In this document: piece after piece, positions 1-64,000 of the stretch
Layout: each line of letters begins with the position of its first letter
Position numbering within the stretch: the stretch's first letter is position 1
Position numbers and translations under genes: made by a program
The notes under the pieces: generated by a model
What the model was told of the DNA's origin: nothing
Databases searched by the model: none
Seen by the model: the letters and a program-made list of their open reading frames with translations, nothing else
Sequence record: PP658200.1
DNA length: 64,000 nucleotides
DNA from: Escherichia phage HY126
Reading direction: 5' to 3' (one strand)

Positions 1-1125
1 TGCAGACGGAGCATCAGAAGTTTTAACCGGAACTTTAGTTGTTGCTTTGCAATTAATAAGGTCGTTAACAGCGTCATCAACTTCTTTAATAGAAGAGATA
101 GCACCTAGTTTATATTTAGTTTCAATTGCATCTCGGAAAGGTTTGTGTTTAAACAACGGTCCCCAGAATTCTACACAATCAGTAGCTTTAGCACGCCATG
201 ATTTTTCTTCACGAATCATTTCGCCTGTTTCTTCGTCAAGGAATTCTCGAGCATACCACCCGGCTTTAGGCTTAACTACAAAACCGATTTCAGTTGCCAT
301 TTCTAACAAGCCACTGAATGGGTCAATACCGCCATCAAAATTAACCGTGATCGGGAAAGTAGATTTCTCTTTAACTGTACGAGATTTTTCTGCTTTCAAC
401 GTGAAGTCATAACCGGTCAATTCTGTACCTTCTTTAACCTGACGTTTAGAGATAAAAAATACCGTGTTGGCAGAATAAAGAATACCTGTACCACCGCCCA
501 TAATCTCTTTAGGATATAGTCCGCCGATTTCCATTGCTGTATGGTTAATTGCAACACACGGAATATCTTTAATAGTCAGATACGGGGTCACAATACGGAA
601 AAGAGATTTAAGTGCCTTAGCACGAGACATATCACCTACGACTTTCTCGTTCAACGCATCTTCGGTTTCTTTCTTAGATGCAGTATTACCGATTGAATCG
701 ATAAAGATAATAACTTTATCACCGCGTTCAATCGCGTCAAGCTGATTAGTCATATCAACTTTAAGTTGTTCGACAGATTGAATCGGAGTATGAACTACAC
801 GGTCTAAATCAACACCCATTGAACGAAAATAAGATTCTGAAGCACCAAATTCTGAATCATAGAACAAACAAATTGCATCTTTATATTTCTTCATATATGC
901 TGCAACCATGGTCAGTCCAAACAACGTTTTAAAGTGTTTAGAAGGAGCAGCAAAAATAGTTAAGCCTGATTGCAACCCAGCATTCAGTGCACCACCTAAT
1001 GCAATATTCAACATCGGAATACGAGTAGGGACTTCATCGCGATTATTAAACAACTTAGACTTAGTCAAGTCTGCAGTCATTTTAGAAGTAGAAGCTTTAA
1101 TCAGACGAGATTTTAAATCAGACAT
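1..1125 (-). CDS. uvsX: UvsX RecA-like recombinase, C-terminus cut by window edge
   Basis: Minus frame open to window edge, ATG at 1125..1123; translation MSDLKSRLIKASTSK...GGTGILYSANTVFF matches T4-family UvsX. Absent from ORF track because it runs off the edge. Confidence 0.95.
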   Translation of the reverse strand, partial: MSDLKSRLIKASTSKMTADLTKSKLFNNRDEVPTRIPMLNIALGGALNAGLQSGLTIFAAPSKHFKTLFGLTMVAAYMKKYKDAICLFYDSEFGASESYFRSMGVDLDRVVHTPIQSVEQLKVDMTNQLDAIERGDKVIIFIDSIGNTASKKETEDALNEKVVGDMSRAKALKSLFRIVTPYLTIKDIPCVAINHTAMEIGGLYPKEIMGGGTGILYSANTVFFISKRQVKEGTELTGYDFTLKAEKSRTVKEKSTFPITVNFDGGIDPFSGLLEMATEIGFVVKPKAGWYAREFLDEETGEMIREEKSWRAKATDCVEFWGPLFKHKPFRDAIETKYKLGAISSIKEVDDAVNDLINCKATTKVPVKTSDAPSA

Positions 1126-1224
1126 TGTATTTTTCCATAGGCATCATTATATTTTACTCATGTTTAAAAGATAAGACGATTATATACTAAGGGTTATACA
1201 GCATTTAAAACTTTAAACAGGCTC

Positions 1225-1773
1225 TTAACGAGCCCATTTGATAATTTCTGTAATCAAATTATTACGTTCGCTTGCATTAAATCCTATAACTTTGTTAGCA
1301 CCATCATGATTAAGTAATTGATACGTTTGGATTTCGTTATGAATTGCAAACTCTTCAAAATATGAAATGACTGTATTAAAACCGAACGAAGACAAAGTAA
1401 TAAGGTCGTCTTCAAAACTTTCAGTCATTTCGTTACGTGTTAAAATAATTGTGAACACATCATGGTTTTGGCAAAGACGAACATAATCCTGTTCATAAAC
1501 GTCAAGAACCGAGTCCGCATCTTGTCGAATACGTCCATAAACCCAGTTACTAATATATCCACGGTCTAACAGATAAATCTTAGTAGGGTCTAAATAATTC
1601 AACATCGTTTCGAAACAGCCAACTTCATTTCGAGACTTAACATCGAAACGTCCATCAACTGTTCGTTTAGGGAAATCAATCTTTACATATCTTTCACTAA
1701 TTTCCATTATGTCATTAATGAAAGTTGTTTTACCAGCATTATCCGGGCCATCTACTAAAATAATTTTAGCCAT
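1225..1773 (-). CDS. Thymidylate/dNMP-kinase-like P-loop kinase
   Basis: ORF track 182 aa; Walker A GPDNAGKTT and downstream LLDRGY (DR motif) as in Tmk-type kinases. Confidence 0.6.
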   Translation of the reverse strand: MAKIILVDGPDNAGKTTFINDIMEISERYVKIDFPKRTVDGRFDVKSRNEVGCFETMLNYLDPTKIYLLDRGYISNWVYGRIRQDADSVLDVYEQDYVRLCQNHDVFTIILTRNEMTESFEDDLITLSSFGFNTVISYFEEFAIHNEIQTYQLLNHDGANKVIGFNASERNNLITEIIKWAR

Positions 1774-1774
1774 T

Positions 1775-2674
1775 TTATTCCTCGATTACGACATCTTCAT
1801 ATTTAGGTATATTATACGGCGAAGAAATTAAAGCATTAAAGTAGATGAACTCGCCAAGACCTGGATGGAATACTTCTTCAGGATTTTCGAAATATTGAAT
1901 CTTCGGACGTCCTTTAAGAATTTGATAGTACTCAGTTTTAGTTGGTTTAAAAATTCGAATCAACGCTTCTTCAGGATACTTATTTCTGTCGAAGCTATTA
2001 TTTGGATCGGTTATATAAAGCGGTTGGCCTAATTGAATTGCACATTCAACCACTTGTTCAAAACGATAGCACGGGTCACTAATTCGAAATGGATGAAAAA
2101 TACCATCTAGATGAATAGGAGCCAAATCACCTACAAGACGCTGCATGATGGAAGGACGTATAACTTTCTGCGTTACGATAATCTTATTACCATCTGCACC
2201 TGCGTTAACCAGCACTTCTTTTTGACGTTCATTCAACACAGTAGTTTGAAGTGAACGATTAACCGACAACATATCAGTTTTTAAGAATTCGTCAATATAA
2301 AAACGTGGTTTATTAGGGTCTGCAGTGATATTGAAATTGAATTCCACATCAAAAGTGCCGGCATATCCGGTGATATCTGTGATTAGAAAATCACAATCAT
2401 AATAAGCAATTAATGAATCAACCACAAATTCATTTTCAGACCAGAAATATTTACGAGTGTTATACGCGTTATCTTTATACCATAATGGAACAAACTTAAA
2501 TTCTGGAAAAAGACGTTCGCATTCTTTAATATCAGATGCATTACGTGGATATGTAATCACATCACCCGGATTAGCACGGTGCAAATGAAGTTGGAAGTTG
2601 CCATCCTTAAGGATAGCATACTGTCCAGTTTCATAAGACCGCATACTCAAGATAGGTACGCGGAAAATAGCCAT
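1775..2674 (-). CDS. Hypothetical protein at the position T4 uses for beta-glucosyltransferase
   Basis: ORF track 299 aa; ATG overlaps gene 42 stop; no recognisable similarity to T4 beta-gt or alpha-gt. Confidence 0.6.
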   Translation of the reverse strand: MAIFRVPILSMRSYETGQYAILKDGNFQLHLHRANPGDVITYPRNASDIKECERLFPEFKFVPLWYKDNAYNTRKYFWSENEFVVDSLIAYYDCDFLITDITGYAGTFDVEFNFNITADPNKPRFYIDEFLKTDMLSVNRSLQTTVLNERQKEVLVNAGADGNKIIVTQKVIRPSIMQRLVGDLAPIHLDGIFHPFRISDPCYRFEQVVECAIQLGQPLYITDPNNSFDRNKYPEEALIRIFKPTKTEYYQILKGRPKIQYFENPEEVFHPGLGEFIYFNALISSPYNIPKYEDVVIEE

Positions 2675-3390
2675 TAGTCAAGGAATCCTTTAACATAATC
2701 AAAATCACGTTCAAACACATGGGCACTTACCATGGTATGAGTATAATCACCAACTTCTACACCACATTCGTTAGCGATATAATGAAGTAATTTTCCTTGG
2801 AGATAAAAATCCAACTGCATAACAACAGCACAGTTCTGAGAACGCATATGACAGTGGGTATAAAGCTTACCATCACGAATATAATAAGTCACTGAGTCAG
2901 TACATGGATATTCAAGCGTTTCGTCTGAATCAAGCAAAGCCTGATCGGAACTTTCTAGAATTTGGAACACAACTCTTCGGGAGTTAGGCTTCTCTTTAAG
3001 TTCTTTTAGAAGAGCTGGTAATTGGGCCGCAATGCGAGGACCATAGAAAGTGTTGAAGTTTGCAGGCAAAGCGTCTGATTTAGGTTTAGAAATAAATTTA
3101 GCGACGTTAGGATATGCCTTAAATGCTTCTTTTGCATCAGTACCACCAGAAATCATAAATTTCCAGAAATCTTCAGCATATTCATAAGAGATGCGATTAA
3201 TACGTGGGTCGGTCATTTTGAATGATGAAGGGGTATCAACAACTACTGTCATAGACCCAATTTCATTACAACGTCCAATACGAGAATCAGTAACGAACTG
3301 TGGATTTTCTAAAATTTCACGATTGACAGCTTTAAATGCGGATTGAAAATCTGCGGCTTTAATATATTTCATTGTGTTATGTTTTCCCAT
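2674..3390 (-). CDS. 42: dCMP hydroxymethylase
   Basis: ORF track 238 aa; thymidylate-synthase-fold signatures (NSRRVVFQILE, CTDSVTYYIRD, SAHVF) as in T4 gp42. Confidence 0.85.
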   Translation of the reverse strand: MGKHNTMKYIKAADFQSAFKAVNREILENPQFVTDSRIGRCNEIGSMTVVVDTPSSFKMTDPRINRISYEYAEDFWKFMISGGTDAKEAFKAYPNVAKFISKPKSDALPANFNTFYGPRIAAQLPALLKELKEKPNSRRVVFQILESSDQALLDSDETLEYPCTDSVTYYIRDGKLYTHCHMRSQNCAVVMQLDFYLQGKLLHYIANECGVEVGDYTHTMVSAHVFERDFDYVKGFLD

Positions 3391-3572
3391 GTTTACCTCA
3401 ATACAGTTATTATATACTCAATTCATAAAGCTTATTTGAATTTCTTAGCGATGTTGATATAACGTAAAGCTTCAGCATCGATACTTCCAAGAACACTATG
3501 AAGAAATGCATCAGCATAGTATTCTAGTTGAACAGGTTTCTTTAATCACTTTAAGCCGCTTTGGTTTCAAAC

Positions 3573-3592
3573 AGGCCCATAAGGGCCTTTTT
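3573..3592. terminator. Stem-loop AGGCCC-ataa-GGGCCT with T5 run on the plus strand
   Basis: Perfect 6-bp stem read directly; lies ~80 nt 3' of the 3670..4830 stop in the 42/sugar-module intergenic gap. Confidence 0.35.
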
Positions 3593-3669
3593 AAGAATTT
3601 GTTCGTTGCTGTTAATTTTCATAGTCAAAATCTCTTCATTAAGTTGGTGGTTAAAAGTTTTTCTAGAAA

Positions 3670-4830
3670 TCATTCTGGGTACCTCAAAGCGTCGTCAGAG
3701 TTAGTTATATCAATAATAGATATAGAGTTTTCTGATAACCCATTTTTAGATAATTGACGTTTATAATATCTTTCACAATATGTACACGTCGTCCCACAGA
3801 TTTCATTAGCACAATCGAAATCTGGATGTCTGAACCACCTTTTTTCTAAAAAGCCATCTAACAAAGAGGTTTCAATATTTACCGTATGTGAAAACTCGGT
3901 CTCATTTTCAAGAGTGAAAATGGTCTCTAAAGGCTTCCACAATTCCAACAAATTACCTTCAAATTTTTCGGAAGCATAAGCTTCAAGAACTTTCAAAATG
4001 TAGTCTGTGCTACCTGTACGTCCTGAAACTTTGAATTGAGTGATACCAATATCATTATAAAGTTTCAAATCTTGAGGACGAACAAAACGAGTTCTCAACC
4101 AGTTAAATGGATCTGTATCACGAGCTTTAATGCAGTGTTGCATTGGATATCCATTTAAGGATTTAGCATCATCAGCGGTAACATCAGTACTATGGAAAAT
4201 ATAGCAAGAGTCACGATAGCTACAATGTGTTGTATACCCTTTACCAGCATTAGAACAGAACTCATTTACAAGAACTTCAAATATTATATTGTTCTTATTG
4301 CAAAACTCTGCTGCACGCTTCAGGAAAGAAACCGAACGGTTCTTATGAATTCCACAGCAGACCTTTTTGATATTATACTGGTCATGCAAGTATTTGATTT
4401 GAGTTACAGCATCGACATGTAGAATTGTTGAAACTTCAATCTCAATGTCTTTATTGACTTCACGAACAATTTCCATAACAACAGGGTTAGCGATAGTAAT
4501 ACGCCATACGCCTATTGACCAAAGATACTGAACATAATCCTGAATAGCTTTCTTCTTCCACTCAACTAGTTCTCTTTTTGAACCAGGATTTATCGTGTTG
4601 AGTGTATAGTTAAAGCAAATACCTAATTCGTTACAACGTTTAACGTAATCTTCTAACATCTTTTTGTCAACGTCAGGAAGCCTAAAATCAGGTCTGGCTG
4701 CTACAAAAGCCATTTCTCTTGTAGAGCCGTATACTTCATTTATCAAGCTATTAGGATAAGTTTTATTGAGCTCTACGATTTTATCAAGAAGAGCTAAATC
4801 AAAATTCGTTCCGATTTTAAAAGTATTCAT
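3670..4830 (-). CDS. Cys-rich protein of unknown function, last gene of sugar-nucleotide module
   Basis: ORF track 386 aa; C-terminal CANEICGTTCTYC cluster; weak resemblance to TIM-barrel/U32-like proteins, not firm. Confidence 0.6.
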   Translation of the reverse strand: MNTFKIGTNFDLALLDKIVELNKTYPNSLINEVYGSTREMAFVAARPDFRLPDVDKKMLEDYVKRCNELGICFNYTLNTINPGSKRELVEWKKKAIQDYVQYLWSIGVWRITIANPVVMEIVREVNKDIEIEVSTILHVDAVTQIKYLHDQYNIKKVCCGIHKNRSVSFLKRAAEFCNKNNIIFEVLVNEFCSNAGKGYTTHCSYRDSCYIFHSTDVTADDAKSLNGYPMQHCIKARDTDPFNWLRTRFVRPQDLKLYNDIGITQFKVSGRTGSTDYILKVLEAYASEKFEGNLLELWKPLETIFTLENETEFSHTVNIETSLLDGFLEKRWFRHPDFDCANEICGTTCTYCERYYKRQLSKNGLSENSISIIDITNSDDALRYPE

Positions 4831-4884
4831 TTTTACATCTCGCGTTAATTGATGCGATGGTTTTTGCAGGTCTTACTTAAATTA

Positions 4885-5271
4885 TTATAGATTCGGTTTA
4901 TATGATTTAAATGTTTCGAATTCGCCTTTATTCATAAGAGCTTTGAATTCGTCAGGACGCATAGCTTTGTCGTCGATAATCCAATCATATACTGGTTTAT
5001 GTGTTAGCAAATTATGGTACTTCAAGCCAATGTTTGCCAAGTTCTGAATCAGACTTGGGAGAATGTCAATTGCTATACGACCAGGACCTACTGACTTCAT
5101 ACCGCGAGCAGTGTAAAGCGTTATTGTATGCCCTGCATCATACAGGGCATTAATGGCAGACACCATTTCGACGTCTGGTTTGAAGTTCACGTAATCACGA
5201 TTGTTATTCCACTCGGTTATACAATCATCGACATCAAAACAAAGATTAAGCATGTTTTCTACACGGTGCAT
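4885..5271 (-). CDS. HAD-superfamily phosphatase (sugar-phosphate phosphatase-like)
   Basis: HAD motifs FDVDDCIT, TARG, DWIIDDK; start moved to second ATG (5271) which overlaps upstream stop by 1 nt (track start 5286). Confidence 0.7.
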   Translation of the reverse strand: MHRVENMLNLCFDVDDCITEWNNNRDYVNFKPDVEMVSAINALYDAGHTITLYTARGMKSVGPGRIAIDILPSLIQNLANIGLKYHNLLTHKPVYDWIIDDKAMRPDEFKALMNKGEFETFKSYKPNL

Positions 5272-6959
5272 TAGATTCGTTCCCATTGATGAGTGATATC
5301 GCCACCGATTGGACGATAGGAAACACCAGTTTCTTTATCAGTTAGTACCCATTTACCAGGATTTTTTGTAATCAGAGTAGCCGTTACAGGTTCTGCTACG
5401 TCATAACTAATAGAGCCGTCCTGAAGTACACGGCCCATGTTACGTAATTGCTTAGTCAGAAGTTCCATACCTTTATAATATGCGGCTACCGCTTTAAGTG
5501 GATTATTCTTGAAATAACCACCTAATGCAATCCAGATAATTGCCACTGCCAAATGATGATACTCGTTAAACGAACTCATCTTTCCATATTTGTAAACTAA
5601 TGGATTGATGTTAATAGACACATTACAAGTTGTTTCATCAATAGTAAACTGTCCCCAAGTCGGATTAGCGTTGAATTCATCATAACCTGAAACAGCGTAA
5701 AGCACTTTAGCTTCATCATACAATTTTGGCCCATAAATCTTGGTTTCACCAAAATATCCACGAGGGTCGATAAACTTGACTTCACAATTATCAGTAATCA
5801 TAGTATTACTGAAGTTCGGGTCGCCATGAATAACAGAGTACTGTCCCTGAGAACGGTTATGATAACGAATAAGGTGTTCTAAAGCTTGTTTCAACATTGG
5901 CTTCAGACGCCCAATCTTAGTGTAGTTCACATGTGTTATTTTACCAAATGAATCAATCAATGGTTGAATACTTTCACAACGATCAATAACTTTAGTATAG
6001 AATTCTTTAGTGAAATCACGACGAACAGTTTCAGGACTTACAAAATAAGTGTCTGTGCTGAATTTCAGTGCATCTAAAATTGCATCAACAATTTGTGGAC
6101 GAGCAAGACTTGATTTGGATTTAATATATTCAAATGCTGGCTTACCTTTAATACGTTCCATAATAAAGTGGCCGCCAGGATGATAACTTACAATCCGTGG
6201 AACTGAATCTGATTTAACTTTCTTATACCAATTGACTTCATCTTTTTGAAGTGCAACGCCCTGTTCTGTTAAAGCAATCTTTGTTACCGTTTCTTCGCCA
6301 ATTTCAACTGCATTAAAACTACGATTAAGTTCACGAACTTCATGAGCTTTTTCAAGTTTAGGCATATCACCAAGGTCGATGATATTCATAAGCTCTGATT
6401 TATTGAATGCGCTGCCGTAAAGGAATTCTACGAAATCACGTCCTTTGCAGTATTCATGAATTTCCTCATCAGTAGAACCCATATAGAATTCCCAGTCTTT
6501 GAACTGATAAATTCCTACAACATTACCACCTGTTGAACCTACATTAGTGATATTTTCACCGTCGAAATTATATCGACATTCGTCACCCTTAACATAGATT
6601 GCGTTAACATTCCAAGACCACGAACCAAAATCAGGAATAATATCACACCAGTTAACAATTACATTATGGCCGTCTAAATCTTTGTGCAATTTAGCAAGAG
6701 CATAAGCAGAACCATACGCTTCATCAACTGTACGAATAGTCACATTGAACCCTTCTTGCTCACAATAAGCTCGAACAGTTTCAGCAAATTTTGAATGAAC
6801 TACTACAATAATTTCATCTGCGCCAAGGTCAGAATAAATTGTATACAAATTGCTCAGAATAGTGTCTTGTTTATAGTTAACAAGCACCTTAGGAATATGA
6901 TGCGTTATTGGATACAAACGAGTTGCCAGTCCAGCACCAAGAATAACAGCTTTTTTCAT
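5271..6959 (-). CDS. Bifunctional sugar-1-phosphate nucleotidyltransferase / sugar kinase
   Basis: ORF track 562 aa; N-term ILGAGLATRLYPIT...PKVLV (NTP-transferase fold); C-term IHGDPNFSN (APH/choline-kinase-like catalytic loop). Confidence 0.75.
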   Translation of the reverse strand: MKKAVILGAGLATRLYPITHHIPKVLVNYKQDTILSNLYTIYSDLGADEIIVVVHSKFAETVRAYCEQEGFNVTIRTVDEAYGSAYALAKLHKDLDGHNVIVNWCDIIPDFGSWSWNVNAIYVKGDECRYNFDGENITNVGSTGGNVVGIYQFKDWEFYMGSTDEEIHEYCKGRDFVEFLYGSAFNKSELMNIIDLGDMPKLEKAHEVRELNRSFNAVEIGEETVTKIALTEQGVALQKDEVNWYKKVKSDSVPRIVSYHPGGHFIMERIKGKPAFEYIKSKSSLARPQIVDAILDALKFSTDTYFVSPETVRRDFTKEFYTKVIDRCESIQPLIDSFGKITHVNYTKIGRLKPMLKQALEHLIRYHNRSQGQYSVIHGDPNFSNTMITDNCEVKFIDPRGYFGETKIYGPKLYDEAKVLYAVSGYDEFNANPTWGQFTIDETTCNVSININPLVYKYGKMSSFNEYHHLAVAIIWIALGGYFKNNPLKAVAAYYKGMELLTKQLRNMGRVLQDGSISYDVAEPVTATLITKNPGKWVLTDKETGVSYRPIGGDITHQWERI

Positions 6960-7000
6960 GTTGTGGTCCTCATTGGTAAGTAGGAGTATTGTACACTATT

Positions 7001-7144
7001 CTAGTTAAAGCATTCATACTTTGCTTGTAGTCCAATCATAATCCATCCGATTATAAGAGTCGGAATCATTACTGGAGCCGTTAAGCTCCAGTAGATAGTC
7101 ATGACAAGCATCAATAGTAAAAGTCCTATTGTTATTGCTTTCAT
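7001..7144 (-). CDS. 47-aa hydrophobic peptide (MKAITIGLLLLMLVMTIYW...)
   Basis: ATG overlaps SIS gene stop (ATGA); stop TAG at 7003..7001 precedes the GAGG SD of 5271..6959; two predicted TM stretches. Below ORF-track size cutoff. Confidence 0.4.
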   Translation of the reverse strand: MKAITIGLLLLMLVMTIYWSLTAPVMIPTLIIGWIMIGLQAKYECFN

Positions 7145-7776
7145 TGTTCGCCTCGTAACATGGCACCTAGTGCACCGCCAGGGTGGAACTTAAGGAAGTC
7201 ATTAGAGGTAAATCCACGTTCAGACGAAAGGTTGATAGCAAACGTATCGATAAGCGCTAACAACAATGTAGTGGACATAGTCGGAGCCAGAGAATTCTCA
7301 TCAACCTCTACTGCGATGCCTGTACAGAACGTATAATCAAAAAGAGCTTCGTATTCTTGTGGAATGTCCGGGTTACAATGCAACAGAATCTGTTTGACGT
7401 TCGGACGAATCATTTTAAGATGCTTAGCCACGCCTATCATTTCTTCAGTTTTACCAGAACGACTAATATGAATCAACACATCATTAGGCGCAATGAATCC
7501 TGCATCACCGTGAGAATAATGCCCAGTGTTCAAGTACATACTCGGGATACCGAGTGAAGCAAATGTCTCAGAAGCTTTAGTTGCAATATTAGCATTCTTA
7601 CCAACACCTGTAATAATTACTCGGCTTTCATAATTACTAAGTCCTGGGCGTCGAAGAGTTTCTAGAATAGCATTATAACGAGCAGGGTTTTGACTAATTA
7701 CTTTGGCCATAGCGGCCAAAGAAGAAGCTTGTTTTATGATTGCGTCAATAGCGATAGTAATAGGAGTAGTTTTCAT
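7141..7776 (-). CDS. SIS-domain sugar-phosphate isomerase, KdsD/GutQ-type (arabinose-5-phosphate isomerase-like)
   Basis: ORF track 211 aa; VIITGVGKNANIATKASETFASLGIPS, HGDAG, ISRSGKTEE, PTMSTT pattern typical of KdsD-type SIS domains; no CBS domains. Confidence 0.75.
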   Translation of the reverse strand: MKTTPITIAIDAIIKQASSLAAMAKVISQNPARYNAILETLRRPGLSNYESRVIITGVGKNANIATKASETFASLGIPSMYLNTGHYSHGDAGFIAPNDVLIHISRSGKTEEMIGVAKHLKMIRPNVKQILLHCNPDIPQEYEALFDYTFCTGIAVEVDENSLAPTMSTTLLLALIDTFAINLSSERGFTSNDFLKFHPGGALGAMLRGEQ

Positions 7777-7816
7777 ATTTCTCTCATTTAATTAGTTTAC
7801 CGTCCATGACATTATA

Positions 7817-10528
7817 TCAAAAATCGAACATATCGAACAGAGATGCTTTCTTCTCATAATCGAGTTTCGCTGCTGATGTGAATCCTTCAAGTGGTTTAAT
7901 AAATGTCTTCTCAAGGAGAACAGTGTAGTCCATCCAGTGAAGTACATCGTCTTTAATTAAATCTGTGATTTCAGTACCAGAAGGCCATGCGATACATTTA
8001 TCACCGAATGGGTTTCCTTCACGTAAAGGCAGAACATATACTTTTTCACCTTCTACAACTTGCGGTGCATCGATATTACCTTTGATAGCACGGTTATACG
8101 TCAGAATTCCACGAATATGGAACGGGCATTTGGGACCAGGGAATCCACCTACATCATATTTAGCAATGTTATTCGCAGAAGATACCGACGCGATGCTAAT
8201 ATAATTCAATTGACGGAATTCTTTTTCAAACTCTTTAAAATATTCTTGTAATGATTCTTCACCTTCTTGAAGCATACGACGAATACATTCTTTAAGAGCT
8301 TTCTGTACTGCTTTAGGAGTCGAAGATTTCTGAGTCTCTAGACCCATGATTTTGAGTTTAGGCTCAGCGTAACGAGTACCTTCCATATCCCACACGTTTA
8401 ATGCATAACGTTTCTTACCAGTCCAGAATCCACCAATACCTTTAGAACCGAGTGGAGGCCCAGCGATAGCTTCTCGGTCCATGAACATTAAGTGTTGTTT
8501 ATTGTTCATGTATTCACACATTTCACGGAAACCTCTATCAATAGCTGGTTCCATACGTTCACGTGCAAACTTATCTAAGAAGTCTACCCAATGGTTGGTA
8601 TCACGGAATTTAGATTCACCAACCTTATCGATAATTTTATCAGCAGATACGTAAATAGAGTCTGTATCACCATAAAGAACGAAAGCTTCACCTTCTGTAC
8701 CACAAACTTCATTCAGATATTCATTAACTTTACGTTCAATCCACTGTAAAGCCATTTGCCCGAATGTTGTGATTGCAGTAGCATTACGCAAATCATAATA
8801 ACGGAACCAAACGTTGCCAAGTGCACCATAAAGCGAGTTGATGAGCAATTTACGGTTAATTTGGGCAGTCATACCTGCAACTTCAGTACGTTGAGCTCTA
8901 AACAACATTTCATTAAGAGATTTAGCAGACAACTTTTTAATCTTTTCTTTAATCTCATCGCTGAAGTCGAAACGATAATCAACATCTAATGGTTCGTCAA
9001 CAGAAAGATTAGGATTATGCAATGCCTCTTTAATTATTTCACCATTACGTTGAGCTGCAAGCATGTAACCTTTATGTTCTTTACGTTGATTAAAGACCTT
9101 AGTGATTTCAGTTGGAACTACACCATCACGGTCTTTATAATACATCATGCCGTTAGGAGAACAACTGTACACATCAGAAGGACGTTCAGCAACAGCGTTA
9201 ATATAATCATGCAATGGAGCTACTTTAAACGTTCCTGCTATTGTTTCTGGGCTAATATTCACTTGGCGAATAATACTTGGATACAGAGATGTGAGGTCGA
9301 AGCTCATCACATATTTGTATCGATTTGGAATAGGTTCCTTAACAAAAGCACCAGGATAAGGTTGAACCGGATGAGAACGACCTTGTGGAATCACCTTGTT
9401 CTGCTCTTTAAGGCTATTAAAAATAATAGCATCCCATGTTTTAATTGGGCTAAACACGGATTGAATCTGTATCTTAGCATAATAACCCATGTCCAAACTC
9501 AAGTTGATGAACTGACGCTTAGCATCAATTTGCAATACACGATACACGTCGATAATGTTATAAGAAATATATCGTTGGTGATTGCTTTCACGAAGCTTAG
9601 AAATAGGGCCGTCATATTTCAGTTTACCAACGTTCAATTCAAATTCTGAAATGTAATCCAGAGAATACGACGGTTGATTGGTAAAAGAGAATTTTTTGTA
9701 AAGGTCAATGTAATCAAGAACAGAGATACCGAACAGTGTAATGATTTCACGAGAACCATACATGTTTTCGATAACTTTAACACGAGTTTTACGATGTGGT
9801 GATAAACGTTTCGCAGTAGATTCGCCAAAAATATTCTTGATTCGGTTATACACATATGGAATATCAAATGACTCAACGTTCCATCCAGTCAAAATGACAG
9901 GAGTTTTCTGTTGCCAGAAGTTGAGATATTCCATCAACAATTCTTTTTCGTTATCGAACGGCATATAAATGATTTTATCGATAATTTCGGATGGAACTTC
10001 ATCACCACCTTGTTCTTGAAGCTTAGCTGCAATTTCGATAGACCATTCTTCCACATTACCATATGGAGAATTCAATAGATCAAATACGTAGAACCTGTCG
10101 TCAATTGAGTCATAATGAGTGATAGCATCAATAGGATGTTTTGCTTGTGACGGCTCAGGGAACCCATCCGGAGATGTTACTTCGATGTCGAAGTTAGCCA
10201 CACGAATTTTTGTATGGTCGTATTTGATTTCATAGTTATAAGTGTCAGACAAATACGCCAATTTGAAATCGTCCATGCCAAGTGCTTCAAGTCCGATATC
10301 TTCCATGCGTTTAATCCATTGTGAGGCATCACGCATATTAGCGAACAACTTACGAGTACACGGCTTACCGTAGATATCGAAATATTTCGTAGCCTGACTT
10401 TCCGGACAATGAGCAAACAGTGATGGTTTATATTCTACTTCACGAGTACGTTCACGGCCGTTAGAATCGATGTAACGTTCAAAAATTGAATCACCAATCT
10501 GTTCAACCGTTAAGTAAAATTCTTTCAT
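7817..10528 (-). CDS. 43: DNA polymerase
   Basis: ORF track 903 aa; family-B polymerase with exonuclease domain; sequence is RB69-type gp43 (MKEFYLTVEQIG..., YGDTDS). Confidence 0.98.
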   Translation of the reverse strand: MKEFYLTVEQIGDSIFERYIDSNGRERTREVEYKPSLFAHCPESQATKYFDIYGKPCTRKLFANMRDASQWIKRMEDIGLEALGMDDFKLAYLSDTYNYEIKYDHTKIRVANFDIEVTSPDGFPEPSQAKHPIDAITHYDSIDDRFYVFDLLNSPYGNVEEWSIEIAAKLQEQGGDEVPSEIIDKIIYMPFDNEKELLMEYLNFWQQKTPVILTGWNVESFDIPYVYNRIKNIFGESTAKRLSPHRKTRVKVIENMYGSREIITLFGISVLDYIDLYKKFSFTNQPSYSLDYISEFELNVGKLKYDGPISKLRESNHQRYISYNIIDVYRVLQIDAKRQFINLSLDMGYYAKIQIQSVFSPIKTWDAIIFNSLKEQNKVIPQGRSHPVQPYPGAFVKEPIPNRYKYVMSFDLTSLYPSIIRQVNISPETIAGTFKVAPLHDYINAVAERPSDVYSCSPNGMMYYKDRDGVVPTEITKVFNQRKEHKGYMLAAQRNGEIIKEALHNPNLSVDEPLDVDYRFDFSDEIKEKIKKLSAKSLNEMLFRAQRTEVAGMTAQINRKLLINSLYGALGNVWFRYYDLRNATAITTFGQMALQWIERKVNEYLNEVCGTEGEAFVLYGDTDSIYVSADKIIDKVGESKFRDTNHWVDFLDKFARERMEPAIDRGFREMCEYMNNKQHLMFMDREAIAGPPLGSKGIGGFWTGKKRYALNVWDMEGTRYAEPKLKIMGLETQKSSTPKAVQKALKECIRRMLQEGEESLQEYFKEFEKEFRQLNYISIASVSSANNIAKYDVGGFPGPKCPFHIRGILTYNRAIKGNIDAPQVVEGEKVYVLPLREGNPFGDKCIAWPSGTEITDLIKDDVLHWMDYTVLLEKTFIKPLEGFTSAAKLDYEKKASLFDMFDF

Positions 10529-10556
10529 TTAATTTCCTTTAGACGAGTTATTGTCT
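10529..10556 (-). promoter_or_regulatory. Gene 43 translational operator (hairpin with loop AAUAACUC plus SD)
   Basis: mRNA-sense AGAC-AAUAACUC-GUCU followed by AAAGGAAAUUAA-AUG; loop sequence identical to the T4 gp43 autoregulatory operator. Confidence 0.6.
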
Positions 10557-10586
10557 TTTGTTTGTTGATGAACTTATTATACTCCA

Positions 10587-10606
10587 AATGGGACCGAAGT
10601 CCCATT
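10587..10606 (-). terminator. Stem-loop AATGGGAC-TTCG-GTCCCATT 3' of regA
   Basis: 8-bp perfect stem with UUCG tetraloop directly after regA stop; followed by TATAAT; weak U tract. Confidence 0.5.
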
Positions 10607-10609
10607 GCT

Positions 10610-10978
10610 TTAATTACCAATTGTATATTTTGCTTTCAAAGTCCAGTCATCTTTCTGTTTAAAAGAGATAACACGGAAGTTATTAGTCAGGCCAAACAGA
10701 TCTTCACGAGCAGAGTCTTCAATAACAATCAATCCCCATTCTTCAAGCAACTGAGCAATCGAATCACGTCGCTGATAGTCTTCACCGTCAATATCAACCT
10801 GACGTCCGTCCATACGCAACATTTCTTTAAAGTGGACGATATAGTATTTACCTTGCTTTTGGAGGATATGACAAGACTGGTAAAGGACTTTATCCTTGTT
10901 ATTAGCGATGCCCATACGGGTCAAAGTCTCTTTGACTTTCAGAAAATCTTCAGGGTTCTTCAATTTAATTTCAATCAT
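10610..10978 (-). CDS. regA: RegA translational repressor
   Basis: Matches T4 RegA (MIEIKLKNPEDFLKVKETLTRMGIANNKDKVLYQSCHILQK); start taken at fourth codon ATG (track start 10987). Confidence 0.9.
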   Translation of the reverse strand: MIEIKLKNPEDFLKVKETLTRMGIANNKDKVLYQSCHILQKQGKYYIVHFKEMLRMDGRQVDIDGEDYQRRDSIAQLLEEWGLIVIEDSAREDLFGLTNNFRVISFKQKDDWTLKAKYTIGN

Positions 10979-10980
10979 TT

Positions 10981-11544
10981 TTACCATTCCAATGCTAATT
11001 TTTTAAATTGTTTTTGTTCTTTCACATTTTTTGTAACTTCTTTGAGAAACTCATCAGTGACCATGGCCTTCAGTTCTTTAAGGACTATTGGCAACTTGTT
11101 ATTTTTTTCAAGGAGCCGCTTATACTCAGTAGCATCATTCATGTTGATTGTGTAATGTTTCATCAACAGTTTGATAACTAGTAACTCTGAAGTGTCTTCG
11201 ACTAGTTTAGCCCATTTAGAGAATCGACGACCACGCGGAATTGCCGCCATCATATAGTTGAAGTGCGCTTCATCACTTAATTCAGAACCGACTAAGTTCA
11301 TCATGTAAACAGCTGGCATACATTCTGGGAACTGGGATAATGAGTTCTCAACCATAAATTTTGAGTAGTCAACCTGAGCAATTGACATAGATTTCTTTTC
11401 ATTAATAGCATTAATGATTTTAAAGAATTCATTCTCAGGTTTTTCTTTAAACATATCAGCACATTTTTGAATCGCATCAGCGTCATTAGACTTCCATGCA
11501 ATTTGGTGCTCGTTAAGCTGGACGTCATCATCGAATAAGTTCAT
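10981..11544 (-). CDS. 62: Clamp-loader small subunit
   Basis: ORF track 187 aa; position and length as T4 gp62. Confidence 0.9.
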
Positions 11545-11545
11545 A

Positions 11546-12508
11546 TTATTTCCAAGTCAGTTCGCAGGTCAGTTGAAGAAGCATATACATAACATGTAAT
11601 TCAATATTACTTGCTAATCCATGAAACTTATTATTTTCGCCTGCAATTTCGTAAAGCGAAATAATACTTTTACCAGGTGCAACTTGGTCATAACATTCTG
11701 AAACTAATTTATCGATGAACCATGAATAATCTGCAGCATATTTTGGAGCTAATGCACGAAGTTGTTTGATATCTTTGTTCTTCATTGCTTCGATAACATC
11801 AGAGACTGTGCCACGGTCATTAGTTACGATAGACAGAATACCTGCGTCAAGAACACCTTTAGACGAGTACTGGTCTAATTGGCCAATTGTACGACGAAAG
11901 TCTGGGAAGTTCTTTTTAACCAGAGCTGCAACAACTTTCATATCAGCGATTTCGATATTTTCGTTCTTACAGATTTCAACCATACGATGAATCATTTTCT
12001 TCATCATCGAGATTTTATCTTCTTCAGTCGGACGACCGAATTCGATAACTCGACAACGGCTACGTAATGGTTCAATAATTCCATCAATATTGTTAGCAGT
12101 GATAATAATAGAGCAGTTACTAGAGAATTCTTCCATAAACGTACGAAGGTGACGTTGTGATTCGGCGAGGCCACTACGGTCAAATTCATCAATAACAATA
12201 ACTTTAGGCTTGCCTTCCATTGAGACTGAACGAGCGAATGCAGTTAACGGACCACGCACAAAATCAATCTTACAATCAGAACCGTTGACGAACATCATTT
12301 CGGCATTGATATCATTACATAATGCTTTTGCTACGGTTGTTTTACCTGTACCAGGAGAAGGAGAGTGCAAAATAATATGAGGAAGTTTTCCTTTAGATAC
12401 TAAAGACTTGAATGTTTCATGGTCATACGCAGGCAGAATACATTCGTCAATGGAAGAAGGACGATATTTCTGTTCTAGAATGTGTTCTTTGGAATTGATA
12501 GTAATCAT
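11546..12508 (-). CDS. 44: Clamp-loader large subunit (AAA+ ATPase)
   Basis: ORF track 320 aa; Walker [11 protein letters not shown], Walker B VIVIDEFD. Confidence 0.95.
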
Positions 12509-12533
12509 GTAATTTTCCTCATTATCATTAAAC

Positions 12534-12577
12534 TGGAGGATTTCTCCTCCATAATCGTACTACATTAAACGTAAAGC
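12534..12577 (-). promoter_or_regulatory. Putative MotA-type middle promoter and stem-loop upstream of gene 44
   Basis: mRNA-sense aGCTTTA box, 12-bp spacer, TACGAT; adjacent hairpin TGGAGGA-gaaa-TCCTCCA, then GAGG SD of gene 44. Confidence 0.35.
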
Positions 12578-12583
12578 TTTGAC

Positions 12584-13270
12584 TTAGAAGTCGTGAGTAG
12601 AATCGGCTTCCATTGCAATAACATAACTTACTTGAGAGCTTTCAAACTTGGCTGCAACTTTATCACCAGCTCCCCACAACATTACTTTATAGTTACCCGG
12701 CTGGATTTTCATATTAGCCATATTGATTACGAAGTTAAAGTTGTTAGAACCATCGTAATCGGTAAGAGTCAAAGAATACTTAGGACGAGTCAAGCCAGAA
12801 TCTTCAACTTTATTATAGCCGTTGATAACAATTTTACCATCTTTATTTGTAATAGCAATTGTATCAATCTGAAGACCACGTGAAACTCGAAGCAATTGTT
12901 GAAGGTCTTCAGCTTTAATTTCAGTAATCACAGAAGCCACTGGGAATTGAATTGGCTTATTAGGAAAAACAATGGTGCTCTTGTCAGCGGCAGGCCAATA
13001 AACCGTGGAACGTGTATCTGCAATTTTAATATTGCCATCGGTGTGCATCGAAATTTCAGCATCATCAGACACTAGACTCAAAATGCTTAAGAAGCTATTC
13101 AAATCATAAAGTGCTACGTCAAAATCAATTTCATCAGAGATATTTGCTTCCGCATAAGTGGTGCCATTAACTGCACGAGTCATAATAAATTTACCTTGAC
13201 TCAGCAGAATGCCGGAGTTAATAGAGGCAAAGTTTTTCAGAATAGCGATAGTATCTTTAGACAGTTTCAT
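12584..13270 (-). CDS. 45: Sliding clamp
   Basis: Matches T4 gp45 from MKLSKDT (228 aa); track ORF begins 5 codons upstream at 13285. Confidence 0.95.
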   Translation of the reverse strand: MKLSKDTIAILKNFASINSGILLSQGKFIMTRAVNGTTYAEANISDEIDFDVALYDLNSFLSILSLVSDDAEISMHTDGNIKIADTRSTVYWPAADKSTIVFPNKPIQFPVASVITEIKAEDLQQLLRVSRGLQIDTIAITNKDGKIVINGYNKVEDSGLTRPKYSLTLTDYDGSNNFNFVINMANMKIQPGNYKVMLWGAGDKVAAKFESSQVSYVIAMEADSTHDF

Positions 13271-13310
13271 TTTATTTCCTTTCAAGACAATTCAAAGTTT
13301 AACAAATTTA

Positions 13311-13727
13311 TTATGCAGCAACCATCTGCTTTTTAATAGCTTCAGGCAGTGATTCAATATATTCTGGAATTTTAGAAGCAACAATTTCACCAGCTGCAAT
13401 TAGTTGTTCGTCGGCATCAACACAGTAGAGATCTTCCAGACGCTCAGAACCATCTTTATCAAGAACGATTTTTCCGCCGGCTTCAATAGAATCTTTATAG
13501 TGCTTACGCATCAGATGAATCCACATATCAGATACATCGTTATCAATAAAACCATAAATCATAAAACGAGTTTCTTGTGGCAAAGATTGGAGTTTTTTAG
13601 CACTTACGTCATCACAATGCAGGACCCATGCTTTACGAACACGATTATGGTTATGTGGGTTAGCGTCAGTACGGATAGAAGTAACTTTCAGATCAGCAGC
13701 AGTGAAACCTTTAGCAGTAGTAAACAT
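13311..13727 (-). CDS. rpbA: RNA polymerase-binding protein RpbA (positional)
   Basis: ORF track 138 aa; between 45 and 46 as in T4. Confidence 0.6.
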   Translation of the reverse strand: MFTTAKGFTAADLKVTSIRTDANPHNHNRVRKAWVLHCDDVSAKKLQSLPQETRFMIYGFIDNDVSDMWIHLMRKHYKDSIEAGGKIVLDKDGSERLEDLYCVDADEQLIAAGEIVASKIPEYIESLPEAIKKQMVAA

Positions 13728-13739
13728 ATTATTTCTCTC

Positions 13740-13940
13740 TTATTCGTAGAAGTCGGTAACTGTCCATGCGGAATTGCGATTAGACATTATTTTATTATAC
13801 TCATCTTTAAAAGCAGATTTGAGCATTTGTTCAGTAACAATATGTTCTTCACCTGAAAACGTATTGGTCAAAACATATTTTTTAATTTCAGGGACAACGA
13901 GAAGATGTTGCCCGGTTGAATACTCCATGTTGTTCTCCAT
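13740..13940 (-). CDS. Hypothetical small protein (45.2-like position)
   Basis: ORF track 66 aa, tightly packed between rpbA and 46. Confidence 0.45.
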   Translation of the reverse strand: MENNMEYSTGQHLLVVPEIKKYVLTNTFSGEEHIVTEQMLKSAFKDEYNKIMSNRNSAWTVTDFYE

Positions 13941-13982
13941 TTAATTTGATGTGGTCATTATAACCACATCATGTTAAAGCGT

Positions 13983-15671
13983 TTATGAAACAGTCATTAC
14001 CGTAAATCGTCCAACTTTGCTCATCTGAAGATGTTGTCCATAAGCTTGTGGGTCATGGTCTCTATGACTAATTATAAACACGTTTGCATCGGTTAGAGAG
14101 TTAAGAATTGTTGAAATAGCTTTAATACCTTCAGAATCAGTAGCGGAATCCATGACTTCGTCCATAATTAATGTATTGATTCTAACACCAGAGACCTTTT
14201 CAGCAATATCTCGCCATGTAAACAACAATGCGATATCGATACGTGCCTTTTCACCTTGACTAAATGAAGCATAACTAAAATCTTCACGACCACGTGATTT
14301 TATAGATTCATTGAATTCTTCGTCAATAGAAAATACGTAATCAGCTTCCATGATTTTAAGATAATGGTTAATCTGCTTGTTGAACAGAGGCACATATTTT
14401 TTAATGATAGCACCTTTAATACCAGAATCTTTTAACATATCTGTGATAATACCACGATGGTATTTTTCAAGAACGATATCAGATTTTGTTTTAATGATTT
14501 TATCAAGTTCTTTTTGAAGCAAAGCTATCTCATCAGCATGGTCGATAAATTCCGCCGAGGCTTGTTCTATTGCAGCTTTAACTTTCTTAGCTTTATCAAT
14601 AGTGGCAATCATTGCTTGTTTCTTGGTACGAATATCAGATGCAAGGTCCTGTTTAGTCTTAACATTAGCTCTATATTCGTCCACTAGGACACTCAGATTA
14701 TCTCTGTGACATGTAAGTTGCTCGAATGAGTGATTACATTCATGAAGCTTATTGGTAATCTTAGAGACAATAGGATCACCCTGGTGCAACTGTGATGCAC
14801 AAGTAGGACATGTACCACCATCATGATACATCTTAATAACTTTGTTATACGAGTCAATTTTAGATTTAATCAAGAATGCTTCTTGTCCTATCTTGTTGAA
14901 TGCCTCAGTAGGGTCTTCATCAAGAACGATATTAAGTAGTCGCTCATTAGCTTCTTCGATTTCTGCTTTTAATGAACGAGCTTCTTTGGCTAGGTCGTCA
15001 TACATATTCTGTAGACGCGCTACATTATCACCAGATAATTTCTTTTGACGTTCGATATTCTCGTTATAAATCTTAATTTGTTGGATAACACCATCTTTCT
15101 TGGCATCGAGAACTTGTCCCTGGGAATTAAGTTCTCGAACTTGAGACTTATTGATTTTATCCATTTCAGCGAGTGTGCCGACTTCTAAAAGGTCTTCGAC
15201 AAGTTTTCTGCGAGCAGGGGTGCTAAGAGCCATGAAAGGGGTATACCCTGCCGTCCCAAGCACAACGATTTGTTTAAAAGACGCGTATGACATTCCGATG
15301 CTGCGTTCAAATTCTTCTTGGAAGTCACGACTGCTGGCAGATTCATCAAGACGAACACCGTCAACGGAGATTTCGAAAATATTGGGCTTTTGGCCACGTT
15401 TAATGAAGTATTTTTTACCATCGAATTCCATCCAAAGCTCAACTAAGAGCTCTTTCTTGTTCGTGCTATTAATGATTTGCCCTTTCTTAACATCACGAAA
15501 TGGTTTACCGAAAAGTCCGAAAGTAATGGCTTCTAACATCGTAGATTTACCACCACCATTTTTACCAGTGATTAATGTCTTTTGGACTTTATCTAATTGG
15601 ATGTCAATAGGATTCCCACCTACCGACATGATGTTTTGATAACGAACACGATTTAATTTAAATGATTTCAT
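13983..15671 (-). CDS. 46: Recombination endonuclease subunit (Rad50/SbcC-like ATPase)
   Basis: ORF track 562 aa; Walker A GKNGGGKST, long coiled coil, C-terminal signature region. Confidence 0.95.
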   Translation of the reverse strand: MKSFKLNRVRYQNIMSVGGNPIDIQLDKVQKTLITGKNGGGKSTMLEAITFGLFGKPFRDVKKGQIINSTNKKELLVELWMEFDGKKYFIKRGQKPNIFEISVDGVRLDESASSRDFQEEFERSIGMSYASFKQIVVLGTAGYTPFMALSTPARRKLVEDLLEVGTLAEMDKINKSQVRELNSQGQVLDAKKDGVIQQIKIYNENIERQKKLSGDNVARLQNMYDDLAKEARSLKAEIEEANERLLNIVLDEDPTEAFNKIGQEAFLIKSKIDSYNKVIKMYHDGGTCPTCASQLHQGDPIVSKITNKLHECNHSFEQLTCHRDNLSVLVDEYRANVKTKQDLASDIRTKKQAMIATIDKAKKVKAAIEQASAEFIDHADEIALLQKELDKIIKTKSDIVLEKYHRGIITDMLKDSGIKGAIIKKYVPLFNKQINHYLKIMEADYVFSIDEEFNESIKSRGREDFSYASFSQGEKARIDIALLFTWRDIAEKVSGVRINTLIMDEVMDSATDSEGIKAISTILNSLTDANVFIISHRDHDPQAYGQHLQMSKVGRFTVMTVS

Positions 15672-15922
15672 ATGTATTCTCTTCGAATGAAGTCCTCTAC
15701 ATATTTTAACATGTCATCTCTATCAGCAAAATATTCATCTAGTTCTGCATACATAACAACACCTGGTGCGTACTCACAGGTAACATACATTGTTCCAAAG
15801 AAACGAGGAGTTGATTCCTCGTAATTCTCAGTCCATTCAACGATACCAATATAACCGTCACCAATACTAAATTCGTGACGATGGATTTCATAGTCAGTCT
15901 TCGTCATTATACGCATCCTCAA
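15668..15922 (-). CDS. Hypothetical protein
   Basis: ORF track 84 aa; start overlaps upstream ORF end. Confidence 0.45.
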   Translation of the reverse strand: MRMRIMTKTDYEIHRHEFSIGDGYIGIVEWTENYEESTPRFFGTMYVTCEYAPGVVMYAELDEYFADRDDMLKYVEDFIRREYI

Positions 15923-16151
15923 TACACGCTTCAGCCATTTTAAGAATAGAGCCAGGAGTATCGTTGTCCATTATATTAAAGCTAAATTCAATAGCCCAGT
16001 CGGTGCAGACATGAACTGCTTTAACTTCATTACCTTCAACGCGTAATGGCTCAATCCAATACTTGATAGTGTTCTCGAATCCATCACCATCTTTAACGTC
16101 TATTTCAGCTTCAAGCCCGAGCCCAGCATTGTTAAATTCATCTAAAGTCAT
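15894..16151 (-). CDS. Hypothetical acidic protein
   Basis: ORF track 85 aa; ATG overlaps gene 47 stop. Confidence 0.45.
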   Translation of the reverse strand: MTLDEFNNAGLGLEAEIDVKDGDGFENTIKYWIEPLRVEGNEVKAVHVCTDWAIEFSFNIMDNDTPGSILKMAEACIEDAYNDED

Positions 16152-17167
16152 TGTGTTGCCTCAATATAAAGTTCGTTAGAATATTTGACCAGCGCTTCTC
16201 TGTCTTCGTCTGAGATATCTGGAATCGCGTCAATATATTCTTTAATGATATCTTGAAGTGATTTAATCTCGATTTCCTGGTCGTCATCAGATTCAACACT
16301 GTTATCAACTTTAGAAACCATACGAAGAGAGTGTACTACTTTTTCAAGTTCAGATTCAAACTTAGTCAACTCTGAATCAATTTCTGATACTATAACACGT
16401 AAGGCTAGATTAGTATAATCAGAATAATTGATTTTGCCTTTAAATGGATAAGTGATTCGTCGATGCCATGTTGTTTCATTAGGAATAAATTCCATACGTT
16501 CAACATCAGTGTCAAATACCCAGAATCCGCGCGGGTCGTTCTCATCGCCTGCAGTAAGTGTCCATGGTGTCCCAATATATTTGACGTTAGCAGCTTCAGA
16601 GATTGTGTGGAAGTGGCCGGACCAGACTTGTTTATAGGTCTTTAAGAAATCAGGTTCAAGCCCATGAGACTTCATTCCTTTATAGAAATAAAAGCCGTTC
16701 AGTTCCCAGTGCCCAACACAATACGCTGCGGAAGAAGTCTTGATGTGCTCTAAGATTTCACCTGTATTTTCTTCACACATCCATGGAACGATATCAATCA
16801 GACATCCGTCAAAATCTACAGTAGTTGGATGCTCGTAAATAGTAAAGTTTTCAAATTGAGTTAACAATTCAGAAACAGTGTTAGGTGTTATTGTATTCTT
16901 AAACGCCATGTCATGGTTTCCTATCGTGACATGAACGTGAATGCCTGCTTTAGAAATCATATCAACAATTTCACGATTGAATTCCATTGTACGATGTGTT
17001 ATTGCTTTACGGACGTCAAACCAATCACCGTACTGAATCCAAGTTTTAATCCCGTGTTTCTTAGAGTATTCAATTGCTTGACGAATACCATCACGTTGAA
17101 TATCTTGAACCCATGGGTCGTCTTGTTTGACTCCGATATGGAAGTCGCCTAAGTGCAAAATTTTCAT
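16148..17167 (-). CDS. 47: Recombination endonuclease subunit (Mre11/SbcD-like phosphoesterase)
   Basis: ORF track 339 aa; MKILHLGDFH, GNHD metallophosphatase motifs. Confidence 0.95.
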   Translation of the reverse strand: MKILHLGDFHIGVKQDDPWVQDIQRDGIRQAIEYSKKHGIKTWIQYGDWFDVRKAITHRTMEFNREIVDMISKAGIHVHVTIGNHDMAFKNTITPNTVSELLTQFENFTIYEHPTTVDFDGCLIDIVPWMCEENTGEILEHIKTSSAAYCVGHWELNGFYFYKGMKSHGLEPDFLKTYKQVWSGHFHTISEAANVKYIGTPWTLTAGDENDPRGFWVFDTDVERMEFIPNETTWHRRITYPFKGKINYSDYTNLALRVIVSEIDSELTKFESELEKVVHSLRMVSKVDNSVESDDDQEIEIKSLQDIIKEYIDAIPDISDEDREALVKYSNELYIEATQ

Positions 17168-17213
17168 ATTATTTCCTCATTAGTTAATTCATTCTATCAT
17201 CCGTTTATAAAGC

Positions 17214-17238
17214 AAAAAAAGGAACTCCGAAGAGTTCC
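17214..17238 (-). terminator. Rho-independent terminator (GGAACUC-UUCG-GAGUUCC + U7)
   Basis: 7-bp stem, UUCG tetraloop and seven U on the minus-strand transcript, directly after the 17238..17411 ORF stop and upstream of gene 47. Confidence 0.7.
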
Positions 17239-17411
17239 TATCCACATAGTACACCGTACAGAGGCTCATTTGAACTTTTAAATCGAATGGGCTTGTATGT
17301 AATAGTTCCTTCGGCTTTAGCTTTATCATAAGACTCTTTAAAACGTCTCATTCTTTCTGCTTTGCCTTTACGGATTTTATCGAAATTTTCAGAGGTCAGG
17401 TCGTTCGTCAT
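17238..17411 (-). CDS. 57-aa basic protein (MTNDLTSENFDKIRKGKAERMRRFKESYDKAKAEG...)
   Basis: Hand-translated; ATG at 17411, TAG at 17240..17238, followed by terminator. Below ORF-track cutoff. Confidence 0.4.
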   Translation of the reverse strand: MTNDLTSENFDKIRKGKAERMRRFKESYDKAKAEGTITYKPIRFKSSNEPLYGVLCG

Positions 17412-17450
17412 GCATAATCACCTCTCAGAAAATACCTAAATCGATTTCTC

Positions 17451-17672
17451 TCATCGTTTCCACCATTTCTTAACTTGAAATGAATCAACCCACACGAGTT
17501 GTTTTGGGTCTGCCTTTACAATAGGCGGACAAATTTCTGTAATAGAACCGTCGTGATATTCCTTTTCGGAAATTTTAACACAAAGAGGACCTCCCAATTT
17601 AAGGGTGAACCCTGCGTTCAGCTTCAGACGTTTAAACTTTGTTTGAACTAGCGCCATTAATGATGTCCTCAA
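17451..17672 (-). CDS. Hypothetical protein
   Basis: ORF track 73 aa in region where T4 carries alpha-gt and small ORFs. Confidence 0.35.
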   Translation of the reverse strand: MRTSLMALVQTKFKRLKLNAGFTLKLGGPLCVKISEKEYHDGSITEICPPIVKADPKQLVWVDSFQVKKWWKR

Positions 17673-17955
17673 TAGCCTGACGAGTAGTAACCCACTGGAT
17701 TTTAATTAACTTGTCATTATATGGTTGTCGTAGAATATCCCGAGATTTCTTAATAGCATATTCGTAAGCTTCGAAGTTGTTTTGAATTGCTGCTTCTTGA
17801 GCATGAGCATAAAGACGGTTTAGCTCAAAACGATTCTTTTTAAGAATCTTTTCGGATTTTTTACGTGCTTCAGCTTCATTTTTCTTTTGGATTTCTTGTA
17901 GCATTTTAGCTACTGCATCTTCTGCTTCTTTATTTTCAATAATCTCGGTAGTCAT
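17632..17955 (-). CDS. Hypothetical Lys/Glu-rich protein
   Basis: ORF track 107 aa. Confidence 0.45.
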   Translation of the reverse strand: MTTEIIENKEAEDAVAKMLQEIQKKNEAEARKKSEKILKKNRFELNRLYAHAQEAAIQNNFEAYEYAIKKSRDILRQPYNDKLIKIQWVTTRQAIEDIINGASSNKV

Positions 17956-17956
17956 A

Positions 17957-18172
17957 TTATCTCATTAAATTAAAATAAAAACGTCCATCCTCTTCAATAC
18001 AGAACTCATACTCAACCGGAGTCCCATTTATCGAAAATGACACGTCATGTGGGTTCAAAGGGTCGATGTCAAAATTAATTTTAAATTCACGACCCAACAG
18101 TTTTACCAAATAAGGGATTGCTTCGTCAAAAGGTTCTTCTAAGTAGTTAGAGATGTCAATTGTCATCCTCAT
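17957..18172 (-). CDS. Hypothetical protein
   Basis: Track ORF 17957..18250 trimmed to internal ATG 18172 that overlaps the gene 55 stop by 17 nt. Confidence 0.4.
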
Positions 18173-18713
18173 ATAAAAAATCCAAACTAGGCGAATCGCT
18201 AACAACTTCCTTCTTTTCAGCCCCAGGAGCTTTATAAGCGGATTCTTCATAATGCGTCATTTTATCGTAGATGTCTTGAATAAACGTTTCATCTACCAAC
18301 GCTACCATATCATCGTCATGACTGTCGTAGACGTTATGAACGAAGTAACTATATTTCTTTGCAACTTCCTTACGCTCTTTTTTGATACGTTGGACAAAAG
18401 CATTAAAACAAGCTCGAGTTATGTATGCATGTGGGTTATTGTACTTAGTTTCGTCGAAATTATGAAGTCCCTTAATAGAGGCTTCAATCCCATCTGCAAT
18501 CATCTCCTGCTTCCAAGACTGGGTATATCCTGAAAAGTTGAAACGTTTGGACAGGCCTTCGGCGATAAGCATAATTGCTAAACCGATGGTATCATTCTGA
18601 CGAATAATTTTGTTTGGGTCTTTATTATTTAAGAGCTCCTTTTTCCACTCGATTATAGCGGCGAGAAGCTCTTTATTATTCACATAGTTATTTTTAGGTT
18701 TTTGTTCAGTCAT
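18156..18713 (-). CDS. 55: Late sigma factor
   Basis: ORF track 185 aa; near-identical to T4 gp55 (NYVNNKELL...[33 protein letters not shown]). Confidence 0.95.
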
Positions 18714-18734
18714 AAGTACCTCTTAGCTCAATTC

Positions 18735-18769
18735 ATAGGTCTATTATATCATAATATTTAGAGACCTAT
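18735..18769 (-). promoter_or_regulatory. Hairpin-embedded -10 element upstream of gene 55
   Basis: Inverted repeat ATAGGTCT/AGACCTAT flanking TATAAT (minus sense), followed by AAGAGG SD and gene 55 ATG. Confidence 0.4.
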
Positions 18770-18785
18770 CTTAAAGCACGAGATA

Positions 18786-19055
18786 CTATCGGAGCAAACA
18801 ATAAGCCTGAAACACTTTTTCCATTAAACGTTTGAACTCATGGATATCGATATAAAGCTCAGTAAGACCGGCATTATAAAGAAAATCTAAAAAGTTCTCA
18901 TGTGTTTCGTTATAGTCGCCTTCGTTTAATTGAGACACATGAGTTTCCCAAAAACCAACACCTTTAACGAATGGAAAATACGTGACTTTCATGTATTCGT
19001 CAACATAAAATTCGCCCAGCTTTTCTTCAGTTATACTGATTCGAGTTAATTTCAT
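18786..19055 (-). CDS. Hypothetical protein
   Basis: ORF track 89 aa. Confidence 0.5.
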   Translation of the reverse strand: MKLTRISITEEKLGEFYVDEYMKVTYFPFVKGVGFWETHVSQLNEGDYNETHENFLDFLYNAGLTELYIDIHEFKRLMEKVFQAYCLLR

Positions 19056-19279
19056 TCTAGTTCCTTTGCTGCTTCAAGAGCAGCATCTAACGAATCAAAT
19101 TGGTCAACGAAATCGATATTCAACGCATCGTCAGCCGTAGCATATAGCCACCATTGTTTGAATTCATATTCTAGGATAAATCCAAGCCCTTCAATCTGAG
19201 AAAGACCTAGACTATTTGTACCAACTTCGTAACCGGCTAGACGCAGGTCATTAATCAAAGTTTCTGTTAATACGCTCAT
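19052..19279 (-). CDS. Hypothetical acidic protein
   Basis: ORF track 75 aa; overlapping start/stop with neighbours. Confidence 0.5.
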   Translation of the reverse strand: MSVLTETLINDLRLAGYEVGTNSLGLSQIEGLGFILEYEFKQWWLYATADDALNIDFVDQFDSLDAALEAAKELE

Positions 19280-19608
19280 TTTACCGCCTTAACAATTTTC
19301 AGGTCAACGAATTTTTTCTTACGTTGATTTTTCATACGACGGATAGTCTTTTCAGAGATTTCATGTTTCTGATAAGCTTTAGATTCAACACCAAATGCAG
19401 CAACGTCAAATTCAGAAAGAATATATTGTACTAGAATTTCACGAATAGAATTACGTCCAATTTTCTGGTCGTGTTTTTGCATGATTTCATAAAGACGGAA
19501 TTCCCATGCGTCAAGAACTTGAGGAGTAACAATATTGCCGGATTCCAGAAGAGCAACAACTTTATCGAAAGCGAAAGAATTAACTACGTTTTTGATTTTA
19601 GTAGACAT
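19276..19608 (-). CDS. Hypothetical protein
   Basis: Track ORF trimmed to ATG 19608 (GAGGAAAATAAT-ATG) downstream of promoter cassette. Confidence 0.5.
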   Translation of the reverse strand: MSTKIKNVVNSFAFDKVVALLESGNIVTPQVLDAWEFRLYEIMQKHDQKIGRNSIREILVQYILSEFDVAAFGVESKAYQKHEISEKTIRRMKNQRKKKFVDLKIVKAVK

Positions 19609-19645
19609 ATTATTTTCCTCGGTTATTTTATTATCCAATGATAGA

Positions 19646-19674
19646 ATTATACTCTGCTCTCAAGAGTTTATATA
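19646..19674 (-). promoter_or_regulatory. Early-type promoter cassette (degenerate -35, TATAAT)
   Basis: Near-identical copy of the 50061..50095 cassette (CTCTTGAGAGCAGAG-TATAAT) but with the -35 degraded to TATAAA. Confidence 0.4.
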
Positions 19675-19914
19675 CTATTTTTTAAGCATGAAAAGTAAGT
19701 AATTTGTATCACGTGGAGTAATATCAACACCCATATCAAAGATGCCTTTATAGATTGGGTATTTGTTTTCGGTTGTATCGAAGCTGAAACTATTTCCATC
19801 ACAACTAACAGTAATAGCATCTGTTAAAATGTCATACTCAATCCTAACAATTGAATCCCCAATTTTAACGTCGAGGTGTTTTTTGAATTTGATAAAATCT
19901 AATTCTTGGGCCAT
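19675..19914 (-). CDS. Hypothetical protein
   Basis: ORF track 79 aa. Confidence 0.5.
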   Translation of the reverse strand: MAQELDFIKFKKHLDVKIGDSIVRIEYDILTDAITVSCDGNSFSFDTTENKYPIYKGIFDMGVDITPRDTNYLLFMLKK

Positions 19915-19936
19915 GATATTTTCCTCATTTTAAGAC

Positions 19937-19975
19937 GATAGGAAGATAATAACATGTCTTCCTATCGTTGTACAT
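19937..19975 (-). promoter_or_regulatory. Promoter/stem-loop cassette
   Basis: Minus sense TGTACA-17-TATTAT with inverted repeat ATAGGAAGA/TCTTCCTAT flanking the -10; GAGG SD and ATG follow. Confidence 0.45.
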
Positions 19976-19977
19976 TA

Positions 19978-20190
19978 TTAACCGAACTTTTTAGCGCCTT
20001 TCCAGCCTTCATACATAGCTGCGCAAGTCAATAGCACAGCGTGTTGGCATTCTTTGTATTTGTAAATCCAGAACCAACGTAAAAAGTCTTCGTCCTCAAC
20101 ACCGTTGAGTTTCATATTGGCAAAGAATTCGGCACGTTCTTCACGAAGTTGCCATGACACAATATTTTCAGGATTCATTTTGTGTTCCAC
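19978..20190 (-). CDS. Hypothetical protein
   Basis: ORF track 70 aa. Confidence 0.5.
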   Translation of the reverse strand: MEHKMNPENIVSWQLREERAEFFANMKLNGVEDEDFLRWFWIYKYKECQHAVLLTCAAMYEGWKGAKKFG

Positions 20191-20309
20191 GCCCCATTTT
20201 CATCGATGAACTTAATCCAGTCATTTACGGACCATTTAGTTGTATCACCCTTTGGATTAACATTTAAAGTATATAATCCCTGCTTAAAAAGCATTCGTTT
20301 GATATTCAT
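20175..20309 (-). CDS. Hypothetical small protein
   Basis: Track ORF 20175..20402 trimmed to ATG 20309 (GAGG SD) to avoid overlap with 20317..20610. Confidence 0.35.
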   Translation of the reverse strand: MNIKRMLFKQGLYTLNVNPKGDTTKWSVNDWIKFIDENGAWNTK

Positions 20310-20316
20310 AATTTCC

Positions 20317-20610
20317 TCAACTGTAACGATAACATTCATTAGCTTTACGTTTGGCTTCAGTATGAGAAGTATTATAATCATAATCTTCTTTACTGTAAAC
20401 ATCTTTTTTCAACTTACGAACTTCTTTGCGGAGTTGTCGATTCATTTCGTTCTTGACTTCAGAATCAACGCCTTTCATACGTTTCCATTTATCTGAGCGG
20501 AATATGTTTTCAACCATGTCTTTGTGGCTAACACCGTCAGGAGCTTTACGTTTACCAAAATAGTCATAATCACGAACTTTCAAATCTTTACGACGATACG
20601 TTTTACCCAT
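20317..20610 (-). CDS. Hypothetical basic protein
   Basis: Track ORF trimmed to ATG 20610 preceded by GAGG. Confidence 0.45.
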   Translation of the reverse strand: MGKTYRRKDLKVRDYDYFGKRKAPDGVSHKDMVENIFRSDKWKRMKGVDSEVKNEMNRQLRKEVRKLKKDVYSKEDYDYNTSHTEAKRKANECYRYS

Positions 20611-20617
20611 AAGTACC

Positions 20618-20866
20618 TCAGAGGTTGATTGATACAATACGTTTGATAAAATTCACTTCACTTACTGAAAGGTCTTTAAGACCGATTGATTCTAAACGCT
20701 GAGTAAGAGTCAACATTGGGATATAGTCCCATTGTGTTTTAGACGTTTGATAAGTACGGACGCCATTAGCAATTTCAACATGCAAATCGGAAATGGTAAC
20801 GAATACTGGACGTTCGTTGTTTACATTAAGAGTTAGAACAACTTTCTTTGAATCTAAACTAATCAT
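20618..20866 (-). CDS. Hypothetical protein
   Basis: ORF track 82 aa. Confidence 0.5.
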   Translation of the reverse strand: MISLDSKKVVLTLNVNNERPVFVTISDLHVEIANGVRTYQTSKTQWDYIPMLTLTQRLESIGLKDLSVSEVNFIKRIVSINL

Positions 20867-21165
20867 GGCTTAATTTCCTTCGCAATTGAACAGAAGATAC
20901 CACGGTCACAAAGCATTTCACCAATTTCTGGATATTTGATTGAACGGTACCAAACATCCAGGCTTGAAACTCTGGTTATCTGTATTGCATTACCATTGAC
21001 AGAATAGTACTGGTCGACCTTAATTTCTTTATCTTCAATTGTCATTTTATTTTCCTCTATAGTAGATGGTTTAATCTTAACACATCTATTGAGGATGTAA
21101 ACTGTTTTATGAAAATATTTTCGATTTGAGAGGGGCACAAGGAGATAGTGAAGTGAAGATTCCAA
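20863..21165 (-). CDS. Hypothetical protein
   Basis: ORF track 100 aa. Confidence 0.5.
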   Translation of the reverse strand: MESSLHYLLVPLSNRKYFHKTVYILNRCVKIKPSTIEENKMTIEDKEIKVDQYYSVNGNAIQITRVSSLDVWYRSIKYPEIGEMLCDRGIFCSIAKEIKP

Positions 21166-21210
21166 TGGATTATATTAGAAATGAGATAAAGAAGACCAGG
21201 CGGCACCTGG

Positions 21211-21534
21211 TCAATCTTCTATGATATCAGAGTCGTATCCTAATGAAATCAAGGACTTTTTAAACTCTGCAATATTCTTTTGTTTCTTATCATTTAAAAA
21301 TATGACAGGATAACGAATATTAAGTGAAGTGAATCCTGCACGTTTAGCAAGAGATACGATTAAAGGACGGTCATATTCAATCTTACCATTATTAGTGAGG
21401 ACTTTATAAAATGTATAAGGAGCATTGAGCTCCTTTAAAAGTTTTGTAACAGTATAACATCCCGGACAACGTCCTACTTCTTCAGGGATGCCATAAATTT
21501 CAATCTTGTTCTTTAAGTTCGAGTTTTGTTCCAC
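21211..21534 (-). CDS. Glutaredoxin-like protein (NrdH-like)
   Basis: IEIYGIPEEVGRCPGCYTVTKLL with CPGC redox motif; N-terminus of track ORF overlaps upstream gene, so start placed at GTG 21534 (uncertain). Confidence 0.5.
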   Translation of the reverse strand: MEQNSNLKNKIEIYGIPEEVGRCPGCYTVTKLLKELNAPYTFYKVLTNNGKIEYDRPLIVSLAKRAGFTSLNIRYPVIFLNDKKQKNIAEFKKSLISLGYDSDIIED

Positions 21535-21817
21535 GAGAAATAATTCCTTGGTAAGCCCAATAAGGAGGATTAACAGAATCCTCGCCAGAGTTTTCTTCAG
21601 GAAAATAAACCTGGATAACAAATCCAGATGCATCAAAGGTAAAATAAACCGTAGGCAGTTCACCTAACAATTCGGCGCGAGCATTAATTTCTTCGAGATC
21701 TCGTTCACGTCCAGCCCAAAAACTAGGATTTAGACTACATTCATAGAAATAATAGTCATTACCGAACATATCAAAACCTTTCCAATTCTCTACCACATAC
21801 CGCTCAAAACTAATCAT
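21500..21817 (-). CDS. Hypothetical protein
   Basis: ORF track 105 aa. Confidence 0.45.
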   Translation of the reverse strand: MISFERYVVENWKGFDMFGNDYYFYECSLNPSFWAGRERDLEEINARAELLGELPTVYFTFDASGFVIQVYFPEENSGEDSVNPPYWAYQGIISRGTKLELKEQD

Positions 21818-21819
21818 AA

Positions 21820-22059
21820 TTAAGCCTTTTTATCAAGAACAGAATTCAGTTTATTAGTAATTTTGTCCAAACGTTCATTGAATTCGCTGGAGGATAAACC
21901 CTTTTCCGGAGAAATTAAACTAATCACGAAAAATACACCAGTAAAAGGAATAAGAAAAATAGCTCCAACTGCCATAAACAAAAAGAACGTTACAGTTGTA
22001 AGAAAATCAGCTAAACCTTTACGAAATTTATACATATTTACCCTTAATTGATTAACCAA
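21820..22059 (-). CDS. Small membrane protein
   Basis: ORF track 79 aa; hydrophobic stretch FLFMAVGAIFLIPFTGVFFVISLI. Confidence 0.5.
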   Translation of the reverse strand: MVNQLRVNMYKFRKGLADFLTTVTFFLFMAVGAIFLIPFTGVFFVISLISPEKGLSSSEFNERLDKITNKLNSVLDKKA

Positions 22060-22149
22060 ACATTGATAAACACTAAACTATATTGCGAATAAAATTCTGG
22101 ACCAAAACGAAAAATCATATCATTTATAGTATCCATAGTGTAATTCAAT

Positions 22150-22620
22150 TTAATCATGTTTCCACACCCCATCGGTATTTGACCAAAGTCGCTGATTATC
22201 TGATCCTCGCCACAGTTTTTTGGTCGGAAGATTTTTCTCATACTTCCCATCAATAATAACATCAACATATTTAAGCATTTCTAGTTGTTTAATATCTTCA
22301 AACTTGTACCCTGTCCACAACCAAATGCTTTTATTGGGATAAAGATTTTTTACTGTTTGAGCAATGCAATGAACAACATCTCTGTTATCAGGATAAAGAG
22401 GGTCTCCTCCAGTTATAGTTAATCCTTCTATATAATCATTATTCAAACATTCAATTAATTGCTCTAGTGTTTCACCAGTGAATGGAACGCCATTTCTAGC
22501 ATTCCACGTTGATTTATTATAACACCCTTCGCATTTATGCAAACAACCTGTAACGAAAAGAACGACCCTGCATCCAGGGCCATTCACAAAATCACAGGGA
22601 TAAAATCTATCATAATTCAT
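22150..22620 (-). CDS. nrdG: Anaerobic ribonucleotide reductase activating protein (radical SAM)
   Basis: ORF track 156 aa; CLHKCEGC cluster. Confidence 0.9.
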   Translation of the reverse strand: MNYDRFYPCDFVNGPGCRVVLFVTGCLHKCEGCYNKSTWNARNGVPFTGETLEQLIECLNNDYIEGLTITGGDPLYPDNRDVVHCIAQTVKNLYPNKSIWLWTGYKFEDIKQLEMLKYVDVIIDGKYEKNLPTKKLWRGSDNQRLWSNTDGVWKHD

Positions 22621-24434
22621 TGGTGTTTAACCCTATGCATGATTTCTTTATTTTTGCCGAGATTAAATCCGCGTTCGTTAGGATTTCCCAAATAACCACA
22701 AGTTCTTCTTATTGTGTTCATCTTTTTAGGGTCAGTTTCTCCACAAATAGAACAAACAAATCCGTTTTCAGTAGGAGTCATTTCATGGGTACTTCCACAT
22801 GTAAAACATTTATCTACTGGCATATTAACACCAAAATAATCTAAATGTTGTGCAGCATAATCCCACACGGCCTCAAGACCTTTTAGGTTATTTTTCATAT
22901 CAGGAAGTTCAACATAAGAAATGTGACCGCCTGTCGCAATGAAATGATATGGGGCTTCGCGAGAAATCTTTTCAAACGGAGTAATATTTTCTTCTACTGA
23001 AACATGGAAACTATTAGTGTACCAGCCTTTATCAGTAACATCTTTTACACTTCCATATTTTTCGGTATCAAGTTTACAGAAGCGATAACAAAGGTTTTCA
23101 GCAGGAGTAGAATACAAACTAAAAGCAAAACCAGTTCTTTCAGTCCACTGCTTAAGACGAGCATTCATTTTAGTCAAAATTTCTTGCCCAATATCACGAC
23201 CGACAAGAATATTCAATTCGTGAATACCAATGTATCCTAAGGACACTGAACTTCTGCCGTTTTTAAATAACTCAATTATATCGTCATCAGGTTTAAGACG
23301 AACCCCGAATGCACCTTCTTGGTAAAGAATAGGAGCAACAGTAGCTTTAACTCCTTTTAAGGAACTAATTCTACACATCAATGCTTCAAAACATAAATCC
23401 ATTCGCTCATTGAATAATTCAGTAAATTTCTGTTCATTGAACTGTGTTCCAATATAAGAATCTAGCGCAATACGAGGAAGATTCAGTGTTACAACACCAA
23501 GATTATTACGTCCATCAAGAATTTCATTACCAGTCGAATCTTTCCATACGCTCAAGAAACTACGGCAGCCCATTGGAGAAACTGGAACTGAAGAACCGGT
23601 GATAGCTTTATTATTCTTAACTGAAATAATATCAGGATACATTCTTTTGCTTGCACATTCTAAAGCAAGCTGCTTAATATCATAATTCGGATCGTCTTTA
23701 TAAAGATTAACACCTTCTTCAACGAACATAACAAGTTTAGGGAAAATAGGAGTTATCCCATCACGACCGAGACCTTTAATACGTTTTTTCAGAATTGCTT
23801 TCTGAATCATTCGTTCAGTCCAGTCAGTTCCCGTGCCAAATGTAATTGTTACAAAAGGCGTTTGCCCGTTTGAACTAAAGAGAGTATTTACTTCATACTC
23901 ATAAGCTTGGAATGCATCGTATACGTCTTTTTCTGTTTTAGATTGAGCATAATTCGGTGCATCGGTGATTTGCCATTTTTCTGCATCCTCGATATGTTTT
24001 GCATAGGTGCGTTTAACATAAGGAGAAAGTACTTTATCTACATTCGCAAAAGTCGTTCCACCATATTGATGAGAAGCAACTTGTGCAGTAATTTGCGCCA
24101 TAATTGCAGTAGCAACACCAATTGATTTAGGTGTTTCGATCTGCGCATTACCAAGCTTAAACCCGTTCTCAAGCATTCCTTTTAAATCTACTAAACAGCA
24201 ATTAGTAAATGGAAGAGCAGGGGAATAATCAATATCATGAAAATGGATAATTCCACTTTCATGCGCTTTCATAATAAAAGACGGGACCATATTTTTGGCA
24301 ATGTGCTTAGACACAATACCAGCCATAAGGTCCCGTTGAGTTGGAAAAACACGAGAATCTTTATTAGCATTCTCGTTCAAAAGATCTTTATTAGTTTTAC
24401 GAATTAATCCTTCAATTTCTTTTTCAATTTTCAT
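22617..24434 (-). CDS. nrdD: Anaerobic ribonucleoside-triphosphate reductase
   Basis: ORF track 605 aa; C-terminal glycyl-radical motif RRTCGYLG; contiguous, no intron. Confidence 0.95.
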   Translation of the reverse strand: MKIEKEIEGLIRKTNKDLLNENANKDSRVFPTQRDLMAGIVSKHIAKNMVPSFIMKAHESGIIHFHDIDYSPALPFTNCCLVDLKGMLENGFKLGNAQIETPKSIGVATAIMAQITAQVASHQYGGTTFANVDKVLSPYVKRTYAKHIEDAEKWQITDAPNYAQSKTEKDVYDAFQAYEYEVNTLFSSNGQTPFVTITFGTGTDWTERMIQKAILKKRIKGLGRDGITPIFPKLVMFVEEGVNLYKDDPNYDIKQLALECASKRMYPDIISVKNNKAITGSSVPVSPMGCRSFLSVWKDSTGNEILDGRNNLGVVTLNLPRIALDSYIGTQFNEQKFTELFNERMDLCFEALMCRISSLKGVKATVAPILYQEGAFGVRLKPDDDIIELFKNGRSSVSLGYIGIHELNILVGRDIGQEILTKMNARLKQWTERTGFAFSLYSTPAENLCYRFCKLDTEKYGSVKDVTDKGWYTNSFHVSVEENITPFEKISREAPYHFIATGGHISYVELPDMKNNLKGLEAVWDYAAQHLDYFGVNMPVDKCFTCGSTHEMTPTENGFVCSICGETDPKKMNTIRRTCGYLGNPNERGFNLGKNKEIMHRVKHQ

Positions 24435-24904
24435 TTTAAACTCTTTCTAAGCTGCTTTTTGAATGAAGCTATTAATTGTGTTTTAGTATCAGATTCATTA
24501 TATTCAAATCCTCTTTGAAGCATCTCGGCCATCATTTCCTCTTTACCTAGTCTTGAGAACTCTTTAGTTTTGTCTGGAACAAAATTAGGATGGATATTAT
24601 TATCAGAATAATCTTGTTTCAAATAAGCAAGAAGAGCTTCAAGCCATTCGAGGTAGTTGACATCACGGCCTTTAAGACCGGAACGGTTGAACTTATGCTT
24701 CATTTGACCTTCTGCTGCGTTGCACAGATTACAGAGTAACCCACGAACTCTACCTGCTTTTGGCCCGTTTAATTCGTGGTCGTGGTCAAGATGGTTACCT
24801 TGAACATCAGGGTCTAATTCACGGTGGCAAATAGGACACTTACCATTCTGTGCATCATAAAATTTTTGTTTTTCTTCTTTGTATAATTTGCCAGATAATA
24901 ACAT
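24431..24904 (-). CDS. 49: Endonuclease VII (Holliday junction resolvase)
   Basis: ORF track 157 aa; near-identical to T4 gp49 (MLLSGKLYKEEKQKFYDAQNGKC...). Confidence 0.95.
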   Translation of the reverse strand: MLLSGKLYKEEKQKFYDAQNGKCPICHRELDPDVQGNHLDHDHELNGPKAGRVRGLLCNLCNAAEGQMKHKFNRSGLKGRDVNYLEWLEALLAYLKQDYSDNNIHPNFVPDKTKEFSRLGKEEMMAEMLQRGFEYNESDTKTQLIASFKKQLRKSLK

Positions 24905-24932
24905 AATAAACCCTTACCATATTAGATAAGGG

Positions 24933-24940
24933 TATTTATA
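24933..24940 (-). promoter_or_regulatory. Late promoter TATAAATA upstream of gene 49
   Basis: Exact TATAAATA on the minus strand about 29 nt upstream of the gene 49 ATG. Confidence 0.55.
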
Positions 24941-24942
24941 AT

Positions 24943-25122
24943 TTAATAAATGTTATAAAAGTCACGATGGAAACGTTTGTATTGGCGAATCATTCTTTTA
25001 GTAGGACGTGTTACCGAAATGATTGAAGTCCTCATGTTCGGATTGTTTGGAGCACCAATTATAACAAATTTCCAAGATTTTTGACCGTTTGTTCTTTCGC
25101 CAAAAAATAATGCAGTTTTCAT
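24943..25122 (-). CDS. 59-aa basic protein, paralog of 25547..25717
   Basis: Hand-translated MKTALFFGERTNGQKSW...VTRPTKRMIRQYKRFHRDFYNIY; shares the RPTKR...R.HR.FY core with the second copy. Below ORF-track cutoff. Confidence 0.45.
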   Translation of the reverse strand: MKTALFFGERTNGQKSWKFVIIGAPNNPNMRTSIISVTRPTKRMIRQYKRFHRDFYNIY

Positions 25123-25131
25123 AATAAGCCC

Positions 25132-25545
25132 TTAACTTAAACGTCTTTCTAAATATTCAATGTATTCCGCTGCGGCTTGCATCAGATTACCTTCATAACC
25201 GTCATTATTTTCTTGGGCGGCTAATTTAGCTAAAGCATAAGAAATACGTTCACCTTCGAATTCGCCAAGTTCACCATCACAAACTACTTGGTCAATTTCT
25301 TCGAGTTCATCTATTGAATGGGATTCCCAGAAGCACCAAAGAGAAGTATCACGGTCATAGATGCAAAGTTTCTCACCTGTGTTCAACATCACTTCGATAA
25401 TGCCATGGTCGCCATAACCATCTTCGGTAGTAGTACCAATTACCTTGATGATCGTATCTTTCTTTAATTCAGGAAACTTATCTTGGAGTTCTTCGTCTTC
25501 TTTAACAATCTTGAACCATTTACCGCGAGTTTCAGAAATATTCAT
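25132..25545 (-). CDS. Hypothetical acidic protein
   Basis: Track ORF trimmed to ATG 25545 (MNISETRGKW...) to abut the upstream small ORF. Confidence 0.5.
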   Translation of the reverse strand: MNISETRGKWFKIVKEDEELQDKFPELKKDTIIKVIGTTTEDGYGDHGIIEVMLNTGEKLCIYDRDTSLWCFWESHSIDELEEIDQVVCDGELGEFEGERISYALAKLAAQENNDGYEGNLMQAAAEYIEYLERRLS

Positions 25546-25546
25546 A

Positions 25547-25717
25547 TCAATATTCTCTATAAAAGTTACGATGGGAACGTTTAGCTTTGCGAAGCTGACG
25601 TTTAGTAGGACGAACTGTAAATGGTTGTCCAGAGAAAAAATTCGGATCGGTTTTAATAAGCAAATACCAATCATGCTTGCCATTTTTTAATAAACGGTAC
25701 AATAATTTAACTTGCAT
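25547..25717 (-). CDS. 56-aa basic protein, paralog of 24943..25122
   Basis: Track ORF trimmed to ATG 25717 (MQVKLLYRLLKNGKHDW...TVRPTKRQLRKAKRSHRNFYREY). Confidence 0.45.
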   Translation of the reverse strand: MQVKLLYRLLKNGKHDWYLLIKTDPNFFSGQPFTVRPTKRQLRKAKRSHRNFYREY

Positions 25718-25845
25718 AATAATCTCTTCCCATTTCCATATCAATTAATTCATTTATTGAAGGTTCATCATAACACGTTTCTTCGTCATTGTAAACTGTT
25801 TCGACGTCTGGCTCGACTGTCTCCCATCGAGCCGAATACCACGGT

Positions 25846-26202
25846 TTAACCCCGGAGTTTATTGAGCTCTTCATAATCAATCCAGGATTCTAGTCCGGAT
25901 GGCAGGTCACATTCAATGTTCCACAGAAGCTCTTCAATGGCTTGCAGGCGATTATATTCTTCAACGGTAATGGTAACCATTGGTGCAACCGGTTCTGCCT
26001 TTTTAACCATCATATCGTTCATCAGGACGTAAAGGTCATCACGAACGACAGTGTCGTTCCAACCCCATGATTTGGCTTCGTAAGCTAATGATGAAGGGAG
26101 CACATTTAAAACTTCAATAATAGTTGGAGCATCAGGACCAAGTTCATTGGCACAAACTTCGTATACATCTTGGAAATCTTTAAGATTTAATGAATATGTC
26201 AT
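25846..26202 (-). CDS. Hypothetical protein
   Basis: ORF track 118 aa. Confidence 0.5.
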   Translation of the reverse strand: MTYSLNLKDFQDVYEVCANELGPDAPTIIEVLNVLPSSLAYEAKSWGWNDTVVRDDLYVLMNDMMVKKAEPVAPMVTITVEEYNRLQAIEELLWNIECDLPSGLESWIDYEELNKLRG

Positions 26203-26462
26203 TTAAAATATTCTCGTAGTTGGTCAAAGCCACCGATCGAAGTTCCATCAGGAGCAAACACTTGAGGCATAGTCAATCCAACTTGTGATTCACGACCAAG
26301 CTTAACCAGAAGCTCAGCAATTTTCTCATCATCGAACACACCTTTTTCTGGCATAACATTAATGAATTCGAATGGTTGTTTCTTAACAGTCAGCAATCGT
26401 TTCGCATTATCGCAATAAATGCATTTATGAATAGTAGAGTCATACCCGTACACTTTAAACAT
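26199..26462 (-). CDS. nrdC: Thioredoxin/glutaredoxin-like protein
   Basis: Near-identical to T4 NrdC from MFKVYGYDS...CIYC; start at sixth codon of track ORF. Confidence 0.9.
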   Translation of the reverse strand: MFKVYGYDSTIHKCIYCDNAKRLLTVKKQPFEFINVMPEKGVFDDEKIAELLVKLGRESQVGLTMPQVFAPDGTSIGGFDQLREYFK

Positions 26463-26868
26463 TATTTTTCCTTTCATCGATTAAATATGCAATGCCAAAT
26501 ACAATACATGTAATAAAACCTGTGATACAGATAGAAACCAACAACACTGTACCAAAGAACCAAATCAAGTTATCTTTAGTAGTTTGTTTGATATCCATCT
26601 CACGAATTTCTATAGCTATCGTATCACCTTTATTCAGAAGCGTATAAAACGATGGCGATACACGCCTGTCAAAAACTCGTCCTTGCTCATCTTTATAGAC
26701 TGCAATAAATTCTAATTTAGAATATTTTCCTGTAGATTGGCCTGAGATTAATTCCACTACCTCCACAGGAATTACTTTAGTTTCCATGTAAGTATTCTGG
26801 CTGTTCCAAATGAATGGAATAATAGCAAAAACTAAAGCTGCGATAAAACAACGAAGGCTATATCTCAT
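26455..26868 (-). CDS. Membrane protein
   Basis: ORF track 137 aa; N- and C-terminal hydrophobic helices. Confidence 0.5.
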   Translation of the reverse strand: MRYSLRCFIAALVFAIIPFIWNSQNTYMETKVIPVEVVELISGQSTGKYSKLEFIAVYKDEQGRVFDRRVSPSFYTLLNKGDTIAIEIREMDIKQTTKDNLIWFFGTVLLVSICITGFITCIVFGIAYLIDERKNNV

Positions 26869-27173
26869 TATAATGTTCTCTCAAATTTGTGGAAGCATTT
26901 ACGGCATTTCAATTTCAAGTTATCAGTGGTCCAGTTAACCAGTTGGACTTGGATAGTTCCACATTCCGGGCACGGATGTTTTGCTGCCGATTTGGCAGCA
27001 TTTTCACGTCGTTCAACCATTTTCATTATTTCGTTCCATGCCGGAGGAACGAACTCTTCTTCACCGTGGATTTTATCTCGCTGAACAAATTCAATCTTTG
27101 AACTATCGTCAATAAACTTAACCAAGCCGTGATTAGTGCTCATATCAATATCCTCTAAAAGACGTAGTTTCAT
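26868..27173 (-). CDS. Zinc-ribbon protein
   Basis: ORF track 101 aa; CPEC...CRKC. Confidence 0.5.
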   Translation of the reverse strand: MKLRLLEDIDMSTNHGLVKFIDDSSKIEFVQRDKIHGEEEFVPPAWNEIMKMVERRENAAKSAAKHPCPECGTIQVQLVNWTTDNLKLKCRKCFHKFERTL

Positions 27174-27847
27174 TATAAAACCTCAATGGCATTTCGTAAA
27201 CCATCAGCTTTTGCATTCAGAGCTTTTAATGATTTAGTTTGTTCTGCAATCTGGGCTTCGACTTCTTTCAGGCGAGATTTGAGATATTCGCGTTCTTCTC
27301 TTAAGTTATCAACTTTTTCTGCTTTAGGCTCTTTAATAGGCTTATACTCGTTAGGGTTCTTCAACTTAATTTGAATGCGAGAACTGTATAACATTGAACC
27401 ATTATCTTCGGTTTCATCATACATTTCTACCACGTCCATGATTCTTAACATCATGCGAAGTTTATAAGACAGCGAACGAATGGTTTTGTTGTGCTTATTA
27501 ATTTCTTCGGCTTTCATGGTACCGAGATTACGTGAGTAGTAATAAGGAACCTGGATATCAATTGATAATGATGCGGTACCATTACCTGTTGGTTTGAACA
27601 CTGCAGTAACCCAATCTTTAGCATGAACTGTATTTGTACGATCATCGCCACCTGTGAATAATTTACGTGAATGTTTAAAAAGCATATTCACTTGGTTATT
27701 GAATTCACAAGCAAATTTATCAGCAAATTTAGTTTCAGGAATGGTAGATAACCAATCAGCCAAATGAGTCTTTTTAACATCATTAACAATAGTGAATTCA
27801 ACCAAATCAGTTTTAGATGTCACAGATTTAATAAAGCTCGGCTTCAT
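27173..27847 (-). CDS. Paralog 1 of tandem family (C-terminal 224 aa from internal ATG); N-terminal region open but start codon is ACG
   Basis: In-frame extension of 95 codons upstream to a TAA at 28135..28133 contains no ATG/GTG/TTG; at the position where paralog 2 has ATG (SD GAGGAA + 6 nt) this copy has ACG at 28117..28115. Confidence 0.5.
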   Translation of the reverse strand: MKPSFIKSVTSKTDLVEFTIVNDVKKTHLADWLSTIPETKFADKFACEFNNQVNMLFKHSRKLFTGGDDRTNTVHAKDWVTAVFKPTGNGTASLSIDIQVPYYYSRNLGTMKAEEINKHNKTIRSLSYKLRMMLRIMDVVEMYDETEDNGSMLYSSRIQIKLKNPNEYKPIKEPKAEKVDNLREEREYLKSRLKEVEAQIAEQTKSLKALNAKADGLRNAIEVL

Positions 27848-28145
27848 AAAGTTTTTAATGTTATCGCGAGCTACAGTAGAAGATAATAAACGAGAACGTT
27901 TGAACCAATGAAGCAGTGTCCCTAATGAATGAGAATACGCATTCTGAGTATCTTTACAGATATGATTTTCTTGGCCTGTGTATGTACCAAAATCGCGAAG
28001 AATACCACTTACTACAACTCGGTGTGGAACATCAAATCCTAATGAACCAGAAGCACGTTGGGCATGAACGTTAGCGATAAGACCTGCAAAATAATCAATG
28101 TAATGTGAACGTGTCGTAATATTTTCCTCTCGTTAAGATAGAAAG

Positions 28146-28175
28146 ATTATACTCCAACCATCCTTGGTTGTAAAC
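28146..28175 (-). promoter_or_regulatory. Promoter/stem-loop cassette (GTTTACA, hairpin CAACCA-agga-TGGTTG, TATAAT)
   Basis: Minus sense GTTTAC-18-TATAAT directly after the stop of 28180..29115; repeated at 29142 and 30202. Confidence 0.5.
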
Positions 28176-28179
28176 TGAT

Positions 28180-29115
28180 TTATGATTTTAATGCATTCAT
28201 TGCGTTAAAAAGTTTAGAGTACTGCAACTGGAGCTTGGTAACTACTTGTTGAGCATCACGAAGCTTAGCTTGTGCTTTGTCAAGTTCAACAGACAGTTGG
28301 TCCACAGTGGCTTTGATTTGATTATAATAGTAATCTTCGGCAGGAAGAAGACCGTTAGAGATTTCCAGTTTAGTCGACGGTGAAGTGTATATAGATGGAG
28401 CAGTAAAATATGCACCTTGAACTTCAGCATTGCCAATTGGGGTTGTAGTAATTGACGCTTCGAACGTTGCATTTTCCTTTTTAAGATTTTGATAGTATTC
28501 AGAGTCTTTGTGCCACCATGGCGCAGGAACCTTTTTACCAATAGATACACGAGCCTGGATAGCGATATGGCCCTTATTCTTGATAGGGTTGATAATATTA
28601 AGCTCACGAGAATAAATTGCTTTAATCTGGTGGATATTATCACCTAAAACTTCCAACGCTTGATGGAATACACGAGCAACGTTATCATTCTTAGGTTTAT
28701 ACGTAAGAGTGAACTCGTTCTCACTGATAACCATGATTTCTAACTTATCGTAAGTATATTTCAAATGTTTCATGTTAATTGCTTGAGGACGAATACGAGA
28801 AGCAATGGCCATCAGATTGTTAAGGTTATTCCTGAACTGCTTAGCGAAATATTGCCCTTCACCGCCAATACAAAAATTACGAAGTTTCTGTTTGGCTAAT
28901 AAACGGCTGAACTCACCATTTTTAATGAACTCTTTAACGGGTGTGTTAGTAACGCATTCAAATTGAGTAAACTTACGAGAATTAATCCCATAATATGAAC
29001 AGATTTCCTCAATCTCTTCAGGAGTCTTTACAGGCATACGGATAGGATTAGGTCCTGGGGTATATGCGTTCGAGGTAAATTCTTTGATAAGTTCTCTACG
29101 TGTAATAGAAGCCAT
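28180..29115 (-). CDS. Paralog 2 of tandem family, coiled-coil C-terminus
   Basis: ORF track 311 aa; MASITRRELIKEF...; homologous blocks with paralogs 1 and 3. Confidence 0.6.
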   Translation of the reverse strand: MASITRRELIKEFTSNAYTPGPNPIRMPVKTPEEIEEICSYYGINSRKFTQFECVTNTPVKEFIKNGEFSRLLAKQKLRNFCIGGEGQYFAKQFRNNLNNLMAIASRIRPQAINMKHLKYTYDKLEIMVISENEFTLTYKPKNDNVARVFHQALEVLGDNIHQIKAIYSRELNIINPIKNKGHIAIQARVSIGKKVPAPWWHKDSEYYQNLKKENATFEASITTTPIGNAEVQGAYFTAPSIYTSPSTKLEISNGLLPAEDYYYNQIKATVDQLSVELDKAQAKLRDAQQVVTKLQLQYSKLFNAMNALKS

Positions 29116-29141
29116 TTTATATTCCTCATGTTGAAAAATTT

Positions 29142-29170
29142 ATTATACTCCAACCATCCTTGGTTGTACA
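29142..29170 (-). promoter_or_regulatory. Promoter/stem-loop cassette
   Basis: Minus sense TGTACA-17-TATAAT with CAACCA/TGGTTG hairpin; near-identical to 28146 copy. Confidence 0.5.
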
Positions 29171-30166
29171 TCATTCCTTAAGAAGTTTTACTACCTGAAT
29201 AAGATTAGCTCGTTCTGTTTTATTTTTACTGTTTAAGCCTGCTAATCGTGAGATTTCATCGTCAGTCTGTTGAATAGTTACATTAAGTTCGTTAATCAAA
29301 GCTTCAAAGTATTTGATTTGCTCAGCATGTTTTGATTCGAATTTCTGAACCGGAATAACGTCTTGGTTTAGTTCATCAATAAGGTCTTTAAGAGCATCTT
29401 CTTGGTTGATATCATATTCAACTTCTTTTATTTCTTCAACGAGCTCGTCTTTATATCTAACGTCTTTTAGTCCTGGTGCTGGTCCTGAAATCTCTTCTTT
29501 AAGAGTACAAACATATCCAATACGGTATCCAATGCTGTCTCGCTTGATATCAACTTCGTCAATAAATCCACAATGTTTAAGACCAGAGCCGATTAGGTCA
29601 AAATATCCTTGACGTCGTCCTTCAAACGTTACACGAACTACTAAGACAGTTTTACCTGCGACCTTTTGAAGCTCACATTTATAAAAGTCTGTTGAACCTG
29701 AATAACGTGGATGAGTTTTAAAGTTCATCTGACGATCTAGGCCCATTTGTAAGCGTGCTGATACGGCCATAAAACGTGTTTGGTTCTCGTTAAGATGTGC
29801 AACAATCCATTTCAAAGGCATTTTACACTGTTCACGGCCGAACAAATCAGTACGTCCTAGATTACGCAGGATGTTGTTAGAGTTAATCATCGACAGAACG
29901 TTAAGTTTATTCAGCGCGCTGAAGATTCCATCAGCCATTGATTTTCCGTAACCTTTACACGCTTTAATAAGCGCTCGCGGTAGATTAGTATAGATTTCAG
30001 ATGGCATATGAAAATCAAATTTACTAGTCAGTAATTGATGAACTTGGATAGCAATTTGCTCATAATTAAGTGCTCTGCGATCATTATGGTCTTTAAACCA
30101 CACTTTAATCTGTGAAGCACATAAACCGTTAATTTCATGTTTTACCGCATCAGATGTAATGCTCAT
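29171..30166 (-). CDS. Paralog 3 of tandem family, coiled-coil C-terminus
   Basis: ORF track 331 aa; MSITSDAVKHEING... Confidence 0.6.
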   Translation of the reverse strand: MSITSDAVKHEINGLCASQIKVWFKDHNDRRALNYEQIAIQVHQLLTSKFDFHMPSEIYTNLPRALIKACKGYGKSMADGIFSALNKLNVLSMINSNNILRNLGRTDLFGREQCKMPLKWIVAHLNENQTRFMAVSARLQMGLDRQMNFKTHPRYSGSTDFYKCELQKVAGKTVLVVRVTFEGRRQGYFDLIGSGLKHCGFIDEVDIKRDSIGYRIGYVCTLKEEISGPAPGLKDVRYKDELVEEIKEVEYDINQEDALKDLIDELNQDVIPVQKFESKHAEQIKYFEALINELNVTIQQTDDEISRLAGLNSKNKTERANLIQVVKLLKE

Positions 30167-30201
30167 AACTATTTCCTCAGATTGAATTGGAACTCAAAAC
30201 C

Positions 30202-30224
30202 ATTATAACCCATCCTTGGGTAAA
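30202..30224 (-). promoter_or_regulatory. Promoter/stem-loop cassette (degenerate)
   Basis: TTACC, hairpin ACCCA-agga-TGGGT, TATAAT on minus strand. Confidence 0.4.
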
Positions 30225-30228
30225 GCGT

Positions 30229-30756
30229 TTATGCGTGAACCGTCTTTAAACGTTCTTCAAATTTCCGAAGAGTACTAATACGTTCTGATTTCTGTTTTGT
30301 ATAGTTTGCAATACGTTCTGAAGTGAGAGCGTATCGTTCATTTACTGTTTCTTTCATGAAGTCAGGGATTTCACGAGAAGCTTTAATTTCATCAAACTTA
30401 TCGAGTACTGCCTGGTCTTCAGCGATTAAATTTTCGTACATCTCGATATCTTTCTTGATAAACTCGATATCTTCCTGGGTTACTTTGGATAAACGAGATG
30501 CTTTATCCTTTTTGTACTGCTCGTTAGTTTCACGAGACCAGAATAATGTACGTTTTTTGTTAGTGTTTTTATAGACTTCCACAATTCCAACTGAATCGAT
30601 GATAGCAATCCAATTCCAGCGAGATTTGAAAATCTGACCTCCGTCCACGGTAATCTCGTTACCATAAGCAACGTCATTAAAGAACTTGCTTTGTGCTTCA
30701 GATTTAAATTTACCGTCGTTATAATTTACCAGGTTGAAAATATCTTTAGCGTTCAT
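30229..30756 (-). CDS. Hypothetical protein
   Basis: ORF track 175 aa; GGAGGT SD. Confidence 0.55.
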   Translation of the reverse strand: MNAKDIFNLVNYNDGKFKSEAQSKFFNDVAYGNEITVDGGQIFKSRWNWIAIIDSVGIVEVYKNTNKKRTLFWSRETNEQYKKDKASRLSKVTQEDIEFIKKDIEMYENLIAEDQAVLDKFDEIKASREIPDFMKETVNERYALTSERIANYTKQKSERISTLRKFEERLKTVHA

Positions 30757-30774
30757 GTTTTACCTCCAGTAGTT

Positions 30775-30812
30775 GATAGGTCTATAATATCATAACCATA
30801 GACCTTGTAAAC
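30775..30812 (-). promoter_or_regulatory. Promoter/stem-loop cassette
   Basis: Minus sense GTTTAC-17-TATTAT; inverted repeat AGGTCTAT/ATAGACCT brackets the -10. Confidence 0.5.
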
Positions 30813-30814
30813 AA

Positions 30815-31102
30815 CTAAAAGAAACTTTTTTCGGTATTTTTTCCACTGAACCAAACAGACTTCGGGATTTTTTGTAATTTTTCAGATTTAAGTTTCTCTT
30901 CCTGTTCTTTCTTATATACAGCCTTGTCGTACTGGAGCATCTCTATGGCATTCTTTTGTAGACGGTCTAAGGTAATTAAGGCTTTAGTTTTTCCTTTCAA
31001 GGAAGAGTCCTGGCGAACCTCCTCGCTATATTGCATTGTAGAACTAACCATACGATGAGCATAGAGTTCTACTGCGGCTTTAATTTTTTGCATAAAATCC
31101 AT
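30815..31102 (-). CDS. Hypothetical protein
   Basis: ORF track 95 aa. Confidence 0.5.
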   Translation of the reverse strand: MDFMQKIKAAVELYAHRMVSSTMQYSEEVRQDSSLKGKTKALITLDRLQKNAIEMLQYDKAVYKKEQEEKLKSEKLQKIPKSVWFSGKNTEKSFF

Positions 31103-31240
31103 AACATATCCTCTTTGATTTGTACATCATTATTTTTAAATATTTCTATGCCCTCAGTAGGTTCCTGGTGTCCTTCTTTGAGGTAAGCCATATGATTATT
31201 CATCTTTATGGCTTTTGTTACCTCAGAACTTCCTATAAGC

Positions 31241-32242
31241 TTATTTCAGTAAAGTTACTTCGGAGATTTCTTCCCAACCATCTTTATCAGTTGAAATAAA
31301 ATCTGCTACATAAAGAGCCGTACGTAACGATACATTGCGAAGACGAGATACGTTAGCCTTCATCCAGGACAATGCTTTATACGTTTCTGCATCCGTCAGA
31401 CCACGTTTCTGCATCATGTCAGTAGATAATATTACATCTTCAACTCGAACCATAATCTCTTCATTAGAGTGTACTCCAAGGTCGAGATACACTGAACGAG
31501 ATACTAAAGCTTGAAGGTGTGGGGCAAGTTTCGAACCGCGTTCTAACTCTTTATCGATATCAACGTTTGTAATGAAAACGATAGTACCTTCAAACTCAAA
31601 TTCTTTATCAATACCCTTATCATCGAGATAAGATGACGCAGTGCTCCAGCAAACTTTGCGTTTATCTCCAGTATCTAATGCTGCTTTAAGAAGGTTCAAG
31701 ATGTCCATATCCGAGAATACGTCAACGTCGTCGATTAAGAGAACGCTGTCTGCATCACGGTTGAGCCAAAGTTGTTCGTAAAGGCCAATACCGGAGATTT
31801 TACCATTAATGCTTTTGTATTTGATGAAACCGTTATCATTAGCATTATTAAGTGCTTTATCCAGAGAATACGTCTTACCAATACCAGCTGCACCTGAAAT
31901 AATGAGTGAACGAATTTTGCCATCGATAATGCCATTCGTCATCATGTTCATTACTTTAAAGCGTTTGTTGATACGAGTTTTCATATCTTCAGTGCTTTCA
32001 ACAACTGCAACTGGTGACGTCTCAACTCCTTCCATTACGATGTCTGATTTGAAGACCCATACTCCACGTTCAGAACCATCAATCATAACGAAAATTTTAC
32101 CATCACCTAAGTGGGAACATTCAGGATTAAGCTTTGCCGGGAACCAGGTCTTTGTGGCAACATAAGAACCAGAGATTTCGTTATTACGATAGATACCTTT
32201 TTTGATTTGAACGTTGAACATTTTATTCTCCAATTTACTCAT
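31241..32242 (-). CDS. AAA+/P-loop ATPase of unknown function
   Basis: ORF track 333 aa; Walker A SGAAGIGKTY, Walker B VLLIDDVD, sensor-like FITN. Confidence 0.6.
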   Translation of the reverse strand: MSKLENKMFNVQIKKGIYRNNEISGSYVATKTWFPAKLNPECSHLGDGKIFVMIDGSERGVWVFKSDIVMEGVETSPVAVVESTEDMKTRINKRFKVMNMMTNGIIDGKIRSLIISGAAGIGKTYSLDKALNNANDNGFIKYKSINGKISGIGLYEQLWLNRDADSVLLIDDVDVFSDMDILNLLKAALDTGDKRKVCWSTASSYLDDKGIDKEFEFEGTIVFITNVDIDKELERGSKLAPHLQALVSRSVYLDLGVHSNEEIMVRVEDVILSTDMMQKRGLTDAETYKALSWMKANVSRLRNVSLRTALYVADFISTDKDGWEEISEVTLLK

Positions 32243-32250
32243 TTCGTTTC

Positions 32251-32288
32251 GATAGGTCTATAATAACATATCCTAAAAGCATGTACAC
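32251..32288 (-). promoter_or_regulatory. Promoter cassette
   Basis: GATAGGTCTATAATAACA...TGTACAC motif (minus sense GTGTACA ... TTATTATAGACCTATC). Confidence 0.45.
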
Positions 32289-32317
32289 CACTTTTTTAAA
32301 TATTTTAACCCCCTAAA

Positions 32318-32333
32318 GGGACCCGAAGGTCCC
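32318..32333 (-). terminator. Stem-loop GGGACC-UUCG-GGUCCC immediately 3' of 32339..32620
   Basis: 6-bp GC-rich stem with UUCG loop 5 nt after the stop; U tract weak (UUUAGGGGG). Confidence 0.4.
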
Positions 32334-32338
32334 CACAT

Positions 32339-32620
32339 TTACTTATCGCACTTAGCAACATAATTAGGCATATCACAGAATACGGAGCGAGTAACTACTC
32401 GGCCCTTTGACCATGCTTCAGTTGCTTGTCCGGCGGTGCTATTAATATAGCTTGATCTAATGTTCTCAATACCCTGAGAATGTGATGCATTTACCGAACC
32501 ATTAGAAGGCCCAGAAGACTGGTTACCACCAGCTCCTGCACTACCGCCAGCAGCACCCGTGGTAGCACCAACAGAGAACGCCATCATTACTGCGAATAAA
32601 CCAATTACTAATTTTTTCAT
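32339..32620 (-). CDS. Small secreted Gly/Ser-rich protein
   Basis: ORF track 93 aa; N-terminal signal peptide MKKLVIGLFAVMMAFSVGA, low-complexity Gly/Ala/Ser region. Confidence 0.55.
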   Translation of the reverse strand: MKKLVIGLFAVMMAFSVGATTGAAGGSAGAGGNQSSGPSNGSVNASHSQGIENIRSSYINSTAGQATEAWSKGRVVTRSVFCDMPNYVAKCDK

Positions 32621-32651
32621 ATTTACCTCAAGTTAATGGTTATTTATCTAC

Positions 32652-33641
32652 TTATTTATAGTAAGAATTATGATTTTCGAGATAGACTTGTTCAAGGAAG
32701 TCATCCCAGAAACTCATATCTACTTTTTGTTGCATACCGTTCTTGGCAGCTTGTTCTGACGCATGTTCAACTTGGTCAACGATATCTTCTAGGAATTCTT
32801 GTACAGTTTTAAACGTATGTTTACCAAGCTTAACATCGAGAATAAATGGAGCATCCTGAAGTGGGTAAACCAGGTCGCCGGTTTTGTAAATTTCCAATAA
32901 TTGAAGTCCACCACGACATGCATGACTCAATGCTTTCCAGTCAATACCTTCGTTAGCTTCTGCCTTACGAGCACGTTCGCCATAGTTCTCTTCCAGTTTA
33001 ACCAGGATGGCATTGAACTCTTTATTGGTTAACGTATCTTGGAATTTACGGTCTAACAGATTATAGAATGTTTGCTTACCTGTTTTCTCGTTTTCGGTTT
33101 CAACCCATGAAGCAAATTCACCTACAGGCAGAACATTCTTCATATGTGATAAACGAATTACTGCACCGTTATCAAAGTATTGTCCCCATTCATTAGAACG
33201 TTTAAGGGCTTGACGAAGAACAGCCAGTCGAGAACCCTTGACACCATATTTAGAAGCTTGCTTACGGACATACCCTAAATAAGATTTCATGTTAGTAGTA
33301 TAGAAACGAGACCTGTTATCTTGAATATACTTCCATACATCAGGCAAATCAGATTTAACTACTAGACTTTGTGGAGTGTGAAGCATATCTAATGCGACGG
33401 TTTCACCGTCTGCAGCTAGTTTAAAGAAATATTTGAGACTATACAACTCATGGTCCACGTCGTCTTTTGTGTTCTTAGAAGCAGTGTTGTTAGTGTTCTT
33501 GCTCATGTGTTCTTTAACGTTACCGGTCAAGATATCACGAGCATGAGGGACATAAATTTCTTTAAAATCGACGTCAGATTCAGGAGTAGACGTTCCATAA
33601 AGGTGGCTACCAAAGTAAGCCTTAACAATCGTTTTCATCAT
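32652..33641 (-). CDS. Nucleotidyltransferase-fold protein (pol-beta superfamily)
   Basis: ORF track 329 aa; YFGSHLYGTSTPESDVDF (GS-x11-DxD) plus downstream VALDML carboxylate strand. Confidence 0.6.
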   Translation of the reverse strand: MMKTIVKAYFGSHLYGTSTPESDVDFKEIYVPHARDILTGNVKEHMSKNTNNTASKNTKDDVDHELYSLKYFFKLAADGETVALDMLHTPQSLVVKSDLPDVWKYIQDNRSRFYTTNMKSYLGYVRKQASKYGVKGSRLAVLRQALKRSNEWGQYFDNGAVIRLSHMKNVLPVGEFASWVETENEKTGKQTFYNLLDRKFQDTLTNKEFNAILVKLEENYGERARKAEANEGIDWKALSHACRGGLQLLEIYKTGDLVYPLQDAPFILDVKLGKHTFKTVQEFLEDIVDQVEHASEQAAKNGMQQKVDMSFWDDFLEQVYLENHNSYYK

Positions 33642-34111
33642 TTAGCCTTATATTCAAGAGTAGGACAGACTTTTTCTTTACGAGCTTTAAGGTATTCACC
33701 TATTAATGATTTCTTACGTTCAATAGGCTCAAGTCCATTTTTAATTCGTTCTTGGTTTTGCGCAATGAGCTCAATTTCTTTATAATATTTTCTGTCGTTA
33801 TATTTGTCTAACAACCAAGACGGACCAATTACCGCCCCGACAGCAATAAGAACCATTACTGATATTGTTAAAATGCCTATACCAATTGAAGCAGGAACTA
33901 ATGTCCATAAACTACTAAAGACAAAGAATTTAGTTAAAATTTCTTGGCCAATGATTGCGGCACCTGCTAAAGTTGCAAATCCAACAATTGAAACAGCTAA
34001 TACCGGAATAAACGTTTTCCAAAAATAAGCACATAGCGTTTTTGGACGATTCCACGTACTATTGAACGCGGCATAAATTTTAAAGTGCCAAGAGTTTTCA
34101 TTGATAATCAT
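33638..34111 (-). CDS. Multi-pass membrane protein
   Basis: ORF track 157 aa; three hydrophobic helices. Confidence 0.55.
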   Translation of the reverse strand: MIINENSWHFKIYAAFNSTWNRPKTLCAYFWKTFIPVLAVSIVGFATLAGAAIIGQEILTKFFVFSSLWTLVPASIGIGILTISVMVLIAVGAVIGPSWLLDKYNDRKYYKEIELIAQNQERIKNGLEPIERKKSLIGEYLKARKEKVCPTLEYKAK

Positions 34112-34120
34112 AATAATTCC

Positions 34121-34651
34121 TTATTTCAAAGTCGGGATAATAGAATCAAGATAAGCTTTAAGAGCAACTGCTTCATCTTTGTCTAATGTAATGATATGTT
34201 GACGAAGGTCATCAATTTGACGAATAACTACGACATCACCATCTTCATAAGAAGGATTAACGCTCAGGACTGTTGTATAGTCAGGGCGGTCCTGATTTGT
34301 AATAAAAGCATTACGACATTTAGCCCATTGAAGTTTGGCCTTTTTGACTGTTTCAGATTCCATGAATTCTTTCACTTTAGTGACGAATGTTTTCCAATTA
34401 TTAATAGAAAAACATTCGTCTTCAGTTTCGATATTAACCCCACTATAAAGTCCGTGATAAAAACGAACTTGAAGGTCTTCATCAATGTTAATTACAGATG
34501 CATGGCCTGGCGGATTGAGTTTCAAAATCTTGTCTAGTTCCATAGGAAGAATAGTAACAGCATCATCTTCTTGCGTCAGAACGTAAGCATAACCGCGTTT
34601 TTCAATACATAAATCACCGAACAACTCTGTTGTTTCAATTACAGTTTTCAT
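34121..34651 (-). CDS. Hypothetical protein
   Basis: Track ORF starts at TTG 34663; first ATG is 34651 (MKTVIETTELF...). Confidence 0.55.
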   Translation of the reverse strand: MKTVIETTELFGDLCIEKRGYAYVLTQEDDAVTILPMELDKILKLNPPGHASVINIDEDLQVRFYHGLYSGVNIETEDECFSINNWKTFVTKVKEFMESETVKKAKLQWAKCRNAFITNQDRPDYTTVLSVNPSYEDGDVVVIRQIDDLRQHIITLDKDEAVALKAYLDSIIPTLK

Positions 34652-34652
34652 A

Positions 34653-34832
34653 TTATTCACCAATTAAAGTTTCAACAAAATTCACCAAAGCATTCTGGCA
34701 AGCGTCAACCTGATTTTCATAAAAGTCTTCGTTATCATTTACCGCATGATAAGCGACATCATTCAAATCTGAATCGGCTTCACGTAAGTCACGGATAAGG
34801 TCCATCAATTTATTAGCTTGTTCACGTGTCAT
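34653..34832 (-). CDS. 59-aa acidic protein (MTREQANKLMDLIRDLREADSDLNDV...)
   Basis: Hand-translated; stop 1 nt before next ATG. Below ORF-track cutoff. Confidence 0.4.
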   Translation of the reverse strand: MTREQANKLMDLIRDLREADSDLNDVAYHAVNDNEDFYENQVDACQNALVNFVETLIGE

Positions 34833-34958
34833 TTTACCATACTCGTTTCAATAAGATTCACTATGCCGTTTACCATGTTATAAGTAAACATCGGATAATT
34901 GTATTGTACTACAACATAAGCGATAAGCAAAAGTTTCATTTTGTTCTCCGTTTGTTTT

Positions 34959-34997
34959 GATAGGACTACTATAACATAGTCCTACCAAGATGTAAAC
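34959..34997 (-). promoter_or_regulatory. Promoter/stem-loop cassette
   Basis: Minus sense GTTTAC-18-TATAGT; inverted repeat TAGGACTA/TAGTCCTA around the -10; -35 abuts the stop of 34997..35233. Confidence 0.5.
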
Positions 34998-35233
34998 TAC
35001 CGATTGTGTTTTAAATGTTGATAAAGTTCTTCAACTTGTTTAGGGTCCAAAACAATTAAGTCATTTTCTTGACGAAGATAAATCCATCCCTTATCCCCAG
35101 GGCCATTTTTACAAAACATCACCGTCGTCATATCGTCATCTTCAGCGCTTTCAGGTAAAAGTTCAAGTACACCGTCTTCAGATTTTCCAGTATAATCGTA
35201 AAGCATAATATCCTCACATAATCTCGTTAACAT
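34997..35233 (-). CDS. Hypothetical acidic protein
   Basis: ORF track 78 aa. Confidence 0.45.
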   Translation of the reverse strand: MLTRLCEDIMLYDYTGKSEDGVLELLPESAEDDDMTTVMFCKNGPGDKGWIYLRQENDLIVLDPKQVEELYQHLKHNR

Positions 35234-35393
35234 ACATTTGCAATTCGGTGTGGGCTTCAGCCATCTTTTTCATAGCTCTGTTAATGTCGATGTCTCTATC
35301 TTCGCAACCATGAGCATTTTCCCAATCAGATACCGCATTAGCGTACTCTTCAATCAAAAACATTAACTTAGAAATTTTTTCTTTACGTGTCAT
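35214..35393 (-). CDS. Hypothetical protein (rI.-1 position)
   Basis: Track ORF trimmed to ATG 35393 (MTRKEKISKLMF...) preceded by GGAG. Confidence 0.45.
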   Translation of the reverse strand: MTRKEKISKLMFLIEEYANAVSDWENAHGCEDRDIDINRAMKKMAEAHTELQMYVNEIM

Positions 35394-35400
35394 AACGTTC

Positions 35401-35448
35401 TCCTCTAGTAAGTAAGGACTACTATAACACAACCTGAGGAGAAGTAAA
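35401..35448 (-). promoter_or_regulatory. Promoter/stem-loop cassette with SD in 3' arm
   Basis: Minus sense GTTTAC-ttct-CCTCAGG...TTATAGT...CTAGAGG then ATG; imperfect repeat. Confidence 0.45.
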
Positions 35449-35459
35449 CTGCTAAATGC

Positions 35460-35488
35460 CAAAAAGCCCCAACCATAAGGAAGGGGCT
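35460..35488 (-). terminator. Rho-independent terminator 3' of rI
   Basis: mRNA-sense AGCCCC-12 nt loop-GGGGCU followed by U6, 7 nt after the rI stop. Confidence 0.65.
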
Positions 35489-35494
35489 AGTAAA

Positions 35495-35797
35495 TTAGAT
35501 AGATGTAGGCTCTAATTTTATTTTCATGAACTCGGCAAATTGTCTGGCGGTTTTTATGCCTTGTTCATGACATTCAAATGCATCATCACAGGGGCTATTT
35601 TTGTAATGCTTTGCCATATACTTATAGAATTTTTCAGAATTCTCGACATTTTGAATTTCAAACAAAGTATATACGTTTTTAATCCCTGATTCCATAAAGT
35701 TATCAAAATATGGGTCGATATGTGCAGTACCAACGATAGGAGTTGTTGCTGCAAAAAACCCCAGCATCGCTATGACAGCTATCGCTCTTAAGGCCAT
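35495..35797 (-). CDS. rI: Lysis-inhibition regulator RI (periplasmic antiholin partner)
   Basis: ORF track 100 aa; signal-anchor plus DPYFDNFMESGIKNVY...CDDAFEC matching T4 RI. Confidence 0.85.
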   Translation of the reverse strand: MALRAIAVIAMLGFFAATTPIVGTAHIDPYFDNFMESGIKNVYTLFEIQNVENSEKFYKYMAKHYKNSPCDDAFECHEQGIKTARQFAEFMKIKLEPTSI

Positions 35798-35809
35798 ATA
35801 GGCCTCCTG

Positions 35810-36022
35810 TTAATTTTGGCCAGTATTTATTTTTCGCCTTTGGACGGCCTTAACATCTGTGAGGTATTTTTCCAGCTTGCGCTTGCGTGTATAATCAGCT
35901 TTAGAACCAGTTTGACGGATATCCTCGTTTAAATGAGAAATAGAATGTCCTAATTCTCTTCGGATTTCATCCAATTGGGTTACAGTAAGATTACGAAGTT
36001 GTCTTTCGTTTAATTGCTGCAT
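35810..36022 (-). CDS. Hypothetical basic protein
   Basis: ORF track 70 aa. Confidence 0.5.
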
Positions 36023-36049
36023 ATATACCTCTTGGTTAGATATTAGTAT

Positions 36050-36631
36050 TTATAACAACCCTGTCAAATCATTCCAATGCTTCCGGCATAATGACACATA
36101 TCTATCAGTATCACCAATTTCAATTTGACTGCCATCTGTAATTGGAAGTCCGTCTTCCGTGACTCTAGCTACCATTGTGGCCTTTTTACCACAATGACAG
36201 ACACCTTTAAGTTCAACAAGCTTATCGGCAATAGCCATTAATGCTTGAGAACCTTCAAATAGATTACCTTTAAAATCTGTTCGTAGTCCATATGCCATTA
36301 CCGGCACATTGTATACGTCAACAATACGACTAAGTTGATACACCTTTTCAGTAGTTAAGAATTGAGCTTCGTCAACAAATACACAATGAATATCCTTTTG
36401 TGCTGCAGCCCATTTATAGAATTCAAAGATATCCATGTCTTTTGTAATTATATTGGCGTCCTGACGAATACCAATACGAGAGACTATTTCACCTTTTGAA
36501 TCGCGAGTATCAATAGCAGGTTTAAGAACTAATACACCCATTCCGCGTTCTTTATAATTATGCGCAGCAGTCAAAAGAGAAGCAGATTTTCCAGCATTCA
36601 TTGCTGCATAAGTAAAAATTAAACTCGCCAT
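36050..36631 (-). CDS. tk: Thymidine kinase
   Basis: ORF track 193 aa; MNAGKS P-loop, VDEAQF, CxxC zinc ribbon. Confidence 0.95.
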   Translation of the reverse strand: MASLIFTYAAMNAGKSASLLTAAHNYKERGMGVLVLKPAIDTRDSKGEIVSRIGIRQDANIITKDMDIFEFYKWAAAQKDIHCVFVDEAQFLTTEKVYQLSRIVDVYNVPVMAYGLRTDFKGNLFEGSQALMAIADKLVELKGVCHCGKKATMVARVTEDGLPITDGSQIEIGDTDRYVSLCRKHWNDLTGLL

Positions 36632-36632
36632 C

Positions 36633-36821
36633 TTAGTCCTTAGTTAAATTTTCTAAATATGTTTCTAAATCATTTTCAGCTTTATCGATAGATTTTACTA
36701 ATTCGTAGTATGTTTCAGCATCTCCATAATCCGAAGCCAATTCAAAAGATAAATCTCGTTCTAAACTAATAATTTCGCTGATTAAAAATCGTATTTCATT
36801 CTTTTGTTCGCGAGTAATCAT
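36633..36821 (-). CDS. Hypothetical acidic protein
   Basis: ORF track 62 aa. Confidence 0.45.
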   Translation of the reverse strand: MITREQKNEIRFLISEIISLERDLSFELASDYGDAETYYELVKSIDKAENDLETYLENLTKD

Positions 36822-37024
36822 AAGGAATTTATATAATCAATAAGTTCTTGTTCTTTATCGTCGAAATCTTTACACAGTTCTTCGTATTCGTCGGTATTAA
36901 AAGGACCGCATTCATCGCAAACTTTTTCCAATTCACTATTTTTATCCATAACTTCGTGAATAAGAGAAAACAGTCTGTCTTTTTGTTCTTTACTTAAACT
37001 CATAACCATGTAACCTTTAAGCAA
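36818..37024 (-). CDS. Hypothetical protein
   Basis: ORF track 68 aa. Confidence 0.45.
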   Translation of the reverse strand: MLKGYMVMSLSKEQKDRLFSLIHEVMDKNSELEKVCDECGPFNTDEYEELCKDFDDKEQELIDYINSL

Positions 37025-37227
37025 TATTCTTCTACATGTTGTTTACGACCTTTCTTATCAATAAAGGTATATTCAACGAATGTTCCAATATAGTCTTTAT
37101 CTACATCATGTGGACTATTAATTGGGCATTTAGTACGGCAAATGCGTTCCCATTGACGAATAATTACTGCCTTATTCTTTGGGTCATACGGATGTGGATA
37201 ATGTATATTCATAATAATGGTTCCCAA
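37000..37227 (-). CDS. Hypothetical protein
   Basis: ORF track 75 aa. Confidence 0.45.
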   Translation of the reverse strand: MGTIIMNIHYPHPYDPKNKAVIIRQWERICRTKCPINSPHDVDKDYIGTFVEYTFIDKKGRKQHVEEYCLKVTWL

Positions 37228-37706
37228 TCAACAATCACAATTTCTAGTTTAGTGGAATACGTATCTAAAATCTCTTCAATGACATCCCAGTTTCCACCAC
37301 CGATACCTGCACCAATTCTTGGCATATAAATTACAGGCTTTGTTATCTTATTCTTTCCGAATTCATTTAATTCTATTATACAATTCATTAAAGCAGAGTA
37401 CTCAAAATTAGGTCCCGGCTCAAACTGTGTATAAAGATTAAAGCAATAAGCTTTATGGGTCTTAAAATATTTTTCATAAACCGAATAAGTCCCGAGTTTA
37501 GACTCGTCTCCGAATTCGGTTTGAAGTTTATCGGCTTCCAGAATTTTTGGATAAGCCTTTGCTAATTGTCCTGCTACACCGGCGCCCATTGTATGAAAAC
37601 AATTACACCCATGAGCAATATTATTACCTTTAGAAAACAGGGCGACAATATCGCCCTTGATATAGTTTTTAATCACTTGCTGCAAGTCCTCTAGTATAAG
37701 AGTCAA
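37209..37706 (-). CDS. Macro-domain-like protein
   Basis: ORF track 165 aa; NIAHGCNCFHTMGAGVAGQL resembles macro-domain glycine-rich ADP-ribose-binding loop. Confidence 0.55.
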   Translation of the reverse strand: MTLILEDLQQVIKNYIKGDIVALFSKGNNIAHGCNCFHTMGAGVAGQLAKAYPKILEADKLQTEFGDESKLGTYSVYEKYFKTHKAYCFNLYTQFEPGPNFEYSALMNCIIELNEFGKNKITKPVIYMPRIGAGIGGGNWDVIEEILDTYSTKLEIVIVDWEPLL

Positions 37707-38016
37707 CTAGACGGTCCACCATAGAATTGCATGCTGCCTTATCTTTAGGTTCCGCCACCGAGCATTCTAATATTTGCCATTTTTTATAGTATCTTTTAAT
37801 TAAGGTAGACGCCTTGAACCTACTAGACGCCCCATCTTTTTCTCCGTCTTTATACGCATATAACAATTTTTGTGAAAAATCTACTTTACACTCTTGACTT
37901 TTACCACAATAATCAGACGCCGTTCTGTTTGTATACTCCGTTACATCAGTATATGTAGTATTAGCAAGAGCGCTAAATGAAACCAAGCCAACTATTAAAG
38001 CCAACATTTTGGTCAT
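37669..38016 (-). CDS. Small secreted protein
   Basis: ORF track 115 aa; signal peptide MTKMLALIVGLVSFSALA, four Cys. Confidence 0.5.
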   Translation of the reverse strand: MTKMLALIVGLVSFSALANTTYTDVTEYTNRTASDYCGKSQECKVDFSQKLLYAYKDGEKDGASSRFKASTLIKRYYKKWQILECSVAEPKDKAACNSMVDRLVDSYTRGLAASD

Positions 38017-38555
38017 TCTTTTATTTCCAGTAGTTTATTTGATTTAAGGTAATTAGCCTTTTCTAGGACTTCAGAAGCATATTTACTTCCAGCACTTGTC
38101 TTCCATCCCGCGTTATATGAGGATATAGCTTTTCTTATATCCCCGTTATGTATATTTAACCAATAAGAAAATTCGATATAAGCCCATCTGGCTGAATTAG
38201 ACCGCTTAGATAGCATTTTCTTAATTTGGGCATCAGTCATATTATAACCAAGCTGGTTAATTCTTGCCCTCATTGTTGGTAGATAATTTTGGAACATTCC
38301 ATACGCATGGTGACCTTTCTTATCTTTAAGATTAATACCGGCAGATGATTCCTGCCATAGTATTGCGGCCATTATGTATCCAAGTCCTTTCTTATGCATA
38401 TTTTCATGCGTTTTAAATTTTCCATCCTTAGAAAACTGTTCCCCAAACTGATAAGCATAATTCAAGTTATCGAGTTGGACATTACTAAAAGTATGCTCGG
38501 AGCTATGTGCTGATAATGAAAGAGCAAATAGACCAGCGAGTAGTGCTTTTCTCAT
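38013..38555 (-). CDS. Periplasmic lytic-transglycosylase-like protein
   Basis: ORF track 180 aa; signal peptide; SLT motifs ILWQESS, GMFQ, SYNAG. Confidence 0.6.
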   Translation of the reverse strand: MRKALLAGLFALSLSAHSSEHTFSNVQLDNLNYAYQFGEQFSKDGKFKTHENMHKKGLGYIMAAILWQESSAGINLKDKKGHHAYGMFQNYLPTMRARINQLGYNMTDAQIKKMLSKRSNSARWAYIEFSYWLNIHNGDIRKAISSYNAGWKTSAGSKYASEVLEKANYLKSNKLLEIKE

Positions 38556-38563
38556 GTTTACCT

Positions 38564-39022
38564 CTAGATTTTAATCACTGCTTTAGAAGCTTTTCCTGGT
38601 AGTCGTTTACTGTTAATAATAGCCATTCTGCATTGAAGAGTCTTCATTTTGAATGCTGGATTTTCGCGACAAACTGTAAGTCCTAACCAAAGATTTCCAT
38701 CAGTTATTTCTAAACGGCCTGGGCGATATTCGACACCTTCGACAAAATCTTCATCAACATCTGGACGTGCTGGCATTGATAAAAATTCTGCAACTTCTTT
38801 AACATGATTTTTTACTTTACGAAATAATTCAAAAACGTAATTCTCATCTATTTCTCTCTGGATGGCACGATCTAAGAGATGTTGAGAATACTTGATATGA
38901 AAGCCTGGTAGTCCAAGAGACTTTGCAGCATCTTTTATACTGGCATTTATTTTGCGGAACTCCGTTTCAAAGATTCGACGGAGTTTATTACGGCGGATAA
39001 AAACGTCTGAATTGATAGTCAT
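38564..39022 (-). CDS. regB: RegB site-specific endoribonuclease
   Basis: ORF track 152 aa; near-identical to T4 RegB (MTINSDVFIRRNKLRR...CRMAIINSKRLPGKASKAVIK). Confidence 0.9.
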   Translation of the reverse strand: MTINSDVFIRRNKLRRIFETEFRKINASIKDAAKSLGLPGFHIKYSQHLLDRAIQREIDENYVFELFRKVKNHVKEVAEFLSMPARPDVDEDFVEGVEYRPGRLEITDGNLWLGLTVCRENPAFKMKTLQCRMAIINSKRLPGKASKAVIKI

Positions 39023-39032
39023 TTTGATTTCT

Positions 39033-39079
39033 CCTCTAGTTGACAGGTCTATAGTAACACAACTAGAGGAGAAGTAAAC
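39033..39079 (-). promoter_or_regulatory. Promoter/stem-loop cassette with SD in 3' arm (upstream of regB)
   Basis: Minus sense GTTTAC-ttct-CCTCTAGTTG...TTACTATAGA...CAACTAGAGG then 10 nt, ATG; 10-bp inverted repeat. Confidence 0.5.
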
Positions 39080-39420
39080 TACTCTTTGAAAGGAATTAAC
39101 TTTTTAACTGCTTTAGATACTTCGTCACGAACCTGGTGGAAGTTCTTGAGCTGTTCAAGGCGTTGTTCGTAATACGCAATCTCATCTTCTTCAAGACAAT
39201 CGTCAGCGTCTTCTTTCAGATATGCCTTGTACTCATTAAAGAGGGCCCATAGGCGATTCTCAAAGTCATCAAGGCTTTGAATTTTCTTGTGCTTCGGAAC
39301 AAGGCCAAAAGGATTGCTTTCAGTTATGCGTCGAGATGCTTCATAATGAGTTCCAAAGCCTGATAGGATTTGAGCCATTAGTATTTTTCCTCTGGTTGAA
39401 ATACCGCACGACAAGCCCAC
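39079..39420 (-). CDS. Hypothetical protein
   Basis: ORF track 113 aa. Confidence 0.45.
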
Positions 39421-39623
39421 ATACTAGCTTCCTTTAGGCGTTCTTTAGCACAGTTCAATTGGGACAAAGCCGTCAGAGCTTCAGGAGTATTTGCTGATAA
39501 TGCTTCTTCTGCCAGGGCGTCTAGAATAAGTCCTAAACGAACTTCGGCATCTTTAATAGCGTTCACTTTACCGATTTTATCATCGGTATGCGGCTTGTAG
39601 CCTTTGATGTCTTCAATCGACAT
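39378..39623 (-). CDS. Hypothetical 81-aa protein at the T4 vs.4 position
   Basis: Track ORF trimmed to ATG 39623 (GAGG SD); [31 protein letters not shown]... Confidence 0.4.
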
Positions 39624-39837
39624 AAGGAATTTCCTCATCTGTGGCAAGGTCATATTCGACCAATTGGATAGGCTCATTAATACCATATCCACGTACAGTG
39701 ATATCAGTTGCCGGATAGTTTCCAGTAATATCACCCGTTCTAAATGCTTCAATGAATGATTGCTCGCCTGAGCAACTAAACCAGGCGGCAAAACATTTTA
39801 AAACATCTTCAGACCCTTCTATAATCAATTTAGCCAT
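39613..39837 (-). CDS. Hypothetical protein
   Basis: ORF track 74 aa. Confidence 0.45.
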   Translation of the reverse strand: MAKLIIEGSEDVLKCFAAWFSCSGEQSFIEAFRTGDITGNYPATDITVRGYGINEPIQLVEYDLATDEEIPYVD

Positions 39838-40199
39838 TATAGACTCTCAGTAAAGGTACGAGCGATAACGTCACGCTGCTGTTCCGGAGTCAGAGAGTTA
39901 AAGCGAACTGCATAACCGGATACACGGATGGTCAACTGCGGATATTTTTCTGGATGCTTAACTGCATCTTCCAGAGTTTCACGACGCAGAACATTAACGT
40001 TCAGGTGTTGACCACCTTCAATTTTAACTTTAGGTTGATGTTCAATTTCAATTTCACGGGCATTCAAACCGTAGAAAATTTCCGGGTCTACAATAGCGTC
40101 TTCTTTAAAAGTCTTAGAGACAATAATCCGGGCTTGAGTACCGTCTTCAAAATAAATAGTGCCTTTGTGTGTGCCTTCAAGAATTTGATATGCTTTCAT
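39837..40199 (-). CDS. Autonomous glycyl-radical cofactor (GrcA/YfiD-like)
   Basis: ORF track 120 aa; C-terminal [27 protein letters not shown] matches the PFL/GrcA glycyl-radical motif. Confidence 0.85.
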
Positions 40200-40205
40200 A
40201 TAACC

Positions 40206-40514
40206 TCAATTAGAAAATAAATTTATCCAAGTTTTTTCTTTAATCAAAAATGGGACGGAATTAAACGCCATTAAACTTTGAGTGATTAATCCCTTAAATG
40301 GCCCATCAATAAATTCCATTTTGAAATGTGGAATACTAGTCATCAGTCGTGCATTAGGAGCAGTACAAAGAACCTGCTGCCCTGCGAACGGACCTTTAGT
40401 TAAACGATATCGTTTAGGTTTAAAATGGTAAATCTCGTAATTTTCTACAAGCGCCCTTTTATTGCATACTGGACTGTTATAACAATATTCAAAAACTTCA
40501 ATAGTGGTCATCAT
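40206..40514 (-). CDS. Hypothetical protein
   Basis: ORF track 102 aa. Confidence 0.5.
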   Translation of the reverse strand: MMTTIEVFEYCYNSPVCNKRALVENYEIYHFKPKRYRLTKGPFAGQQVLCTAPNARLMTSIPHFKMEFIDGPFKGLITQSLMAFNSVPFLIKEKTWINLFSN

Positions 40515-41086
40515 TGCATTCCAATCACAAAAAATTGAGGACGAGCATTACCGCCGATGCAATATTTGCTTTTACAGCAGTACTGTACTGTTTTAATATG
40601 GACATTGTAAATCTTATCCATATCAGGAGCTTTAATAGGCTCGTCAATTATATACAGAATACGAGAAAGCGTTAATCCACGGAATTTAGAACCTTCATTG
40701 CCAATAAAACTACGAACAGAATCAGTAAATAAACGGAATCGAATATCGTCGCTAGAATAACGAGAAAATTCTTTTTCAATGTTGCCAGCAGAAATTTTAG
40801 CATAAGCTGAAGTATTAGAAAGAACAATAACCGTTCCACCATCATACAGCCAATTAGCAGCAAAGTTAGTCACAGCAATTGATTTACCTGATTGTCGGCC
40901 GCCGTCTAAACGAAGTGTACAGTACTGCTTGAGTACGTCTTCAAATGGTGGGACATATCCGTTCTTACAAATTTCTTCTACTCTAGCATCAGAATGGTGT
41001 GTAAAAGCATTCATCAGGGATAGATAAGGTCCAGTTAAAAATGTTCTCATATTATTTCTCTTAAGGTTTGGGCCATTCCGTGGCAC
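40511..41086 (-). CDS. P-loop NTPase of unknown function
   Basis: ORF track 191 aa; Walker A GGRQSGKS, Walker B ILYIIDEP. Confidence 0.5.
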   Translation of the reverse strand: MPRNGPNLKRNNMRTFLTGPYLSLMNAFTHHSDARVEEICKNGYVPPFEDVLKQYCTLRLDGGRQSGKSIAVTNFAANWLYDGGTVIVLSNTSAYAKISAGNIEKEFSRYSSDDIRFRLFTDSVRSFIGNEGSKFRGLTLSRILYIIDEPIKAPDMDKIYNVHIKTVQYCCKSKYCIGGNARPQFFVIGMQ

Positions 41087-41222
41087 ATGTTAGGTCCTTC
41101 GACTCGCTATGTAAACCCATTACCGCATTGCGCTCGACCTTATTACAGGTTGGAAAAGGTACATCACTCAGAGGACTCGACGTTCATGAGGAGAGGTTGC
41201 GTTTCCCTTTATTAGGCAAGAA

Positions 41223-41552
41223 TTATACTCTAGGCTTTTGAGCTTGTTTGGTATTGGATTCCCATGCAGCTTTGGTAATTTTGTTAGCGGCATAACCAAA
41301 GGCATTAGATAGAACACCTTTAGAGTTGAATACATCCAATCCAATAAGTACACCGGCTGCGTTAAATTTAGGAGCAAAGTATGCATTAGTTTTAGAAAGA
41401 GCTTTTTTCAATTCAGGGTCTTGAACCAAACCATCAAAAACGCCTTTACTATTTACTTTATATGTTACTTTGGGATTTTTACCTTCTTCGATAGCAGCTT
41501 TCTGTTCCGCAGATAATGTAACTTCAGTGATAAACTCTTGATACGTTTTCAT
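41223..41552 (-). CDS. Internal-protein-like, capsid targeting sequence MKTYQEFITE
   Basis: ORF track 109 aa; N-terminal 10 aa match T4 IP targeting/protease-cleavage leader. Confidence 0.65.
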   Translation of the reverse strand: MKTYQEFITEVTLSAEQKAAIEEGKNPKVTYKVNSKGVFDGLVQDPELKKALSKTNAYFAPKFNAAGVLIGLDVFNSKGVLSNAFGYAANKITKAAWESNTKQAQKPRV

Positions 41553-41577
41553 TTTGTTCCTATTGTTTTAATTTATG

Positions 41578-41892
41578 TTATTCTTTAGGGAAGTTTTTAG
41601 AGTATGCATCATAAAGTTTATTACCGATGCGACGGAAGACTTTAGCTGCAAAACGGTTTTCAGGGTTTTTAATCATGATTTGCATCATGTAAGTTCCTGC
41701 ATCCGAAAGAGCTTCTTCATAGTACCCATTAATTTCTTTAAGAGTCCTACGTTTACCACCAGGACCATCAACAGTAATTTTCCATTTACCTGTAGAAGTG
41801 CGGCTAGGTGGCTCAACTTGTTCAATCCAAATATAACCACCTTCAACGCGTTGGTTGGCGGATTCTGCAATAAATTCTTTATACGTTTTCAT
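41578..41892 (-). CDS. Internal-protein-like, capsid targeting sequence MKTYKEFIAE
   Basis: ORF track 104 aa. Confidence 0.65.
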   Translation of the reverse strand: MKTYKEFIAESANQRVEGGYIWIEQVEPPSRTSTGKWKITVDGPGGKRRTLKEINGYYEEALSDAGTYMMQIMIKNPENRFAAKVFRRIGNKLYDAYSKNFPKE

Positions 41893-41913
41893 TTTTGTTT
41901 CCTTGGTTGTTTT

Positions 41914-41952
41914 GATAGAGTAATTATACCATATTAATACTTAAGCGTAAAC
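41914..41952 (-). promoter_or_regulatory. Early-type promoter (GTTTAC-18-TATAAT)
   Basis: Minus sense GTTTAC and TATAAT upstream of 41578..41892; -35 abuts the stop of 41956..42216. Confidence 0.45.
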
Positions 41953-41955
41953 AAT

Positions 41956-42216
41956 TTAAGCTTTACCGCCAGAAATAATTCCGAAGTTGTTAAAATCGTA
42001 TCCAATATCGTCAACATCTACTTTAGGGCTTGCTACAACATAAGCAATTTCACTACGTTTTGCATAGGTGTTGATTTCTTTACCATCGCCACCTAAGAAA
42101 AAATACCCATTACGTTTTAATGAGCCAAAGTCTTCCGCATCACCAATGAAAGCTTTAACTTTAAATTTAGGACCTTTGGCATCTGCTTCAGCGATAAATT
42201 CTTGATACATTTTCAT
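41956..42216 (-). CDS. Internal-protein-like, capsid targeting sequence MKMYQEFIAE
   Basis: ORF track 86 aa. Confidence 0.65.
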   Translation of the reverse strand: MKMYQEFIAEADAKGPKFKVKAFIGDAEDFGSLKRNGYFFLGGDGKEINTYAKRSEIAYVVASPKVDVDDIGYDFNNFGIISGGKA

Positions 42217-42222
42217 TTTTCC

Positions 42223-42636
42223 TTAGTAAATTGATTTACCATAGTATTTGTACCAAGTAGGGCGTTGAGCAATTTTTTCATCTAAGCGAGCTTGACTTAT
42301 CGCAATGGACGCTTCGGACGGGACATAATTATTACGAAATTCGGCAGGGATGTCGGAAATATCCTGGACAGTCGTGTCCTTGATTTTGAAACCACGTTTC
42401 AAGCATTCGGCGATTAGCTCGATTTGACGTAAACGTAAAAATTCGAGTTTGTCGTAAAAGAATGTTACGTGACCTGTGCCTAAGATAAATGTTGGAGAGA
42501 TTTTAAAATCCTTTACACGTTTACCGTTTTGAACATGTTTACGGACTGCACCAAATACGCGTGGTAATTCACGATACTCAGCCATAAGATGTTGGTCAGT
42601 CAGTTCAGAAACAAGTGTTAAATTGATACGAGTCAT
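42223..42636 (-). CDS. denV: Endonuclease V (pyrimidine-dimer DNA glycosylase)
   Basis: Near-identical to T4 DenV from [12 protein letters not shown]; start at fifth codon of track ORF. Confidence 0.9.
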
Positions 42637-42641
42637 AATTT

Positions 42642-42693
42642 CCTCCAAGTAGTTGATGAATGTATAGTATCAAAACCCTTGGAGGAAGTAAAC
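42642..42693 (-). promoter_or_regulatory. Promoter/stem-loop cassette with SD in 3' arm (upstream of denV)
   Basis: Minus sense GTTTAC-tt-CCTCCAAG...TACTATAC...CTTGGAGG-aaatt-ATG. Confidence 0.5.
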
Positions 42694-42694
42694 A

Positions 42695-42976
42695 CTATTT
42701 TTCTGAAGCGCCTGAAATATATTTTTCAAGACGTTGTTTCATCAGCGAGCCGTTCTTAGCGATTTCTTCCGGTTTATCGCACATACGTAACAAGGCTTCA
42801 AGCTTAGCGATATCGCTGGTACGTTCAAATTTGCGAGTATCTATCTTACTAGCAAGTTCAGAAATACGTGCTAGTAGACTTTCGGCTTCAACCAAAGCTG
42901 CACCTAGCTTAGTTGCAAATGTGTCAGTAGCTTCGTTAAGAATAGATTCTGATAAAAATTCACTATAGGTTTTCAT
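42695..42976 (-). CDS. Internal-protein-like, capsid targeting sequence [10 protein letters not shown]
   Basis: Track ORF trimmed to ATG 42976, overlapping gene e stop (ATGA). Confidence 0.65.
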
Positions 42977-43461
42977 ATATACGCTTTCCAAGTTCCTGTT
43001 TTAAATGTTGAGATTACACGTTTCGCGCGATTAGGTGTCTGACGATACCATTTAGATTGGGCTAGATTTACTGCCGCTTCATCCCAACGTTTCTGTTGAA
43101 GCATACGAAGAGAATTAGTAAAACCAGCGACGCCTGCTACACCCATTTGGAAGACCATATTGACCAATGCACAACGACGAACCGCATCTAAAGAATCATA
43201 TACAGGTTTAAGTTTAGCATTACCTAAGATTCCGCGAACGGCTTTATCAACGTCTTCATTAAATAGCTTTTCAGCCTCATCAAGGGTAATTGTACCGTTG
43301 CATTTACGACCGATCATTCTGTCAAGTTCAGCTTTAGCTACGGCTAAAGACGGGTTCTTTGTTACTAAATGGCCTATGCCAATCGTCCAAAAGCCTTCAG
43401 TGTCTTTGTATAAAGTCAGTCTAAGACCTTCGTCATTACGAAGCATTTCAAATATATTCAT
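42973..43461 (-). CDS. e: Endolysin (T4 lysozyme)
   Basis: Near-identical to T4 lysozyme from MNIFEMLR...[22 protein letters not shown]; track start is an upstream GTG. Confidence 0.95.
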
Positions 43462-43463
43462 AA

Positions 43464-43487
43464 TACCTCCCACGTTTATAGGAGGTA
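43464..43487 (-). promoter_or_regulatory. Gene e translational-control hairpin (SD sequestered; late-promoter-like TATAAACG in loop)
   Basis: Minus sense TACCTCC-TATAAACGTG-GGAGGTA-tt-ATG; same architecture as the T4 gene e SD hairpin. Confidence 0.55.
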
Positions 43488-43495
43488 TTTATTAC

Positions 43496-43954
43496 TTATA
43501 GGAGTGTAGTGAGCACCTTATATAATGATTTGCCCATTACATATTCCCATTGAGAAGGTTTAATTAAAGCGAATGCATCAAATTCAGGAATCTGTCGTCC
43601 GTCTGGGAATGTATGATATGAATTACAAACACTGTTTCTGAATTGCTCGTGCTCTACAGGGATGGTATATAGGAACAGATGAATATTCTTATTGTCTGAG
43701 TAATGATGTTCGCCTAGGTCTTTCAGGAAGGCAGGGTCATATTGTGTAAACCCAGTTTCTTCTTCGCATTCACGAATAGCGGCTTCAATAGGAGATTCAC
43801 CAGGCTCGACACGTCCTTTAGGAATATCCCAGCGATGAGCTAATGCACCTTTAGGACGAGAACCAGTTACACGCCCCATGAATAATTCTTTATCTTCGGT
43901 AAGGAAAATAATACCAGCTGATAATTCTTTCACTTTATTTTTCTTACTCATCAT
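43496..43954 (-). CDS. nudE: Nudix hydrolase
   Basis: ORF track 152 aa; Nudix box GRVEPGESPIEAAIRECEEETG. Confidence 0.85.
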   Translation of the reverse strand: MMSKKNKVKELSAGIIFLTEDKELFMGRVTGSRPKGALAHRWDIPKGRVEPGESPIEAAIRECEEETGFTQYDPAFLKDLGEHHYSDNKNIHLFLYTIPVEHEQFRNSVCNSYHTFPDGRQIPEFDAFALIKPSQWEYVMGKSLYKVLTTLL

Positions 43955-44195
43955 CTCGGTCCCATGATTTGGCCATTAATTCGGACATAAATTCTTCAAT
44001 GCGCGTTTCTTTAGATGGACTTTCACTATTAGAGACCGCAAGTTTGTAATCTGCAATAGGACAGAACATATCAAGGTCCATATTAAGGTCGTCTTTGATT
44101 TTTTCTTCTGACACATCTTTATCGTATGTGTACAGATAACTATCACATGATTCTGATTTAATGTAAATTGCTATACTCATCTCAAATTCCTGCAT
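43944..44195 (-). CDS. Hypothetical acidic protein
   Basis: ORF track 83 aa. Confidence 0.45.
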   Translation of the reverse strand: MQEFEMSIAIYIKSESCDSYLYTYDKDVSEEKIKDDLNMDLDMFCPIADYKLAVSNSESPSKETRIEEFMSELMAKSWDRDDE

Positions 44196-44668
44196 TCGGT
44201 AATAAAACGTTCAACTTCATTATTCTTGGCTTTTATCTTGTCTTTATGTTCTTGTAAACTACTTTTAATAAGATTAATAATGATGCCTACAGTACCTCCA
44301 CCAATTATACCGCCAATTATACTTACGATAGTAGATGCTAATAAGATAGCAATAATATCAACAAAACCGAAAGAACTCACCTTAGTACTAAAAAACCACA
44401 CTGATGGTACAAATATAATCCATCCTGTTATCCATTGACACTTATTGAAAAACTTTTCAAGCTCAGCTTGAGTTGTTCGTATTACTTCATCGATAGGTTG
44501 ATAACCATTAATATGTCTGTTCACGATAATACCTGCTGGCTGGTCGATTTTAAATTCTTGGCAAATACGTTTCACTAAGTAGGATGGACATCCTGTCCAA
44601 TCCACTGAATAGTACGAAATACCTTCATTGCCGTCGTCAATATTAGACCAATATGTTTTGTTAATCAT
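44177..44668 (-). CDS. Membrane protein, C-terminal ERFITECR motif family
   Basis: ORF track 163 aa; hydrophobic helices then Lys-rich tail ending NEVERFITECRNLR. Confidence 0.55.
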   Translation of the reverse strand: MINKTYWSNIDDGNEGISYYSVDWTGCPSYLVKRICQEFKIDQPAGIIVNRHINGYQPIDEVIRTTQAELEKFFNKCQWITGWIIFVPSVWFFSTKVSSFGFVDIIAILLASTIVSIIGGIIGGGTVGIIINLIKSSLQEHKDKIKAKNNEVERFITECRNLR

Positions 44669-45381
44669 TACCAGCCTTCCATAGGGAATTCCAGATAAAC
44701 TTGAGCGTTGACACGAATTTCGTTGGTAATCTTTTTAACTCGGTCTGTATTACGAGATACACGTCCGAACCAACGCCATCCATTACTAATTGCACGAGAA
44801 CCAGTGTGCCATGTTTGCCAATCAAACTGAAGAAGAGTACGGTCTGGAGCTTCCCATTTCTCTAGTTCGCCTTTTTCGATTTTTTCGAGGACTTCTTTGT
44901 GCCACTGGCGATAGATAAGTTCGCCATCAGGAATCTGACTGAACTCTGCAGTTCCTGTTGCAAAATGAGTAGGACACACATCAGCGTTAACAAGACCAAG
45001 AATATGTTCAGAATGGTAACGAGGGTTGTCATAATCAGGTTGTCCTGCAGTAATAAAGTGTTGACCAACCGGAATATCCGGGCGTGGTACATCATCATGG
45101 TGATAACCTGGGATAGCAGGGTACCAACCAGGCATCAGCATGTGGACTCGTGAATCAAATACAACCTGGTCGGTGTTCCAATCATCAGGCAAGTTCATGA
45201 TGAAGCTGCGAGTAATAGGACCACCGTTATTATAAGCAAATTCTAAACTACAGTTGAAGAACATAGGCTCGTTTTTAATCTGGTCATTTTTAATCGCATG
45301 AGCAAAACCACCTACTGCACGAGCTTGACTATTAAACACTTTAGAACTATTCATATTATTTTCCTCGACATTCTTTAACAA
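44668..45381 (-). CDS. Hypothetical protein
   Basis: ORF track 237 aa; Trp/His/Pro-rich, no recognised motif. Confidence 0.55.
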   Translation of the reverse strand: MLKNVEENNMNSSKVFNSQARAVGGFAHAIKNDQIKNEPMFFNCSLEFAYNNGGPITRSFIMNLPDDWNTDQVVFDSRVHMLMPGWYPAIPGYHHDDVPRPDIPVGQHFITAGQPDYDNPRYHSEHILGLVNADVCPTHFATGTAEFSQIPDGELIYRQWHKEVLEKIEKGELEKWEAPDRTLLQFDWQTWHTGSRAISNGWRWFGRVSRNTDRVKKITNEIRVNAQVYLEFPMEGW

Positions 45382-45661
45382 AATTTTCTAAATCTGTTGA
45401 TTCAATAGCTTTTTTACGAGCTTCAGCGTGTTCTTCTTCAGTTAATCTACGTTTAAACTTGACCCAAACATTATGGTCGAAACCTGTTGTCGCGTATAAT
45501 AACAGAGCACCAACGAATAACAAAAACGGTGATAAAAATACACAACCAGGAACACCGTCCATGCCATAGGCCTTTTGTAATACTGCAACAGAAAGCACAG
45601 CATAAAAAGGTGATGTAAGTATCGTTAAAAGGCCAATTCGGTTGGTTTCGGATAATTTCAT
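45356..45661 (-). CDS. Membrane protein, C-terminal ENFVKECR motif family
   Basis: Track ORF trimmed to ATG 45661 (GGAG SD; MKLSETNRIG...); two TM helices; ends ENFVKECRGK. Confidence 0.55.
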   Translation of the reverse strand: MKLSETNRIGLLTILTSPFYAVLSVAVLQKAYGMDGVPGCVFLSPFLLFVGALLLYATTGFDHNVWVKFKRRLTEEEHAEARKKAIESTDLENFVKECRGK

Positions 45662-45680
45662 AATATTCTCCTCATGTTTA

Positions 45681-45718
45681 ATAGGACTACTATAACATAG
45701 TCCTATCAGTTTGTACAC
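45681..45718 (-). promoter_or_regulatory. Promoter/stem-loop cassette
   Basis: Minus sense GTGTACA...TGTTATAGTAGTCCTAT with inverted repeat ATAGGACTA/TAGTCCTAT. Confidence 0.5.
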
Positions 45719-45919
45719 TTATTTTGACATTTCTTCGATGTCACGACGATACCCATCACGAACTTCACGAAGAGCTTCAAGGCCACACATAGGCTCGATA
45801 CCAGTAATGTGAACTTGATTAATCTGATACTCTACATCTTCTAACTGAGCGAAAACATAACGACGTTCTGCTGCACAACCAGGTTTAGCTTTACCGAAAC
45901 GTTTATTCAAAGTAGTCAT
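45719..45919 (-). CDS. Hypothetical protein
   Basis: Track ORF (GTG start 45937) trimmed to ATG 45919 with GGAG SD. Confidence 0.45.
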   Translation of the reverse strand: MTTLNKRFGKAKPGCAAERRYVFAQLEDVEYQINQVHITGIEPMCGLEALREVRDGYRRDIEEMSK

Positions 45920-45948
45920 TTTTATATCTCCATTCACTCATTTGTTTT

Positions 45949-45987
45949 GATAGGTCTATAGTATCAACAACTACAGACCTTGTAAAC
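45949..45987 (-). promoter_or_regulatory. Promoter/stem-loop cassette
   Basis: Minus sense GTTTACA-AGGTCT...TACTATAGACCTATC; -35 abuts the stop of 46000..46956. Confidence 0.5.
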
Positions 45988-45999
45988 AGTTTTGCGAAA

Positions 46000-46956
46000 T
46001 TATTTGAAAGGTTTTACCATATGGAAATTTTGTTTGAAACGTTTGACGTAATCGTCATGTCCTAAGCTTTGGTACATACTTACTACTTTGCTGTAGTTTT
46101 CCCAGGCATACTCACGGAACCAACCAGAGGTGATGCTTGTACAGACTTTTTCCAATGCCATCATGAAACTGACTTCAGGATTAATTTTAAAGTCATTAGG
46201 AATTTGAGAACGTTCTAATGCTAGTACACATGATTCTTCGTATACACCGGCCAATTTGACCATTTCTGGTAATGATTCAAACTTCTCGCGTGAGGTCATG
46301 ACTTCAGAACCATCTTTCATATAAAATGTATACGCTGGACGGTCTGTTAGTGCAATGGCTTCATGAATAGTATCATGGTCATACGTATAGATGTCATCTT
46401 TAAAGAACGCACTTTTAGAAGTGTCAAGAACTGGGTGAGCATAGTTCAAGGTTTCTTTCTGGCGTTTCAGCATAATTTCAGTAAGTTCATCGTTCAGTGT
46501 AACACCTTTACCACGAAGATACTGAATATGGTTCATAGTCTTTAAAAAGAATGGATTATTTTTCTTGAAACGATGAGACATCTTAATTGCAAGACATAAC
46601 TCAGGAGTTGCCCAATAAAACCCGTTCAAACGGTCTTTAGACAAATTTTTCTTGGCGTATTTTAAAAGGTCATAAGAAGACGTGAAATCTTCAGGAGTGA
46701 GTTCACCGACTAATTCACGGACATTAGTGATTGCCGGAACAATATATGCTTCAAAATGAGTTTCGCGTCCATTATGGAAGCATTTGAAAACTTGGACATC
46801 AGGGTTATCTTGTTGAACATATACACCCATCATTTGATTTTTGAATGCATTCCAAGAACCTTGGTCTGCAATAAAGTCCCAGTCACTATTTTTGATAGCG
46901 TTAGAATCAATAAGACCATGATAGTGAAGTGCACGAGAACCAATAACTAACATCAT
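46000..46956 (-). CDS. Hypothetical 318-aa protein
   Basis: ORF track; N-terminal IGSRALHYHG...SDWDF is only loosely nucleotidyltransferase-like (spacing atypical). Confidence 0.6.
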   Translation of the reverse strand: MMLVIGSRALHYHGLIDSNAIKNSDWDFIADQGSWNAFKNQMMGVYVQQDNPDVQVFKCFHNGRETHFEAYIVPAITNVRELVGELTPEDFTSSYDLLKYAKKNLSKDRLNGFYWATPELCLAIKMSHRFKKNNPFFLKTMNHIQYLRGKGVTLNDELTEIMLKRQKETLNYAHPVLDTSKSAFFKDDIYTYDHDTIHEAIALTDRPAYTFYMKDGSEVMTSREKFESLPEMVKLAGVYEESCVLALERSQIPNDFKINPEVSFMMALEKVCTSITSGWFREYAWENYSKVVSMYQSLGHDDYVKRFKQNFHMVKPFK

Positions 46957-46984
46957 AATATTTTCCTCGGATTAATTCATTAAC

Positions 46985-47224
46985 TTAAATTTCACGACAT
47001 GCGATATCATATTCATCCCAGAGGTCATCGTGTGAAGCCTCTACCAATGGAACGATTGTACCATTTATGTCTTCATTATAAGGGCAAATTGTACAGTGTG
47101 CGTCTTCGAATCGGATACCTTTGTGTTCAGATTTTTTATAACGCATATCGAATATCTTTGCAAATTTTTCACGAGTAATGGTTTTACCAACCACTTTGGT
47201 TCCGATACTTTCGTAATAAATCAT
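46985..47224 (-). CDS. Hypothetical protein
   Basis: Track ORF trimmed to ATG 47224 with GGAG SD; CTICPY...IACREI. Confidence 0.45.
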   Translation of the reverse strand: MIYYESIGTKVVGKTITREKFAKIFDMRYKKSEHKGIRFEDAHCTICPYNEDINGTIVPLVEASHDDLWDEYDIACREI

Positions 47225-47243
47225 TGTGGACTCCATTTAATTT

Positions 47244-47282
47244 GATAGGACTACTATAACATAGCCCTATCTTGTTGTAAAC
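47244..47282 (-). promoter_or_regulatory. Promoter/stem-loop cassette
   Basis: Minus sense GTTTACA...TGTTATAGTAGTCCTATC. Confidence 0.5.
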
Positions 47283-47286
47283 TGTT

Positions 47287-47484
47287 TTAGCAAGAATAAC
47301 TAGACGATACCCAGCCTTGAACAGTGATACTATTGTGGGATAATGAGATCGCGTCCTGGAGATTCAGACCTGCGTTATCTTCAATCCATAACGTAACTTC
47401 TTCGCGTTCTTCTGTTGCAATTTGGAACAGGTTTTCCAGAGCAGCTACTGCCGTACGTACAGCACAATCTAATTCACGAGACAT
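47287..47484 (-). CDS. Small acidic protein, member 1 of C-terminal W-x-SS-x-x-C triad
   Basis: ORF track 65 aa; ends QGWVSSSYSC. Confidence 0.5.
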   Translation of the reverse strand: MSRELDCAVRTAVAALENLFQIATEEREEVTLWIEDNAGLNLQDAISLSHNSITVQGWVSSSYSC

Positions 47485-47493
47485 ATGGTTTCC

Positions 47494-47766
47494 TTAGCAA
47501 GTGTGAGAAGATGCGATCCAACCACCAGTTTCGAGGCTTAGGTTGTAGTCGTATTGGTAAACGTCGGCCCATTCAGCATAGCCGTTTTTTGTACAACGTT
47601 CAAGGTCGGCTTTAAGCTGTCCGGGTGAATGATATGTTCCACCCATACCATAAGCTGGATACAAGTCGAATGTTGTGTTTTGTTTATCAGCAATTTCTTT
47701 GGCAGCCTCAATAGCTGCATAGATTTTTGCTACAGCTTCAGCCAGTTCGGTTTGTTCTTTAGACAT
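47494..47766 (-). CDS. Small acidic protein, member 2 of triad
   Basis: ORF track 90 aa; ends TGGWIASSHTC. Confidence 0.5.
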   Translation of the reverse strand: MSKEQTELAEAVAKIYAAIEAAKEIADKQNTTFDLYPAYGMGGTYHSPGQLKADLERCTKNGYAEWADVYQYDYNLSLETGGWIASSHTC

Positions 47767-47775
47767 AGTGATTCC

Positions 47776-48081
47776 TTAGCACAACGCAGAAGACGAAACC
47801 CAAGCACCTTCAGTAATAACGTAACCATTACCTTCACGCTTAACATCGCCACCATTATTTTCAATTTCATTTTTCATCCACTGGGATACGATTTCACCCT
47901 TAGGATAATAAGTACGACCGCTACCATAATCACCTACAGAAAATGATACGGCATATTGGTCTGCGATCTTTGTTGCTTCTTCTTCGATACGTTCAGCTTG
48001 ATTCAGAAGTTTATAAATTGCATCTGAAGCGGATTTGGCATCATTAAACTCTGGTACTTTAATTTCAATAATCTTACTCAT
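47776..48081 (-). CDS. Small acidic protein, member 3 of triad
   Basis: ORF track 101 aa; ends EGAWVSSSALC. Confidence 0.5.
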   Translation of the reverse strand: MSKIIEIKVPEFNDAKSASDAIYKLLNQAERIEEEATKIADQYAVSFSVGDYGSGRTYYPKGEIVSQWMKNEIENNGGDVKREGNGYVITEGAWVSSSALC

Positions 48082-48437
48082 TTTCTACATTCCTTAATAA
48101 AGTTTTCGATTGTTTCATTTTCACGTCTAGCTAGGAGTTCATTATAACTAATCATTTGAGAAGCGTAAACCTTTTTATTTTTCTTGTTGTGGTTTATAAA
48201 ATCGTAGTAAAAATAGACTACAGTACAAAATGATGCGATGGATGCAAAGGCTTGGGTATACCGTAAGTCCTGCCATTGGTCTGTGAATCCACCAGTGTTC
48301 CCTATAAATCCTAACACAACGCCGTCAATAAGAAATCCAACTAATCCAAAGGCAAATCCCATGCCAATACTCATAATAAAAATTAGAATGTTCTCACCAA
48401 GAGAAGGCCATACGGTTAAGAGTTGAGGCTTTTGCAT
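48078..48437 (-). CDS. Membrane protein, C-terminal ENFIKECR motif family
   Basis: ORF track 119 aa; two TM helices; ends ENETIENFIKECRK. Confidence 0.55.
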   Translation of the reverse strand: MQKPQLLTVWPSLGENILIFIMSIGMGFAFGLVGFLIDGVVLGFIGNTGGFTDQWQDLRYTQAFASIASFCTVVYFYYDFINHNKKNKKVYASQMISYNELLARRENETIENFIKECRK

Positions 48438-48811
48438 CTTATTTCCTTAACGAATTCCATAGCTTCTTCATATTCATACTTTTTAACAGCTTCATCATAC
48501 TGAGCTTGGGCTTTTGCGCACTGAACTTTCCATTCTCTTAATCGGGCTCTGTGATGACGGCCTTGGTGCCAATATCCTACCCAATTAATAGGCATTAATA
48601 AAAACGGTACAATAAGTGGTGCGACGAACATTAATGAAAATGCTGCATCAGACGATATAACTTCACTAGAATCTAAAACAGCTCCTATAATCATAAAGAT
48701 TAAAAATGCTAAAGCCAAAATAGGGCCAAATAGTACTTCGTTTGGGATTAATTTACGTTTGTATTCGTATGCCCAGGGCTTAATTGGCATGTACAGGGTT
48801 GGCTTTGACAT
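48416..48811 (-). CDS. Membrane protein, C-terminal MEFVKEIRCK motif family
   Basis: Track ORF (TTG start 48841) trimmed to first ATG 48811; start uncertain. Confidence 0.5.
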   Translation of the reverse strand: MSKPTLYMPIKPWAYEYKRKLIPNEVLFGPILALAFLIFMIIGAVLDSSEVISSDAAFSLMFVAPLIVPFLLMPINWVGYWHQGRHHRARLREWKVQCAKAQAQYDEAVKKYEYEEAMEFVKEIRCKSLNS

Positions 48812-49382
48812 ATTCTCTACATTCCATAATAAATTGCTCAAGGATTAAATTGTTAGTGAAATTAGGACTAACAACCATAGTTTCATAAAGCGCATCAATA
48901 GCACTTAAAGCATCAACTCTTTTAAGCAAAAGCTTGCCTTCATACATAGTTTCAGAATCGACGATTAACGTAAAGTAATATTTTTTATTATCGACTAGAA
49001 CTTCTGTATCGATATAAAACATATTAGACCTCAGAAGCTTATCTCTAAAACCATAATAATCTTCTGAATGTTCACTGATATATTCCCATTCAGTGTTTAA
49101 ACAACAAACAGACCACGTAGGAGCGACGAAATCAGTGAATCTAATATCATGGTCTGCAACTAGTTTAGCAATAGCTCCGATATCATGAATCATAATACCT
49201 GGGGCTAATAAAGATTTTCTGCTATGGCTAGCCGTTTTCTCGGTGGTCTCATAAGAAGCTGACCAGTACCATTTACGTCCGGTTGCAACATATCGTAATG
49301 AATCAACTAAAGACGTAGGTGGATTTACCTTATCTCGGAACTCTTCGAACATTGAGTCAATATCATTATTTTGGTTTCGCAT
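48780..49382 (-). CDS. Hypothetical protein with LEQFIMECRE motif near C-terminus
   Basis: Track ORF trimmed to ATG 49382 (MRNQNNDIDSMFEEF...). Confidence 0.5.
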   Translation of the reverse strand: MRNQNNDIDSMFEEFRDKVNPPTSLVDSLRYVATGRKWYWSASYETTEKTASHSRKSLLAPGIMIHDIGAIAKLVADHDIRFTDFVAPTWSVCCLNTEWEYISEHSEDYYGFRDKLLRSNMFYIDTEVLVDNKKYYFTLIVDSETMYEGKLLLKRVDALSAIDALYETMVVSPNFTNNLILEQFIMECREYVKANPVHAN

Positions 49383-49431
49383 GTTAACTCCTTTATTATC
49401 CAAAAGGAGGACCGGAGTCCTCCGTATTATT

Positions 49432-50025
49432 TTATTTCAAAGAGTTAATATATTCTTGTACATCAGCAGAAGTGGTTTCGACACCGGCTGGAGTACCATT
49501 GAACGTTTCAACACGAGTCAGAGTGTCTTCGATATCAACCTTAGTCAGCGCAGCGATTTCAATTACATCATCGGCCGTAGAGATACCAAGGGCATTGGCT
49601 GCTCGAGTTTCACGAATGTATTCGAGTTTGATTGCCAGATTCTGACGAGCATCATCAAGTTCAACCACCTTACGAGCAATTTCAATTCGCATAGCGGCAT
49701 ACCCGTCAGCTTTTGTATTAAGTTGTTCGGCAGTTCGACGATACAGAAGACCAAGCTTAGCATGCATGGTAACATCTTGTCCTTCAGCCAGGAGCTTACG
49801 AATTTCACGTTCCTTAGAAGCGGCTTGCTTATTCTTTTCAATAACAAGTTCGCGAATACGTTTTTCTTCATTAATAGATTTAACAGAAGCCGTTTTTAGT
49901 TCTTTGATTTGGGTAATCAACTTATCTGCAGCTGCGTTATACTGTTCTTCGACAGTCAGATTTTTAGCCATAGCAGTACCCAGTTTAGTGCGGATGAATT
50001 CAACAAGTTTCTTCAGTGTGTTCAT
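49432..50025 (-). CDS. Coiled-coil protein (PspA-like resemblance only)
   Basis: Track ORF (TTG start) trimmed to ATG 50025; ~200 aa predicted all-helical. Confidence 0.55.
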
Positions 50026-50060
50026 ATTATTACCTTTCAATTGGTGGTTTATTATCCAAT

Positions 50061-50095
50061 GAGAGCATTATACTCTGCTCTCAAGAGTTTGTAAA
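50061..50095 (-). promoter_or_regulatory. Early-type promoter TTTACA-17-TATAAT with GAGAGC/GCTCTC repeat
   Basis: Read directly; canonical spacing; inverted repeat brackets the -10; duplicated at 19646..19674. Confidence 0.45.
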
Positions 50096-50323
50096 TTATT
50101 TTTTAATCAAATTGACATAAAACTTGGCGTCTTCGGGGTGCATGCCTTCACAGTATTCTTCAACCATGAACTTCTTAACAGCTTCATAAGGACCGCTCAG
50201 ATTAAGCTCAGTTGTCCAGAACTTGGAATCTTGGACTGAATCGATACGAACTTCAGGGTGTCGGTTGCGAATAACTTCTTCGGTGTATTCATAATCAACG
50301 ACATCAATACTAACTTTAGCCAT
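50096..50323 (-). CDS. Hypothetical protein
   Basis: ORF track 75 aa. Confidence 0.5.
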   Translation of the reverse strand: MAKVSIDVVDYEYTEEVIRNRHPEVRIDSVQDSKFWTTELNLSGPYEAVKKFMVEEYCEGMHPEDAKFYVNLIKK

Positions 50324-50342
50324 TTTGTTTTCCTCTTGATTT

Positions 50343-50380
50343 GATAGGACTACTATAACATAAACTTACTTAGATGTAAA
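50343..50380 (-). promoter_or_regulatory. Promoter cassette TTTACA-17-TATAGT + AGTCCTATC
   Basis: Minus sense; -35 overlaps the stop codon of 50370..50534. Confidence 0.5.
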
Positions 50381-50534
50381 TTATTTCAACGTCACCTTTA
50401 GCTGCTTTATAACCTTCAGCCCAAGATACAACAGAGTTTTTATCTGAGGATTCAAATTCAGGCATTGGGCTTTCGCCAATGTTCACACAGTATGTTTCTT
50501 CATTTTCGTCAAACCAAATAATTAAAGTAGTCAT
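50370..50534 (-). CDS. Hypothetical 54-aa protein
   Basis: Track ORF trimmed to ATG 50534 (MTTLIIWFDENEETY...). Confidence 0.4.
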   Translation of the reverse strand: MTTLIIWFDENEETYCVNIGESPMPEFESSDKNSVVSWAEGYKAAKGDVEIIYI

Positions 50535-50555
50535 TTTGTTTACTCCTCTGTAGTT

Positions 50556-50593
50556 GATAAGTCTATAGTAACACCGTCCTTGGCGTTTGTACA
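50556..50593 (-). promoter_or_regulatory. Promoter cassette TGTACA...TTACTATAGACTTATC
   Basis: Minus sense; -35 abuts stop of 50594..51097. Confidence 0.5.
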
Positions 50594-51097
50594 TCATTTA
50601 TTTTTAATTTTGCAAATTTTTTCTGCTTCAGCAATTGCAGCGTCAATGATGCTTTGTGCAATTTTATTACTAGTTGACCTGGCAATCACACTAAGAACAA
50701 TTTCTTTTTCTTCACCACCCCAACCCCAAGTCCTTTGTTCGTGGGTACCTTTAACTACAGCTGAAACTTCAACAGAACGTCCACCATCAGAAGTTTTAAC
50801 ATCTACAACCCAATCACCATCTTTCTCTTCTACCCTTGATTTATCCCAAGAAATACTAATATATGATTCGCTGTCAATAGAAGTCGCCGGGTTTTTCTCT
50901 ACCGTAAGACCTTCACTTTCCAGCCATTCAATAGTATTTGCGCATAAATCAGAAGAACACCTCATCGGAAACCTGCAAGATTTTTCACCTTTAGCTGCAG
51001 TGTTATACATCTTTTCTAAAATACGCTTTTGCACGTTTTTAAAAATAGTTTCAGCAGATTCTTCAGATTTTTTATTCAGTTCGGTATAAAGACTCAT
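50594..51097 (-). CDS. Hypothetical protein
   Basis: ORF track 167 aa. Confidence 0.55.
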   Translation of the reverse strand: MSLYTELNKKSEESAETIFKNVQKRILEKMYNTAAKGEKSCRFPMRCSSDLCANTIEWLESEGLTVEKNPATSIDSESYISISWDKSRVEEKDGDWVVDVKTSDGGRSVEVSAVVKGTHEQRTWGWGGEEKEIVLSVIARSTSNKIAQSIIDAAIAEAEKICKIKNK

Positions 51098-51116
51098 AAC
51101 ATTTTCCTCATGTTTT

Positions 51117-51154
51117 TATAGGTCTATAGTAACACATCTAGGGAAGAAGTAAAC
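51117..51154 (-). promoter_or_regulatory. Promoter cassette GTTTAC...TTACTATAGACCTATA
   Basis: Minus sense, upstream of 50594..51097. Confidence 0.5.
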
Positions 51155-51186
51155 AACTTTTTCAGTAAGTTATAGACCCCCTAATG

Positions 51187-51202
51187 GGGACCGAAGTCCC
51201 CA
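51187..51202 (-). terminator. Stem-loop GGGGAC-UUCG-GUCCCC immediately 3' of 51207..51833
   Basis: 6-bp GC stem with UUCG loop 5 nt after stop; no U tract, so may be a stability element rather than a terminator. Confidence 0.35.
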
Positions 51203-51206
51203 TTCT

Positions 51207-51833
51207 TTACTTACGAGTTTTTGCATACTGAGCAGCGTCAGCAGCCAAACGACCTGCCTGACGAAGTTTTTCTTTAATCGCATCGTGAAGTGGTTGAGTA
51301 TACTTCAAACCTTCGATAGTCAAATAAAGACGATAAAGGTCTGGGGTATCAAGGTTGTTGATATGTTGGCCATTACGAAGACTGTTGAATTCACGAACGA
51401 GTGAAGATGTATCGGATTCAATATCACGAACAAGCGAAGATAGTTGTTTATATTTTTTTTCCAGGCTAGAAGTATCAAACTTAAGAGCAGGAGCTTTAGG
51501 AGTTGCTTTTACTTCCGGCTTAGGCTCAGGTTTTGCTATTGCTTTAGGGGTCGCAGGTTTAGGAACGGTAGGAGCAGGTTTTACTTTAGGCGAACCCGAT
51601 TTAGCAGAAACACCGCCACTAACAATATCTTTGAATGCTTTAGAAGCTCTGTAATATTCTTTTTGGCTGGAAGTGTCGATACCATACATGGCTTGAACGT
51701 TTTTGAAAAACTCTGTACTAGTTTTTGTACCAGAAATAGCATCGTAAGCAGCTTGCCATTTCTCTTTTGTCATACGTACACCGGCTTCGGTGATTACTTC
51801 CGTTTCGGCTAAAAATTCATTAAAAGTATACAT
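51207..51833 (-). CDS. Internal-protein-like (leader MYTFNEFLAE) with Lys/Pro/Ala-rich central region
   Basis: ORF track 208 aa; CTS-like leader; SPKVKPAPTVPKPATPKAIAKPEPKPEVKATPKAP low-complexity segment. Confidence 0.6.
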   Translation of the reverse strand: MYTFNEFLAETEVITEAGVRMTKEKWQAAYDAISGTKTSTEFFKNVQAMYGIDTSSQKEYYRASKAFKDIVSGGVSAKSGSPKVKPAPTVPKPATPKAIAKPEPKPEVKATPKAPALKFDTSSLEKKYKQLSSLVRDIESDTSSLVREFNSLRNGQHINNLDTPDLYRLYLTIEGLKYTQPLHDAIKEKLRQAGRLAADAAQYAKTRK

Positions 51834-51868
51834 TGATGGTCCTTAGAAAGTAGGTTTATTGTTTACTA

Positions 51869-51876
51869 TATTTATA
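51869..51876 (-). promoter_or_regulatory. Late promoter TATAAATA
   Basis: Exact TATAAATA on minus strand ~36 nt upstream of the 51833 ATG. Confidence 0.5.
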
Positions 51877-51877
51877 C

Positions 51878-51906
51878 AAAAAAGCCCCAACCTTTCGGAA
51901 GGGGCT
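51878..51906 (-). terminator. Rho-independent terminator (AGCCCC-loop-GGGGCU + U6)
   Basis: GC stem and six U on the minus-strand transcript, 3' of the ORF-free 51950..52200 region. Confidence 0.7.
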
Positions 51907-51949
51907 ATATACCTTGTCGGGGTTTCCACCTACTAAGGCAAGTGTTTGT

Positions 51950-52195
51950 ACGAAACGCCGGGATTCGAACCCGGTTATTAAGCAGTTGACGCTACTCAAT
52001 ATTTTTAAAAGGCCATATCTCGACCATATCCGAACGTTCCGTCAAAAACGCTACTCGGCTTACGGCAAAGATATTTCCTCGAATCGATAATTCTTTGCGC
52101 CGTTTCTGCTGTGATGTAAGGGGATATTAACAAATCATAAAGATTTATTAAGACCAGTCCTTACTCAGGGAACATCAGTCCGACGACTTGCCGGT
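51950..52195 (-). ncRNA. Candidate stable RNA with tRNA-like 3' end (T4 rnaC/rnaD-like position)
   Basis: ~250 nt without credible ORF; minus-strand 3' end CCGGGTTCGAATCCCGG-CGTTTCG mimics tRNA T-arm/acceptor but no full cloverleaf; several internal stems. Confidence 0.3.
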
Positions 52196-52209
52196 AGCGA
52201 CCCGGCTTC

Positions 52210-52554
52210 TTATTTTGACATATCATCAATTTGTTCTCTACGTCTACGCCATAGATTAATTACTTCATCAACACATTCAGCATTTGGTATATGACGACAA
52301 TAGTATAGTGATTCGCGTTTCTGGAACCGATGTTGTAATGGAATTTCGTTTAAAAGGTCTTTACGGTCAAAGTATTCAAAACTAGTTAACCCGGAACGGT
52401 TTTTAAGAAACTTCCAATGTCCGAATTCATTTTGAAAATAGACATAATCAGCATGCTGATACAGCGAATTAATTAACCTATCGGAAATAACTGTTTCACG
52501 TTCGTTAAAATAAAACGTTAAGTCATGAACTACCAGATAAATATTGCCTTTCAT
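52210..52554 (-). CDS. Hypothetical protein
   Basis: Track ORF trimmed to ATG 52554 with GAGG SD (MKGNIYLVVHDLTF...). Confidence 0.45.
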   Translation of the reverse strand: MKGNIYLVVHDLTFYFNERETVISDRLINSLYQHADYVYFQNEFGHWKFLKNRSGLTSFEYFDRKDLLNEIPLQHRFQKRESLYYCRHIPNAECVDEVINLWRRRREQIDDMSK

Positions 52555-52633
52555 ATTTTCCTCACTTAAAGTTGGTGCCTCTAGAAAGATTTGAACTCTC
52601 ACCATTAACCTTAGAACGATTATATGCTATCCA

Positions 52634-53299
52634 TTACACTATAGAGGCAATTAAATTATTTACAATATCTTCTTTATAAACTTCAGCATAATGAAGTTCA
52701 TATATTTCCCATCCTAATGATTTTATAATATCATGGCGTTCTTTATAATAAGGGGCCAAAATCTTTTTCTTAGGATTGGAGTAATGTTGGTTTCCATTAA
52801 CTTCAATAATAATCTTTTTATCTATTAAAGCAATATCCGTGCAATACGCTCGGTTTTTAACCGGTTGGTATTCTTCAATAAATGAAATTCCGTTTTCTAT
52901 TAATTTAGATTTCAAAAATTCACAAGGCACAGATTTAAATTTTGTATTTTTCTTCCAAGGATGTTTATCAGGGTTTTCATTCAACCATTTTTTCCGAGCA
53001 TTAGATATTTTTATTCTAGATTCCTCAGAGTGTTCTCTACCTAATGAAGCGGCTGACAATTTTTGTCTAGTCTCTTCCGAAATTACTACAGGGACACCAG
53101 TCTTTTTAGATACAACATACTGGTTTAAATTACCTGAAGCTATACGTGCTTTATTCATTGCTGCAATGGCTGATTTAGAACTTTCTTTATACAATTCCAA
53201 TTTAGGGTTGGATTTACACCATCTAGTGTGGTTAGCCATCCATCCTTTAGGTTTATTAGAAATATCAAATTCCATATTACAATGTTTACAAATGCTCAT
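52634..53299 (-). CDS. Freestanding homing-endonuclease-like protein (Zn finger + NUMOD-like repeats + DUF559/Vsr-like nuclease)
   Basis: CKHC...HTRWC; ISEETRQKLSAASLGREHSEESRIKISNARK; IIEVNGNQHY...ELHYAEV; start at ATG 53299 (track start is TTG 53305). Confidence 0.6.
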   Translation of the reverse strand: MSICKHCNMEFDISNKPKGWMANHTRWCKSNPKLELYKESSKSAIAAMNKARIASGNLNQYVVSKKTGVPVVISEETRQKLSAASLGREHSEESRIKISNARKKWLNENPDKHPWKKNTKFKSVPCEFLKSKLIENGISFIEEYQPVKNRAYCTDIALIDKKIIIEVNGNQHYSNPKKKILAPYYKERHDIIKSLGWEIYELHYAEVYKEDIVNNLIASIV

Positions 53300-53309
53300 T
53301 ACCAATTAT

Positions 53310-53328
53310 CTCCTATAAAATATAGGAG
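53310..53328 (-). promoter_or_regulatory. SD-sequestering hairpin upstream of the endonuclease-like gene
   Basis: CTCCTATA-ttt-TATAGGAG; 3' arm contains AGGAG 10 nt before the 53299 ATG. Confidence 0.4.
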
Positions 53329-53373
53329 TATTTATTATTTGGATAGAGCACTTAATTTACTTCGTTTAAATTA

Positions 53374-53445
53374 CTGGCGCACTTGGACTCGAACCAAGAT
53401 AAAGGAGTTAACAGCTCCCCGTAATAACCTTTATACGATGCACCA
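53374..53445 (-). tRNA. tRNA-Asn (anticodon GUU), CCA not encoded
   Basis: Hand-folded: acceptor TGGTGCA/TGCGCCA, D-arm with GG, anticodon stem GGGAG/CTCCT loop CTGTTAA, T-arm CTTGG-TTCGAGT-CCAAG. Confidence 0.8.
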
Positions 53446-53451
53446 TTTGTT

Positions 53452-53526
53452 TGGTGACCCTGGCTGGTTTCGATCCAGCTACCTATCAGTTATGAGCTGA
53501 CAGCTCTCCCATTGAGCTACAGGGCC
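53452..53526 (-). tRNA. tRNA with CAU anticodon (Met, or Ile if lysidine-modified), CCA encoded
   Basis: Hand-folded: acceptor GGCCCTG/CAGGGTC, D-arm GCTC-AATGGGA-GAGC, anticodon loop CTCATAA, T-arm GCTGG-ATCGAAA-CCAGC, 3' ACCA. Confidence 0.8.
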
Positions 53527-53605
53527 TAAATAACTTTCTATTATGAAAGGCACTTTAGAGCACCTTTGGTAATAGAGGGTATGAATTAATAATAACACAT
53601 AATTC

Positions 53606-54121
53606 TTAAAGCAAATCAATCATTTTAACAGTCGGCAAAACAATTTCTTCTTCAATATAAGCGAATTCAACACGTTCAACTACACGCAAGAAATCATAGT
53701 CGTAGTATTCAGAAGCATAGCCAAGAATATCAATAAGGCCTTGGGATATCTCATCGCCTTTCACAAAGAACAGGTCGAATACACGCGATTCGTCTTCTTC
53801 AGATTTATTACCAAGGTCGACTTCAATATCAAAGACCTTTTTAATGAATTCTGGATAAAGCTGGTCTGAGAACAGTCCTTCAACCAAGTATTCATAGATT
53901 AAAAGCGAGCAATCACTGAATGGTGTATTACCACAGTAACGTTCAGCTTTAGTGCTAGAATGACGACTCTTAAATTTCTTCAAGAGATATTTAAACTGTT
54001 GGAGCTCATGCTCTTCTACACCAAATAATGTTTTGGTTTTATAGTTGTCGCCGTCATTTTCCCAAGTAGTGACATCAATTACGTAACCTTTAGGAATTGT
54101 ACTGCCTAAACAAATATTCAT
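53606..54121 (-). CDS. Hypothetical acidic protein
   Basis: ORF track 171 aa. Confidence 0.55.
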   Translation of the reverse strand: MNICLGSTIPKGYVIDVTTWENDGDNYKTKTLFGVEEHELQQFKYLLKKFKSRHSSTKAERYCGNTPFSDCSLLIYEYLVEGLFSDQLYPEFIKKVFDIEVDLGNKSEEDESRVFDLFFVKGDEISQGLIDILGYASEYYDYDFLRVVERVEFAYIEEEIVLPTVKMIDLL

Positions 54122-54125
54122 TTAC

Positions 54126-54416
54126 TCACCGTACCATATTAATGTAATTATATTCAATGCAACATAATTTCAAAGGATTCTTGAAAATATCATATTCAAG
54201 AGGACCTTTTTCTGTTTCAATAAAGAAATCAAAGTTCACACTATTAAATTTGCGGTCTTCCCAAAGTAATTTAACCTGTGAAGATGAACGGTCGACGTAA
54301 ACCTTTTCAACTTCAAAGTGGGTCAAAATACCATAGTAATCGACTAGTGCTTTAGCTGCAGCTCGGTCGCTTTCATATCCATTCTCAACGGATTTTACCT
54401 TAGCATAAAGAATCAT
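54126..54416 (-). CDS. Hypothetical protein
   Basis: ORF track 96 aa. Confidence 0.5.
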   Translation of the reverse strand: MILYAKVKSVENGYESDRAAAKALVDYYGILTHFEVEKVYVDRSSSQVKLLWEDRKFNSVNFDFFIETEKGPLEYDIFKNPLKLCCIEYNYINMVR

Positions 54417-54775
54417 GAATGTTCCACCATTTCAAAGGTATGAGCATCAACAATATGATACCAGTCAAAATTTTCTTCTGCGTTTTTACAAATTTCGCGA
54501 AGAGCCTCAACAGTTTTTCCTGTAGCAACAAGGTCGTCAATACCGCCAAGAGGATAACAGTCGTAACCGGCAAACAGAAGGAAATTAATAGTTTCTGTAG
54601 GGGCCGGATGCAGTGTACCATTGTCATCGACTACTTCAAAGAACATATAACCAGGCGATTTAGATTTAATCCAAGCCCATGCTTGAGCTGCTGAATCAAA
54701 TGGTCTGCGTATCAAACGACAATCAGGGTCTTTAGAAGGATTTGCTTCAAAATCCGCATATACGTGATATTTCAT
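54413..54775 (-). CDS. Hypothetical protein
   Basis: Track ORF trimmed to ATG 54775 (MKYHVYADFE...). Confidence 0.5.
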   Translation of the reverse strand: MKYHVYADFEANPSKDPDCRLIRRPFDSAAQAWAWIKSKSPGYMFFEVVDDNGTLHPAPTETINFLLFAGYDCYPLGGIDDLVATGKTVEALREICKNAEENFDWYHIVDAHTFEMVEHS

Positions 54776-54776
54776 T

Positions 54777-54962
54777 TTACTCACCTTTTGCAATTTTATC
54801 CATAACGATAGCGATTAAGCCGATTAGAAATGCTACTACCAATGAGATAGAATTTTCTGTTGTTGTCAGTAGTCCACAAATGAATCCTACAAACATCGAA
54901 AAACTAAAAGCCATTGAAGCAATTACTACAGCAACATTACGAATCAGTTCAGCGCGTTTCAT
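54777..54962 (-). CDS. Small membrane protein
   Basis: Track ORF trimmed to ATG 54962 with GGAG SD; two TM helices. Confidence 0.45.
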   Translation of the reverse strand: MKRAELIRNVAVVIASMAFSFSMFVGFICGLLTTTENSISLVVAFLIGLIAIVMDKIAKGE

Positions 54963-54991
54963 TTTATTTCTCCATTTACTCATTTTGTTTT

Positions 54992-55030
54992 GATAGGACT
55001 ACTATAACATAGTCCTATCAGCGTGTAAAC
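54992..55030 (-). promoter_or_regulatory. Promoter/stem-loop cassette
   Basis: Minus sense GTTTACA...TGTTATAGTAGTCCTATC; -35 abuts stop of 55034..55321. Confidence 0.5.
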
Positions 55031-55033
55031 TAC

Positions 55034-55321
55034 TTACAGAAGAGTTTTTGCAATAATTTTAAGCTGAGCTACAGAAATGTGCTTAGCTTTAAACAGTGCA
55101 GTCTCTTCAGCCGGAGAGATAACAATAGTAGCGCCATCTTTCTTAGCGGACCACCCGTCTCCTAAGTAAACAGTACCTTTTACTTCTTCGCCGTCAGCTA
55201 GACTAATCATTGGTTTACCCTCACGGCCTTTGTTTGCTTTAATAACTTCGGAAGTAAGGGTTGCTTCAGTCAGAGTAGAAACGTTAGCAACAGGTGATAT
55301 AAATTCTTTATAGGTTTTCAT
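55034..55321 (-). CDS. Internal protein I-like (MKTYKEFISP leader), positional ipI
   Basis: ORF track 95 aa; CTS leader; lies just upstream of 57B as ipI does in T4. Confidence 0.7.
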   Translation of the reverse strand: MKTYKEFISPVANVSTLTEATLTSEVIKANKGREGKPMISLADGEEVKGTVYLGDGWSAKKDGATIVISPAEETALFKAKHISVAQLKIIAKTLL

Positions 55322-55346
55322 TTTATTTCCTTGAGGTTGTTTATTT

Positions 55347-55385
55347 GATAGGATGATAGTAACACACCATCATCCTTATGTAAAC
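55347..55385 (-). promoter_or_regulatory. Promoter/stem-loop cassette
   Basis: Minus sense GTTTACA-taAGGATGATG...TTACTATCATCCTATC; 8-bp inverted repeat. Confidence 0.5.
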
Positions 55386-55398
55386 TGTTTTGTGAAAA

Positions 55399-56084
<686 letters not shown>

Positions 56085-56088
56085 TTTA

Positions 56089-56823
56089 TTACCTTAAGAT
56101 TGTTTCAATTTTAGAATAAAGCTCTTCTAAAGAGCCGTCGTTTGTAATAACTAAATCGCCTTCTTCAATAGGCAACCCAGCTTCTGTAATATGTTTATCG
56201 GTGGATTCCGTACCAGAGCGAACCACATGAATAACTGTAGCACCCATCGCTCTAGCGGTTTCCATTTCATGGACTTGACGTGTATCGGTTACGACATAGT
56301 AATCGAAATCACTTCCAATATAATCCATATAGTTTAATGCAAAAAGTTTAACCCAATACATACGGTCAAATAAATTAACGACAACATCCGTACCGAGGGC
56401 TTGCATAAGACGGCGGATTGACCATGTGTCGTTGATATTATTTATAGCTTCACGCAGGGCTTCATATGGTTTAATATCTAGATACGAATATCCACCTTCT
56501 AACGATGATAATACTTTAACATTATTAATTGGTAAATATTGACTTTGCAAATAAATTAGCGCTTCTTCCAATAATTCAATAACATCCAACTTATTGAGAT
56601 TTAATGGTGTTTCACGGTCGTATCCAATGCCTTCAAAGTATTCGTATTTCAACTCTGTGAATACATCAGGGTTTTCAGCATGCCTACGTCCCCAGGCTAT
56701 TGCTAGAGCGTCTTTAATCGGATATGCCAATTGGTATTTTACGGATTTAAAGTTTGAATTGATGTAATCAGCAGTAGTGTCTTTACCACTACGTTTGATG
56801 CCACTTAAAAAGATTAGCTCCAT
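56089..56823 (-). CDS. 1: dNMP kinase
   Basis: ORF track 244 aa; near-identical to T4 gp1 (SGIKRSGKDTTAD...RRLMQALGTD...MYWVKLFAL). Confidence 0.95.
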   Translation of the reverse strand: MELIFLSGIKRSGKDTTADYINSNFKSVKYQLAYPIKDALAIAWGRRHAENPDVFTELKYEYFEGIGYDRETPLNLNKLDVIELLEEALIYLQSQYLPINNVKVLSSLEGGYSYLDIKPYEALREAINNINDTWSIRRLMQALGTDVVVNLFDRMYWVKLFALNYMDYIGSDFDYYVVTDTRQVHEMETARAMGATVIHVVRSGTESTDKHITEAGLPIEEGDLVITNDGSLEELYSKIETILR

Positions 56824-56876
56824 AGGTTTTCCTCATATAATTTATGAGTGATTATAACATACGGAGCTAGAAGCGA

Positions 56877-57467
56877 TTAACGCAAGGAAGGGTGTCTAGA
56901 AATGGATTTAGATTCGACAGCTTGGCGTGGTTGTTGAGATACAATGACTTCGCCATCCTTTTCTATCGTCATATACGCGTAGTGAATAGTTGCTACGCAC
57001 GTAACGGCAGGGTCAGAGTCTTCGGTGTAACTAAATTCAATTTCACTCAAATCGGAAATCCATGGTTTATAGAAATTTGCCGTCAAAACTACTTCGGTCT
57101 TATTGTTGTTTAAAATGTGCAAAGTAACAAACTCAGGACCATCAGAGTGGGCCGTATTATGGCCGGTTATATAGTTATTAGTGCTGAGCATCCATTTATA
57201 CATGTTCATCCAGGACGTCATGTCTTCATCAACTATAAATCGTACAATAAAAGGGTCATATTCAAATGTGGTGCCTGCACGCATTGCACGTCCTAGCCCC
57301 ATTGTGCCTGTCACAGTTTCAACAACAGGAATTCTCACACCTGGCAATGGAGCCGTTTGGGCATTGAGCACAAAACCTGAAGTTCGTGTACTATCTGGGA
57401 TATCCACAACAAAGTTTGTTATATTTGTTTGGTTAAAAATCTGTCTCGCTGGACGAGTCATAAGCAC
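56877..57467 (-). CDS. 3: Tail completion / sheath stabiliser protein (positional)
   Basis: ORF track 196 aa; between genes 1 and 2 as in T4. Confidence 0.75.
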   Translation of the reverse strand: MLMTRPARQIFNQTNITNFVVDIPDSTRTSGFVLNAQTAPLPGVRIPVVETVTGTMGLGRAMRAGTTFEYDPFIVRFIVDEDMTSWMNMYKWMLSTNNYITGHNTAHSDGPEFVTLHILNNNKTEVVLTANFYKPWISDLSEIEFSYTEDSDPAVTCVATIHYAYMTIEKDGEVIVSQQPRQAVESKSISRHPSLR

Positions 57468-57563
57468 CTCAAAAACGCTTTAATAAAAATGCAGTATAAT
57501 GGTTTTAGGTCTCTTCCATTAATCCGGTTCAACAGAATATCAGAAGAACGGAAGAGAATAGAA

Positions 57564-58385
57564 TTAAGATTTCCAAACAGTATTCGCAGAGAAACGTTTT
57601 CCTTTTGACATAAACTGCTGAGTAGGTAACATGATTATGTTAGCCCAGTCTTTAGGAGCTATTTCTGTTATTGTTCCTCTAATGTGGCCTGGCAGGTATG
57701 CTTTAATCATTTTGTCAGCACCTTGAAATCCTTTCACCTTGCTCCAGTCTATCTTCAACTTTGTGTTATTAGTAATAGTAGTTGTGCTAGCATATTGCTT
57801 CAGCAATTCTTCAAGAAACTGTTGACGTGCTTTAGGTGGGATATAGTGCAAGTTTAACCCATACATCAAATTATGTTTACCTAATCCTAAATAAATAATC
57901 AAAGGATATCGGTCCCAGTATGGCAGAGTATCTTTATGTTTAGCATCATAAACGTAAGTATAAATTTTGCCTGGCGTAGGCTTGACTACTTTATGACCTT
58001 TTACACTTTTCTTAATTGTTTCAACAAACCACTTAGATGATTTGTTGTTTACTGCTGCGCCTTCATTTCTAATCTTTTCTCGTATTGAACTGTGAAACGA
58101 GTTTATCATCAGAAGTTGACGTTCTTGCTTATTGAGTTTATTTTTAGGTTTAGATTCAAGCGTTTCAATTTTCTGTGCAGTCTTAATAGATGATGCATAT
58201 CTAGACATTGCAAATGTAAACGACGAGTATTTTATTCCTTTTGATTCTGCAAATGCTTTTGCAGTGATTCCTTTCTCTTTAGCTTTCTTGTATTCTAATC
58301 CTATCTCAATCCATTTTCTTTCATTCATAGACTGAGCAATCTTAGGGGCTTGTACGCCTTCAGATATAATTTGGAATATGCTCAT
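57564..58385 (-). CDS. 2: DNA end-protector protein
   Basis: ORF track 273 aa; position and size as T4 gp2. Confidence 0.85.
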
Positions 58386-58387
58386 AA

Positions 58388-58837
58388 TTACCCCTTGTAT
58401 CCGAGTTTTCTAAGACCATCTTCGGTTAGAACTCGAAATTTTATATTTCTCTTTTCAGCAACAGCTGAGGCGGCTTTCCATTTGTCACAGTTCACAGACC
58501 AGGTATATATTTCATTCATATAACGTTTCTTTGCTGCAGTTGTAAGATTTGCAGGCTTAATAGGTGGTTGAGTTTCTTTCTTTGGTTTTATTTCTACAAA
58601 GAACTCTTGACCTGATGCATCTTTCATCCATATGTCCATATAGTATCGACGTTTCTTACCTTCAGCATTACAAAAATATGGAATTACTGCTGTTTCACTA
58701 CCCCATGCAATAATTTCTGGATTTTTATCTAACCATTCGAAAAAGAATTTTTCCCAGTTTGAACGATACGTTATTTTGGTATGGTCTCCACGGTATTTTT
58801 TTAAATTTTTTGGGACCCATTTACCAGAGTAGGCCAT
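58388..58837 (-). CDS. 4: Head completion protein
   Basis: Near-identical to T4 gp4 from [11 protein letters not shown]; start at ATG 58837 with AGGAGG SD (track ORF begins upstream). Confidence 0.9.
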
Positions 58838-58848
58838 GTTGTCCTCCT

Positions 58849-58856
58849 TATAAATA
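58849..58856 (+). promoter_or_regulatory. Late promoter TATAAATA for gene 53
   Basis: Exact TATAAATA on plus strand ~43 nt upstream of the gene 53 start. Confidence 0.55.
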
Positions 58857-58863
58857 GTATTAT

Positions 58864-58871
58864 TATTTATA
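58864..58871 (-). promoter_or_regulatory. Late promoter TATAAATA for gene 4
   Basis: Exact TATAAATA on minus strand ~27 nt upstream of the gene 4 ATG; divergent from the plus-strand copy. Confidence 0.55.
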
Positions 58872-58898
58872 CCAATTTCATATTGGAAGGAGACTATC

Positions 58899-59474
58899 TT
58901 GTTATTTACATTCTTCGACCCAATAGGATATAGTGCTAAAACAGTTAATAAGAATGCACCTACTATTCCTATGACAGACATATTTCGTAACTATAAAGAG
59001 TACTTTAAACGTGTTGCTGCCAATTATAGATTACGTTCTTATTATATTAAAGGTTCTCCGCGTCCTGAAGAACTAGCAAACATAATTTATGGCAACCCTC
59101 AATTATACTGGGTCCTTTTGATGTGTAATGACAACTATGATCCGTATTATGGTTGGATTACATCTCAGGAAGCAGCATATCAAGCTTCTATTCAGAAATA
59201 TGCTAATGCTGGCGGCGACCAAGTTCTTTACCATATTAATGAAAATCGTGAGAAATTTTACAATTTGGTTTCATATCCGGACGAGCCTTTAGTGTGGTAC
59301 GATAAAGGTGATGAAGCTCGTAAGTATCCGCAATATAAAGGACCTTTAGCTGCAGTAGATACTTATGAAGCGGCAGTATTAGATAATGAAAAACTTCGTA
59401 AAATAAAAATTGTTGCAAAAGAAGATATAAACTCGTTTATCACAGATTTGATTCGTGAGATGGAGATTGCATAA
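58899..59474 (+). CDS. 53: Baseplate wedge protein
   Basis: ORF track 191 aa; near-identical to T4 gp53 (MLFTFFDPIGYSAKTVNKNAPTIPMTDIF); apparent TTG start. Confidence 0.9.
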   Translation: MLFTFFDPIGYSAKTVNKNAPTIPMTDIFRNYKEYFKRVAANYRLRSYYIKGSPRPEELANIIYGNPQLYWVLLMCNDNYDPYYGWITSQEAAYQASIQKYANAGGDQVLYHINENREKFYNLVSYPDEPLVWYDKGDEARKYPQYKGPLAAVDTYEAAVLDNEKLRKIKIVAKEDINSFITDLIREMEIA

Positions 59475-61207
59475 TGGAAATGATTAGCAGTAGCCTTAAT
59501 TGGTTCGTTGGTGTTGTCGAGGACAGAATGGACCCATTAAAACAAGGGCGAGTTCGAGTTCGAGTCGTTGGTCTTCATCCGGCACAGAGAGCACAAGGTG
59601 ACGTACAAGGTATTCCTACAGAAAAACTTCCGTGGATGACTGTTATTCAACCTATTACGTCTGCGTCAATGTCAGGTATTGGTGGTTCTGTTACAGGTCC
59701 TGTTGAAGGAACTCGAGTATATGGTCATTTCTTAGACAAATGGAAAACAAACGGTATTGTACTCGGTACATACGGTGGAATTGTACGCGAAAAGCCTAAT
59801 AGACTCGAAGGTTTTTCCGACCCTACAGGTCAATATCCACGACGTTTAGGTAATGATACGAACGTATTAAACCAAGGCGGCGAAGCTGGTTATTATTCGA
59901 ACTCTAACGTAATTCAAGATAACAACTTGGATTATGGTATAAACCCAGATGATACAGATTTAGCAAATATTCCAGAAGATGATGACCCTAATTTTACAAT
60001 AACAGAAATGTTACGTCGTGACGAAGGTCTTCGTGATAAAGTGTATTGGGACCATCTCGGATATCCTACAGTAGGTATTGGACACCTTATCGTAATGGAA
60101 AAGACCCGAGATATGTCTCGAATTAATAAATTGTTATCTGATCAAGTAGGGCGTGAAGTAACAGGAAATCCCGGGACTATTACATTAGAAGAAGCAACAG
60201 CGTTATTTGAGAAGGACCTTGCTAAGATGCAGAAAGACATTCGTTCTAATTCTAAAGTAGGTCCTGTTTATGCTAAAATGAACAGATCACGCCAAATGGC
60301 ATTAGAAAACATGTGCTTCCAAATGGGCGTTGGTGGTGTAGCAAAATTCAATACTATGCTTAAAGCAATGGCCACAGGCGATTGGAAAACTGCATACAAA
60401 TCTGGACGCGATTCATTATGGTTCCAACAGACTAAAGGACGCGCTTCACGTGTAACAACAATTATTTTAACCGGTAACATGGAATCATACGGTGTTCCTG
60501 TTAAAACACCGCCTTCACCAGGAGTTGGTGCCGATTTAGTTACTAGAAATACCGATCCAGAAGACCCGGCTGGTCCTCCTGTTCCATTAGATTCGCGCAT
60601 CCTTTTTAAAGAACCGGAATCAAGTTATCGTGGCGAGTACCCATATGTTCATGCTATGGAAACAGAAAGTGGTCATATCCAAGAATTTGACGATACTCCA
60701 GGTAATGAACGTTATCGCTTAGTTCATCCAACAGGGTCATATGAGGAAGTTTCTCCGTCTGGGCGTCGTACTCGTAAAACTGTAGAAGACCTTTTTGACA
60801 TCACTAATGGCGACGGGAACTTCTTGATTTCTGGCGATAAGCTTGTTAACGTTGGCGCTAATGAAATATATTATAACATGGCAGACCGCCTCCATCAAAT
60901 AGACGGCAATGACACAATCTTTATTCGTGGTAACCAAGCTAAAACTGTTGAAGGCGATGGAACTCTTTACGTTAAGGGCAATATCAAAATAGTTGTTGAC
61001 GGAAATGCAGATATTCTTGTTAAAGGTGATGCTAAAACTCAGGTCGAAGGGAATCATGATTACACCGTCAACGGAAACGTTAAATGGACTGTTAATGGTA
61101 ATGTTGATATGACTGTTGCCGGGGATTGGGCAGAAACAATGTCTACAATGAGCTCAGTAGCTTCAGGACAATACACTGTTGACGGATCTCGTATTGATAT
61201 TGGGTAA
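59474..61207 (+). CDS. 5: Baseplate hub subunit and tail lysozyme
   Basis: ORF track 577 aa; MEMISSSLNWFVGVVEDRMDP, central lysozyme domain, C-terminal VxGxxxxxV beta-helix repeats. Confidence 0.95.
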   Translation: MEMISSSLNWFVGVVEDRMDPLKQGRVRVRVVGLHPAQRAQGDVQGIPTEKLPWMTVIQPITSASMSGIGGSVTGPVEGTRVYGHFLDKWKTNGIVLGTYGGIVREKPNRLEGFSDPTGQYPRRLGNDTNVLNQGGEAGYYSNSNVIQDNNLDYGINPDDTDLANIPEDDDPNFTITEMLRRDEGLRDKVYWDHLGYPTVGIGHLIVMEKTRDMSRINKLLSDQVGREVTGNPGTITLEEATALFEKDLAKMQKDIRSNSKVGPVYAKMNRSRQMALENMCFQMGVGGVAKFNTMLKAMATGDWKTAYKSGRDSLWFQQTKGRASRVTTIILTGNMESYGVPVKTPPSPGVGADLVTRNTDPEDPAGPPVPLDSRILFKEPESSYRGEYPYVHAMETESGHIQEFDDTPGNERYRLVHPTGSYEEVSPSGRRTRKTVEDLFDITNGDGNFLISGDKLVNVGANEIYYNMADRLHQIDGNDTIFIRGNQAKTVEGDGTLYVKGNIKIVVDGNADILVKGDAKTQVEGNHDYTVNGNVKWTVNGNVDMTVAGDWAETMSTMSSVASGQYTVDGSRIDIG

Positions 61208-61210
61208 TAT

Positions 61211-61726
61211 ATGGCACAAATACTTCCTTTAAATACCGACTTAGGAGAAGACATGGAAGGGGCGTCTATTGACGTCCTTTTTACTCCACAGTTAGAAACA
61301 ACCGAAACTTTAGTGTCAATAAATATAACAGATTATGAACCGACACAAGGCATTACGGTAGATGGTAATCGTTTATATGGAACATATGAAAGTGTGTTTA
61401 GCTTTTCTTCAGACGCATTGAAATACCGATTAAATGATGATTTTGAAACCGCATCTTCATGGGATGATTTACCAAAAGATGAGTCTACACAGTTATATTT
61501 GTGGAGAGCTCCTCAGAATCTTCGTAAAGTGTTTAGTTATACGGTTGAAATGATTTATAACTACCAAGAAGAAAGTTCATCAGGCGGTTCTAGAAGTGGC
61601 TCTGGTACAGAACCTCCACCGGCTCCAGTACAAAAAACTCTTACTAAGGTTTATACAAAAACTATAGTAGGAAATTGGAGCAAATGGGCTCATCAATTAC
61701 GAAACTATGTTTATGTGAGGCCGTGA
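61211..61726 (+). CDS. 5.1: Baseplate-associated protein (positional 5.1)
   Basis: ORF track 171 aa. Confidence 0.55.
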
Positions 61727-61728
61727 AA

Positions 61729-62022
61729 ATGTCTGGCTTAAGTTACGACAAGTGCGTTACAGCAGGTCATGAAGCATGGCCTCCTACTGTAATAAATGCT
61801 TCCCAATCTAAAGTGTTCACCGGCGGTATTCCTGTTCTTGTGGCAGGAGACCAAATAACACCTCATACAGAAATTAAAAAACCATACGAGACTCATGGAG
61901 GTGTTACTGAACCTCGTACATCTAAAGTATACGTCACCGGTAAAAAGGCCGTTCAAATGGCTGACCCAATTTCATGCGGGGATACTGTTTCTCAGGCCTC
62001 GTCAAAAGTCTTTATAAAATAG
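61729..62022 (+). CDS. 5.4: PAAR-repeat spike-tip protein
   Basis: Internal ATG of track ORF; [19 protein letters not shown]...PISCGDTV 97 aa, matching T4 gp5.4. Confidence 0.8.
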
Positions 62023-62030
62023 GAATTAAA

Positions 62031-64000
62031 ATGGCAAACACTCCTGTAAATTATCAATTAACACGAACAGCGAATGCTATTCCCGAGATTTTTATCGGGG
62101 GCACATTTGCCGAAATAAAACAAAACATTATCGAATGGCTCCATGGACAGAATGAATTTCTTGATTATGATTTTGAAGGTTCACGCTTAAACGTATTGTG
62201 CGACCTTTTAGCATATAACACTCTTTACATCCAACAGTTCAGTAATAGTGCAGTGTATGAAAGTTTTATGCGTACTGCAAACTTGCGTAGTTCTGTTGTA
62301 CAAGCGGCTCAAGATAATGGATATCTGCCTTCATCTAAATCAGCAGCACAAACAGAAATTATGCTCACATGTACGGATGCATTAAATAGAAACTATATCA
62401 CCATTCCACGTGGCACTCGTTTCTTAGCATACGCTAAAGATACTTCTGTTAACCCATATAACTTTGTTTCTACTGAAGATGTCATTGTAGTTAAAGACAA
62501 AAATAACCAATATTTTCCACGTCTTCGATTAGCTCAAGGACGTATTGTTCGCACTGAATTAACATTTGATAAATTAAAACCTATCATTATTCGTGATAAG
62601 AATATTGACCGTAATTTGGTTAAGTTGTATGTTGACGGAGCAGAATGGATTAACTGGACTCGTAAGTCGATGGTTCACGCTGGTTCTACGTCAACAATCT
62701 ATTATATGCGTGAAACAGTTGATGGGAACACCGAATTTTATTTTGGTGAAGGCGAAATCTCTATTAACACGTCAGAAGGTGCGTTAACGTCTAACTATAT
62801 TGGTGGCCTTAAACCTGTTCAGGGTTCTAAAATCGTAATTGAGTATATTTCTACTAATGGCGCAGATGCTAACGGTGCCGTAGGATTTTCTTATGCTGAT
62901 ACATTAGCTAATATCACGGTAATCGATATTAACGAGAACCCTAGCAATAACCCGGACTTTGTTGGGGCTGACGGCGGTGGTGACCCTGAAGATATTGAAC
63001 GTATCCGCGAATTAGGCACAATTAAACGCGAAACTCAACAACGTTGTGTAACCGCTTCCGACTATGACACATTCGTTTCTGAGCGGTTTGGTTCTATTAT
63101 TCAAGCGGTTCAAACATTCACAGATTCATCTAAACCAGGGTATGCATATATTGCTGCTAAGCCTAAATCTGGATTGTATTTGACTTCTGTTCAACGTGAT
63201 GATATCAAAAACTATTTAAATGATTATAACTTAGGGACTATTACACCTGTTGTTATTTCACCTGATTATTTGTTTATCAAAATGAATATCAAAGTTACAT
63301 ACGCGTTGAATAAACTCCAAGAATCAGAACAATATCTTGAAGGGCAAATTATTAATAAAATTGACCGATATTATATTGAAGATGTAGAAATTTTTAACTC
63401 ATCGTTTGCAAAATCTAAAATGCTAACTTATGTCGATGATGCAGATATTTCTATTATTGGTTCTTCAGCTACTATTCAAATGGTTCGCGAAGTACAAAAC
63501 TTCTATAAAACGCCTGAGGCCGGTATTAAATACAATAATCAGATTAAAGATAGATCGATGGAATCTAATATATTCTCGTTTGATTCACACAGACCTAATC
63601 CAGAAAATGCAAACGAAACCATTAAATACGGTGTTCGCATAGTATCTTCTGACCGTAATGACCGTGGCATAGGTCAAGTTATTATTGGTCCATTTGCAGA
63701 CGGTGATGTTGTTGAAAACGAAAATATACAACCTTATACAGGTAATGATTTTAATAAACTTACTGTTACTGACGGACGAAACAAATACTATTCAATTGGT
63801 GAAGTGAATTATCCTGCCGATTCGATTTATTGGAACATTGCTAAAATTGACCTCACTTCAGACCGTTTTGAAGTTCAAACAATTGAACTTTATTCCGACC
63901 CTGCAGATGATATTATTTTTACAAAGGATGGTTCTTTAATCGTATTCGAAAATGACTTACGTCCTCAGTACTTAACTATAGATTTGGAGCCTATTTCACA
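62031..64000 (+). CDS. 6: Baseplate wedge protein, C-terminus cut by window edge
   Basis: ATG at 62031, frame open to window end; MANTPVNYQLTRTANAIPEIF matches T4 gp6. Absent from track because it has no stop. Confidence 0.9.
   Translation, partial: MANTPVNYQLTRTANAIPEIFIGGTFAEIKQNIIEWLHGQNEFLDYDFEGSRLNVLCDLLAYNTLYIQQFSNSAVYESFMRTANLRSSVVQAAQDNGYLPSSKSAAQTEIMLTCTDALNRNYITIPRGTRFLAYAKDTSVNPYNFVSTEDVIVVKDKNNQYFPRLRLAQGRIVRTELTFDKLKPIIIRDKNIDRNLVKLYVDGAEWINWTRKSMVHAGSTSTIYYMRETVDGNTEFYFGEGEISINTSEGALTSNYIGGLKPVQGSKIVIEYISTNGADANGAVGFSYADTLANITVIDINENPSNNPDFVGADGGGDPEDIERIRELGTIKRETQQRCVTASDYDTFVSERFGSIIQAVQTFTDSSKPGYAYIAAKPKSGLYLTSVQRDDIKNYLNDYNLGTITPVVISPDYLFIKMNIKVTYALNKLQESEQYLEGQIINKIDRYYIEDVEIFNSSFAKSKMLTYVDDADISIIGSSATIQMVREVQNFYKTPEAGIKYNNQIKDRSMESNIFSFDSHRPNPENANETIKYGVRIVSSDRNDRGIGQVIIGPFADGDVVENENIQPYTGNDFNKLTVTDGRNKYYSIGEVNYPADSIYWNIAKIDLTSDRFEVQTIELYSDPADDIIFTKDGSLIVFENDLRPQYLTIDLEPIS

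What the first reader, a model, noticed from the sequence alone, without database searches (positions are those of the whole stretch)
1225..7776. Phage-encoded sugar-nucleotide pathway in place of glucosyltransferases: candidate non-glucose hypermodification of hmC
Between dCMP hydroxymethylase (42) and DNA polymerase (43) four minus-strand genes form a compact unit. 7141..7776 is an SIS-domain protein with the KdsD/GutQ-type pattern (arabinose-5-phosphate-isomerase-like). 5271..6959 fuses an N-terminal sugar-1-phosphate nucleotidyltransferase fold to a C-terminal APH/choline-kinase-fold kinase (IHGDPNFSN). 4885..5271 is a small HAD phosphatase (DVDDCIT, TARG, DDK). 3670..4830 is a Cys-rich protein of unknown role. 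Together they could convert a host pentose phosphate into an NDP-sugar: isomerase, phosphatase, anomeric kinase, nucleotidyltransferase. The uvsX-42 interval, which holds beta-glucosyltransferase in T4, instead holds a Tmk-like kinase (1225..1773) and an unassignable 299-aa protein (1775..2674); alpha-gt is also absent between 47 and 55. hmC is still made (gene 42), so the phage most likely decorates hmC with a sugar other than glucose. Arabinose is the obvious candidate from the isomerase type. RB69-type phages are reported to carry arabinosyl-hmC, but I cannot confirm from memory which genes were assigned, so the enzyme-to-step mapping is my inference.
Basis: partly seen in the sequence, partly recalled or inferred. 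Interest (0 to 1): 0.85.

Follow-up and report, generated by a model that had tools for sequence, protein, structure and literature searches.

The report
Phage arabinosyl-5-hydroxycytosine DNA modification cluster
This is the already published gene cluster by which RB69-like phages replace cytosine with arabinose-decorated 5-hydroxycytosine (not hydroxymethylcytosine), and its one unexplained gene looks like an oxygen-independent back-up hydroxylase.

Summary
All six ORFs exist at the stated coordinates. The window is a Mosigvirus (RB69-like), 98.5% identical to phage ZQ3. The cluster is the published arabinosylation module of RB69/HY126 (Thomas 2018; Mahler 2025; He 2026; Lee 2026), so the main finding is a rediscovery.

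Two parts of the interpretation are wrong:
- The 'gene 42' homolog is not a dCMP hydroxymethylase. It is 100% identical to PDB 9IQC, 25% identical to T4 gp42, and carries the L143E/D169N/N177D signature of flavin/O2-dependent 5-hydroxy-dCMP synthases. The sugar sits on 5-hydroxycytosine, not hmC.
- The published step order is isomerase, 1-kinase, 5-phosphatase, uridylyltransferase, giving UDP-arabinofuranose.

The 'unassignable' 299-aa protein is a GT-B glycosyltransferase (arabinosyltransferase 1). The 'Cys-rich' protein is a U32-family Fe-S protein.

New here: that U32 protein has no role in the papers I could read. Its subfamily has ten invariant cysteines. It sits next to chorismate mutase (the prephenate maker) in 13 of 15 T4-like loci. 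In 32 divergent viral loci it accompanies the same glycosyltransferase, kinase or sugar genes with no D169N hydroxylase within 10 kb. It is absent from phages of strict aerobes. I infer an O2-independent, prephenate-dependent route to 5-hydroxycytosine. This is untested.

The parts
1225..1773 (-). Tmk-like P-loop nucleotide kinase (RB69 gp45 ortholog). Substrate not established.
   Evidence: 99% identical to RB69p045. phrog_761 'thymidylate kinase' 5e-45. Only weak Pfam/NCBIfam P-loop hits. Homologs travel with the 299-aa GT family in L022-L024 and in 21 of 32 divergent U32 loci.
1775..2674 (-). GT-B fold glycosyltransferase: putative first DNA arabinosyltransferase (RB69 gp46:47, one intact ORF here).
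2674..3390 (-). 5-hydroxy-dCMP synthase, a flavin/O2-dependent thymidylate-synthase homolog (RB69 gp48). Not a dCMP hydroxymethylase.
   Evidence: 100% identical to PDB 9IQC/9IR2. 25% identical to T4 gp42. L143E, D169N, N177D in alignment A4. Activity shown for RB69 gp48 and DLP3 gp80 in PMC13326640.
3551..3673 (-). 40-aa remnant ORF at the position occupied by chorismate mutase in related genera (RB69p049 is 79 aa).
   Evidence: Two 1-nt insertions relative to RB69 truncate it. Matches positions 1-40 of the 79-position phrog_8601. No CM_2 hit for this ORF or RB69p049, whereas the LC53 ortholog position scores CM_2 1.7e-11. Only faint end similarity to LC53 CM.
3670..4830 (-). U32-family Fe-S protein (RB69 gp50). 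Proposed here as an O2-independent, prephenate-dependent pyrimidine C5-hydroxylase (inference).
4885..5271 (-). HAD-type phosphatase (AfhF / RB69 gp51): arabinose-1,5-bisphosphate 5-phosphatase.
   Evidence: PDB 9IQW 1.8e-87 over the full length, 1XPJ 5e-10. TIGR01689 capsule biosynthesis phosphatase 4e-13. Function reported for HY126 AfhF (PMC13326640, citing He 2026).
5271..6959 (-). Bifunctional enzyme (AfhE / RB69 gp52:53, intact here). C-terminal APH-like arabinose-5-P 1-kinase plus N-terminal UDP-arabinofuranose pyrophosphorylase.
   Evidence: NTP_transferase 1e-9 at residues 3-99; APH/EcKL/fructosamine-kinase-like weak hits at residues 238-410. 1JYK 2e-5. 373 phage records carry it. Activities reported for HY126 AfhE (PMC13326640).
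7001..7144 (-). Conserved 47-aa hydrophobic small ORF between the SIS and AfhE genes. Role unknown.
   Evidence: phrog_3610 4.5e-27 over the full length. LC53 has a 47-aa 'transmembrane segment' ORF at the same place.
7141..7776 (-). SIS-domain D-arabinose-5-phosphate isomerase (RB69 gp55): ribulose-5-P to arabinose-5-P.
   Evidence: SIS 1.7e-10. kpsF 2e-32 and KdsD 1e-30, below full-length cutoffs because the CBS domains are absent. 3ETN 5.5e-25, 2XHZ 6.5e-19.

Best explanation
The interval is the arabinosyl-5-hydroxycytosine (ara-5hoC) DNA hypermodification cluster of a Mosigvirus.

Base branch:
- The ThyA homolog (2674-3390) hydroxylates dCMP at C5 using flavin and O2. This was shown for orthologs.
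- Kinases convert the product to the triphosphate and the polymerase incorporates it.

Sugar branch:
- The SIS isomerase makes arabinose-5-P from ribulose-5-P.
- The kinase domain of the 562-aa fusion phosphorylates C1.
- The HAD phosphatase removes the 5-phosphate.
- The nucleotidyltransferase domain makes UDP-arabinofuranose. This route was shown for HY126 AfhE/AfhF.

Transfer: the 299-aa GT-B enzyme puts the first arabinose on the 5-OH (predicted). A second transferase (RB69 ORF003c) and the dCTPase lie outside the window.

My added inference concerns the U32 Fe-S protein (3670-4830). I propose it is a second, O2-independent hydroxylase that uses prephenate as oxygen donor, like RlhA, TrhP and UbiU/V. 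It would let the phage make 5-hydroxycytosine when the O2-dependent enzyme cannot work. Related genera supply their own chorismate mutase. In Mosigvirus that gene has decayed and host PheA/TyrA would supply prephenate.

Confidence is about 0.9 for the cluster identity and about 0.5 for the U32 role. The figure given below is for the cluster identity.
For: Cluster identity:
- 97-98.5% nucleotide identity to 151 Mosigvirus records.
- 95-100% protein identity to RB69 gp45-gp55.
- ThyA homolog identical to 9IQC and HAD matching 9IQW.
- D169N/N177D/L143E signature.
- GT-B fold.
- Published biochemistry in PMC13326640, PMC6024577 and PMC13390438.

U32 role:
- U32 family membership and fold.
- Ten invariant Cys, with the RlhA-essential residues aligned.
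- Chorismate mutase translationally coupled between U32 and the ThyA-like gene in LC53 and Entb_45, found in 54 phage records and in 13 of 15 T4-like IMG/VR loci.
- DAHP-synthase-CM fusions or stand-alone CM next to U32 in 10 of 32 divergent viral loci.
- In those 32 loci, GT299 homologs occur in 16, AfhE in 16 and the Tmk-like kinase in 21. None has a D169N-type ThyA homolog within 10 kb.
- Conversely, GT299 homologs sampled on their own sit next to D169N ThyA homologs with no U32.
- U32 is absent from the Acinetobacter phage cluster examined, and Acinetobacter is not among the U32-positive genera although 57 Acinetobacter phage records carry the rest of the pathway.
- U32 is 83-87% conserved across genera, against 71-72% for AfhE.
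- Precedent: RlhA makes 5-hydroxycytidine and needs prephenate and Fe-S (PMC5727448); prephenate is the O donor for UbiU/V (PMC10990095).
Against: - No experiment on the U32 protein is available to me. Two key papers (He 2026 Nat Chem Biol; Mahler 2025 Cell Host Microbe) could not be read and may assign or exclude a role.
- Dhakaviruses such as JS98 infect E. coli yet lack U32, so it is not required in every enteric phage.
- Direct hydroxylase activity has not been reconstituted in vitro for any U32 protein (PMC10990095).
- Profile similarity to TrhP and UbiU is weak (E 5e-3 and 9e-3).
- Which cysteines bind clusters is ambiguous: MAFFT and hhalign disagree on C192 versus C203.
- Absence of a ThyA-like gene was checked only within 8-10 kb of U32. 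Several census loci are near-duplicates or truncated.
- The first-transfer activity of the 299-aa GT was not obtained in vitro by Lee et al.
- The substrate level (dCMP, dCTP or DNA) is unknown.
Confidence: 0.9

Rival explanations
1. One reading: gene 42 still makes hmC, and the cluster decorates hmC with arabinose (ara-hmC), as first proposed for RB69 in 2018.
For: Thomas et al. 2018 (PMC6024577) interpreted RB69 DNA as ara-hmC. The ThyA homolog shares L143 acidic and N177D with T4 gp42. GenBank records often annotate it as dCMP hydroxymethylase.
Against: The protein has D169N, while T4 gp42 keeps Asp. It is 25% identical to gp42 and identical to 9IQC. RB69 gp48 yields 5hodC with 18O from O2, and NMR/MS show a direct ether linkage (PMC13326640). 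PMC13390438 calls the ara-hmC assignment erroneous.
Confidence: 0.03
2. The U32 protein is a sugar- or heterocycle-modifying enzyme of the arabinose branch (reductase or epimerase), as labelled in Table 1 of Lee et al. and as 'epimerase' in PMC13390438.
For: It lies between the HAD phosphatase and the base-modifying genes. In 16 of 32 divergent loci it is near AfhE, and in 9 near SIS homologs. It has a TIM-barrel fold like many sugar enzymes.
Against: DLP3-type Acinetobacter phages and JS98 lack it yet carry the rest of the pathway, and DLP3 makes tri-arabinosyl-5hoC. Six divergent loci have kinase-GT-U32 triads with no sugar-activation genes. No U32 protein is known to act as a sugar reductase. 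The chorismate mutase and DAHPS-CM linkage is not explained by this model.
Confidence: 0.12
3. The U32 protein hydroxylates RNA (host or phage tRNA U34, or rRNA C2501) like TrhP/RlhA, tuning translation during infection rather than modifying DNA.
For: All nucleic-acid substrates known for U32 proteins are RNA (PMC5727448, PMC6599085). The best profile match is RlhA. Prephenate and CM would be needed for this activity too.
Against: The gene is embedded in, and translationally coupled to, DNA-modification and deoxynucleotide genes: GT299, Tmk-like kinase, dCMP deaminase, dUTPase, TAGT. It lacks the RlhA DUF3656 and C-terminal RNA-associated regions (386 aa against 653 aa). In divergent viruses it is found where the D169N hydroxylase is missing.
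Confidence: 0.1
4. The U32 protein is a peptidase (the collagenase-like activity that gave the family its name), with a role unrelated to DNA modification.
For: Pfam family name and GenBank annotations 'peptidase' and 'collagenase-like protease'.
Against: No catalytic mechanism for U32 proteolysis is known (PMC5727448). The invariant Cys clusters, the CM linkage and the nucleotide-gene context point elsewhere.
Confidence: 0.03

Closest known systems
Arabinosyl-5-hydroxycytosine pathway of phages RB69, HY126 (Afh genes), Bas46/47, LC53 and DLP3 (Thomas 2018; Mahler 2025; He 2026; Lee 2026)
   Same: Same genes in the same order as RB69 gp45-gp55, at 95-100% protein identity. ThyA homolog and HAD match the HY126-series PDB entries 9IQC and 9IQW. 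Same predicted product: UDP-arabinofuranose transferred to 5-hydroxycytosine.
   Different: Essentially nothing. The window has intact single ORFs where the RB69 reference is split by sequencing errors (gp46:47, gp52:53), and a further truncated gp49 remnant. The second arabinosyltransferase (ORF003c) and the dCTPase lie outside the window.
T4 glucosyl-hydroxymethylcytosine system (gp42 dCMP hydroxymethylase, alpha-gt, beta-gt, gp56, gp1)
   Same: Same logic: a ThyA-superfamily enzyme modifies dCMP before replication, followed by sugar transfer from a UDP-sugar by GT-B enzymes. Same genome neighbourhood (uvsX to gene 43).
   Different: Hydroxyl rather than hydroxymethyl; flavin/O2 rather than methylene-tetrahydrofolate; D169N. 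The phage must make its own UDP-arabinofuranose because the host has none. No alpha-gt or beta-gt homologs.
Prephenate-dependent U32 hydroxylases: RlhA (ho5C2501 of 23S rRNA), TrhP (ho5U34 of tRNA), UbiU/UbiV (anaerobic ubiquinone)
   Same: Peptidase_U32 domain, TIM-barrel fold, conserved Glu/Cys signature. C5 of a pyrimidine is the known target of RlhA and TrhP. Each of these cellular reactions also has an O2-dependent counterpart (TrhO; UbiI/H/F), the same pairing I propose with the ThyA-like enzyme. Genomic linkage to prephenate supply.
   Different: A distinct subfamily: about 360-390 aa, only 17-18% identity to the E. coli proteins, an extra invariant C-terminal CX4CX3CX2C motif, and no DUF3656. 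Found in viral genomes next to deoxynucleotide and DNA-glycosylation genes. The substrate would be a deoxynucleotide or DNA. No activity has been shown.
KdsD/GutQ arabinose-5-phosphate isomerases and HddC/GmhB-type sugar activation modules of LPS and capsule biosynthesis
   Same: The SIS domain, the HAD bisphosphate phosphatase logic (as in GmhB) and the sugar-1-P nucleotidyltransferase are all borrowed from cell-envelope sugar pathways.
   Different: The SIS protein lacks the CBS domains. The kinase is an APH/choline-kinase-fold domain fused to the nucleotidyltransferase. The product feeds DNA modification rather than Kdo or heptose.

Membership tests
Ara-5hoC (Afh/RB69-type) DNA hypermodification cluster | ThyA homolog with the 5hodCMP-synthase signature (L143E, D169N, N177D; catalytic Cys146 kept) | tested here: met
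   Alignment A4. 100% identical to 9IQC.
Ara-5hoC (Afh/RB69-type) DNA hypermodification cluster | Arabinose-5-phosphate isomerase, bifunctional kinase/nucleotidyltransferase (AfhE) and HAD phosphatase (AfhF) encoded together | tested here: met
   95-99% identical to RB69 gp51-55.
Ara-5hoC (Afh/RB69-type) DNA hypermodification cluster | GT-B DNA arabinosyltransferase adjacent to the hydroxylase | tested here: met
Ara-5hoC (Afh/RB69-type) DNA hypermodification cluster | Virion DNA contains arabinosylated 5-hydroxy-dC in place of dC | not testable with these tools
   Shown for RB69, NP, Bas46/47 and HY126 in the literature, not for this isolate.
T4-type glucosyl-hmC system | dCMP hydroxymethylase (gp42 type, Asp at ThyA position 169) | tested here: not met
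   Asn at position 169; 25% identity to gp42.
T4-type glucosyl-hmC system | alpha- and/or beta-glucosyltransferase | tested here: not met
   tblastn of T4 a-gt and b-gt against the whole window: best E 0.029.
U32 prephenate-dependent hydroxylases (RlhA/TrhP/UbiU/UbiV) | Peptidase_U32 domain above the Pfam gathering score, and U32 fold | tested here: met
U32 prephenate-dependent hydroxylases (RlhA/TrhP/UbiU/UbiV) | Conserved cysteines that ligate the 4Fe-4S cluster (RlhA/UbiU C169, C176, plus two more) | tested here: inconclusive
   Invariant Cys align with C169/C176/C193, and ten Cys are invariant in the subfamily. The two alignments differ on C192 versus C203, the fourth ligand is unassigned, and cluster binding was not measured.
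U32 prephenate-dependent hydroxylases (RlhA/TrhP/UbiU/UbiV) | Activity depends on prephenate and is O2-independent | not testable with these tools
   Indirect only: chorismate mutase or DAHPS-CM next to U32 in 13 of 15 T4-like and 10 of 32 divergent viral loci.
AroQ chorismate mutase (for the small ORF 3551-3673) | CM_2 domain with catalytic Arg/Lys/Glu residues | tested here: not met
   No CM_2 hit for the window ORF or RB69p049. The LC53 ortholog position scores 1.7e-11. Alignment A2 shows the core deleted.

The most novel reading that the evidence does not exclude
The U32 Fe-S protein (window 3670-4830; RB69 gp50) founds a virus-borne subfamily of prephenate-dependent, O2-independent pyrimidine C5-hydroxylases. 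These would make 5-hydroxy-(deoxy)cytosine for DNA glycosylation. In enterobacterial T4-like phages it would back up the O2/flavin-dependent ThyA-like synthase, which could allow hypermodified DNA to be made anaerobically, for example in the gut. In many uncultivated low-GC viruses it would be the only hydroxylase. Some of those viruses carry their own chorismate mutase or DAHP-synthase-CM fusion to feed it.
Probability: 0.5. Interest if true: 0.78.

Novelty: already known. Interest (0 to 1): 0.35.

Why it matters
The cluster explains how RB69-like phages, which are common therapeutic candidates, make DNA that resists type II restriction and CRISPR nucleases yet is seen by some type IV systems. 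That part is published.

The open part is practical. The only demonstrated hydroxylase needs O2, while these phages replicate in facultative anaerobes of the gut. If the U32 protein supplies an anaerobic route, three things would follow:
- It would be the first U32 enzyme acting on DNA precursors.
- It would be a new example of the organic O-donor chemistry proposed for UbiU/V.
- It would be a marker for finding 5-hydroxypyrimidine-based DNA hypermodification in uncultivated viruses of anaerobes.

Tried and rejected
- A PDB sequence search with the U32 protein found nothing, even at E 1. Only the fold search recovered 5D88.
- The 299-aa protein gave no Pfam, NCBIfam or PDB sequence hit and needed a structure model.
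- I tested whether RB69p049 or the window's 40-aa ORF is a chorismate mutase. No CM_2 hit was found and the catalytic core is missing, so I treat it as a decayed remnant rather than a functional CM.
- The promoter/terminator scan of 1000-8000 gave fewer promoter-like sites than shuffles (20 against 27.4) and was uninformative.
- I looked for RB69 ORF003c (second arabinosyltransferase) and gene 56 dCTPase in the window. Both are absent because the window runs from uvsX away from rIIA.
- I considered DAHP_synth_1 in L009 as a KdsA (Kdo-8-P synthase, which uses arabinose-5-P). The DAHPS-CM fusions in L050 and L052-L054 make a shikimate-pathway reading more likely, but KdsA is not excluded for L009.
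- Profile comparison with TrhP and UbiU was weak. Only RlhA gave a long alignment.
- He et al. 2026 and Mahler et al. 2025 are not held in the library. The transposon-mutagenesis preprint gave no gene-level data on this cluster.


Full report
**Observation**

They form a compact unit between uvsX and the DNA polymerase gene. The 6.5-kb interval is 97-98.5% identical to 151 phage genomes of the RB69 group, genus Mosigvirus; the best match is vB_EcoM-ZQ3 at 98.5%. Mapping on the RB69 reference gives these correspondences:

| Window coordinates | RB69 gene |
|---|---|
| 1225-1773 | gp45 |
| 1775-2674 | gp46 + gp47 |
| 2674-3390 | gp48 |
| 3551-3673 | front part of gp49 |
| 3670-4830 | gp50 |
| 4885-5271 | gp51 |
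| 5271-6959 | gp52 + gp53 |
| 7001-7144 | gp54-like |
| 7141-7776 | gp55 |

The two pairs that are split in the RB69 record are single intact ORFs here. This agrees with the sequencing errors reported for that record (PMC6024577; PMC13326640). No homolog of T4 alpha- or beta-glucosyltransferase occurs anywhere in the window.

**What is already known**

The module was pointed out in 2018 as the likely UDP-arabinose pathway of RB69 (PMC6024577). It was revised in 2025-2026. Lee et al. (PMC13326640) showed by MS and NMR that RB69 and Acinetobacter phage DLP3 carry mono- to tri-arabinosylated 5-hydroxycytosine. The sugar is ether-linked directly to C5. They also showed that the thymidylate-synthase homolog (RB69 gp48) makes 5-hydroxy-dCMP with oxygen from 18O2 and binds a flavin.

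They cite He et al. 2026 for phage HY126. In that work AfhE is a bifunctional arabinose-5-P 1-kinase and UDP-arabinose pyrophosphorylase, and AfhF is the Mg-dependent phosphatase acting on arabinose-1,5-bisphosphate. PMC13390438 found the same bases in Mosigvirus NP and calls the older ara-hmC assignment erroneous.

**My checks of the individual genes**

- **ThyA homolog.** It is 100% identical to PDB 9IQC/9IR2 and only 25% identical to T4 gp42. In an alignment with E. coli ThyA and T4 gp42 it has Glu at position 143, Asn at 169 and Asp at 177, while T4 gp42 keeps Asp169. This is the signature Lee et al. propose for 5hodCMP synthases.
- **HAD protein.** It matches PDB 9IQW (2e-87).
- **SIS protein.** It is a KpsF/GutQ-type isomerase without CBS domains.
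- **562-aa protein.** It has the nucleotidyltransferase domain at the N-terminus and a weakly scoring APH/choline-kinase-like domain at the C-terminus.

**The one gene without a role**

The 'Cys-rich' protein is a Peptidase_U32 family member. Lee et al. list it only in a table, as 'sugar or heterocycle reductase'. Their text does not contain the words U32, chorismate or prephenate. No paper in the searchable library links U32 or prephenate to phage DNA.

Characterised U32 proteins are Fe-S enzymes of O2-independent hydroxylation that depend on prephenate:
- RlhA forms 5-hydroxycytidine in 23S rRNA (PMC5727448).
- TrhP forms 5-hydroxyuridine in tRNA.
- UbiU/V hydroxylate ubiquinone precursors, with prephenate as the oxygen donor (PMC10990095).

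**Comparative genomics of the U32 gene**

*Distribution.* In the phage collection U32 occurs in 221 records. All encode a protein at least 80% identical, and all listed hosts are Enterobacterales or Shewanella. The ThyA-like synthase and AfhE occur in 377 and 373 records, including 57 Acinetobacter phages. The Acinetobacter phage and E. coli Dhakavirus JS98 clusters lack U32, so it is an accessory to the pathway.

*Chorismate mutase in T4-like phages.* In LC53 and Entb_45 a chorismate mutase gene (CM_2, 1.7e-11) lies between U32 and the ThyA-like gene, with overlapping stops and starts. CM homologs occur in 54 phage records, in every listed row beside these genes. In Mosigvirus the corresponding ORF (RB69p049) has lost the CM core. 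In this window two 1-nt insertions truncate it further to 40 aa.

*Metagenomic relatives.* An exhaustive search finds 1185 cluster representatives at E up to 1e-3. Relatives at 45-58% identity lie on phage-like contigs next to Tmk, UDG, dCMP deaminase, dUTPase, NT5C, dNK, a TAGT-type DNA glycosyltransferase and UDP-galactopyranose mutase. In L012, L019, L020 and L021 the gene overlapping the U32 start is a homolog of the window's 299-aa glycosyltransferase. L009 has GT, SIS and AfhE homologs followed by U32.

*Census of 47 IMG/VR loci:*

| Locus group | n | ThyA-family gene within 10 kb | GT299 | AfhE | Tmk-like kinase | CM |
|---|---|---|---|---|---|---|
| T4-like | 15 | 15 | 15 | 15 | 15 | 13 |
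| Divergent | 32 | 1 (canonical ThyA: L143, D169, N177) | 16 | 16 | 21 | 10 |

Four of the ten divergent CM hits are DAHP-synthase-CM fusions. None of the 32 divergent loci has a D169N-type gene within 10 kb.

*Reciprocal test.* Three distant GT299 homologs sampled on their own all lie beside or one gene away from a D169N ThyA homolog and are followed by the Tmk-like kinase. Two have a Flavodoxin_2 gene just upstream. None has U32 nearby.

*Conservation.* U32 is among the most conserved proteins of the cluster: 83-87% between genera, against 71-72% for AfhE.

**Interpretation**

The glycosyltransferase-kinase pair is genomically coupled either to the O2/flavin ThyA-like hydroxylase or to U32. 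In enterobacterial T4-like phages it is coupled to both. U32 is repeatedly coupled to enzymes that make prephenate.

The simplest reading is that U32 is an alternative, O2-independent source of the 5-hydroxyl acceptor. This parallels the cellular pairs TrhO/TrhP and UbiIHF/UbiUV.

This is inference from sequence, structure prediction and context. Its caveats:
- No U32 protein has been reconstituted in vitro.
- JS98-type coliphages do without it.
- Absence of ThyA-like genes was checked only within 8-10 kb.
- Some census loci are near-duplicates or truncated.
- Two relevant papers could not be read.

Alternatives are a sugar-branch enzyme, an RNA hydroxylase or a peptidase. They explain the CM linkage and the complementary distribution less well, but they are not excluded.

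**Verdict**

It is wrong on the base (5-hydroxycytosine, not hmC) and on the step order.
- It left two assignable proteins unassigned.
- The system itself is already known, so the finding scores low for novelty.
- The residual interest is the U32/chorismate-mutase module. I put its proposed role at about 50% probability, and it is directly testable.

Noticed in passing
window 3391-3673: The small ORF at the chorismate-mutase position is 40 aa here against 79 aa in RB69, because of two single-base insertions. Both versions lack a CM_2 domain, so the gene looks like a decaying remnant in Mosigvirus.
   Followed up: yes
window 7001-7144: A 47-aa strongly hydrophobic ORF (phrog_3610, 4.5e-27) is conserved between the SIS and AfhE genes. 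LC53 has a 47-aa 'transmembrane' ORF at the same spot. Its role in a nucleotide-sugar cluster is unexplained.
   Followed up: partly
window 1775-2674 and 5271-6959 vs L001 (RB69) 24597-25497 and 28094-29780: The window carries single intact ORFs where the RB69 reference record is split into gp46/gp47 and gp52/gp53. This is consistent with the published view that the RB69 splits are sequencing errors.
   Followed up: yes
L050:8399-9430, L052:3-968, L053:7290-8354, L054:8323-9384: Uncultivated low-GC viral contigs encode DAHP-synthase-chorismate-mutase fusion proteins (DAHP_synth_1 N-terminal, CM_2 C-terminal) just upstream of the U32 gene. These appear to be virus-encoded shikimate and prephenate supply enzymes.
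   Followed up: partly
L023:4715-5978 and L024:4739-6004: A Flavodoxin_2 (NAD(P)H-dependent FMN reductase family) gene sits immediately upstream of D169N-type ThyA homologs in two large phage contigs. This fits a need for reduced flavin by the 5hodCMP synthase.
   Followed up: no
L012:5777-14179: A viral contig couples U32 to a TAGT-family DNA glycosyltransferase (4e-8), a dUTPase/DCD, a Gly_transf_sug protein and a UDP-galactopyranose mutase. This suggests a 5-hydroxypyrimidine decorated with galactofuranose rather than arabinose.
   Followed up: partly
L007:7001-14428: One contig has two U32 paralogs (the second only 22% identical), a radical SAM/SPASM protein, NT5C, dNK, an NMN transporter and a nucleoside deoxyribosyltransferase in one block. 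A dockerin/GH43 giant protein nearby hints at an anaerobic cellulolytic host.
   Followed up: no
L003 (JS98) 5322-10175: Dhakavirus JS98 keeps AfhE, HAD, kinase, the ThyA-like gene and the GT but lacks both the SIS isomerase and U32. It presumably relies on host KdsD/GutQ for arabinose-5-P.
   Followed up: partly
L002 (LC53) 5352-5990: LC53 has a NUMOD3-motif homing-endonuclease-like gene inserted between the HAD phosphatase and U32 genes, showing that this junction tolerates mobile insertions.
   Followed up: no
window 3670-4830 (residues 340-352): The phage U32 subfamily has an invariant C-terminal CX4CX3CX2C motif that is absent from E. coli UbiU, UbiV, TrhP and the aligned part of RlhA. 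It may be a second metal or Fe-S site.
   Followed up: partly

Follow-up and report, generated by a model that had tools for sequence, protein, structure and literature searches.

PeSLs, the promoter-early stem-loop elements of T4-type phages, have been described in RB49/phi1 (Arbiol et al. 2010) and in T4/PST and KVP40/nt-1 (Comeau et al. 2014), and had been seen earlier at T-even IP loci (Repoila et al. 1994); their definition includes a stem-loop in the -35/-10 interval or overlapping the -10, the commonest subclass in the original description. The repeated ~40-bp motif of Escherichia phage HY126 that is considered here, in a stretch of 64,000 nucleotides (PP658200.1; hereafter the window), consists of RB69-like strong early promoters, many with a built-in hairpin, an element class already published as PeSLs; what is added beyond the PeSL papers is covariation evidence and a subclass in which the Shine-Dalgarno (SD) sequence is paired. 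Genome comparison, with ~97% identity to Mosigvirus genomes, identifies the window as that of a T4-type Mosigvirus of the RB69 group. The best explanation overall, with a probability of about 0.72, is that these are early-promoter/PeSL cassettes whose hairpins act at the RNA level on read-through transcripts and which double as portable homology.

The motif search proposed by the initial annotation was run with an extended profile built from the cassette copies themselves (A-rich UP, GTTTAC(A), 17 bp, TGn, TAnnnT, (A/T)nnCCTATCAA); it finds 24 minus-strand copies between 19.9 and 55.4 kb of the window and none on the plus strand or in shuffles. The simpler pattern GTTTAC-N16-19-TAnnnT yields 22 matches against 4.0 expected, with 19 of the 22 on the minus strand. 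An artefact of chance or of AT-rich genome composition might be suspected from a generic sigma-70 consensus scan, which performs at chance level in this region (71 vs 71.3; 68 vs 61.6), but it is refuted by the motif statistics just given, and the fixed placement between stop codon and SD and the orthology with RB69 and T4 promoters likewise leave it a vanishingly small likelihood. As many as 23/24 copies have an RB69 orthologue among the early promoters that Nolan et al. (2006) predicted, and T4-type contigs show the same architecture in over 120 stretches. The density, which had been called striking, is no peculiarity of HY126, the orthologous region of T4 being equally dense (21 matches vs 2 expected).

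All 21 sites listed earlier are present on the minus strand at the coordinates given, and 19 of them carry a GTTTAC-type cassette; the exceptions, 18735 and 30202, are rejected as early promoters, being devoid of the -35 box and orthologous to the mapped MotA-dependent T4 promoters P55 and PnrdC.7. That list of about twenty was incomplete by five copies (48170, 25796, 21102, 20400 and the weak 27201). The -35 lies close behind the preceding stop codon, as had been stated, in 15/24 copies (0-14 nt after the stop), while in 2/24 it slightly overlaps the stop, in 3/24 a GC hairpin intervenes and the distance is 46-53 nt, and in 4/24 it falls within the upstream CDS. Judged from their composition, the cassettes would be very strong host sigma-70 promoters, made up of an UP element, a -35 GTTTACA, TGn, a -10 and, as start region, a conserved CCTATCAA; each sits directly in the gap that separates a small early gene's stop codon from the SD of the next, and they are probably active in HY126 itself. 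Where an inverted repeat is present it straddles the predicted transcription start, with the 5' arm within the spacer and the 3' arm formed by the end of the -10 plus the discriminator (class A) or by the SD (class B: regB, denV and mobD.2a). The sites, with RNA fold z-scores (z), are as follows.

55322..55385, minus strand: early promoter cassette upstream of ipI (RB69 Pe:77187 orthologue); class A hairpin, arms 55376-55368 / 55358-55350, z -3.3.
54963..55030, minus strand: early promoter cassette upstream of trna.4 (RB69 Pe:76459 orthologue); class A hairpin TGATAGGACTAT/GTAGTCCTATCA, 55020-55009 / 55002-54991, z -5.6; insertion site of an IP-like ORF in Mizar and LF82-8.
51098..51154, minus strand: early promoter cassette (profile match) without a strong internal hairpin; GC-rich hairpin upstream at 51183-51204; left edge of a module replacement in p000y and PhAPEC2.
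50535..50594, minus strand: early promoter cassette (ATGTAC -35; RB69 Pe:72567) upstream of a 54-aa ORF; one partner in the Mizar/PhAPEC2 cassette-to-cassette crossover (50346|50528).
50324..50381, minus strand: early promoter cassette upstream of frd.3, without hairpin (profile match); second partner in the 50346|50528 crossover.
50026..50096, minus strand: early promoter cassette upstream of e.6 (RB69 Pe:72069); class A hairpin TGAGAGCA/TGCTCTCA, 50083-50076 / 50067-50060, z -2.7.
48082..48170, minus strand: early promoter within the e.3 CDS, without hairpin (RB69 Pe:70143).
47225..47282, minus strand: early promoter cassette (RB69 Pe:69254); class A hairpin GATAGGGCTAT/GTAGTCCTATC including G.U pairs, z -3.9.
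45920..45987, minus strand: early promoter cassette predicted to drive a 72-aa ORF (profile match, fold); class A hairpin AGGTCTGTA/TATAGACCT, z -3.3; the ORF is missing from RB69, PhAPEC2, FL18 and LF82-8.
45662..45718, minus strand: early promoter cassette (GTGTAC; profile match, fold); class A hairpin TGATAGGACTAT/GTAGTCCTATTA, z -3.5; takes part in the 45706|45981 indel.
42637..42693, minus strand: denV early promoter (pairing, fold, T4 orthologue); class B hairpin TTCCTCCAAG/CTTGGAGGAA, arms 42687-42678 / 42649-42640, SD in the stem, z -3.7; in T4 the orthologue retains a stem of 10 bp with a different sequence.
41893..41952, minus strand: early promoter cassette upstream of an IP-like ORF, without hairpin (RB69 Pe:64193).
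39023..39079, minus strand: regB early promoter (pairing, fold, covariation); class B hairpin TTCTCCTCTAGTTG/CAACTAGAGGAGAA, arms 39073-39060 / 39042-39029, SD in the stem, z -4.0.
35394..35449, minus strand: mobD.2a early promoter, class B stem TTCTCCTC/GAGGAGAA (pairing); terminator-like GGGGCTTTTT upstream; 594-bp insertion immediately upstream in FL18 and LF82-8.
34940..34997, minus strand: early promoter of a mobD.2-like ORF (pairing, fold, relatives); class A hairpin TTGGTAGGACTAT/GTAGTCCTATCAA, z -3.6.
32222..32288, minus strand: nrdC.10 early promoter (GTGTAC; profile match) without a strong hairpin; GC-rich hairpin upstream; PhAPEC2 and FL18 carry a 244-bp insertion here.
30757..30812, minus strand: nrdC.8 early promoter (pairing, fold); class A hairpin AGGTCTATG/TATAGACCT; in the T4 orthologue the spacer pairs with the SD instead.
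30167..30228, minus strand: MotA-box middle promoter (CGCTTTA-N13-TATAAT) upstream of nrdC.6 (site 30202), positional orthologue of T4 PnrdC.7; covarying in-spacer hairpin ACCCAaggaTGGGT.
29116..29171, minus strand: nrdC.5 early promoter (ATGTAC; hairpin, fold); in-spacer hairpin CAACCAaggaTGGTTG; partner in an FL18 deletion with 53-bp overlap.
28118..28175, minus strand: nrdC.3 early promoter (hairpin); in-spacer hairpin CAACCAaggaTGGTTG as at nrdC.5; start codon of the downstream ORF is ACG.
27165..27201, minus strand: weak, doubtful early-promoter match in the nrdC.3/nrdC.2 overlap, with the lowest profile score (16.7) and a -10 overlapping the nrdC.2 ATG; no counterpart in the Nolan list of RB69 early promoters.
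25718..25796, minus strand: early promoter within the upstream CDS, 5' of 49.1, without hairpin (RB69 Pe:48639).
21046..21102, minus strand: early promoter upstream of 55.6 (RB69 Pe:43945); 6-bp stem TAGATG/CATCTA.
20310..20400, minus strand: early promoter within 55.5, 5' of 55.4, without hairpin (RB69 Pe:43242).
19915..19975, minus strand: early promoter (ATGTAC; RB69 Pe:42816); class A hairpin ACGATAGGAAGA/TCTTCCTATCGT, perfect over 12 bp, z -3.9.
18714..18778, minus strand: gene 55 middle promoter (TGCTTTA box; site 18735), near-identical to the T4 P55 region; hairpin ATAGGTCT/AGACCTAT.

The inverted repeat around the -10, presented earlier as a general feature, holds for about half of the cassettes. 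Perfect Watson-Crick stems that join the spacer to the downstream region over 7 bp or more occur in 10/24 copies; the corresponding shares are 2.6% for shuffles and 8.9% for cross-copy chimeras. Allowing G.U pairs and in-spacer hairpins as well raises the hairpin-bearing set to about 12-14/24. Each copy has its own specific pairing (self vs chimera permutation: 0/2000 in the window, 0/5000 in T4), and RNA fold z-scores reach -2.7 or lower in 11/20 cassettes. Since half of the cassettes are devoid of a hairpin, it would appear dispensable for promoter function. The palindromes might also be seen as operators at which a dimeric protein, of phage or host, turns early promoters off, in keeping with the recurrence of outer half-sites GATAGG/CCTATC overlapping the -10 and start site, and with T4 reviews that call the early shut-off mechanism not understood. 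This is scarcely likely: the 5' half-site is absent from half of the promoters, the class B and in-spacer hairpins are unrelated in sequence, and the inner arm bases vary freely among copies yet covary, which is a signature of base-pairing rather than of protein recognition.

The hairpins appear, instead, to be under selection for pairing as such. In 6/8 orthologous T4/window promoter pairs, both members retain a stem (7 bp or longer) with arms that differ in sequence. The regB stem is present in at least four lineages with RegB identities of 56-77%, and its extension shows double, compensatory changes at 5 positions, spread over 4 lineages. Among 125 distinct cassettes, the triplet adjoining TAGG complements the free 3' triplet in 14/35 cases (permuted mean 4.2; 0/10000), and the orthologues of the cassette at 34997 among relatives form an A-U / G.U / G-C series. 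Single stem mismatches comprise 8 G.U, 0 A.C and 3 others, where 30/12/58% are expected, and the sense strand is 1.4 kcal/mol more stable than the antisense (p=0.012), both figures coming from related sequences that are not independent. Alternatively, the hairpins might be neutral by-products of cassettes that spread as whole units by duplication or recombination, with their quasi-palindromes perfected by strand-switch templated mutation. Quasi-palindromes are known to undergo templated correction as a mutational process in T4; the best paralogue identity of several cassettes within the genome is 0.9-1.0, and a core of 29 bp is identical between those at 28175 and 29171. Neutrality nevertheless seems quite improbable in the face of at least nine unrelated arm sequences, the persistence of the regB stem across lineages, the retention of hairpins at T4/window orthologues despite full arm turnover and even a changed pairing partner, and the tolerance of G.U but not A.C, which points to selection on one strand.

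Selection on pairing in one strand suggests that the hairpins act at the RNA level. In all strong hairpins the 5' arm precedes the predicted +1; with the arms straddling the start, the hairpin would form only on read-through RNA from upstream promoters, never on the cassette's own transcript. For class B, the earlier proposal that the 3' arm contains the SD at 35401, 39033 and 42642 is borne out structurally (by pairing, and by fold for 39033 at z -4.0 and 42642 at z -3.7), and the predicted SD-sequestration logic for regB, denV and mobD.2a is supported by the cross-lineage compensatory covariation. As the SD forms the 3' arm, read-through RNA would be translationally silent and translation limited to promoter-proximal early transcripts, a gating that we consider probable. 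RegB requires single-stranded GGAG and the regB promoter is shut off at 2-3 min, according to the literature; on class B read-through RNA the GGAG would also be hidden from RegB. Class A hairpins make no contact with the SD, and they are not canonical terminators because their tails are A-rich, not U-rich; our guess is that they most likely serve as intercistronic insulators on read-through RNA, either as attenuators or as barriers to 3' exonucleases.

The comparison with related phages, by which module exchange at cassettes was to be judged, revealed five clean cassette-to-cassette events with chimeric junctions among Mosigvirus relatives. Junctions of ORF gain and loss do lie inside flanking cassettes: 18/66 breakpoints fall in what is 5.3% of the sequence (p=5.5e-9), although against a gene-boundary null the enrichment is modest (17/51 vs 23/99, p=0.066). 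RB69 has one promoter where the window carries two around a small ORF, and signs of cassette homogenization are visible within the genome. Other events rely on different homology, e.g., the capsid-targeting 5' end of IP genes. Because ~30-50 bp of near-identical sequence is common to them, the cassettes probably also serve as portable homology for the gain, loss or swap of single ORFs.

These junctions could also be taken to mean that the inverted repeats act as DNA, i.e., that hairpins or cruciforms extruded in single-stranded or supercoiled DNA are preferred recombination sites, targeted by endonuclease VII or another structure-specific protein, with shuffling as the selected function and RNA effects incidental. 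The arms are indeed stable as single-stranded DNA (-5 to -12 kcal/mol; z -2.5 to -6.3), and Arbiol et al. placed one mini-circle crossover in the loop and speculated on a DNA-binding protein with the PeSL stem-loop as its target. On balance we regard this as unlikely. The crossover of event 1 sits in the conserved -10/CCTATCAA core, common to cassettes with or without a hairpin, and one of its partners (50381) is hairpin-free; stem mismatches on the sense strand include G.U but never A.C, and a sense-strand G.U would be an A.C on the opposite strand of a cruciform; the SD-containing arms of regB and denV with their covarying extensions fit RNA rather than DNA; and straddling of the start site, seen in all stems, would be pointless for a recombination signal.

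The likeness to PeSLs drawn by the initial annotation is upheld by the match to predicted RB69 early promoters, the hairpin position and the indels of relatives. As in PeSLs, each unit is an intergenic composite of upstream stop, AT-rich tract, strong early promoter, stem-loop, SD and ATG, with stem-loops between the -35 and -10 or over the -10; the cassettes are concentrated in hyperplastic early regions, close relatives show ORF indels with junctions in flanking cassettes, and the T4/PST consensus TTTACW-N17-TAYWAT fits. The stems of the window differ in being AT-rich and variable, without the G4/C4 motif or U-tract, and the terminator activity of one RB49 stem-loop may therefore not apply here. 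The PeSL papers cover other phages, Mosigvirus being absent from their analyses. Accounts of RB69 and T4 early promoters (Nolan 2006; reviews by Miller 2003 and Hinton 2010) give the same UP, -35 GTTTAC, TGn and -10 with a C-rich stretch at -3 to -1, but treat them purely as promoters, start-straddling hairpins being undiscussed in the descriptions found. Sites 18735 and 30202 resemble the PmSLs described in vibriophage nt-1 (Comeau 2014) and T4 P55 and PnrdC.7 in combining a MotA-type box, which replaces GTTTAC, with a hairpin, and both can be aligned to T4 middle promoters that have been mapped; at the gene 55 site, the box to -10 spacing is atypical. Intercistronic stabilizers such as the REP elements of E. 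coli operons provide a parallel for class A, in that a stable intercistronic hairpin could halt 3' exonucleases and let neighboring cistrons decay independently; there is no sequence relationship, and the class A function is wholly inferred. A parallel to class B is found in T4 e, soc, 49 and I-TevI, where the SD is folded into a helix on transcripts that start at distal promoters and a promoter nested in that helix yields translatable transcripts without the 5' arm, both as proposed here. In those genes, the nested promoter is late (TATAAATA) and translation late-only, whereas in the window it is an early promoter and translation is predicted to be early-only.

By megablast the window shares about 97% identity with many deposited phages and belongs to the genus Mosigvirus, within the RB69/JS09/mar005P1 group. 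Its 18–57 kb portion, with the minus-strand gene order 55.x-nrdG-nrdD-49-pin-nrdC.x-mobD.x-rI-tk-vs-regB-vs.x-IP genes-denV-e-nudE-e.x-tRNA-ipI-57B-1 in annotated relatives, is the classic T-even hyperplastic early region. The 21 sites that the initial annotation had listed here as copies of a promoter/stem-loop cassette are all found in the sequence, and a motif search of the kind it had proposed (GTTTAC-N16-19-TAnnnT) returns 22 matches where 4.0 are expected, 19 being minus-strand matches. The list was nevertheless short of five copies (48170, 27201, 25796, 21102 and 20400; cassettes are named by the coordinate on their -35 side), among which 27201 is doubtful because it matches weakly and its -10 overlaps the nrdC.2 ATG. 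The consensus of 24 copies is aAAataGTTTACA-N-TGTTATaAT, with the -35 variants GTGTAC, ATGTAC and ATTTAC in some, and the extended consensus from the aligned copies reads aAAata-GTTTACA-(spacer)-TGT-TATaAT-agaCCTATCaaa. These copies display the features of T4-type early promoters (Pe), namely a -35 of the form GTTTAC(A/T), a 17-bp spacer, a TGn extended -10, a -10 of the form TAnnnT and an A-rich UP element at about -40 to -44. All 24 matches of a two-block profile derived from the extended consensus are on the minus strand; the plus strand and shuffled sequence yield none, and scanning this DNA with a generic sigma-70 consensus does no better than chance. Thus, the cassettes form a discrete, phage-specific promoter class.

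Twenty-three of the 24 map onto the RB69 Pe coordinates of Nolan et al. 2006, who predicted 58 early promoters in that phage and noted a C-rich stretch at -3 to -1, and eight have counterparts in T4. The T4 promoters were located by scanning, as the GenBank T4 record carries no promoter features, and the orthologous T4 region has the same promoter density as the window (21 matches against 2 expected). No Rfam family covers the cassettes. Class membership and orthology together make it very likely that they function as promoters in the window.

All copies lie between 19.9 and 55.4 kb, i.e., in the early region from 55.x through ipI, with no profile copies at 1–19 kb and 56–64 kb; within the window they are thus confined to the hyperplastic region, as are promoter-early stem-loops (PeSLs). 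They are all on the coding (minus) strand, directly upstream of and co-oriented with early genes or ORFs possessing a Shine-Dalgarno (SD) sequence. The earlier observation that the -35 closely follows the preceding stop codon holds for 15 of the 24 (0–14 nt after the stop), with slight overlap in two more; in three others the -35 lies 46–53 nt past the stop with a GC-rich hairpin intervening, and in four it falls inside the upstream coding sequence. In most cassettes the ATG is 56–71 nt from the start of the -35. The arrangement is that of PeSLs: an AT-rich tract with an upstream stop codon, ending 3' in an SD and ATG.

Two of the originally listed sites, 18735 and 30202, do not belong to this class. 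Both lack the GTTTAC box. They were instead recognized as MotA-dependent middle promoters by a MotA box (TGCTTtA) with its centre around -30, an accompanying -10 and their orthology to T4 middle-promoter (Pm) sites that have been mapped:

30202, minus strand: middle promoter, CGCTTTA-N13-TATAAT, aligning with T4 PnrdC.7
18735, minus strand: middle promoter, near-identical to the T4 region with the mapped P55, box-to-TATAAT spacing 23

The possibility of module exchange at cassette boundaries was examined by comparing six Mosigvirus relatives with the window, which yielded 37 non-redundant indel or replacement events in 17–57 kb. Cassettes make up 5.3% of this sequence and contain 18 of 66 end points (p=5.5e-9); however, nearly all end points sit at gene boundaries, and against that null the cassette excess is modest (17/51 vs 23/99, p=0.066). 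Five clean two-cassette events have chimeric junctions. The gene nrdC.5, lying between the identical cassettes 29171 and 28175, is missing in FL18 with a 53-bp junction overlap; a 72-aa ORF between 45987 and 45718 is missing in RB69, PhAPEC2, FL18 and LF82-8; and a 54-aa ORF between 50594 and 50381 is missing in Mizar and PhAPEC2. At the last of these, the Mizar junction is chimeric: one cassette contributes the -35 to -10, the other contributes the SD and ATG, and the crossover point falls within TATAG(A/T)CCTATCAA. There are also insertions of an ORF plus cassette at 55030 and 32288, and a replaceable module (51160-51856) bears a -35 at one edge and a conserved terminator at the other. This minus-strand terminator (51878-51906, AGCCCCTTCCGAAAGGTTGGGGCTTTTTT) is immediately followed by a T4 late-promoter-like TATAAATA; together with a GC hairpin at 51183-51204 (GGGGACTTCGGTCCCC) it flanks the minus-strand ORF 51207-51833, which is swapped for unrelated ORFs in p000y and PhAPEC2.

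Some events use homology other than the cassettes, e.g., the conserved 5' end (MKTYQEFI, a capsid-targeting sequence) of tandem internal-protein genes. The signature MKTY(Q/K/S)EF(I/L) starts five minus-strand ORFs (41223-41552, 41578-41892, 41956-42216, 42695-42976 and 55034-55321). Mizar is without two such ORFs, the crossover lying in the conserved 5' coding sequence ATGAAAACNTATCAAGA(A/G)TTTATC with a 38-bp overlap, and both Mizar and LF82-8 have an extra one adjoining ipI. Several cassettes are closer to others in their own genome than to the orthologous T4 cassettes, and the discriminator (+1 to +6 from the -10 end) is AGTCCT in six and AGACCT in five copies in the window, with ACAACT in three copies in T4. 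This resemblance and bias are consistent with exchange among cassettes, and the lineage-specific discriminators suggest concerted evolution or else a constraint, peculiar to the lineage, on the first nucleotides transcribed. Taken together, the genome comparisons demonstrate shuffling of ORFs by homologous cassette-to-cassette crossover for a handful of events, and this is not the dominant source of indels here.

Other variable loci were also encountered. No part of the window varies more than the tRNA region, which has no cassette association: a 223-aa ORF (52634-53305, minus strand) between tRNA-Arg (52573-52648) and tRNA-Asn (53374-53445) is absent in mar007P3, FL18, LF82-8 and RB69, where the corresponding stretch measures about 105 bp, and Mizar carries at the same position an annotated homing-endonuclease-like protein with a NUMOD3 motif. 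A 59-aa ORF between gene 49 and pin (24947-25131), also present in RB69 (ORF087c) and p000y, is missing in mar007P3, Mizar, PhAPEC2 and LF82-8, with junctions away from early-promoter cassettes. Downstream of tk (36631-37219), the relatives have different sets of small tk.1/tk.2/tk.3-type ORFs, with break points exactly at gene boundaries and no promoter cassette. Downstream of cassette 28175, the NrdC.3 homologue begins with ACG (28117-28119, minus strand; GAGAGGAAAATATTACGACACGT) where its RB69-group relatives have ATG (...ATTATGACACGT), the 316-codon frame being otherwise intact; this could be a start-codon mutation (a pseudogene or a non-canonical start) or a sequencing variant.

The second component of the cassette, the inverted repeat, was assessed by pairing the spacer of each copy with the stretch from its -10 to the ATG. 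In 10 of 24 copies this gives a perfect Watson-Crick stem of 7 bp or more, compared with 2.6% of shuffles and 8.9% of chimeras joining a copy's own spacer to the downstream region of another; none of 2000 permutations reached the observed mean pairing, and the RNA fold z-score is -2.7 or lower in 11 of 20. With G.U pairs and in-spacer hairpins counted, a stem-loop is present in about 12–14 of the 24 cassettes and absent from about half, and the repeat said to bracket the -10 is accordingly not universal. Nine hairpins overlap the -10 and discriminator (class A), three pair with the SD (class B) and two lie in the spacer, plus one in a middle promoter.

Hairpins of the promoter cassettes
55385, 55030, 50096, 47282, 45987, 45718, 34997, 30812 and 19975, minus strand: class A, 3' arm formed by the -10 end and discriminator, up to +3
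39079 (regB), minus strand: class B, 14 bp, 3' arm at the SD
42693 (denV), minus strand: class B, 10 bp, 3' arm at the SD
35449 (mobD.2a), minus strand: class B, 8 bp, 3' arm at the SD
29171, 28175 and the middle promoter 30202, minus strand: in-spacer hairpins built on CCAAGGATGG

The class B helices bear out the earlier proposal that the 3' arm at 35401, 39033 and 42642 contains the SD, which is paired in mobD.2a, regB and denV. As for the in-spacer type, the palindromic core CCAAGGATGG recurs in the spacers of both early and middle promoters of the nrdC.x series (28158-28170, 29154-29166 and 30209-30221; around 10950 and 13340 in T4), and its flanks covary (TACCAaggaTGGTA and GCCACAaggaTGTGGT in T4 vs ACCCAaggaTGGGT and CAACCAaggaTGGTTG in the window).

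The predicted +1 lies between the arms, with the 5' arm upstream of it in every strong case; hence, the hairpin is possible only on RNA begun further upstream, or in DNA. The sequence 3' of the class A and B stems is A-rich (CCTATCAAAAC) rather than the U-tract that follows the GC-rich stem of an intrinsic terminator. A terminator scan did not pick up these stems, and a canonical terminator role was rejected for want of a U-tract; separate canonical terminators lie upstream of only three cassettes.

Four lines of comparative evidence show that the pairing itself has been selected. First, in the orthologous T4 region 7 of 15 promoters have stems of at least 7 bp, against 2.9% of chimeras and 0 of 5000 permutations. 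Second, of eight orthologous promoter pairs, six (ipI, trna.4, denV, regB, mobD.2 and nrdC.8) form stems of 7 bp or more in T4 and the window alike, but the arms are not the same in sequence; at nrdC.8 the pairing partner is another one too, the SD in T4 and the discriminator in the window. Third, the regB anti-SD/SD helix is kept in more distant T4-type contigs (RegB identity 56–77%), and its extension covaries (CTAGTTG/CAACTAG, CTTGACTG/CAGTTAAG, CTTTATG/CATAAAG and TGTAAG/CTTACA), with compensatory double changes at five positions. These loci were found by a protein-anchored search, the DNA-pattern scan of IMG/VR having returned mostly chance matches (5 of 55 real), and their arm pairs were anchored by hand, the MAFFT alignment having put the arms out of register. 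Fourth, an IMG/VR scan with the covarying positions left free gave more than 120 stretches and 125 distinct cassettes. Among these cassettes 31% form a stem of 7 bp or longer, and in spacers with TAGG the next triplet exactly complements the free 3' triplet in 14 of 35 (permuted mean 4.2; 0 of 10000). An operator for one protein was rejected because the arms covary.

The arms would be stable as single-stranded DNA too, and three observations favour the RNA level. Single mismatches in the TAGG-adjacent triplet, read on the sense strand, comprise 8 G.U, 0 A.C and 3 others against an expected 30/12/58%, among related sequences; this supersedes an earlier, underpowered count on helices with internal mismatches (3 G.U vs 1 A.C). 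The mean stability advantage of sense over antisense folding is 1.4 kcal/mol (34 vs 22, p=0.012; again related sequences). Moreover, orthologues of 34997 form the series GATAGG/CCTATC, GGTAGG/CCTATC and GGTAGG/CCTACC. The selected helix is therefore likely to act on the sense strand, i.e., on read-through RNA.

On such RNA the class B helix would hide the SD, such that RegB, DenV and MobD.2a would be made only from their own early transcripts; the GGAG target of RegB would also be hidden, since RegB needs single-stranded RNA. We infer this translational gating from the helices, and the covariation makes it the best-supported step. What class A does is a guess: on read-through RNA its hairpins may insulate, attenuate or serve as a 3'-end barrier. 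More generally, start-straddling hairpins might be a selected feature of T-even phages that marks transcript origin: RNA from an upstream promoter would fold, whereas RNA from the gene's own early promoter would be unfolded, tying translation of class B genes (regB, denV, mobD.2a and T4 nrdC.8) to their own promoter in the first 2–3 minutes, and perhaps likewise the processing and decay of class A transcripts. In full, this reading is tentative, with a probability of roughly 0.3; if true, it would be one component of the fast shut-off of early protein synthesis, for which an explanation is still lacking. Many cassette SDs also match the published 11-nt RegB/S1 target GGAGAAUAAAA (54975-54965, GGAGAAATAAA; 35402-35393; 45672-45662), so that the transcript from such a cassette brings with it the signal for its inactivation by RegB.

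With respect to known systems, the findings mainly confirm textbook T4 biology, in which the early genes of the hyperplastic regions each have their own very strong promoter and early promoters double as gene-shuffling linkers. By the definition of Arbiol et al. 2010, a PeSL is a cassette of the hyperplastic regions that combines an early promoter with a stem-loop; these authors distinguished five stem-loop positions, the commonest being between the -35 and -10 or overlapping the -10, and showed promoter activity, terminator activity of one stem-loop, and mini-circles. As relayed there, Repoila et al. 1994 had seen comparable elements, AT-rich and built on T4 early promoters, at the IP loci of T-even phages. 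Comeau et al. 2014 added T4/PST to the phages with PeSLs (TTTACW-N17-TAYWAT) and reported middle-promoter counterparts (PmSLs). The likeness to PeSLs drawn at the outset is supported by stem-loop, layout, hyperplastic location and indel end points, and the cassettes are a further instance of this published class. Their added value is modest: Mosigvirus genomes offer clean cases, resolved to the base, of ORFs gained and lost by cassette-to-cassette exchange, along with covariation evidence for sense-strand selection on promoter-embedded hairpins, including the SD-sequestering regB and denV stems.

That covariation evidence for start-straddling hairpins, above all at regB and denV, is the sole part that goes beyond the published descriptions compared. 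The T4 reviews consulted do not mention early-promoter-embedded SD hairpins, including the regB and denV stems; the SD hairpins they list are only those of e, soc, 49 and I-TevI, in each case with a late promoter, and for regB a review describes only an early promoter shutting off at 2–3 min and self-cleavage at the SD. A literature search for T4 dRNA-seq or Term-seq found nothing relevant. The analogy with the gene e hairpin made in the initial annotation holds in that the SD is paired in a helix on upstream-initiated RNA, with a promoter inside the helix whose own transcripts are without the 5' arm, but the timing is opposite: a late promoter (TATAAATA) is nested in gene e, whereas here it is one of the GTTTAC early type. 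If the origin-marking reading is true, these cassettes would be the mirror image of the late-promoter hairpins of gene e, soc and I-TevI, and experimental confirmation would extend translation control by promoter choice, known for late genes, to early genes and help explain the abrupt stop of early protein synthesis.

What the first reader, a model, noticed from the sequence alone, without database searches (positions are those of the whole stretch)
27173..30166. Tandem three-member paralog family in which the first copy has ACG where its siblings have ATG
Three adjacent ~310-330 aa ORFs (27173.., 28180..29115, 29171..30166) share homologous blocks and a coiled-coil C-terminus, and each is preceded by the same promoter/hairpin cassette. 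In copy 1 the reading frame stays open for 95 codons upstream of the annotated ATG (27847) back to a TAA at 28135..28133. At the exact spacing from the GAGGAA SD where copy 2 has ATG-GCT-TCT-ATT-ACA-CGT, copy 1 reads ACG-ACA-CGT, a single T-to-C change plus a 9-nt deletion. Either the full-length protein is made from a non-canonical ACG start, or only the C-terminal 224 aa are made, or the copy is decaying. An intact 95-codon frame without any start codon argues against simple decay.
Basis: seen in the sequence. Interest (0 to 1): 0.55.

Follow-up and report, generated by a model that had tools for sequence, protein, structure and literature searches.

The report
Private start-codon mutation in phage nrdC.3
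One accessory gene (nrdC.3) of this RB69-like T4-type coliphage has its ATG start changed to ACG by a single T-to-C substitution seen in no other sequenced relative, so it is an ordinary recent start-loss allele or a base-call error, not a conserved unusual start codon.

Summary
The sequence observation is correct. ACG sits at 28117..28115, six bases after GAGGAA, exactly where the two neighbouring genes have ATG. The frame is open for 95 codons with no ATG, GTG or TTG.

The window is a Mosigvirus (RB69-like). The three genes are nrdC.3, nrdC.5 and nrdC.6. Every relative examined has ATG at this site:
- 149 GenBank phage records carry the ATG context and none carries ACG.
- ACG is also absent from IMG/VR, JGI metagenomes and GTDB genomes.
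- Among 12 Mosigvirus copies of the gene (window included), codon 1 is the only codon private to the window.

So the open frame reflects how recent the change is, not selection. The missing 90 residues are a conserved N-terminal helical domain under purifying selection (dN/dS about 0.1-0.4 in closely related pairs, about 0.2 against T4). The M-T-R start of the protein is invariant.

Most likely this is a strong hypomorph or null allele of a dispensable accessory gene. Trace initiation could occur at ACG or at the adjacent in-frame ATT. A base-call error is the main rival.

"Three-member paralog family" is overstated. The genes belong to three separate Pfam/PHROG families, each with its own T4 ortholog, and only copies 1 and 2 show weak profile similarity. 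The shared promoter/hairpin cassette is real and matches the published PeSL elements. Low interest.

The parts
28115..28117 (-). ACG at the position of the family's conserved ATG start codon of nrdC.3 (T-to-C at 28116)
   Evidence: Orthologs read ATG. 0 versus 149 phage records.
28118..28120 (-). In-frame ATT directly 5' of ACG, 5 nt after GAGG. This near-cognate codon could support trace initiation. It is present in all relatives too.
   Evidence: Sequence. AUU initiates at 1-2% of AUG in E. coli (bioRxiv 10.1101/063800).
28124..28129 (-). Shine-Dalgarno GAGGAA, intact, 6 nt before ACG. The two neighbouring genes have the same spacing.
27173..28117 (-). Full-length nrdC.3 reading frame (314 codons plus stop), ortholog of T4 nrdC.3 (Y04O)
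   Evidence: 57% identity to T4 NrdC.3, E 7e-122. phrog_1435 E 5e-104 over residues 2-314. Annotated as 314-316 aa with ATG in JS09, S143_2, DCP548 and others.
27848..28114 (-). Codons 2-90: conserved N-terminal helical domain, lost if translation starts at the internal ATG
   Evidence: AF2 pLDDT 80-92 for residues 1-85. dN/dS 0.11-0.38 across pairs, 0.17-0.22 against T4. M1, T2, R3, Y6, I7, F10 and I14 invariant across nrdC.3/nrdC.4. An 89-aa stand-alone fragment exists in BFVD, TMt 0.87.
27845..27847 (-). Internal ATG (Met91), the first canonical start in frame. No purine-rich SD upstream (gataacattaaaaactttATG).
28146..28174 (-). PeSL-type cassette before nrdC.3: TTTACA-17-TATAAT, with hairpin CAACCA-AGGA-TGGTTG (28155..28170) in the spacer
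   Evidence: PeSL description in PMC2839356 and PMC4122927.
28180..29115 (-). nrdC.5 homolog (copy 2), DUF7235
   Evidence: PF23882 E 1.2e-112. T4 NrdC.5 is also DUF7235. 23% identity over 307 aa to T4 NrdC.5, E 4e-7.
29142..29170 (-). PeSL-type cassette before nrdC.5: TGTACA-17-TATAAT, with the same hairpin (29151..29166)
29171..30166 (-). nrdC.6 homolog (copy 3), PF26899 Phage_T4_Y05B / phrog_2257
   Evidence: (29% identity to T4 NrdC.6, E 7e-19)
30202..30230 (-). Cassette variant before nrdC.6: MotA-box-like AAACGCTTTA, hairpin ACCCA-AGGA-TGGGT (30208..30221), then TATAAT 13 nt after the box. No -35 hexamer at 17 nt.
   Evidence: MotA box consensus and 12+/-1 spacing from PMC2988021. Middle-promoter activity is inferred.

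Best explanation
The window is an RB69-like (Mosigvirus) T4-type phage. Copy 1 is the ortholog of T4 nrdC.3, an early accessory gene of unknown function. In this one genome a single T-to-C transition has turned its conserved ATG start into ACG.

Shown:
- The change is private to this genome.
- It is the only private change in the gene.
- The N-terminal 90 codons are genuine coding sequence under purifying selection in the family.

Inferred:
- The intact GAGGAA site still recruits ribosomes. Initiation at ACG (about 0.1-1% of AUG) or at the adjacent in-frame AUU (about 1-2%) would give only trace full-length protein.
- The internal ATG at codon 91 has no Shine-Dalgarno. It would yield a protein lacking the whole N-terminal helical domain.

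The allele is therefore a recent strong hypomorph or null of a dispensable gene. It is tolerated because nrdC-region accessory genes are not needed on laboratory hosts. The open frame simply reflects the youth of the mutation.
For: - ACG 45-mer: 0 records. ATG 45-mer: 149 records in 50,697 phage genomes.
- ACG 32-mer: absent from IMG/VR, JGI metagenomes and GTDB genomes.
- All 12 other loci carrying this start context read ATG.
- Of the 88 DCP548 CDS located in the window (44 kb), 87 start with ATG there and only this one does not. None of the 88 is disrupted; six differ slightly in length, mostly through in-frame indels.
- Codon 1 is the sole window-private codon among 12 Mosigvirus copies of the gene, window included. 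The closest relative differs at 4 nt.
- dN/dS for codons 2-90 is 0.11-0.38 across pairs, against 0.04-0.27 for the rest of the gene.
- The N-terminal M-T-R..Y-I..F motif is invariant through T4 nrdC.3 and nrdC.4.
- The phrog_1435 match covers residues 2-314.
- AF2 models residues 1-85 confidently as helical.
- Near-cognate initiation levels come from 10.1101/063800.
- T4 clones with deletions that remove nrdC.5 are viable (PMC9391042).
- N-terminally truncated gene calls are about 10 of roughly 1,400 member sequences of the family, so the gene is normally kept intact.
Against: - A true mutation cannot be told from a consensus base-call error without the reads.
- No expression data exist, so residual translation from ACG or AUU could suffice for function.
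- A few other relatives carry independent 5' lesions in the same gene. This leaves room for occasional positive selection for loss.
Confidence: 0.62

Rival explanations
1. Sequencing, consensus or minority-variant artefact: the phage population actually has ATG, and the C at 28116 is a base-call error.
For: It is a singleton never seen in 149 related records or in any other collection. It is the only private difference in the gene.
Against: The assembly looks clean. The 88 DCP548 CDS located in the window are all open, with only a few small, mostly in-frame length differences. Consensus errors are more often indels than transitions (general knowledge).
Confidence: 0.2
2. Adaptive loss of function: the start-codon knock-out was selected, for example because NrdC.3 is sensed by a host abortive-infection or defence system, or is costly on the propagation host.
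For: - Independent 5' lesions occur in the same gene elsewhere. A metagenome contig has ATG-to-ATT plus a TAC-to-TAA stop at codon 7. Shigella phage Sf25 lacks the SD, the ATG and the 5' end of the ORF relative to T4. Another contig carries a split gene.
- A neighbouring family member, T4 NrdC.5, acts in the phage-defence arms race as an anti-Dsr1 factor (PMC9391042).
Against: - Such lesions are rare, about 0.7% of member sequences.
- The gene is under purifying selection overall.
- Two of the examples are low-coverage or short metagenome contigs.
- No defence system is known to sense NrdC.3; the literature search found no study of it.
Confidence: 0.1
3. Only the C-terminal 224 aa are made from the internal ATG (27847) and work as a shorter protein.
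For: It is the first canonical start in frame. Similar 224-245 aa products are called in a few relatives. T4 has precedents for internal starts, such as gene 49 with two annotated CDS.
Against: - There is no SD upstream of this ATG.
- Met91 is conserved as part of the FMKPS protein motif in full-length orthologs.
- The product would lack the best-conserved, confidently folded N-terminal domain.
Confidence: 0.05
4. ACG (or the adjacent AUU) is a selected non-canonical start that deliberately keeps NrdC.3 at a low level, like infC or pcnB AUU.
For: The SD and spacing are intact. ACG and AUU can initiate with fMet at low levels in E. coli.
Against: The non-AUG codon is not conserved in any ortholog. 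Of the 88 DCP548 CDS located in the window, all 87 others start with ATG.
Confidence: 0.03

Closest known systems
T4 nrdC.3 (Y04O) / nrdC.4 (Y04P) family: Pfam PF26897 Phage_T4_Y04OP, PHROG 1435
   Same: - Full-length homology: 57% identity to T4 NrdC.3.
- Same position between nrdC.5 and nrdC.2, upstream of nrdC.
- Same N-terminal motif and C-terminal long helix.
- Same upstream hairpin/promoter cassette in T4.
   Different: The start codon is ACG instead of ATG in this genome only. The function of the family is unknown.
PeSL (promoter-early stem-loop) cassettes of T4-type phages (Arbiol et al. 2010, PMC2839356; Comeau et al. 2014, PMC4122927)
   Same: - A sigma70-like early promoter (TTTACA-N17-TATAAT) with a stem-loop between the -35 and -10 boxes.
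- SD and start codon at the 3' end.
- Repeated in front of consecutive non-essential ORFs of a hyperplastic region.
   Different: - The stem sequence (CAACCA/TGGTTG with an AGGA loop) differs from the published RB49, PST and nt-1 types.
- The third copy has a MotA-box-like element instead of a -35, like the published 'PmSL' variant.
- Promoter and terminator activity were not tested here.
Natural non-AUG/GUG/UUG starts in E. coli (infC and pcnB AUU), and start-codon mutants such as AUG-to-ACG
   Same: A near-cognate codon at correct spacing from a good SD. Such codons can initiate at low efficiency.
   Different: In infC and pcnB the unusual codon is conserved and regulatory. Here it is a singleton with no conservation.
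T4 NrdC.5 (DUF7235), reported to counteract the Dsr1 defence (Srikant et al. 2022, PMC9391042)
   Same: Window copy 2 is a full-length DUF7235 member, in the same relative genomic position.
   Different: It is only 23% identical to T4 NrdC.5. Anti-Dsr1 activity has not been tested for the RB69-type protein. This concerns copy 2, not the ACG gene.

Membership tests
T4 NrdC.3/NrdC.4 family (PF26897 / phrog_1435) | Full-length match to the family profile | tested here: met
   phrog_1435 E 5.2e-104, residues 2-314 against profile positions 2-333/334. All homologs carry PF26897.
T4 NrdC.3/NrdC.4 family (PF26897 / phrog_1435) | Orthology and synteny with T4 nrdC.3 (between nrdC.5/.4 and nrdC.2, upstream of nrdC) | tested here: met
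   57% identity over 314 aa, E 7e-122. Gene order.
T4 NrdC.3/NrdC.4 family (PF26897 / phrog_1435) | ATG start followed by the invariant T-R..Y-I..F N-terminal motif | tested here: not met
   The motif is present, but codon 1 is ACG. M1 is invariant in the 15-sequence alignment of family members. ATG is present in all 12 other loci that carry this start context.
Genes with a conserved non-canonical start codon (infC/pcnB type) | The non-AUG codon is conserved among orthologs | tested here: not met
   0 records with ACG against 149 with ATG. 0 matches in IMG/VR, metagenomes and GTDB genomes.
Genes with a conserved non-canonical start codon (infC/pcnB type) | Protein N-terminus shown experimentally to start at that codon | not testable with these tools
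   Needs N-terminal proteomics or initiation-site ribosome profiling.
PeSL cassette | Sigma70-like early promoter, T4-type consensus TTTACW-N17-TAYWAT | tested here: met
   Copy 1 TTTACA-17-TATAAT (11/12). Copy 2 TGTACA-17-TATAAT (10/12). Copy 3 lacks a -35 at 17 nt and has a MotA-box-like AAACGCTTTA 13 nt from TATAAT.
PeSL cassette | Stem-loop between the -35 and -10 boxes or overlapping the -10 | tested here: met
   A 6-bp (copies 1, 2) or 5-bp (copy 3) stem with an AGGA loop appears in both the MFE and centroid folds. Definition from PMC2839356.
PeSL cassette | Repeated motif flanking non-essential ORFs, ending in SD plus start codon | tested here: met
   CCAAGGATGG occurs exactly 3 times, only before these genes. 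Alignment with the T4 nrdC.3 and nrdC.4 upstream regions.
PeSL cassette | Promoter and terminator/attenuator activity | not testable with these tools
   No T-run follows the stem. The terminator scan finds no minus-strand site. Needs reporter assays.
   BLASTP best E 0.18-2.8. hhalign copy 1 versus copy 2: 81% probability, E 1.3e-5, 66 columns. Copy 3 versus either: 3% or less. Three different PHROG and Pfam families. AF2 secondary-structure order is similar, but the models are low-confidence.
DUF7235 / T4 NrdC.5 (copy 2 only) | Match above the Pfam gathering score | tested here: met
   376.8 bits against a cut-off of 30. T4 NrdC.5 scores 420.6 bits.
DUF7235 / T4 NrdC.5 (copy 2 only) | Counteracts Dsr1 | not testable with these tools
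   Shown only for T4 NrdC.5 (PMC9391042).

The most novel reading that the evidence does not exclude
The start-codon knock-out is not neutral. It was selected because full-length NrdC.3 is detected by, or is costly in the presence of, a host defence system. Under this reading nrdC.3 is an immunity trigger or an arms-race gene that phages lose repeatedly through 5' lesions. The window's ACG, the ATT plus stop in a metagenome contig, and the deletion in Sf25 would be three such events.
Probability: 0.08. Interest if true: 0.45.

Novelty: already known. Interest (0 to 1): 0.12.

Why it matters
It matters little on its own, and mainly for annotation. The gene should be recorded as nrdC.3 with a mutated start, or flagged for re-sequencing. 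It should not be recorded as a 224-aa protein or as an ACG-initiated gene.

The allele is a ready-made natural knock-down of an uncharacterised accessory gene. That gene sits next to a family (NrdC.5) already implicated in counter-defence. An isogenic ACG/ATG comparison could therefore be a cheap route to a phenotype for NrdC.3.

Tried and rejected
- **Conserved ACG start.** Rejected by exact-context searches in four collections and by the fetched ortholog loci.
- **Recent tandem triplication.** Rejected. Each copy has its own T4 ortholog and its own Pfam/PHROG family, so any common origin predates the T4-RB69 split.
- **Structure route to test paralogy and function.**
  - The AF2 models were poor: mean pLDDT 53 and 49.
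  - Foldseek against BFVD returned, besides its own family, only one marginal full-length hit: a Serratia phage PS2 protein, E 3.3e-4, TM-scores 0.15-0.17.
  - Foldseek against the PDB gave nothing with E <= 0.001.
- **Whole-library HMMER with the family profile.** Only 5 representatives were found. One was an nrdC.4-like protein, and none came from the nrdC.5 or nrdC.6 families.
- **Word-indexed homolog searches.** They returned only close relatives, so the profiles were shallow (Neff 1.5-2).
- **Rfam.** No RNA family in 26500..31000.
- **Window's own record.** The 224-aa product is not in the protein collection, and the best GenBank match is 99.3% identical. The source record and its reads could not be inspected.
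- **Literature.** No paper mentions nrdC.3.
Full report
**What the region is.** The 4-kb stretch matches 662 phage records. Those covering it end to end are RB69-like Mosigvirus genomes, and the best is Escherichia phage DCP548 at 99.3% identity. All genes lie on the minus strand, upstream of the glutaredoxin/thioredoxin gene nrdC. In RB69 nomenclature the three ORFs are nrdC.3 (copy 1), nrdC.5 (copy 2) and nrdC.6 (copy 3). T4 has the same block, with nrdC.3.4.5 and .6 in tandem.

**The observation.**
- The coordinates are exact. ACG is at 28117..28115 and the in-frame TAA at 28135..28133.
- The frame is open for 95 codons down to ATG 27847. It contains no ATG, GTG or TTG.
- All three genes have GAGGAA followed by six bases and then the start position.
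- Five of the 95 codons (REENI) are simply the ribosome-binding region. The other 90 are the N-terminus of the protein.

**Orthologs have ATG.**
- JS09 and S143_2 annotate a 316-aa product and read ...GAGGAAAATATT-ATG-ACA-CGT-TCA. DCP548, 308Ecol101PP, JQD51 and AV117 annotate 314 aa.
- A 45-mer centred on the codon finds 0 of 50,697 phage records in its ACG form. In its ATG form it finds 149 records, 134 of them at 99% identity or better.
- A 32-mer with ACG is absent from IMG/VR, JGI metagenomes and GTDB genomes. The ATG form is present in IMG/VR.
- In the fetched loci, 12 of 12 others that carry this context read ATG.
- T4 NrdC.3 starts MKTRKHYIDYF and the window's frame reads (T)TRSHYIDYF. 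M1, T2, R3, Y6, I7, F10 and I14 are invariant across nrdC.3 and nrdC.4 proteins.
It is not a feature of this locus.

**How recent the change is, and how good the assembly is.**
- Against DCP548, 88 annotated CDS over 44 kb could be located in the window.
- 87 of them start with ATG in the window, and none is disrupted. Six differ slightly in length, mostly through in-frame indels. nrdC.3 is the only one with a non-ATG start.
- Across the 12 Mosigvirus copies of the gene, window included, codon 1 is the only codon private to the window.
- The closest relative, 308Ecol101PP, differs at 4 nt. The other three variants are shared with other phages.
- So no measurable time has passed since the T-to-C change. 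An intact downstream frame is exactly what a brand-new start-loss allele, or a base-call error, would look like. It carries no information about selection.

**The N-terminal extension is real protein.**
- dN/dS for codons 2-90 is 0.11-0.14 in three Mosigvirus pairs, 0.38 in a fourth with few substitutions, and 0.17-0.22 against T4. The rest of the gene gives 0.04-0.27.
- The PHROG profile match runs from residue 2 to residue 314.
- AlphaFold models residues 1-85 as a helical bundle at pLDDT 80-92. The middle of the protein is poorly modelled.
- A stand-alone 89-aa fragment in BFVD superposes on this domain, with target-normalised TM 0.87.
- Translation from the internal ATG would delete this whole domain. 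That ATG has no Shine-Dalgarno.

**Likely consequence.** This part is inferred.
- The SD is intact, so 30S subunits should still load.
- In E. coli reporters, AUU, AUA, AUC and CUG initiate at 1-2% of AUG. The remaining codons, ACG among them, initiate at 0.1-1%. ACG-initiated GFP carried N-terminal Met (10.1101/063800).
- An in-frame ATT lies immediately 5' of the ACG, 5 nt after GAGG. It is present in all relatives.
- Trace full-length protein, possibly one residue longer, is therefore plausible.
- The allele should be a strong hypomorph or null.
- This part of T4-type genomes is dispensable on laboratory hosts. T4 clones with deletions that remove nrdC.5 are viable (PMC9391042).

**Paralogy.**
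- BLASTP among the three window proteins is not significant.
- They belong to three PHROGs and three Pfam families. Each has its own T4 ortholog:

| Window copy | T4 ortholog | Match |
|---|---|---|
| Copy 1 | nrdC.3 | E 7e-122 |
| Copy 2 | nrdC.5 | E 4e-7, both DUF7235 |
| Copy 3 | nrdC.6 | E 7e-19 |

- nrdC.3 and nrdC.4 are genuine paralogs. They share one PHROG and the Pfam family named Phage_T4_Y04OP.
- hhalign gives 81% probability (E 1.3e-5, 66 columns) between the nrdC.3/.4 profile and the nrdC.5 profile. It gives nothing for nrdC.6.
- Three features are compatible with an ancient common origin but do not demonstrate it: similar length, similar predicted secondary-structure order, and a C-terminal long helix. 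So is the shared M-(K)-T-R N-terminal motif of nrdC.3.4 and .5.
- A whole-library HMMER search found only five representatives, none from the other two families.

**The cassette.**
- The 10-mer CCAAGGATGG occurs exactly three times in 64 kb, once before each gene.
- Before copies 1 and 2 it sits in the 17-nt spacer of TTTACA/TGTACA...TATAAT and forms a 6-bp stem with an AGGA loop.
- T4 has the same element before nrdC.3 and a variant before nrdC.4.
- This is the published PeSL architecture: an early promoter with a stem-loop between -35 and -10, ending in SD plus start, repeated in hyperplastic regions. It has been proposed to mediate modular shuffling (PMC2839356, PMC4122927).
- Before copy 3 the -35 is replaced by a MotA-box-like AAACGCTTTA, 13 nt from TATAAT. 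This resembles the 'PmSL' variant. Its activity is inferred only.

**Other lesions in the same gene.**
- A short ENA metagenome contig has ATG-to-ATT plus TAC-to-TAA at codon 7.
- Shigella phage Sf25 lacks the SD, the ATG and the 5' end of the ORF relative to T4.
- A low-coverage contig has the gene split in two.
- These account for about 10 of roughly 1,400 member sequences. The gene is normally kept intact, and occasional loss is what one expects of a non-essential gene.
- They leave a small probability that loss is sometimes selected.

**Verdict.**
- The interpretation as a possible non-canonical start is not supported.
- The feature is a private start-codon substitution in a known, non-essential gene. 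It is either a real recent allele or a base-call error.
- The promoter/hairpin cassette is a known element type.
- Interest is low.

Noticed in passing
L006 (ENA ERZ28635470 scaffold_24646), about 634-650: An independent lesion in the same gene of another Mosigvirus. The start is ATG-to-ATT, and TAC-to-TAA makes a stop at codon 7. Gene callers therefore report the same 224-aa product. Both changes are G:C-to-T:A transversions, so a library artefact is possible.
   Followed up: partly
L007 (Shigella phage Sf25, MF327009), about 1800-1830: A deletion relative to T4 removes the SD, the ATG and the 5' end of the nrdC.3 ORF. The rest is annotated as a 240-aa protein starting at an internal Met.
   Followed up: partly
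window 30775..30788, 32251..32264 and 45949..45962 (minus strand): A second repeated cassette, ATTATAGACCTATC, overlaps a TATTAT -10 box upstream of nrdC.8 and nrdC.10, with a one-mismatch copy further on. It occurs 3 times against 0.03 expected. It is probably another PeSL type.
   Followed up: partly
window 30221..30230 (minus strand): A MotA-box-like AAACGCTTTA lies 13 nt upstream of the TATAAT before nrdC.6. This suggests a middle-mode promoter instead of the early promoters before nrdC.3 and nrdC.5.
   Followed up: partly
window 27171..27175 (minus strand): The nrdC.3 stop and the nrdC.2 start overlap (TAATG). Loss of nrdC.3 translation could reduce nrdC.2 expression by uncoupling. However, nrdC.2 has its own GAGG 7 nt upstream.
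   Followed up: no
window 28151..28154 and 29147..29150 (minus strand): GGAG lies immediately 3' of the hairpin in the cassettes before nrdC.3 and nrdC.5. From my own knowledge, GGAG is the motif cut by the T4 RegB endoribonuclease. The window encodes a RegB homolog near 38564..39022. This would be relevant only for read-through transcripts.
   Followed up: no
window copy 2 (28180..29115) and T4 nrdC.3/.4/.5: The N-termini of otherwise dissimilar families share M-(K)-T-R-x-x-(Y/L/I)-I: MKTRKHYIDYF, MTRNEYIKSF, MKTRSQIEDM and MASITRRELIKEF. This could be a remnant of common ancestry, or of cassette-mediated recombination reaching into the first codons.
   Followed up: partly
window about 48080..48437 (minus strand): One CDS differs from its DCP548 counterpart by a single-base gap and by 119 versus 120 aa. 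This is the only possible frameshift among the 88 CDS compared.
   Followed up: no
P0033 (299 aa): This is a chimeric relative. The C-terminal half is NrdC.3-like (79% identity), but the N-terminal half is replaced by unrelated sequence. That is consistent with modular shuffling in this region.
   Followed up: no
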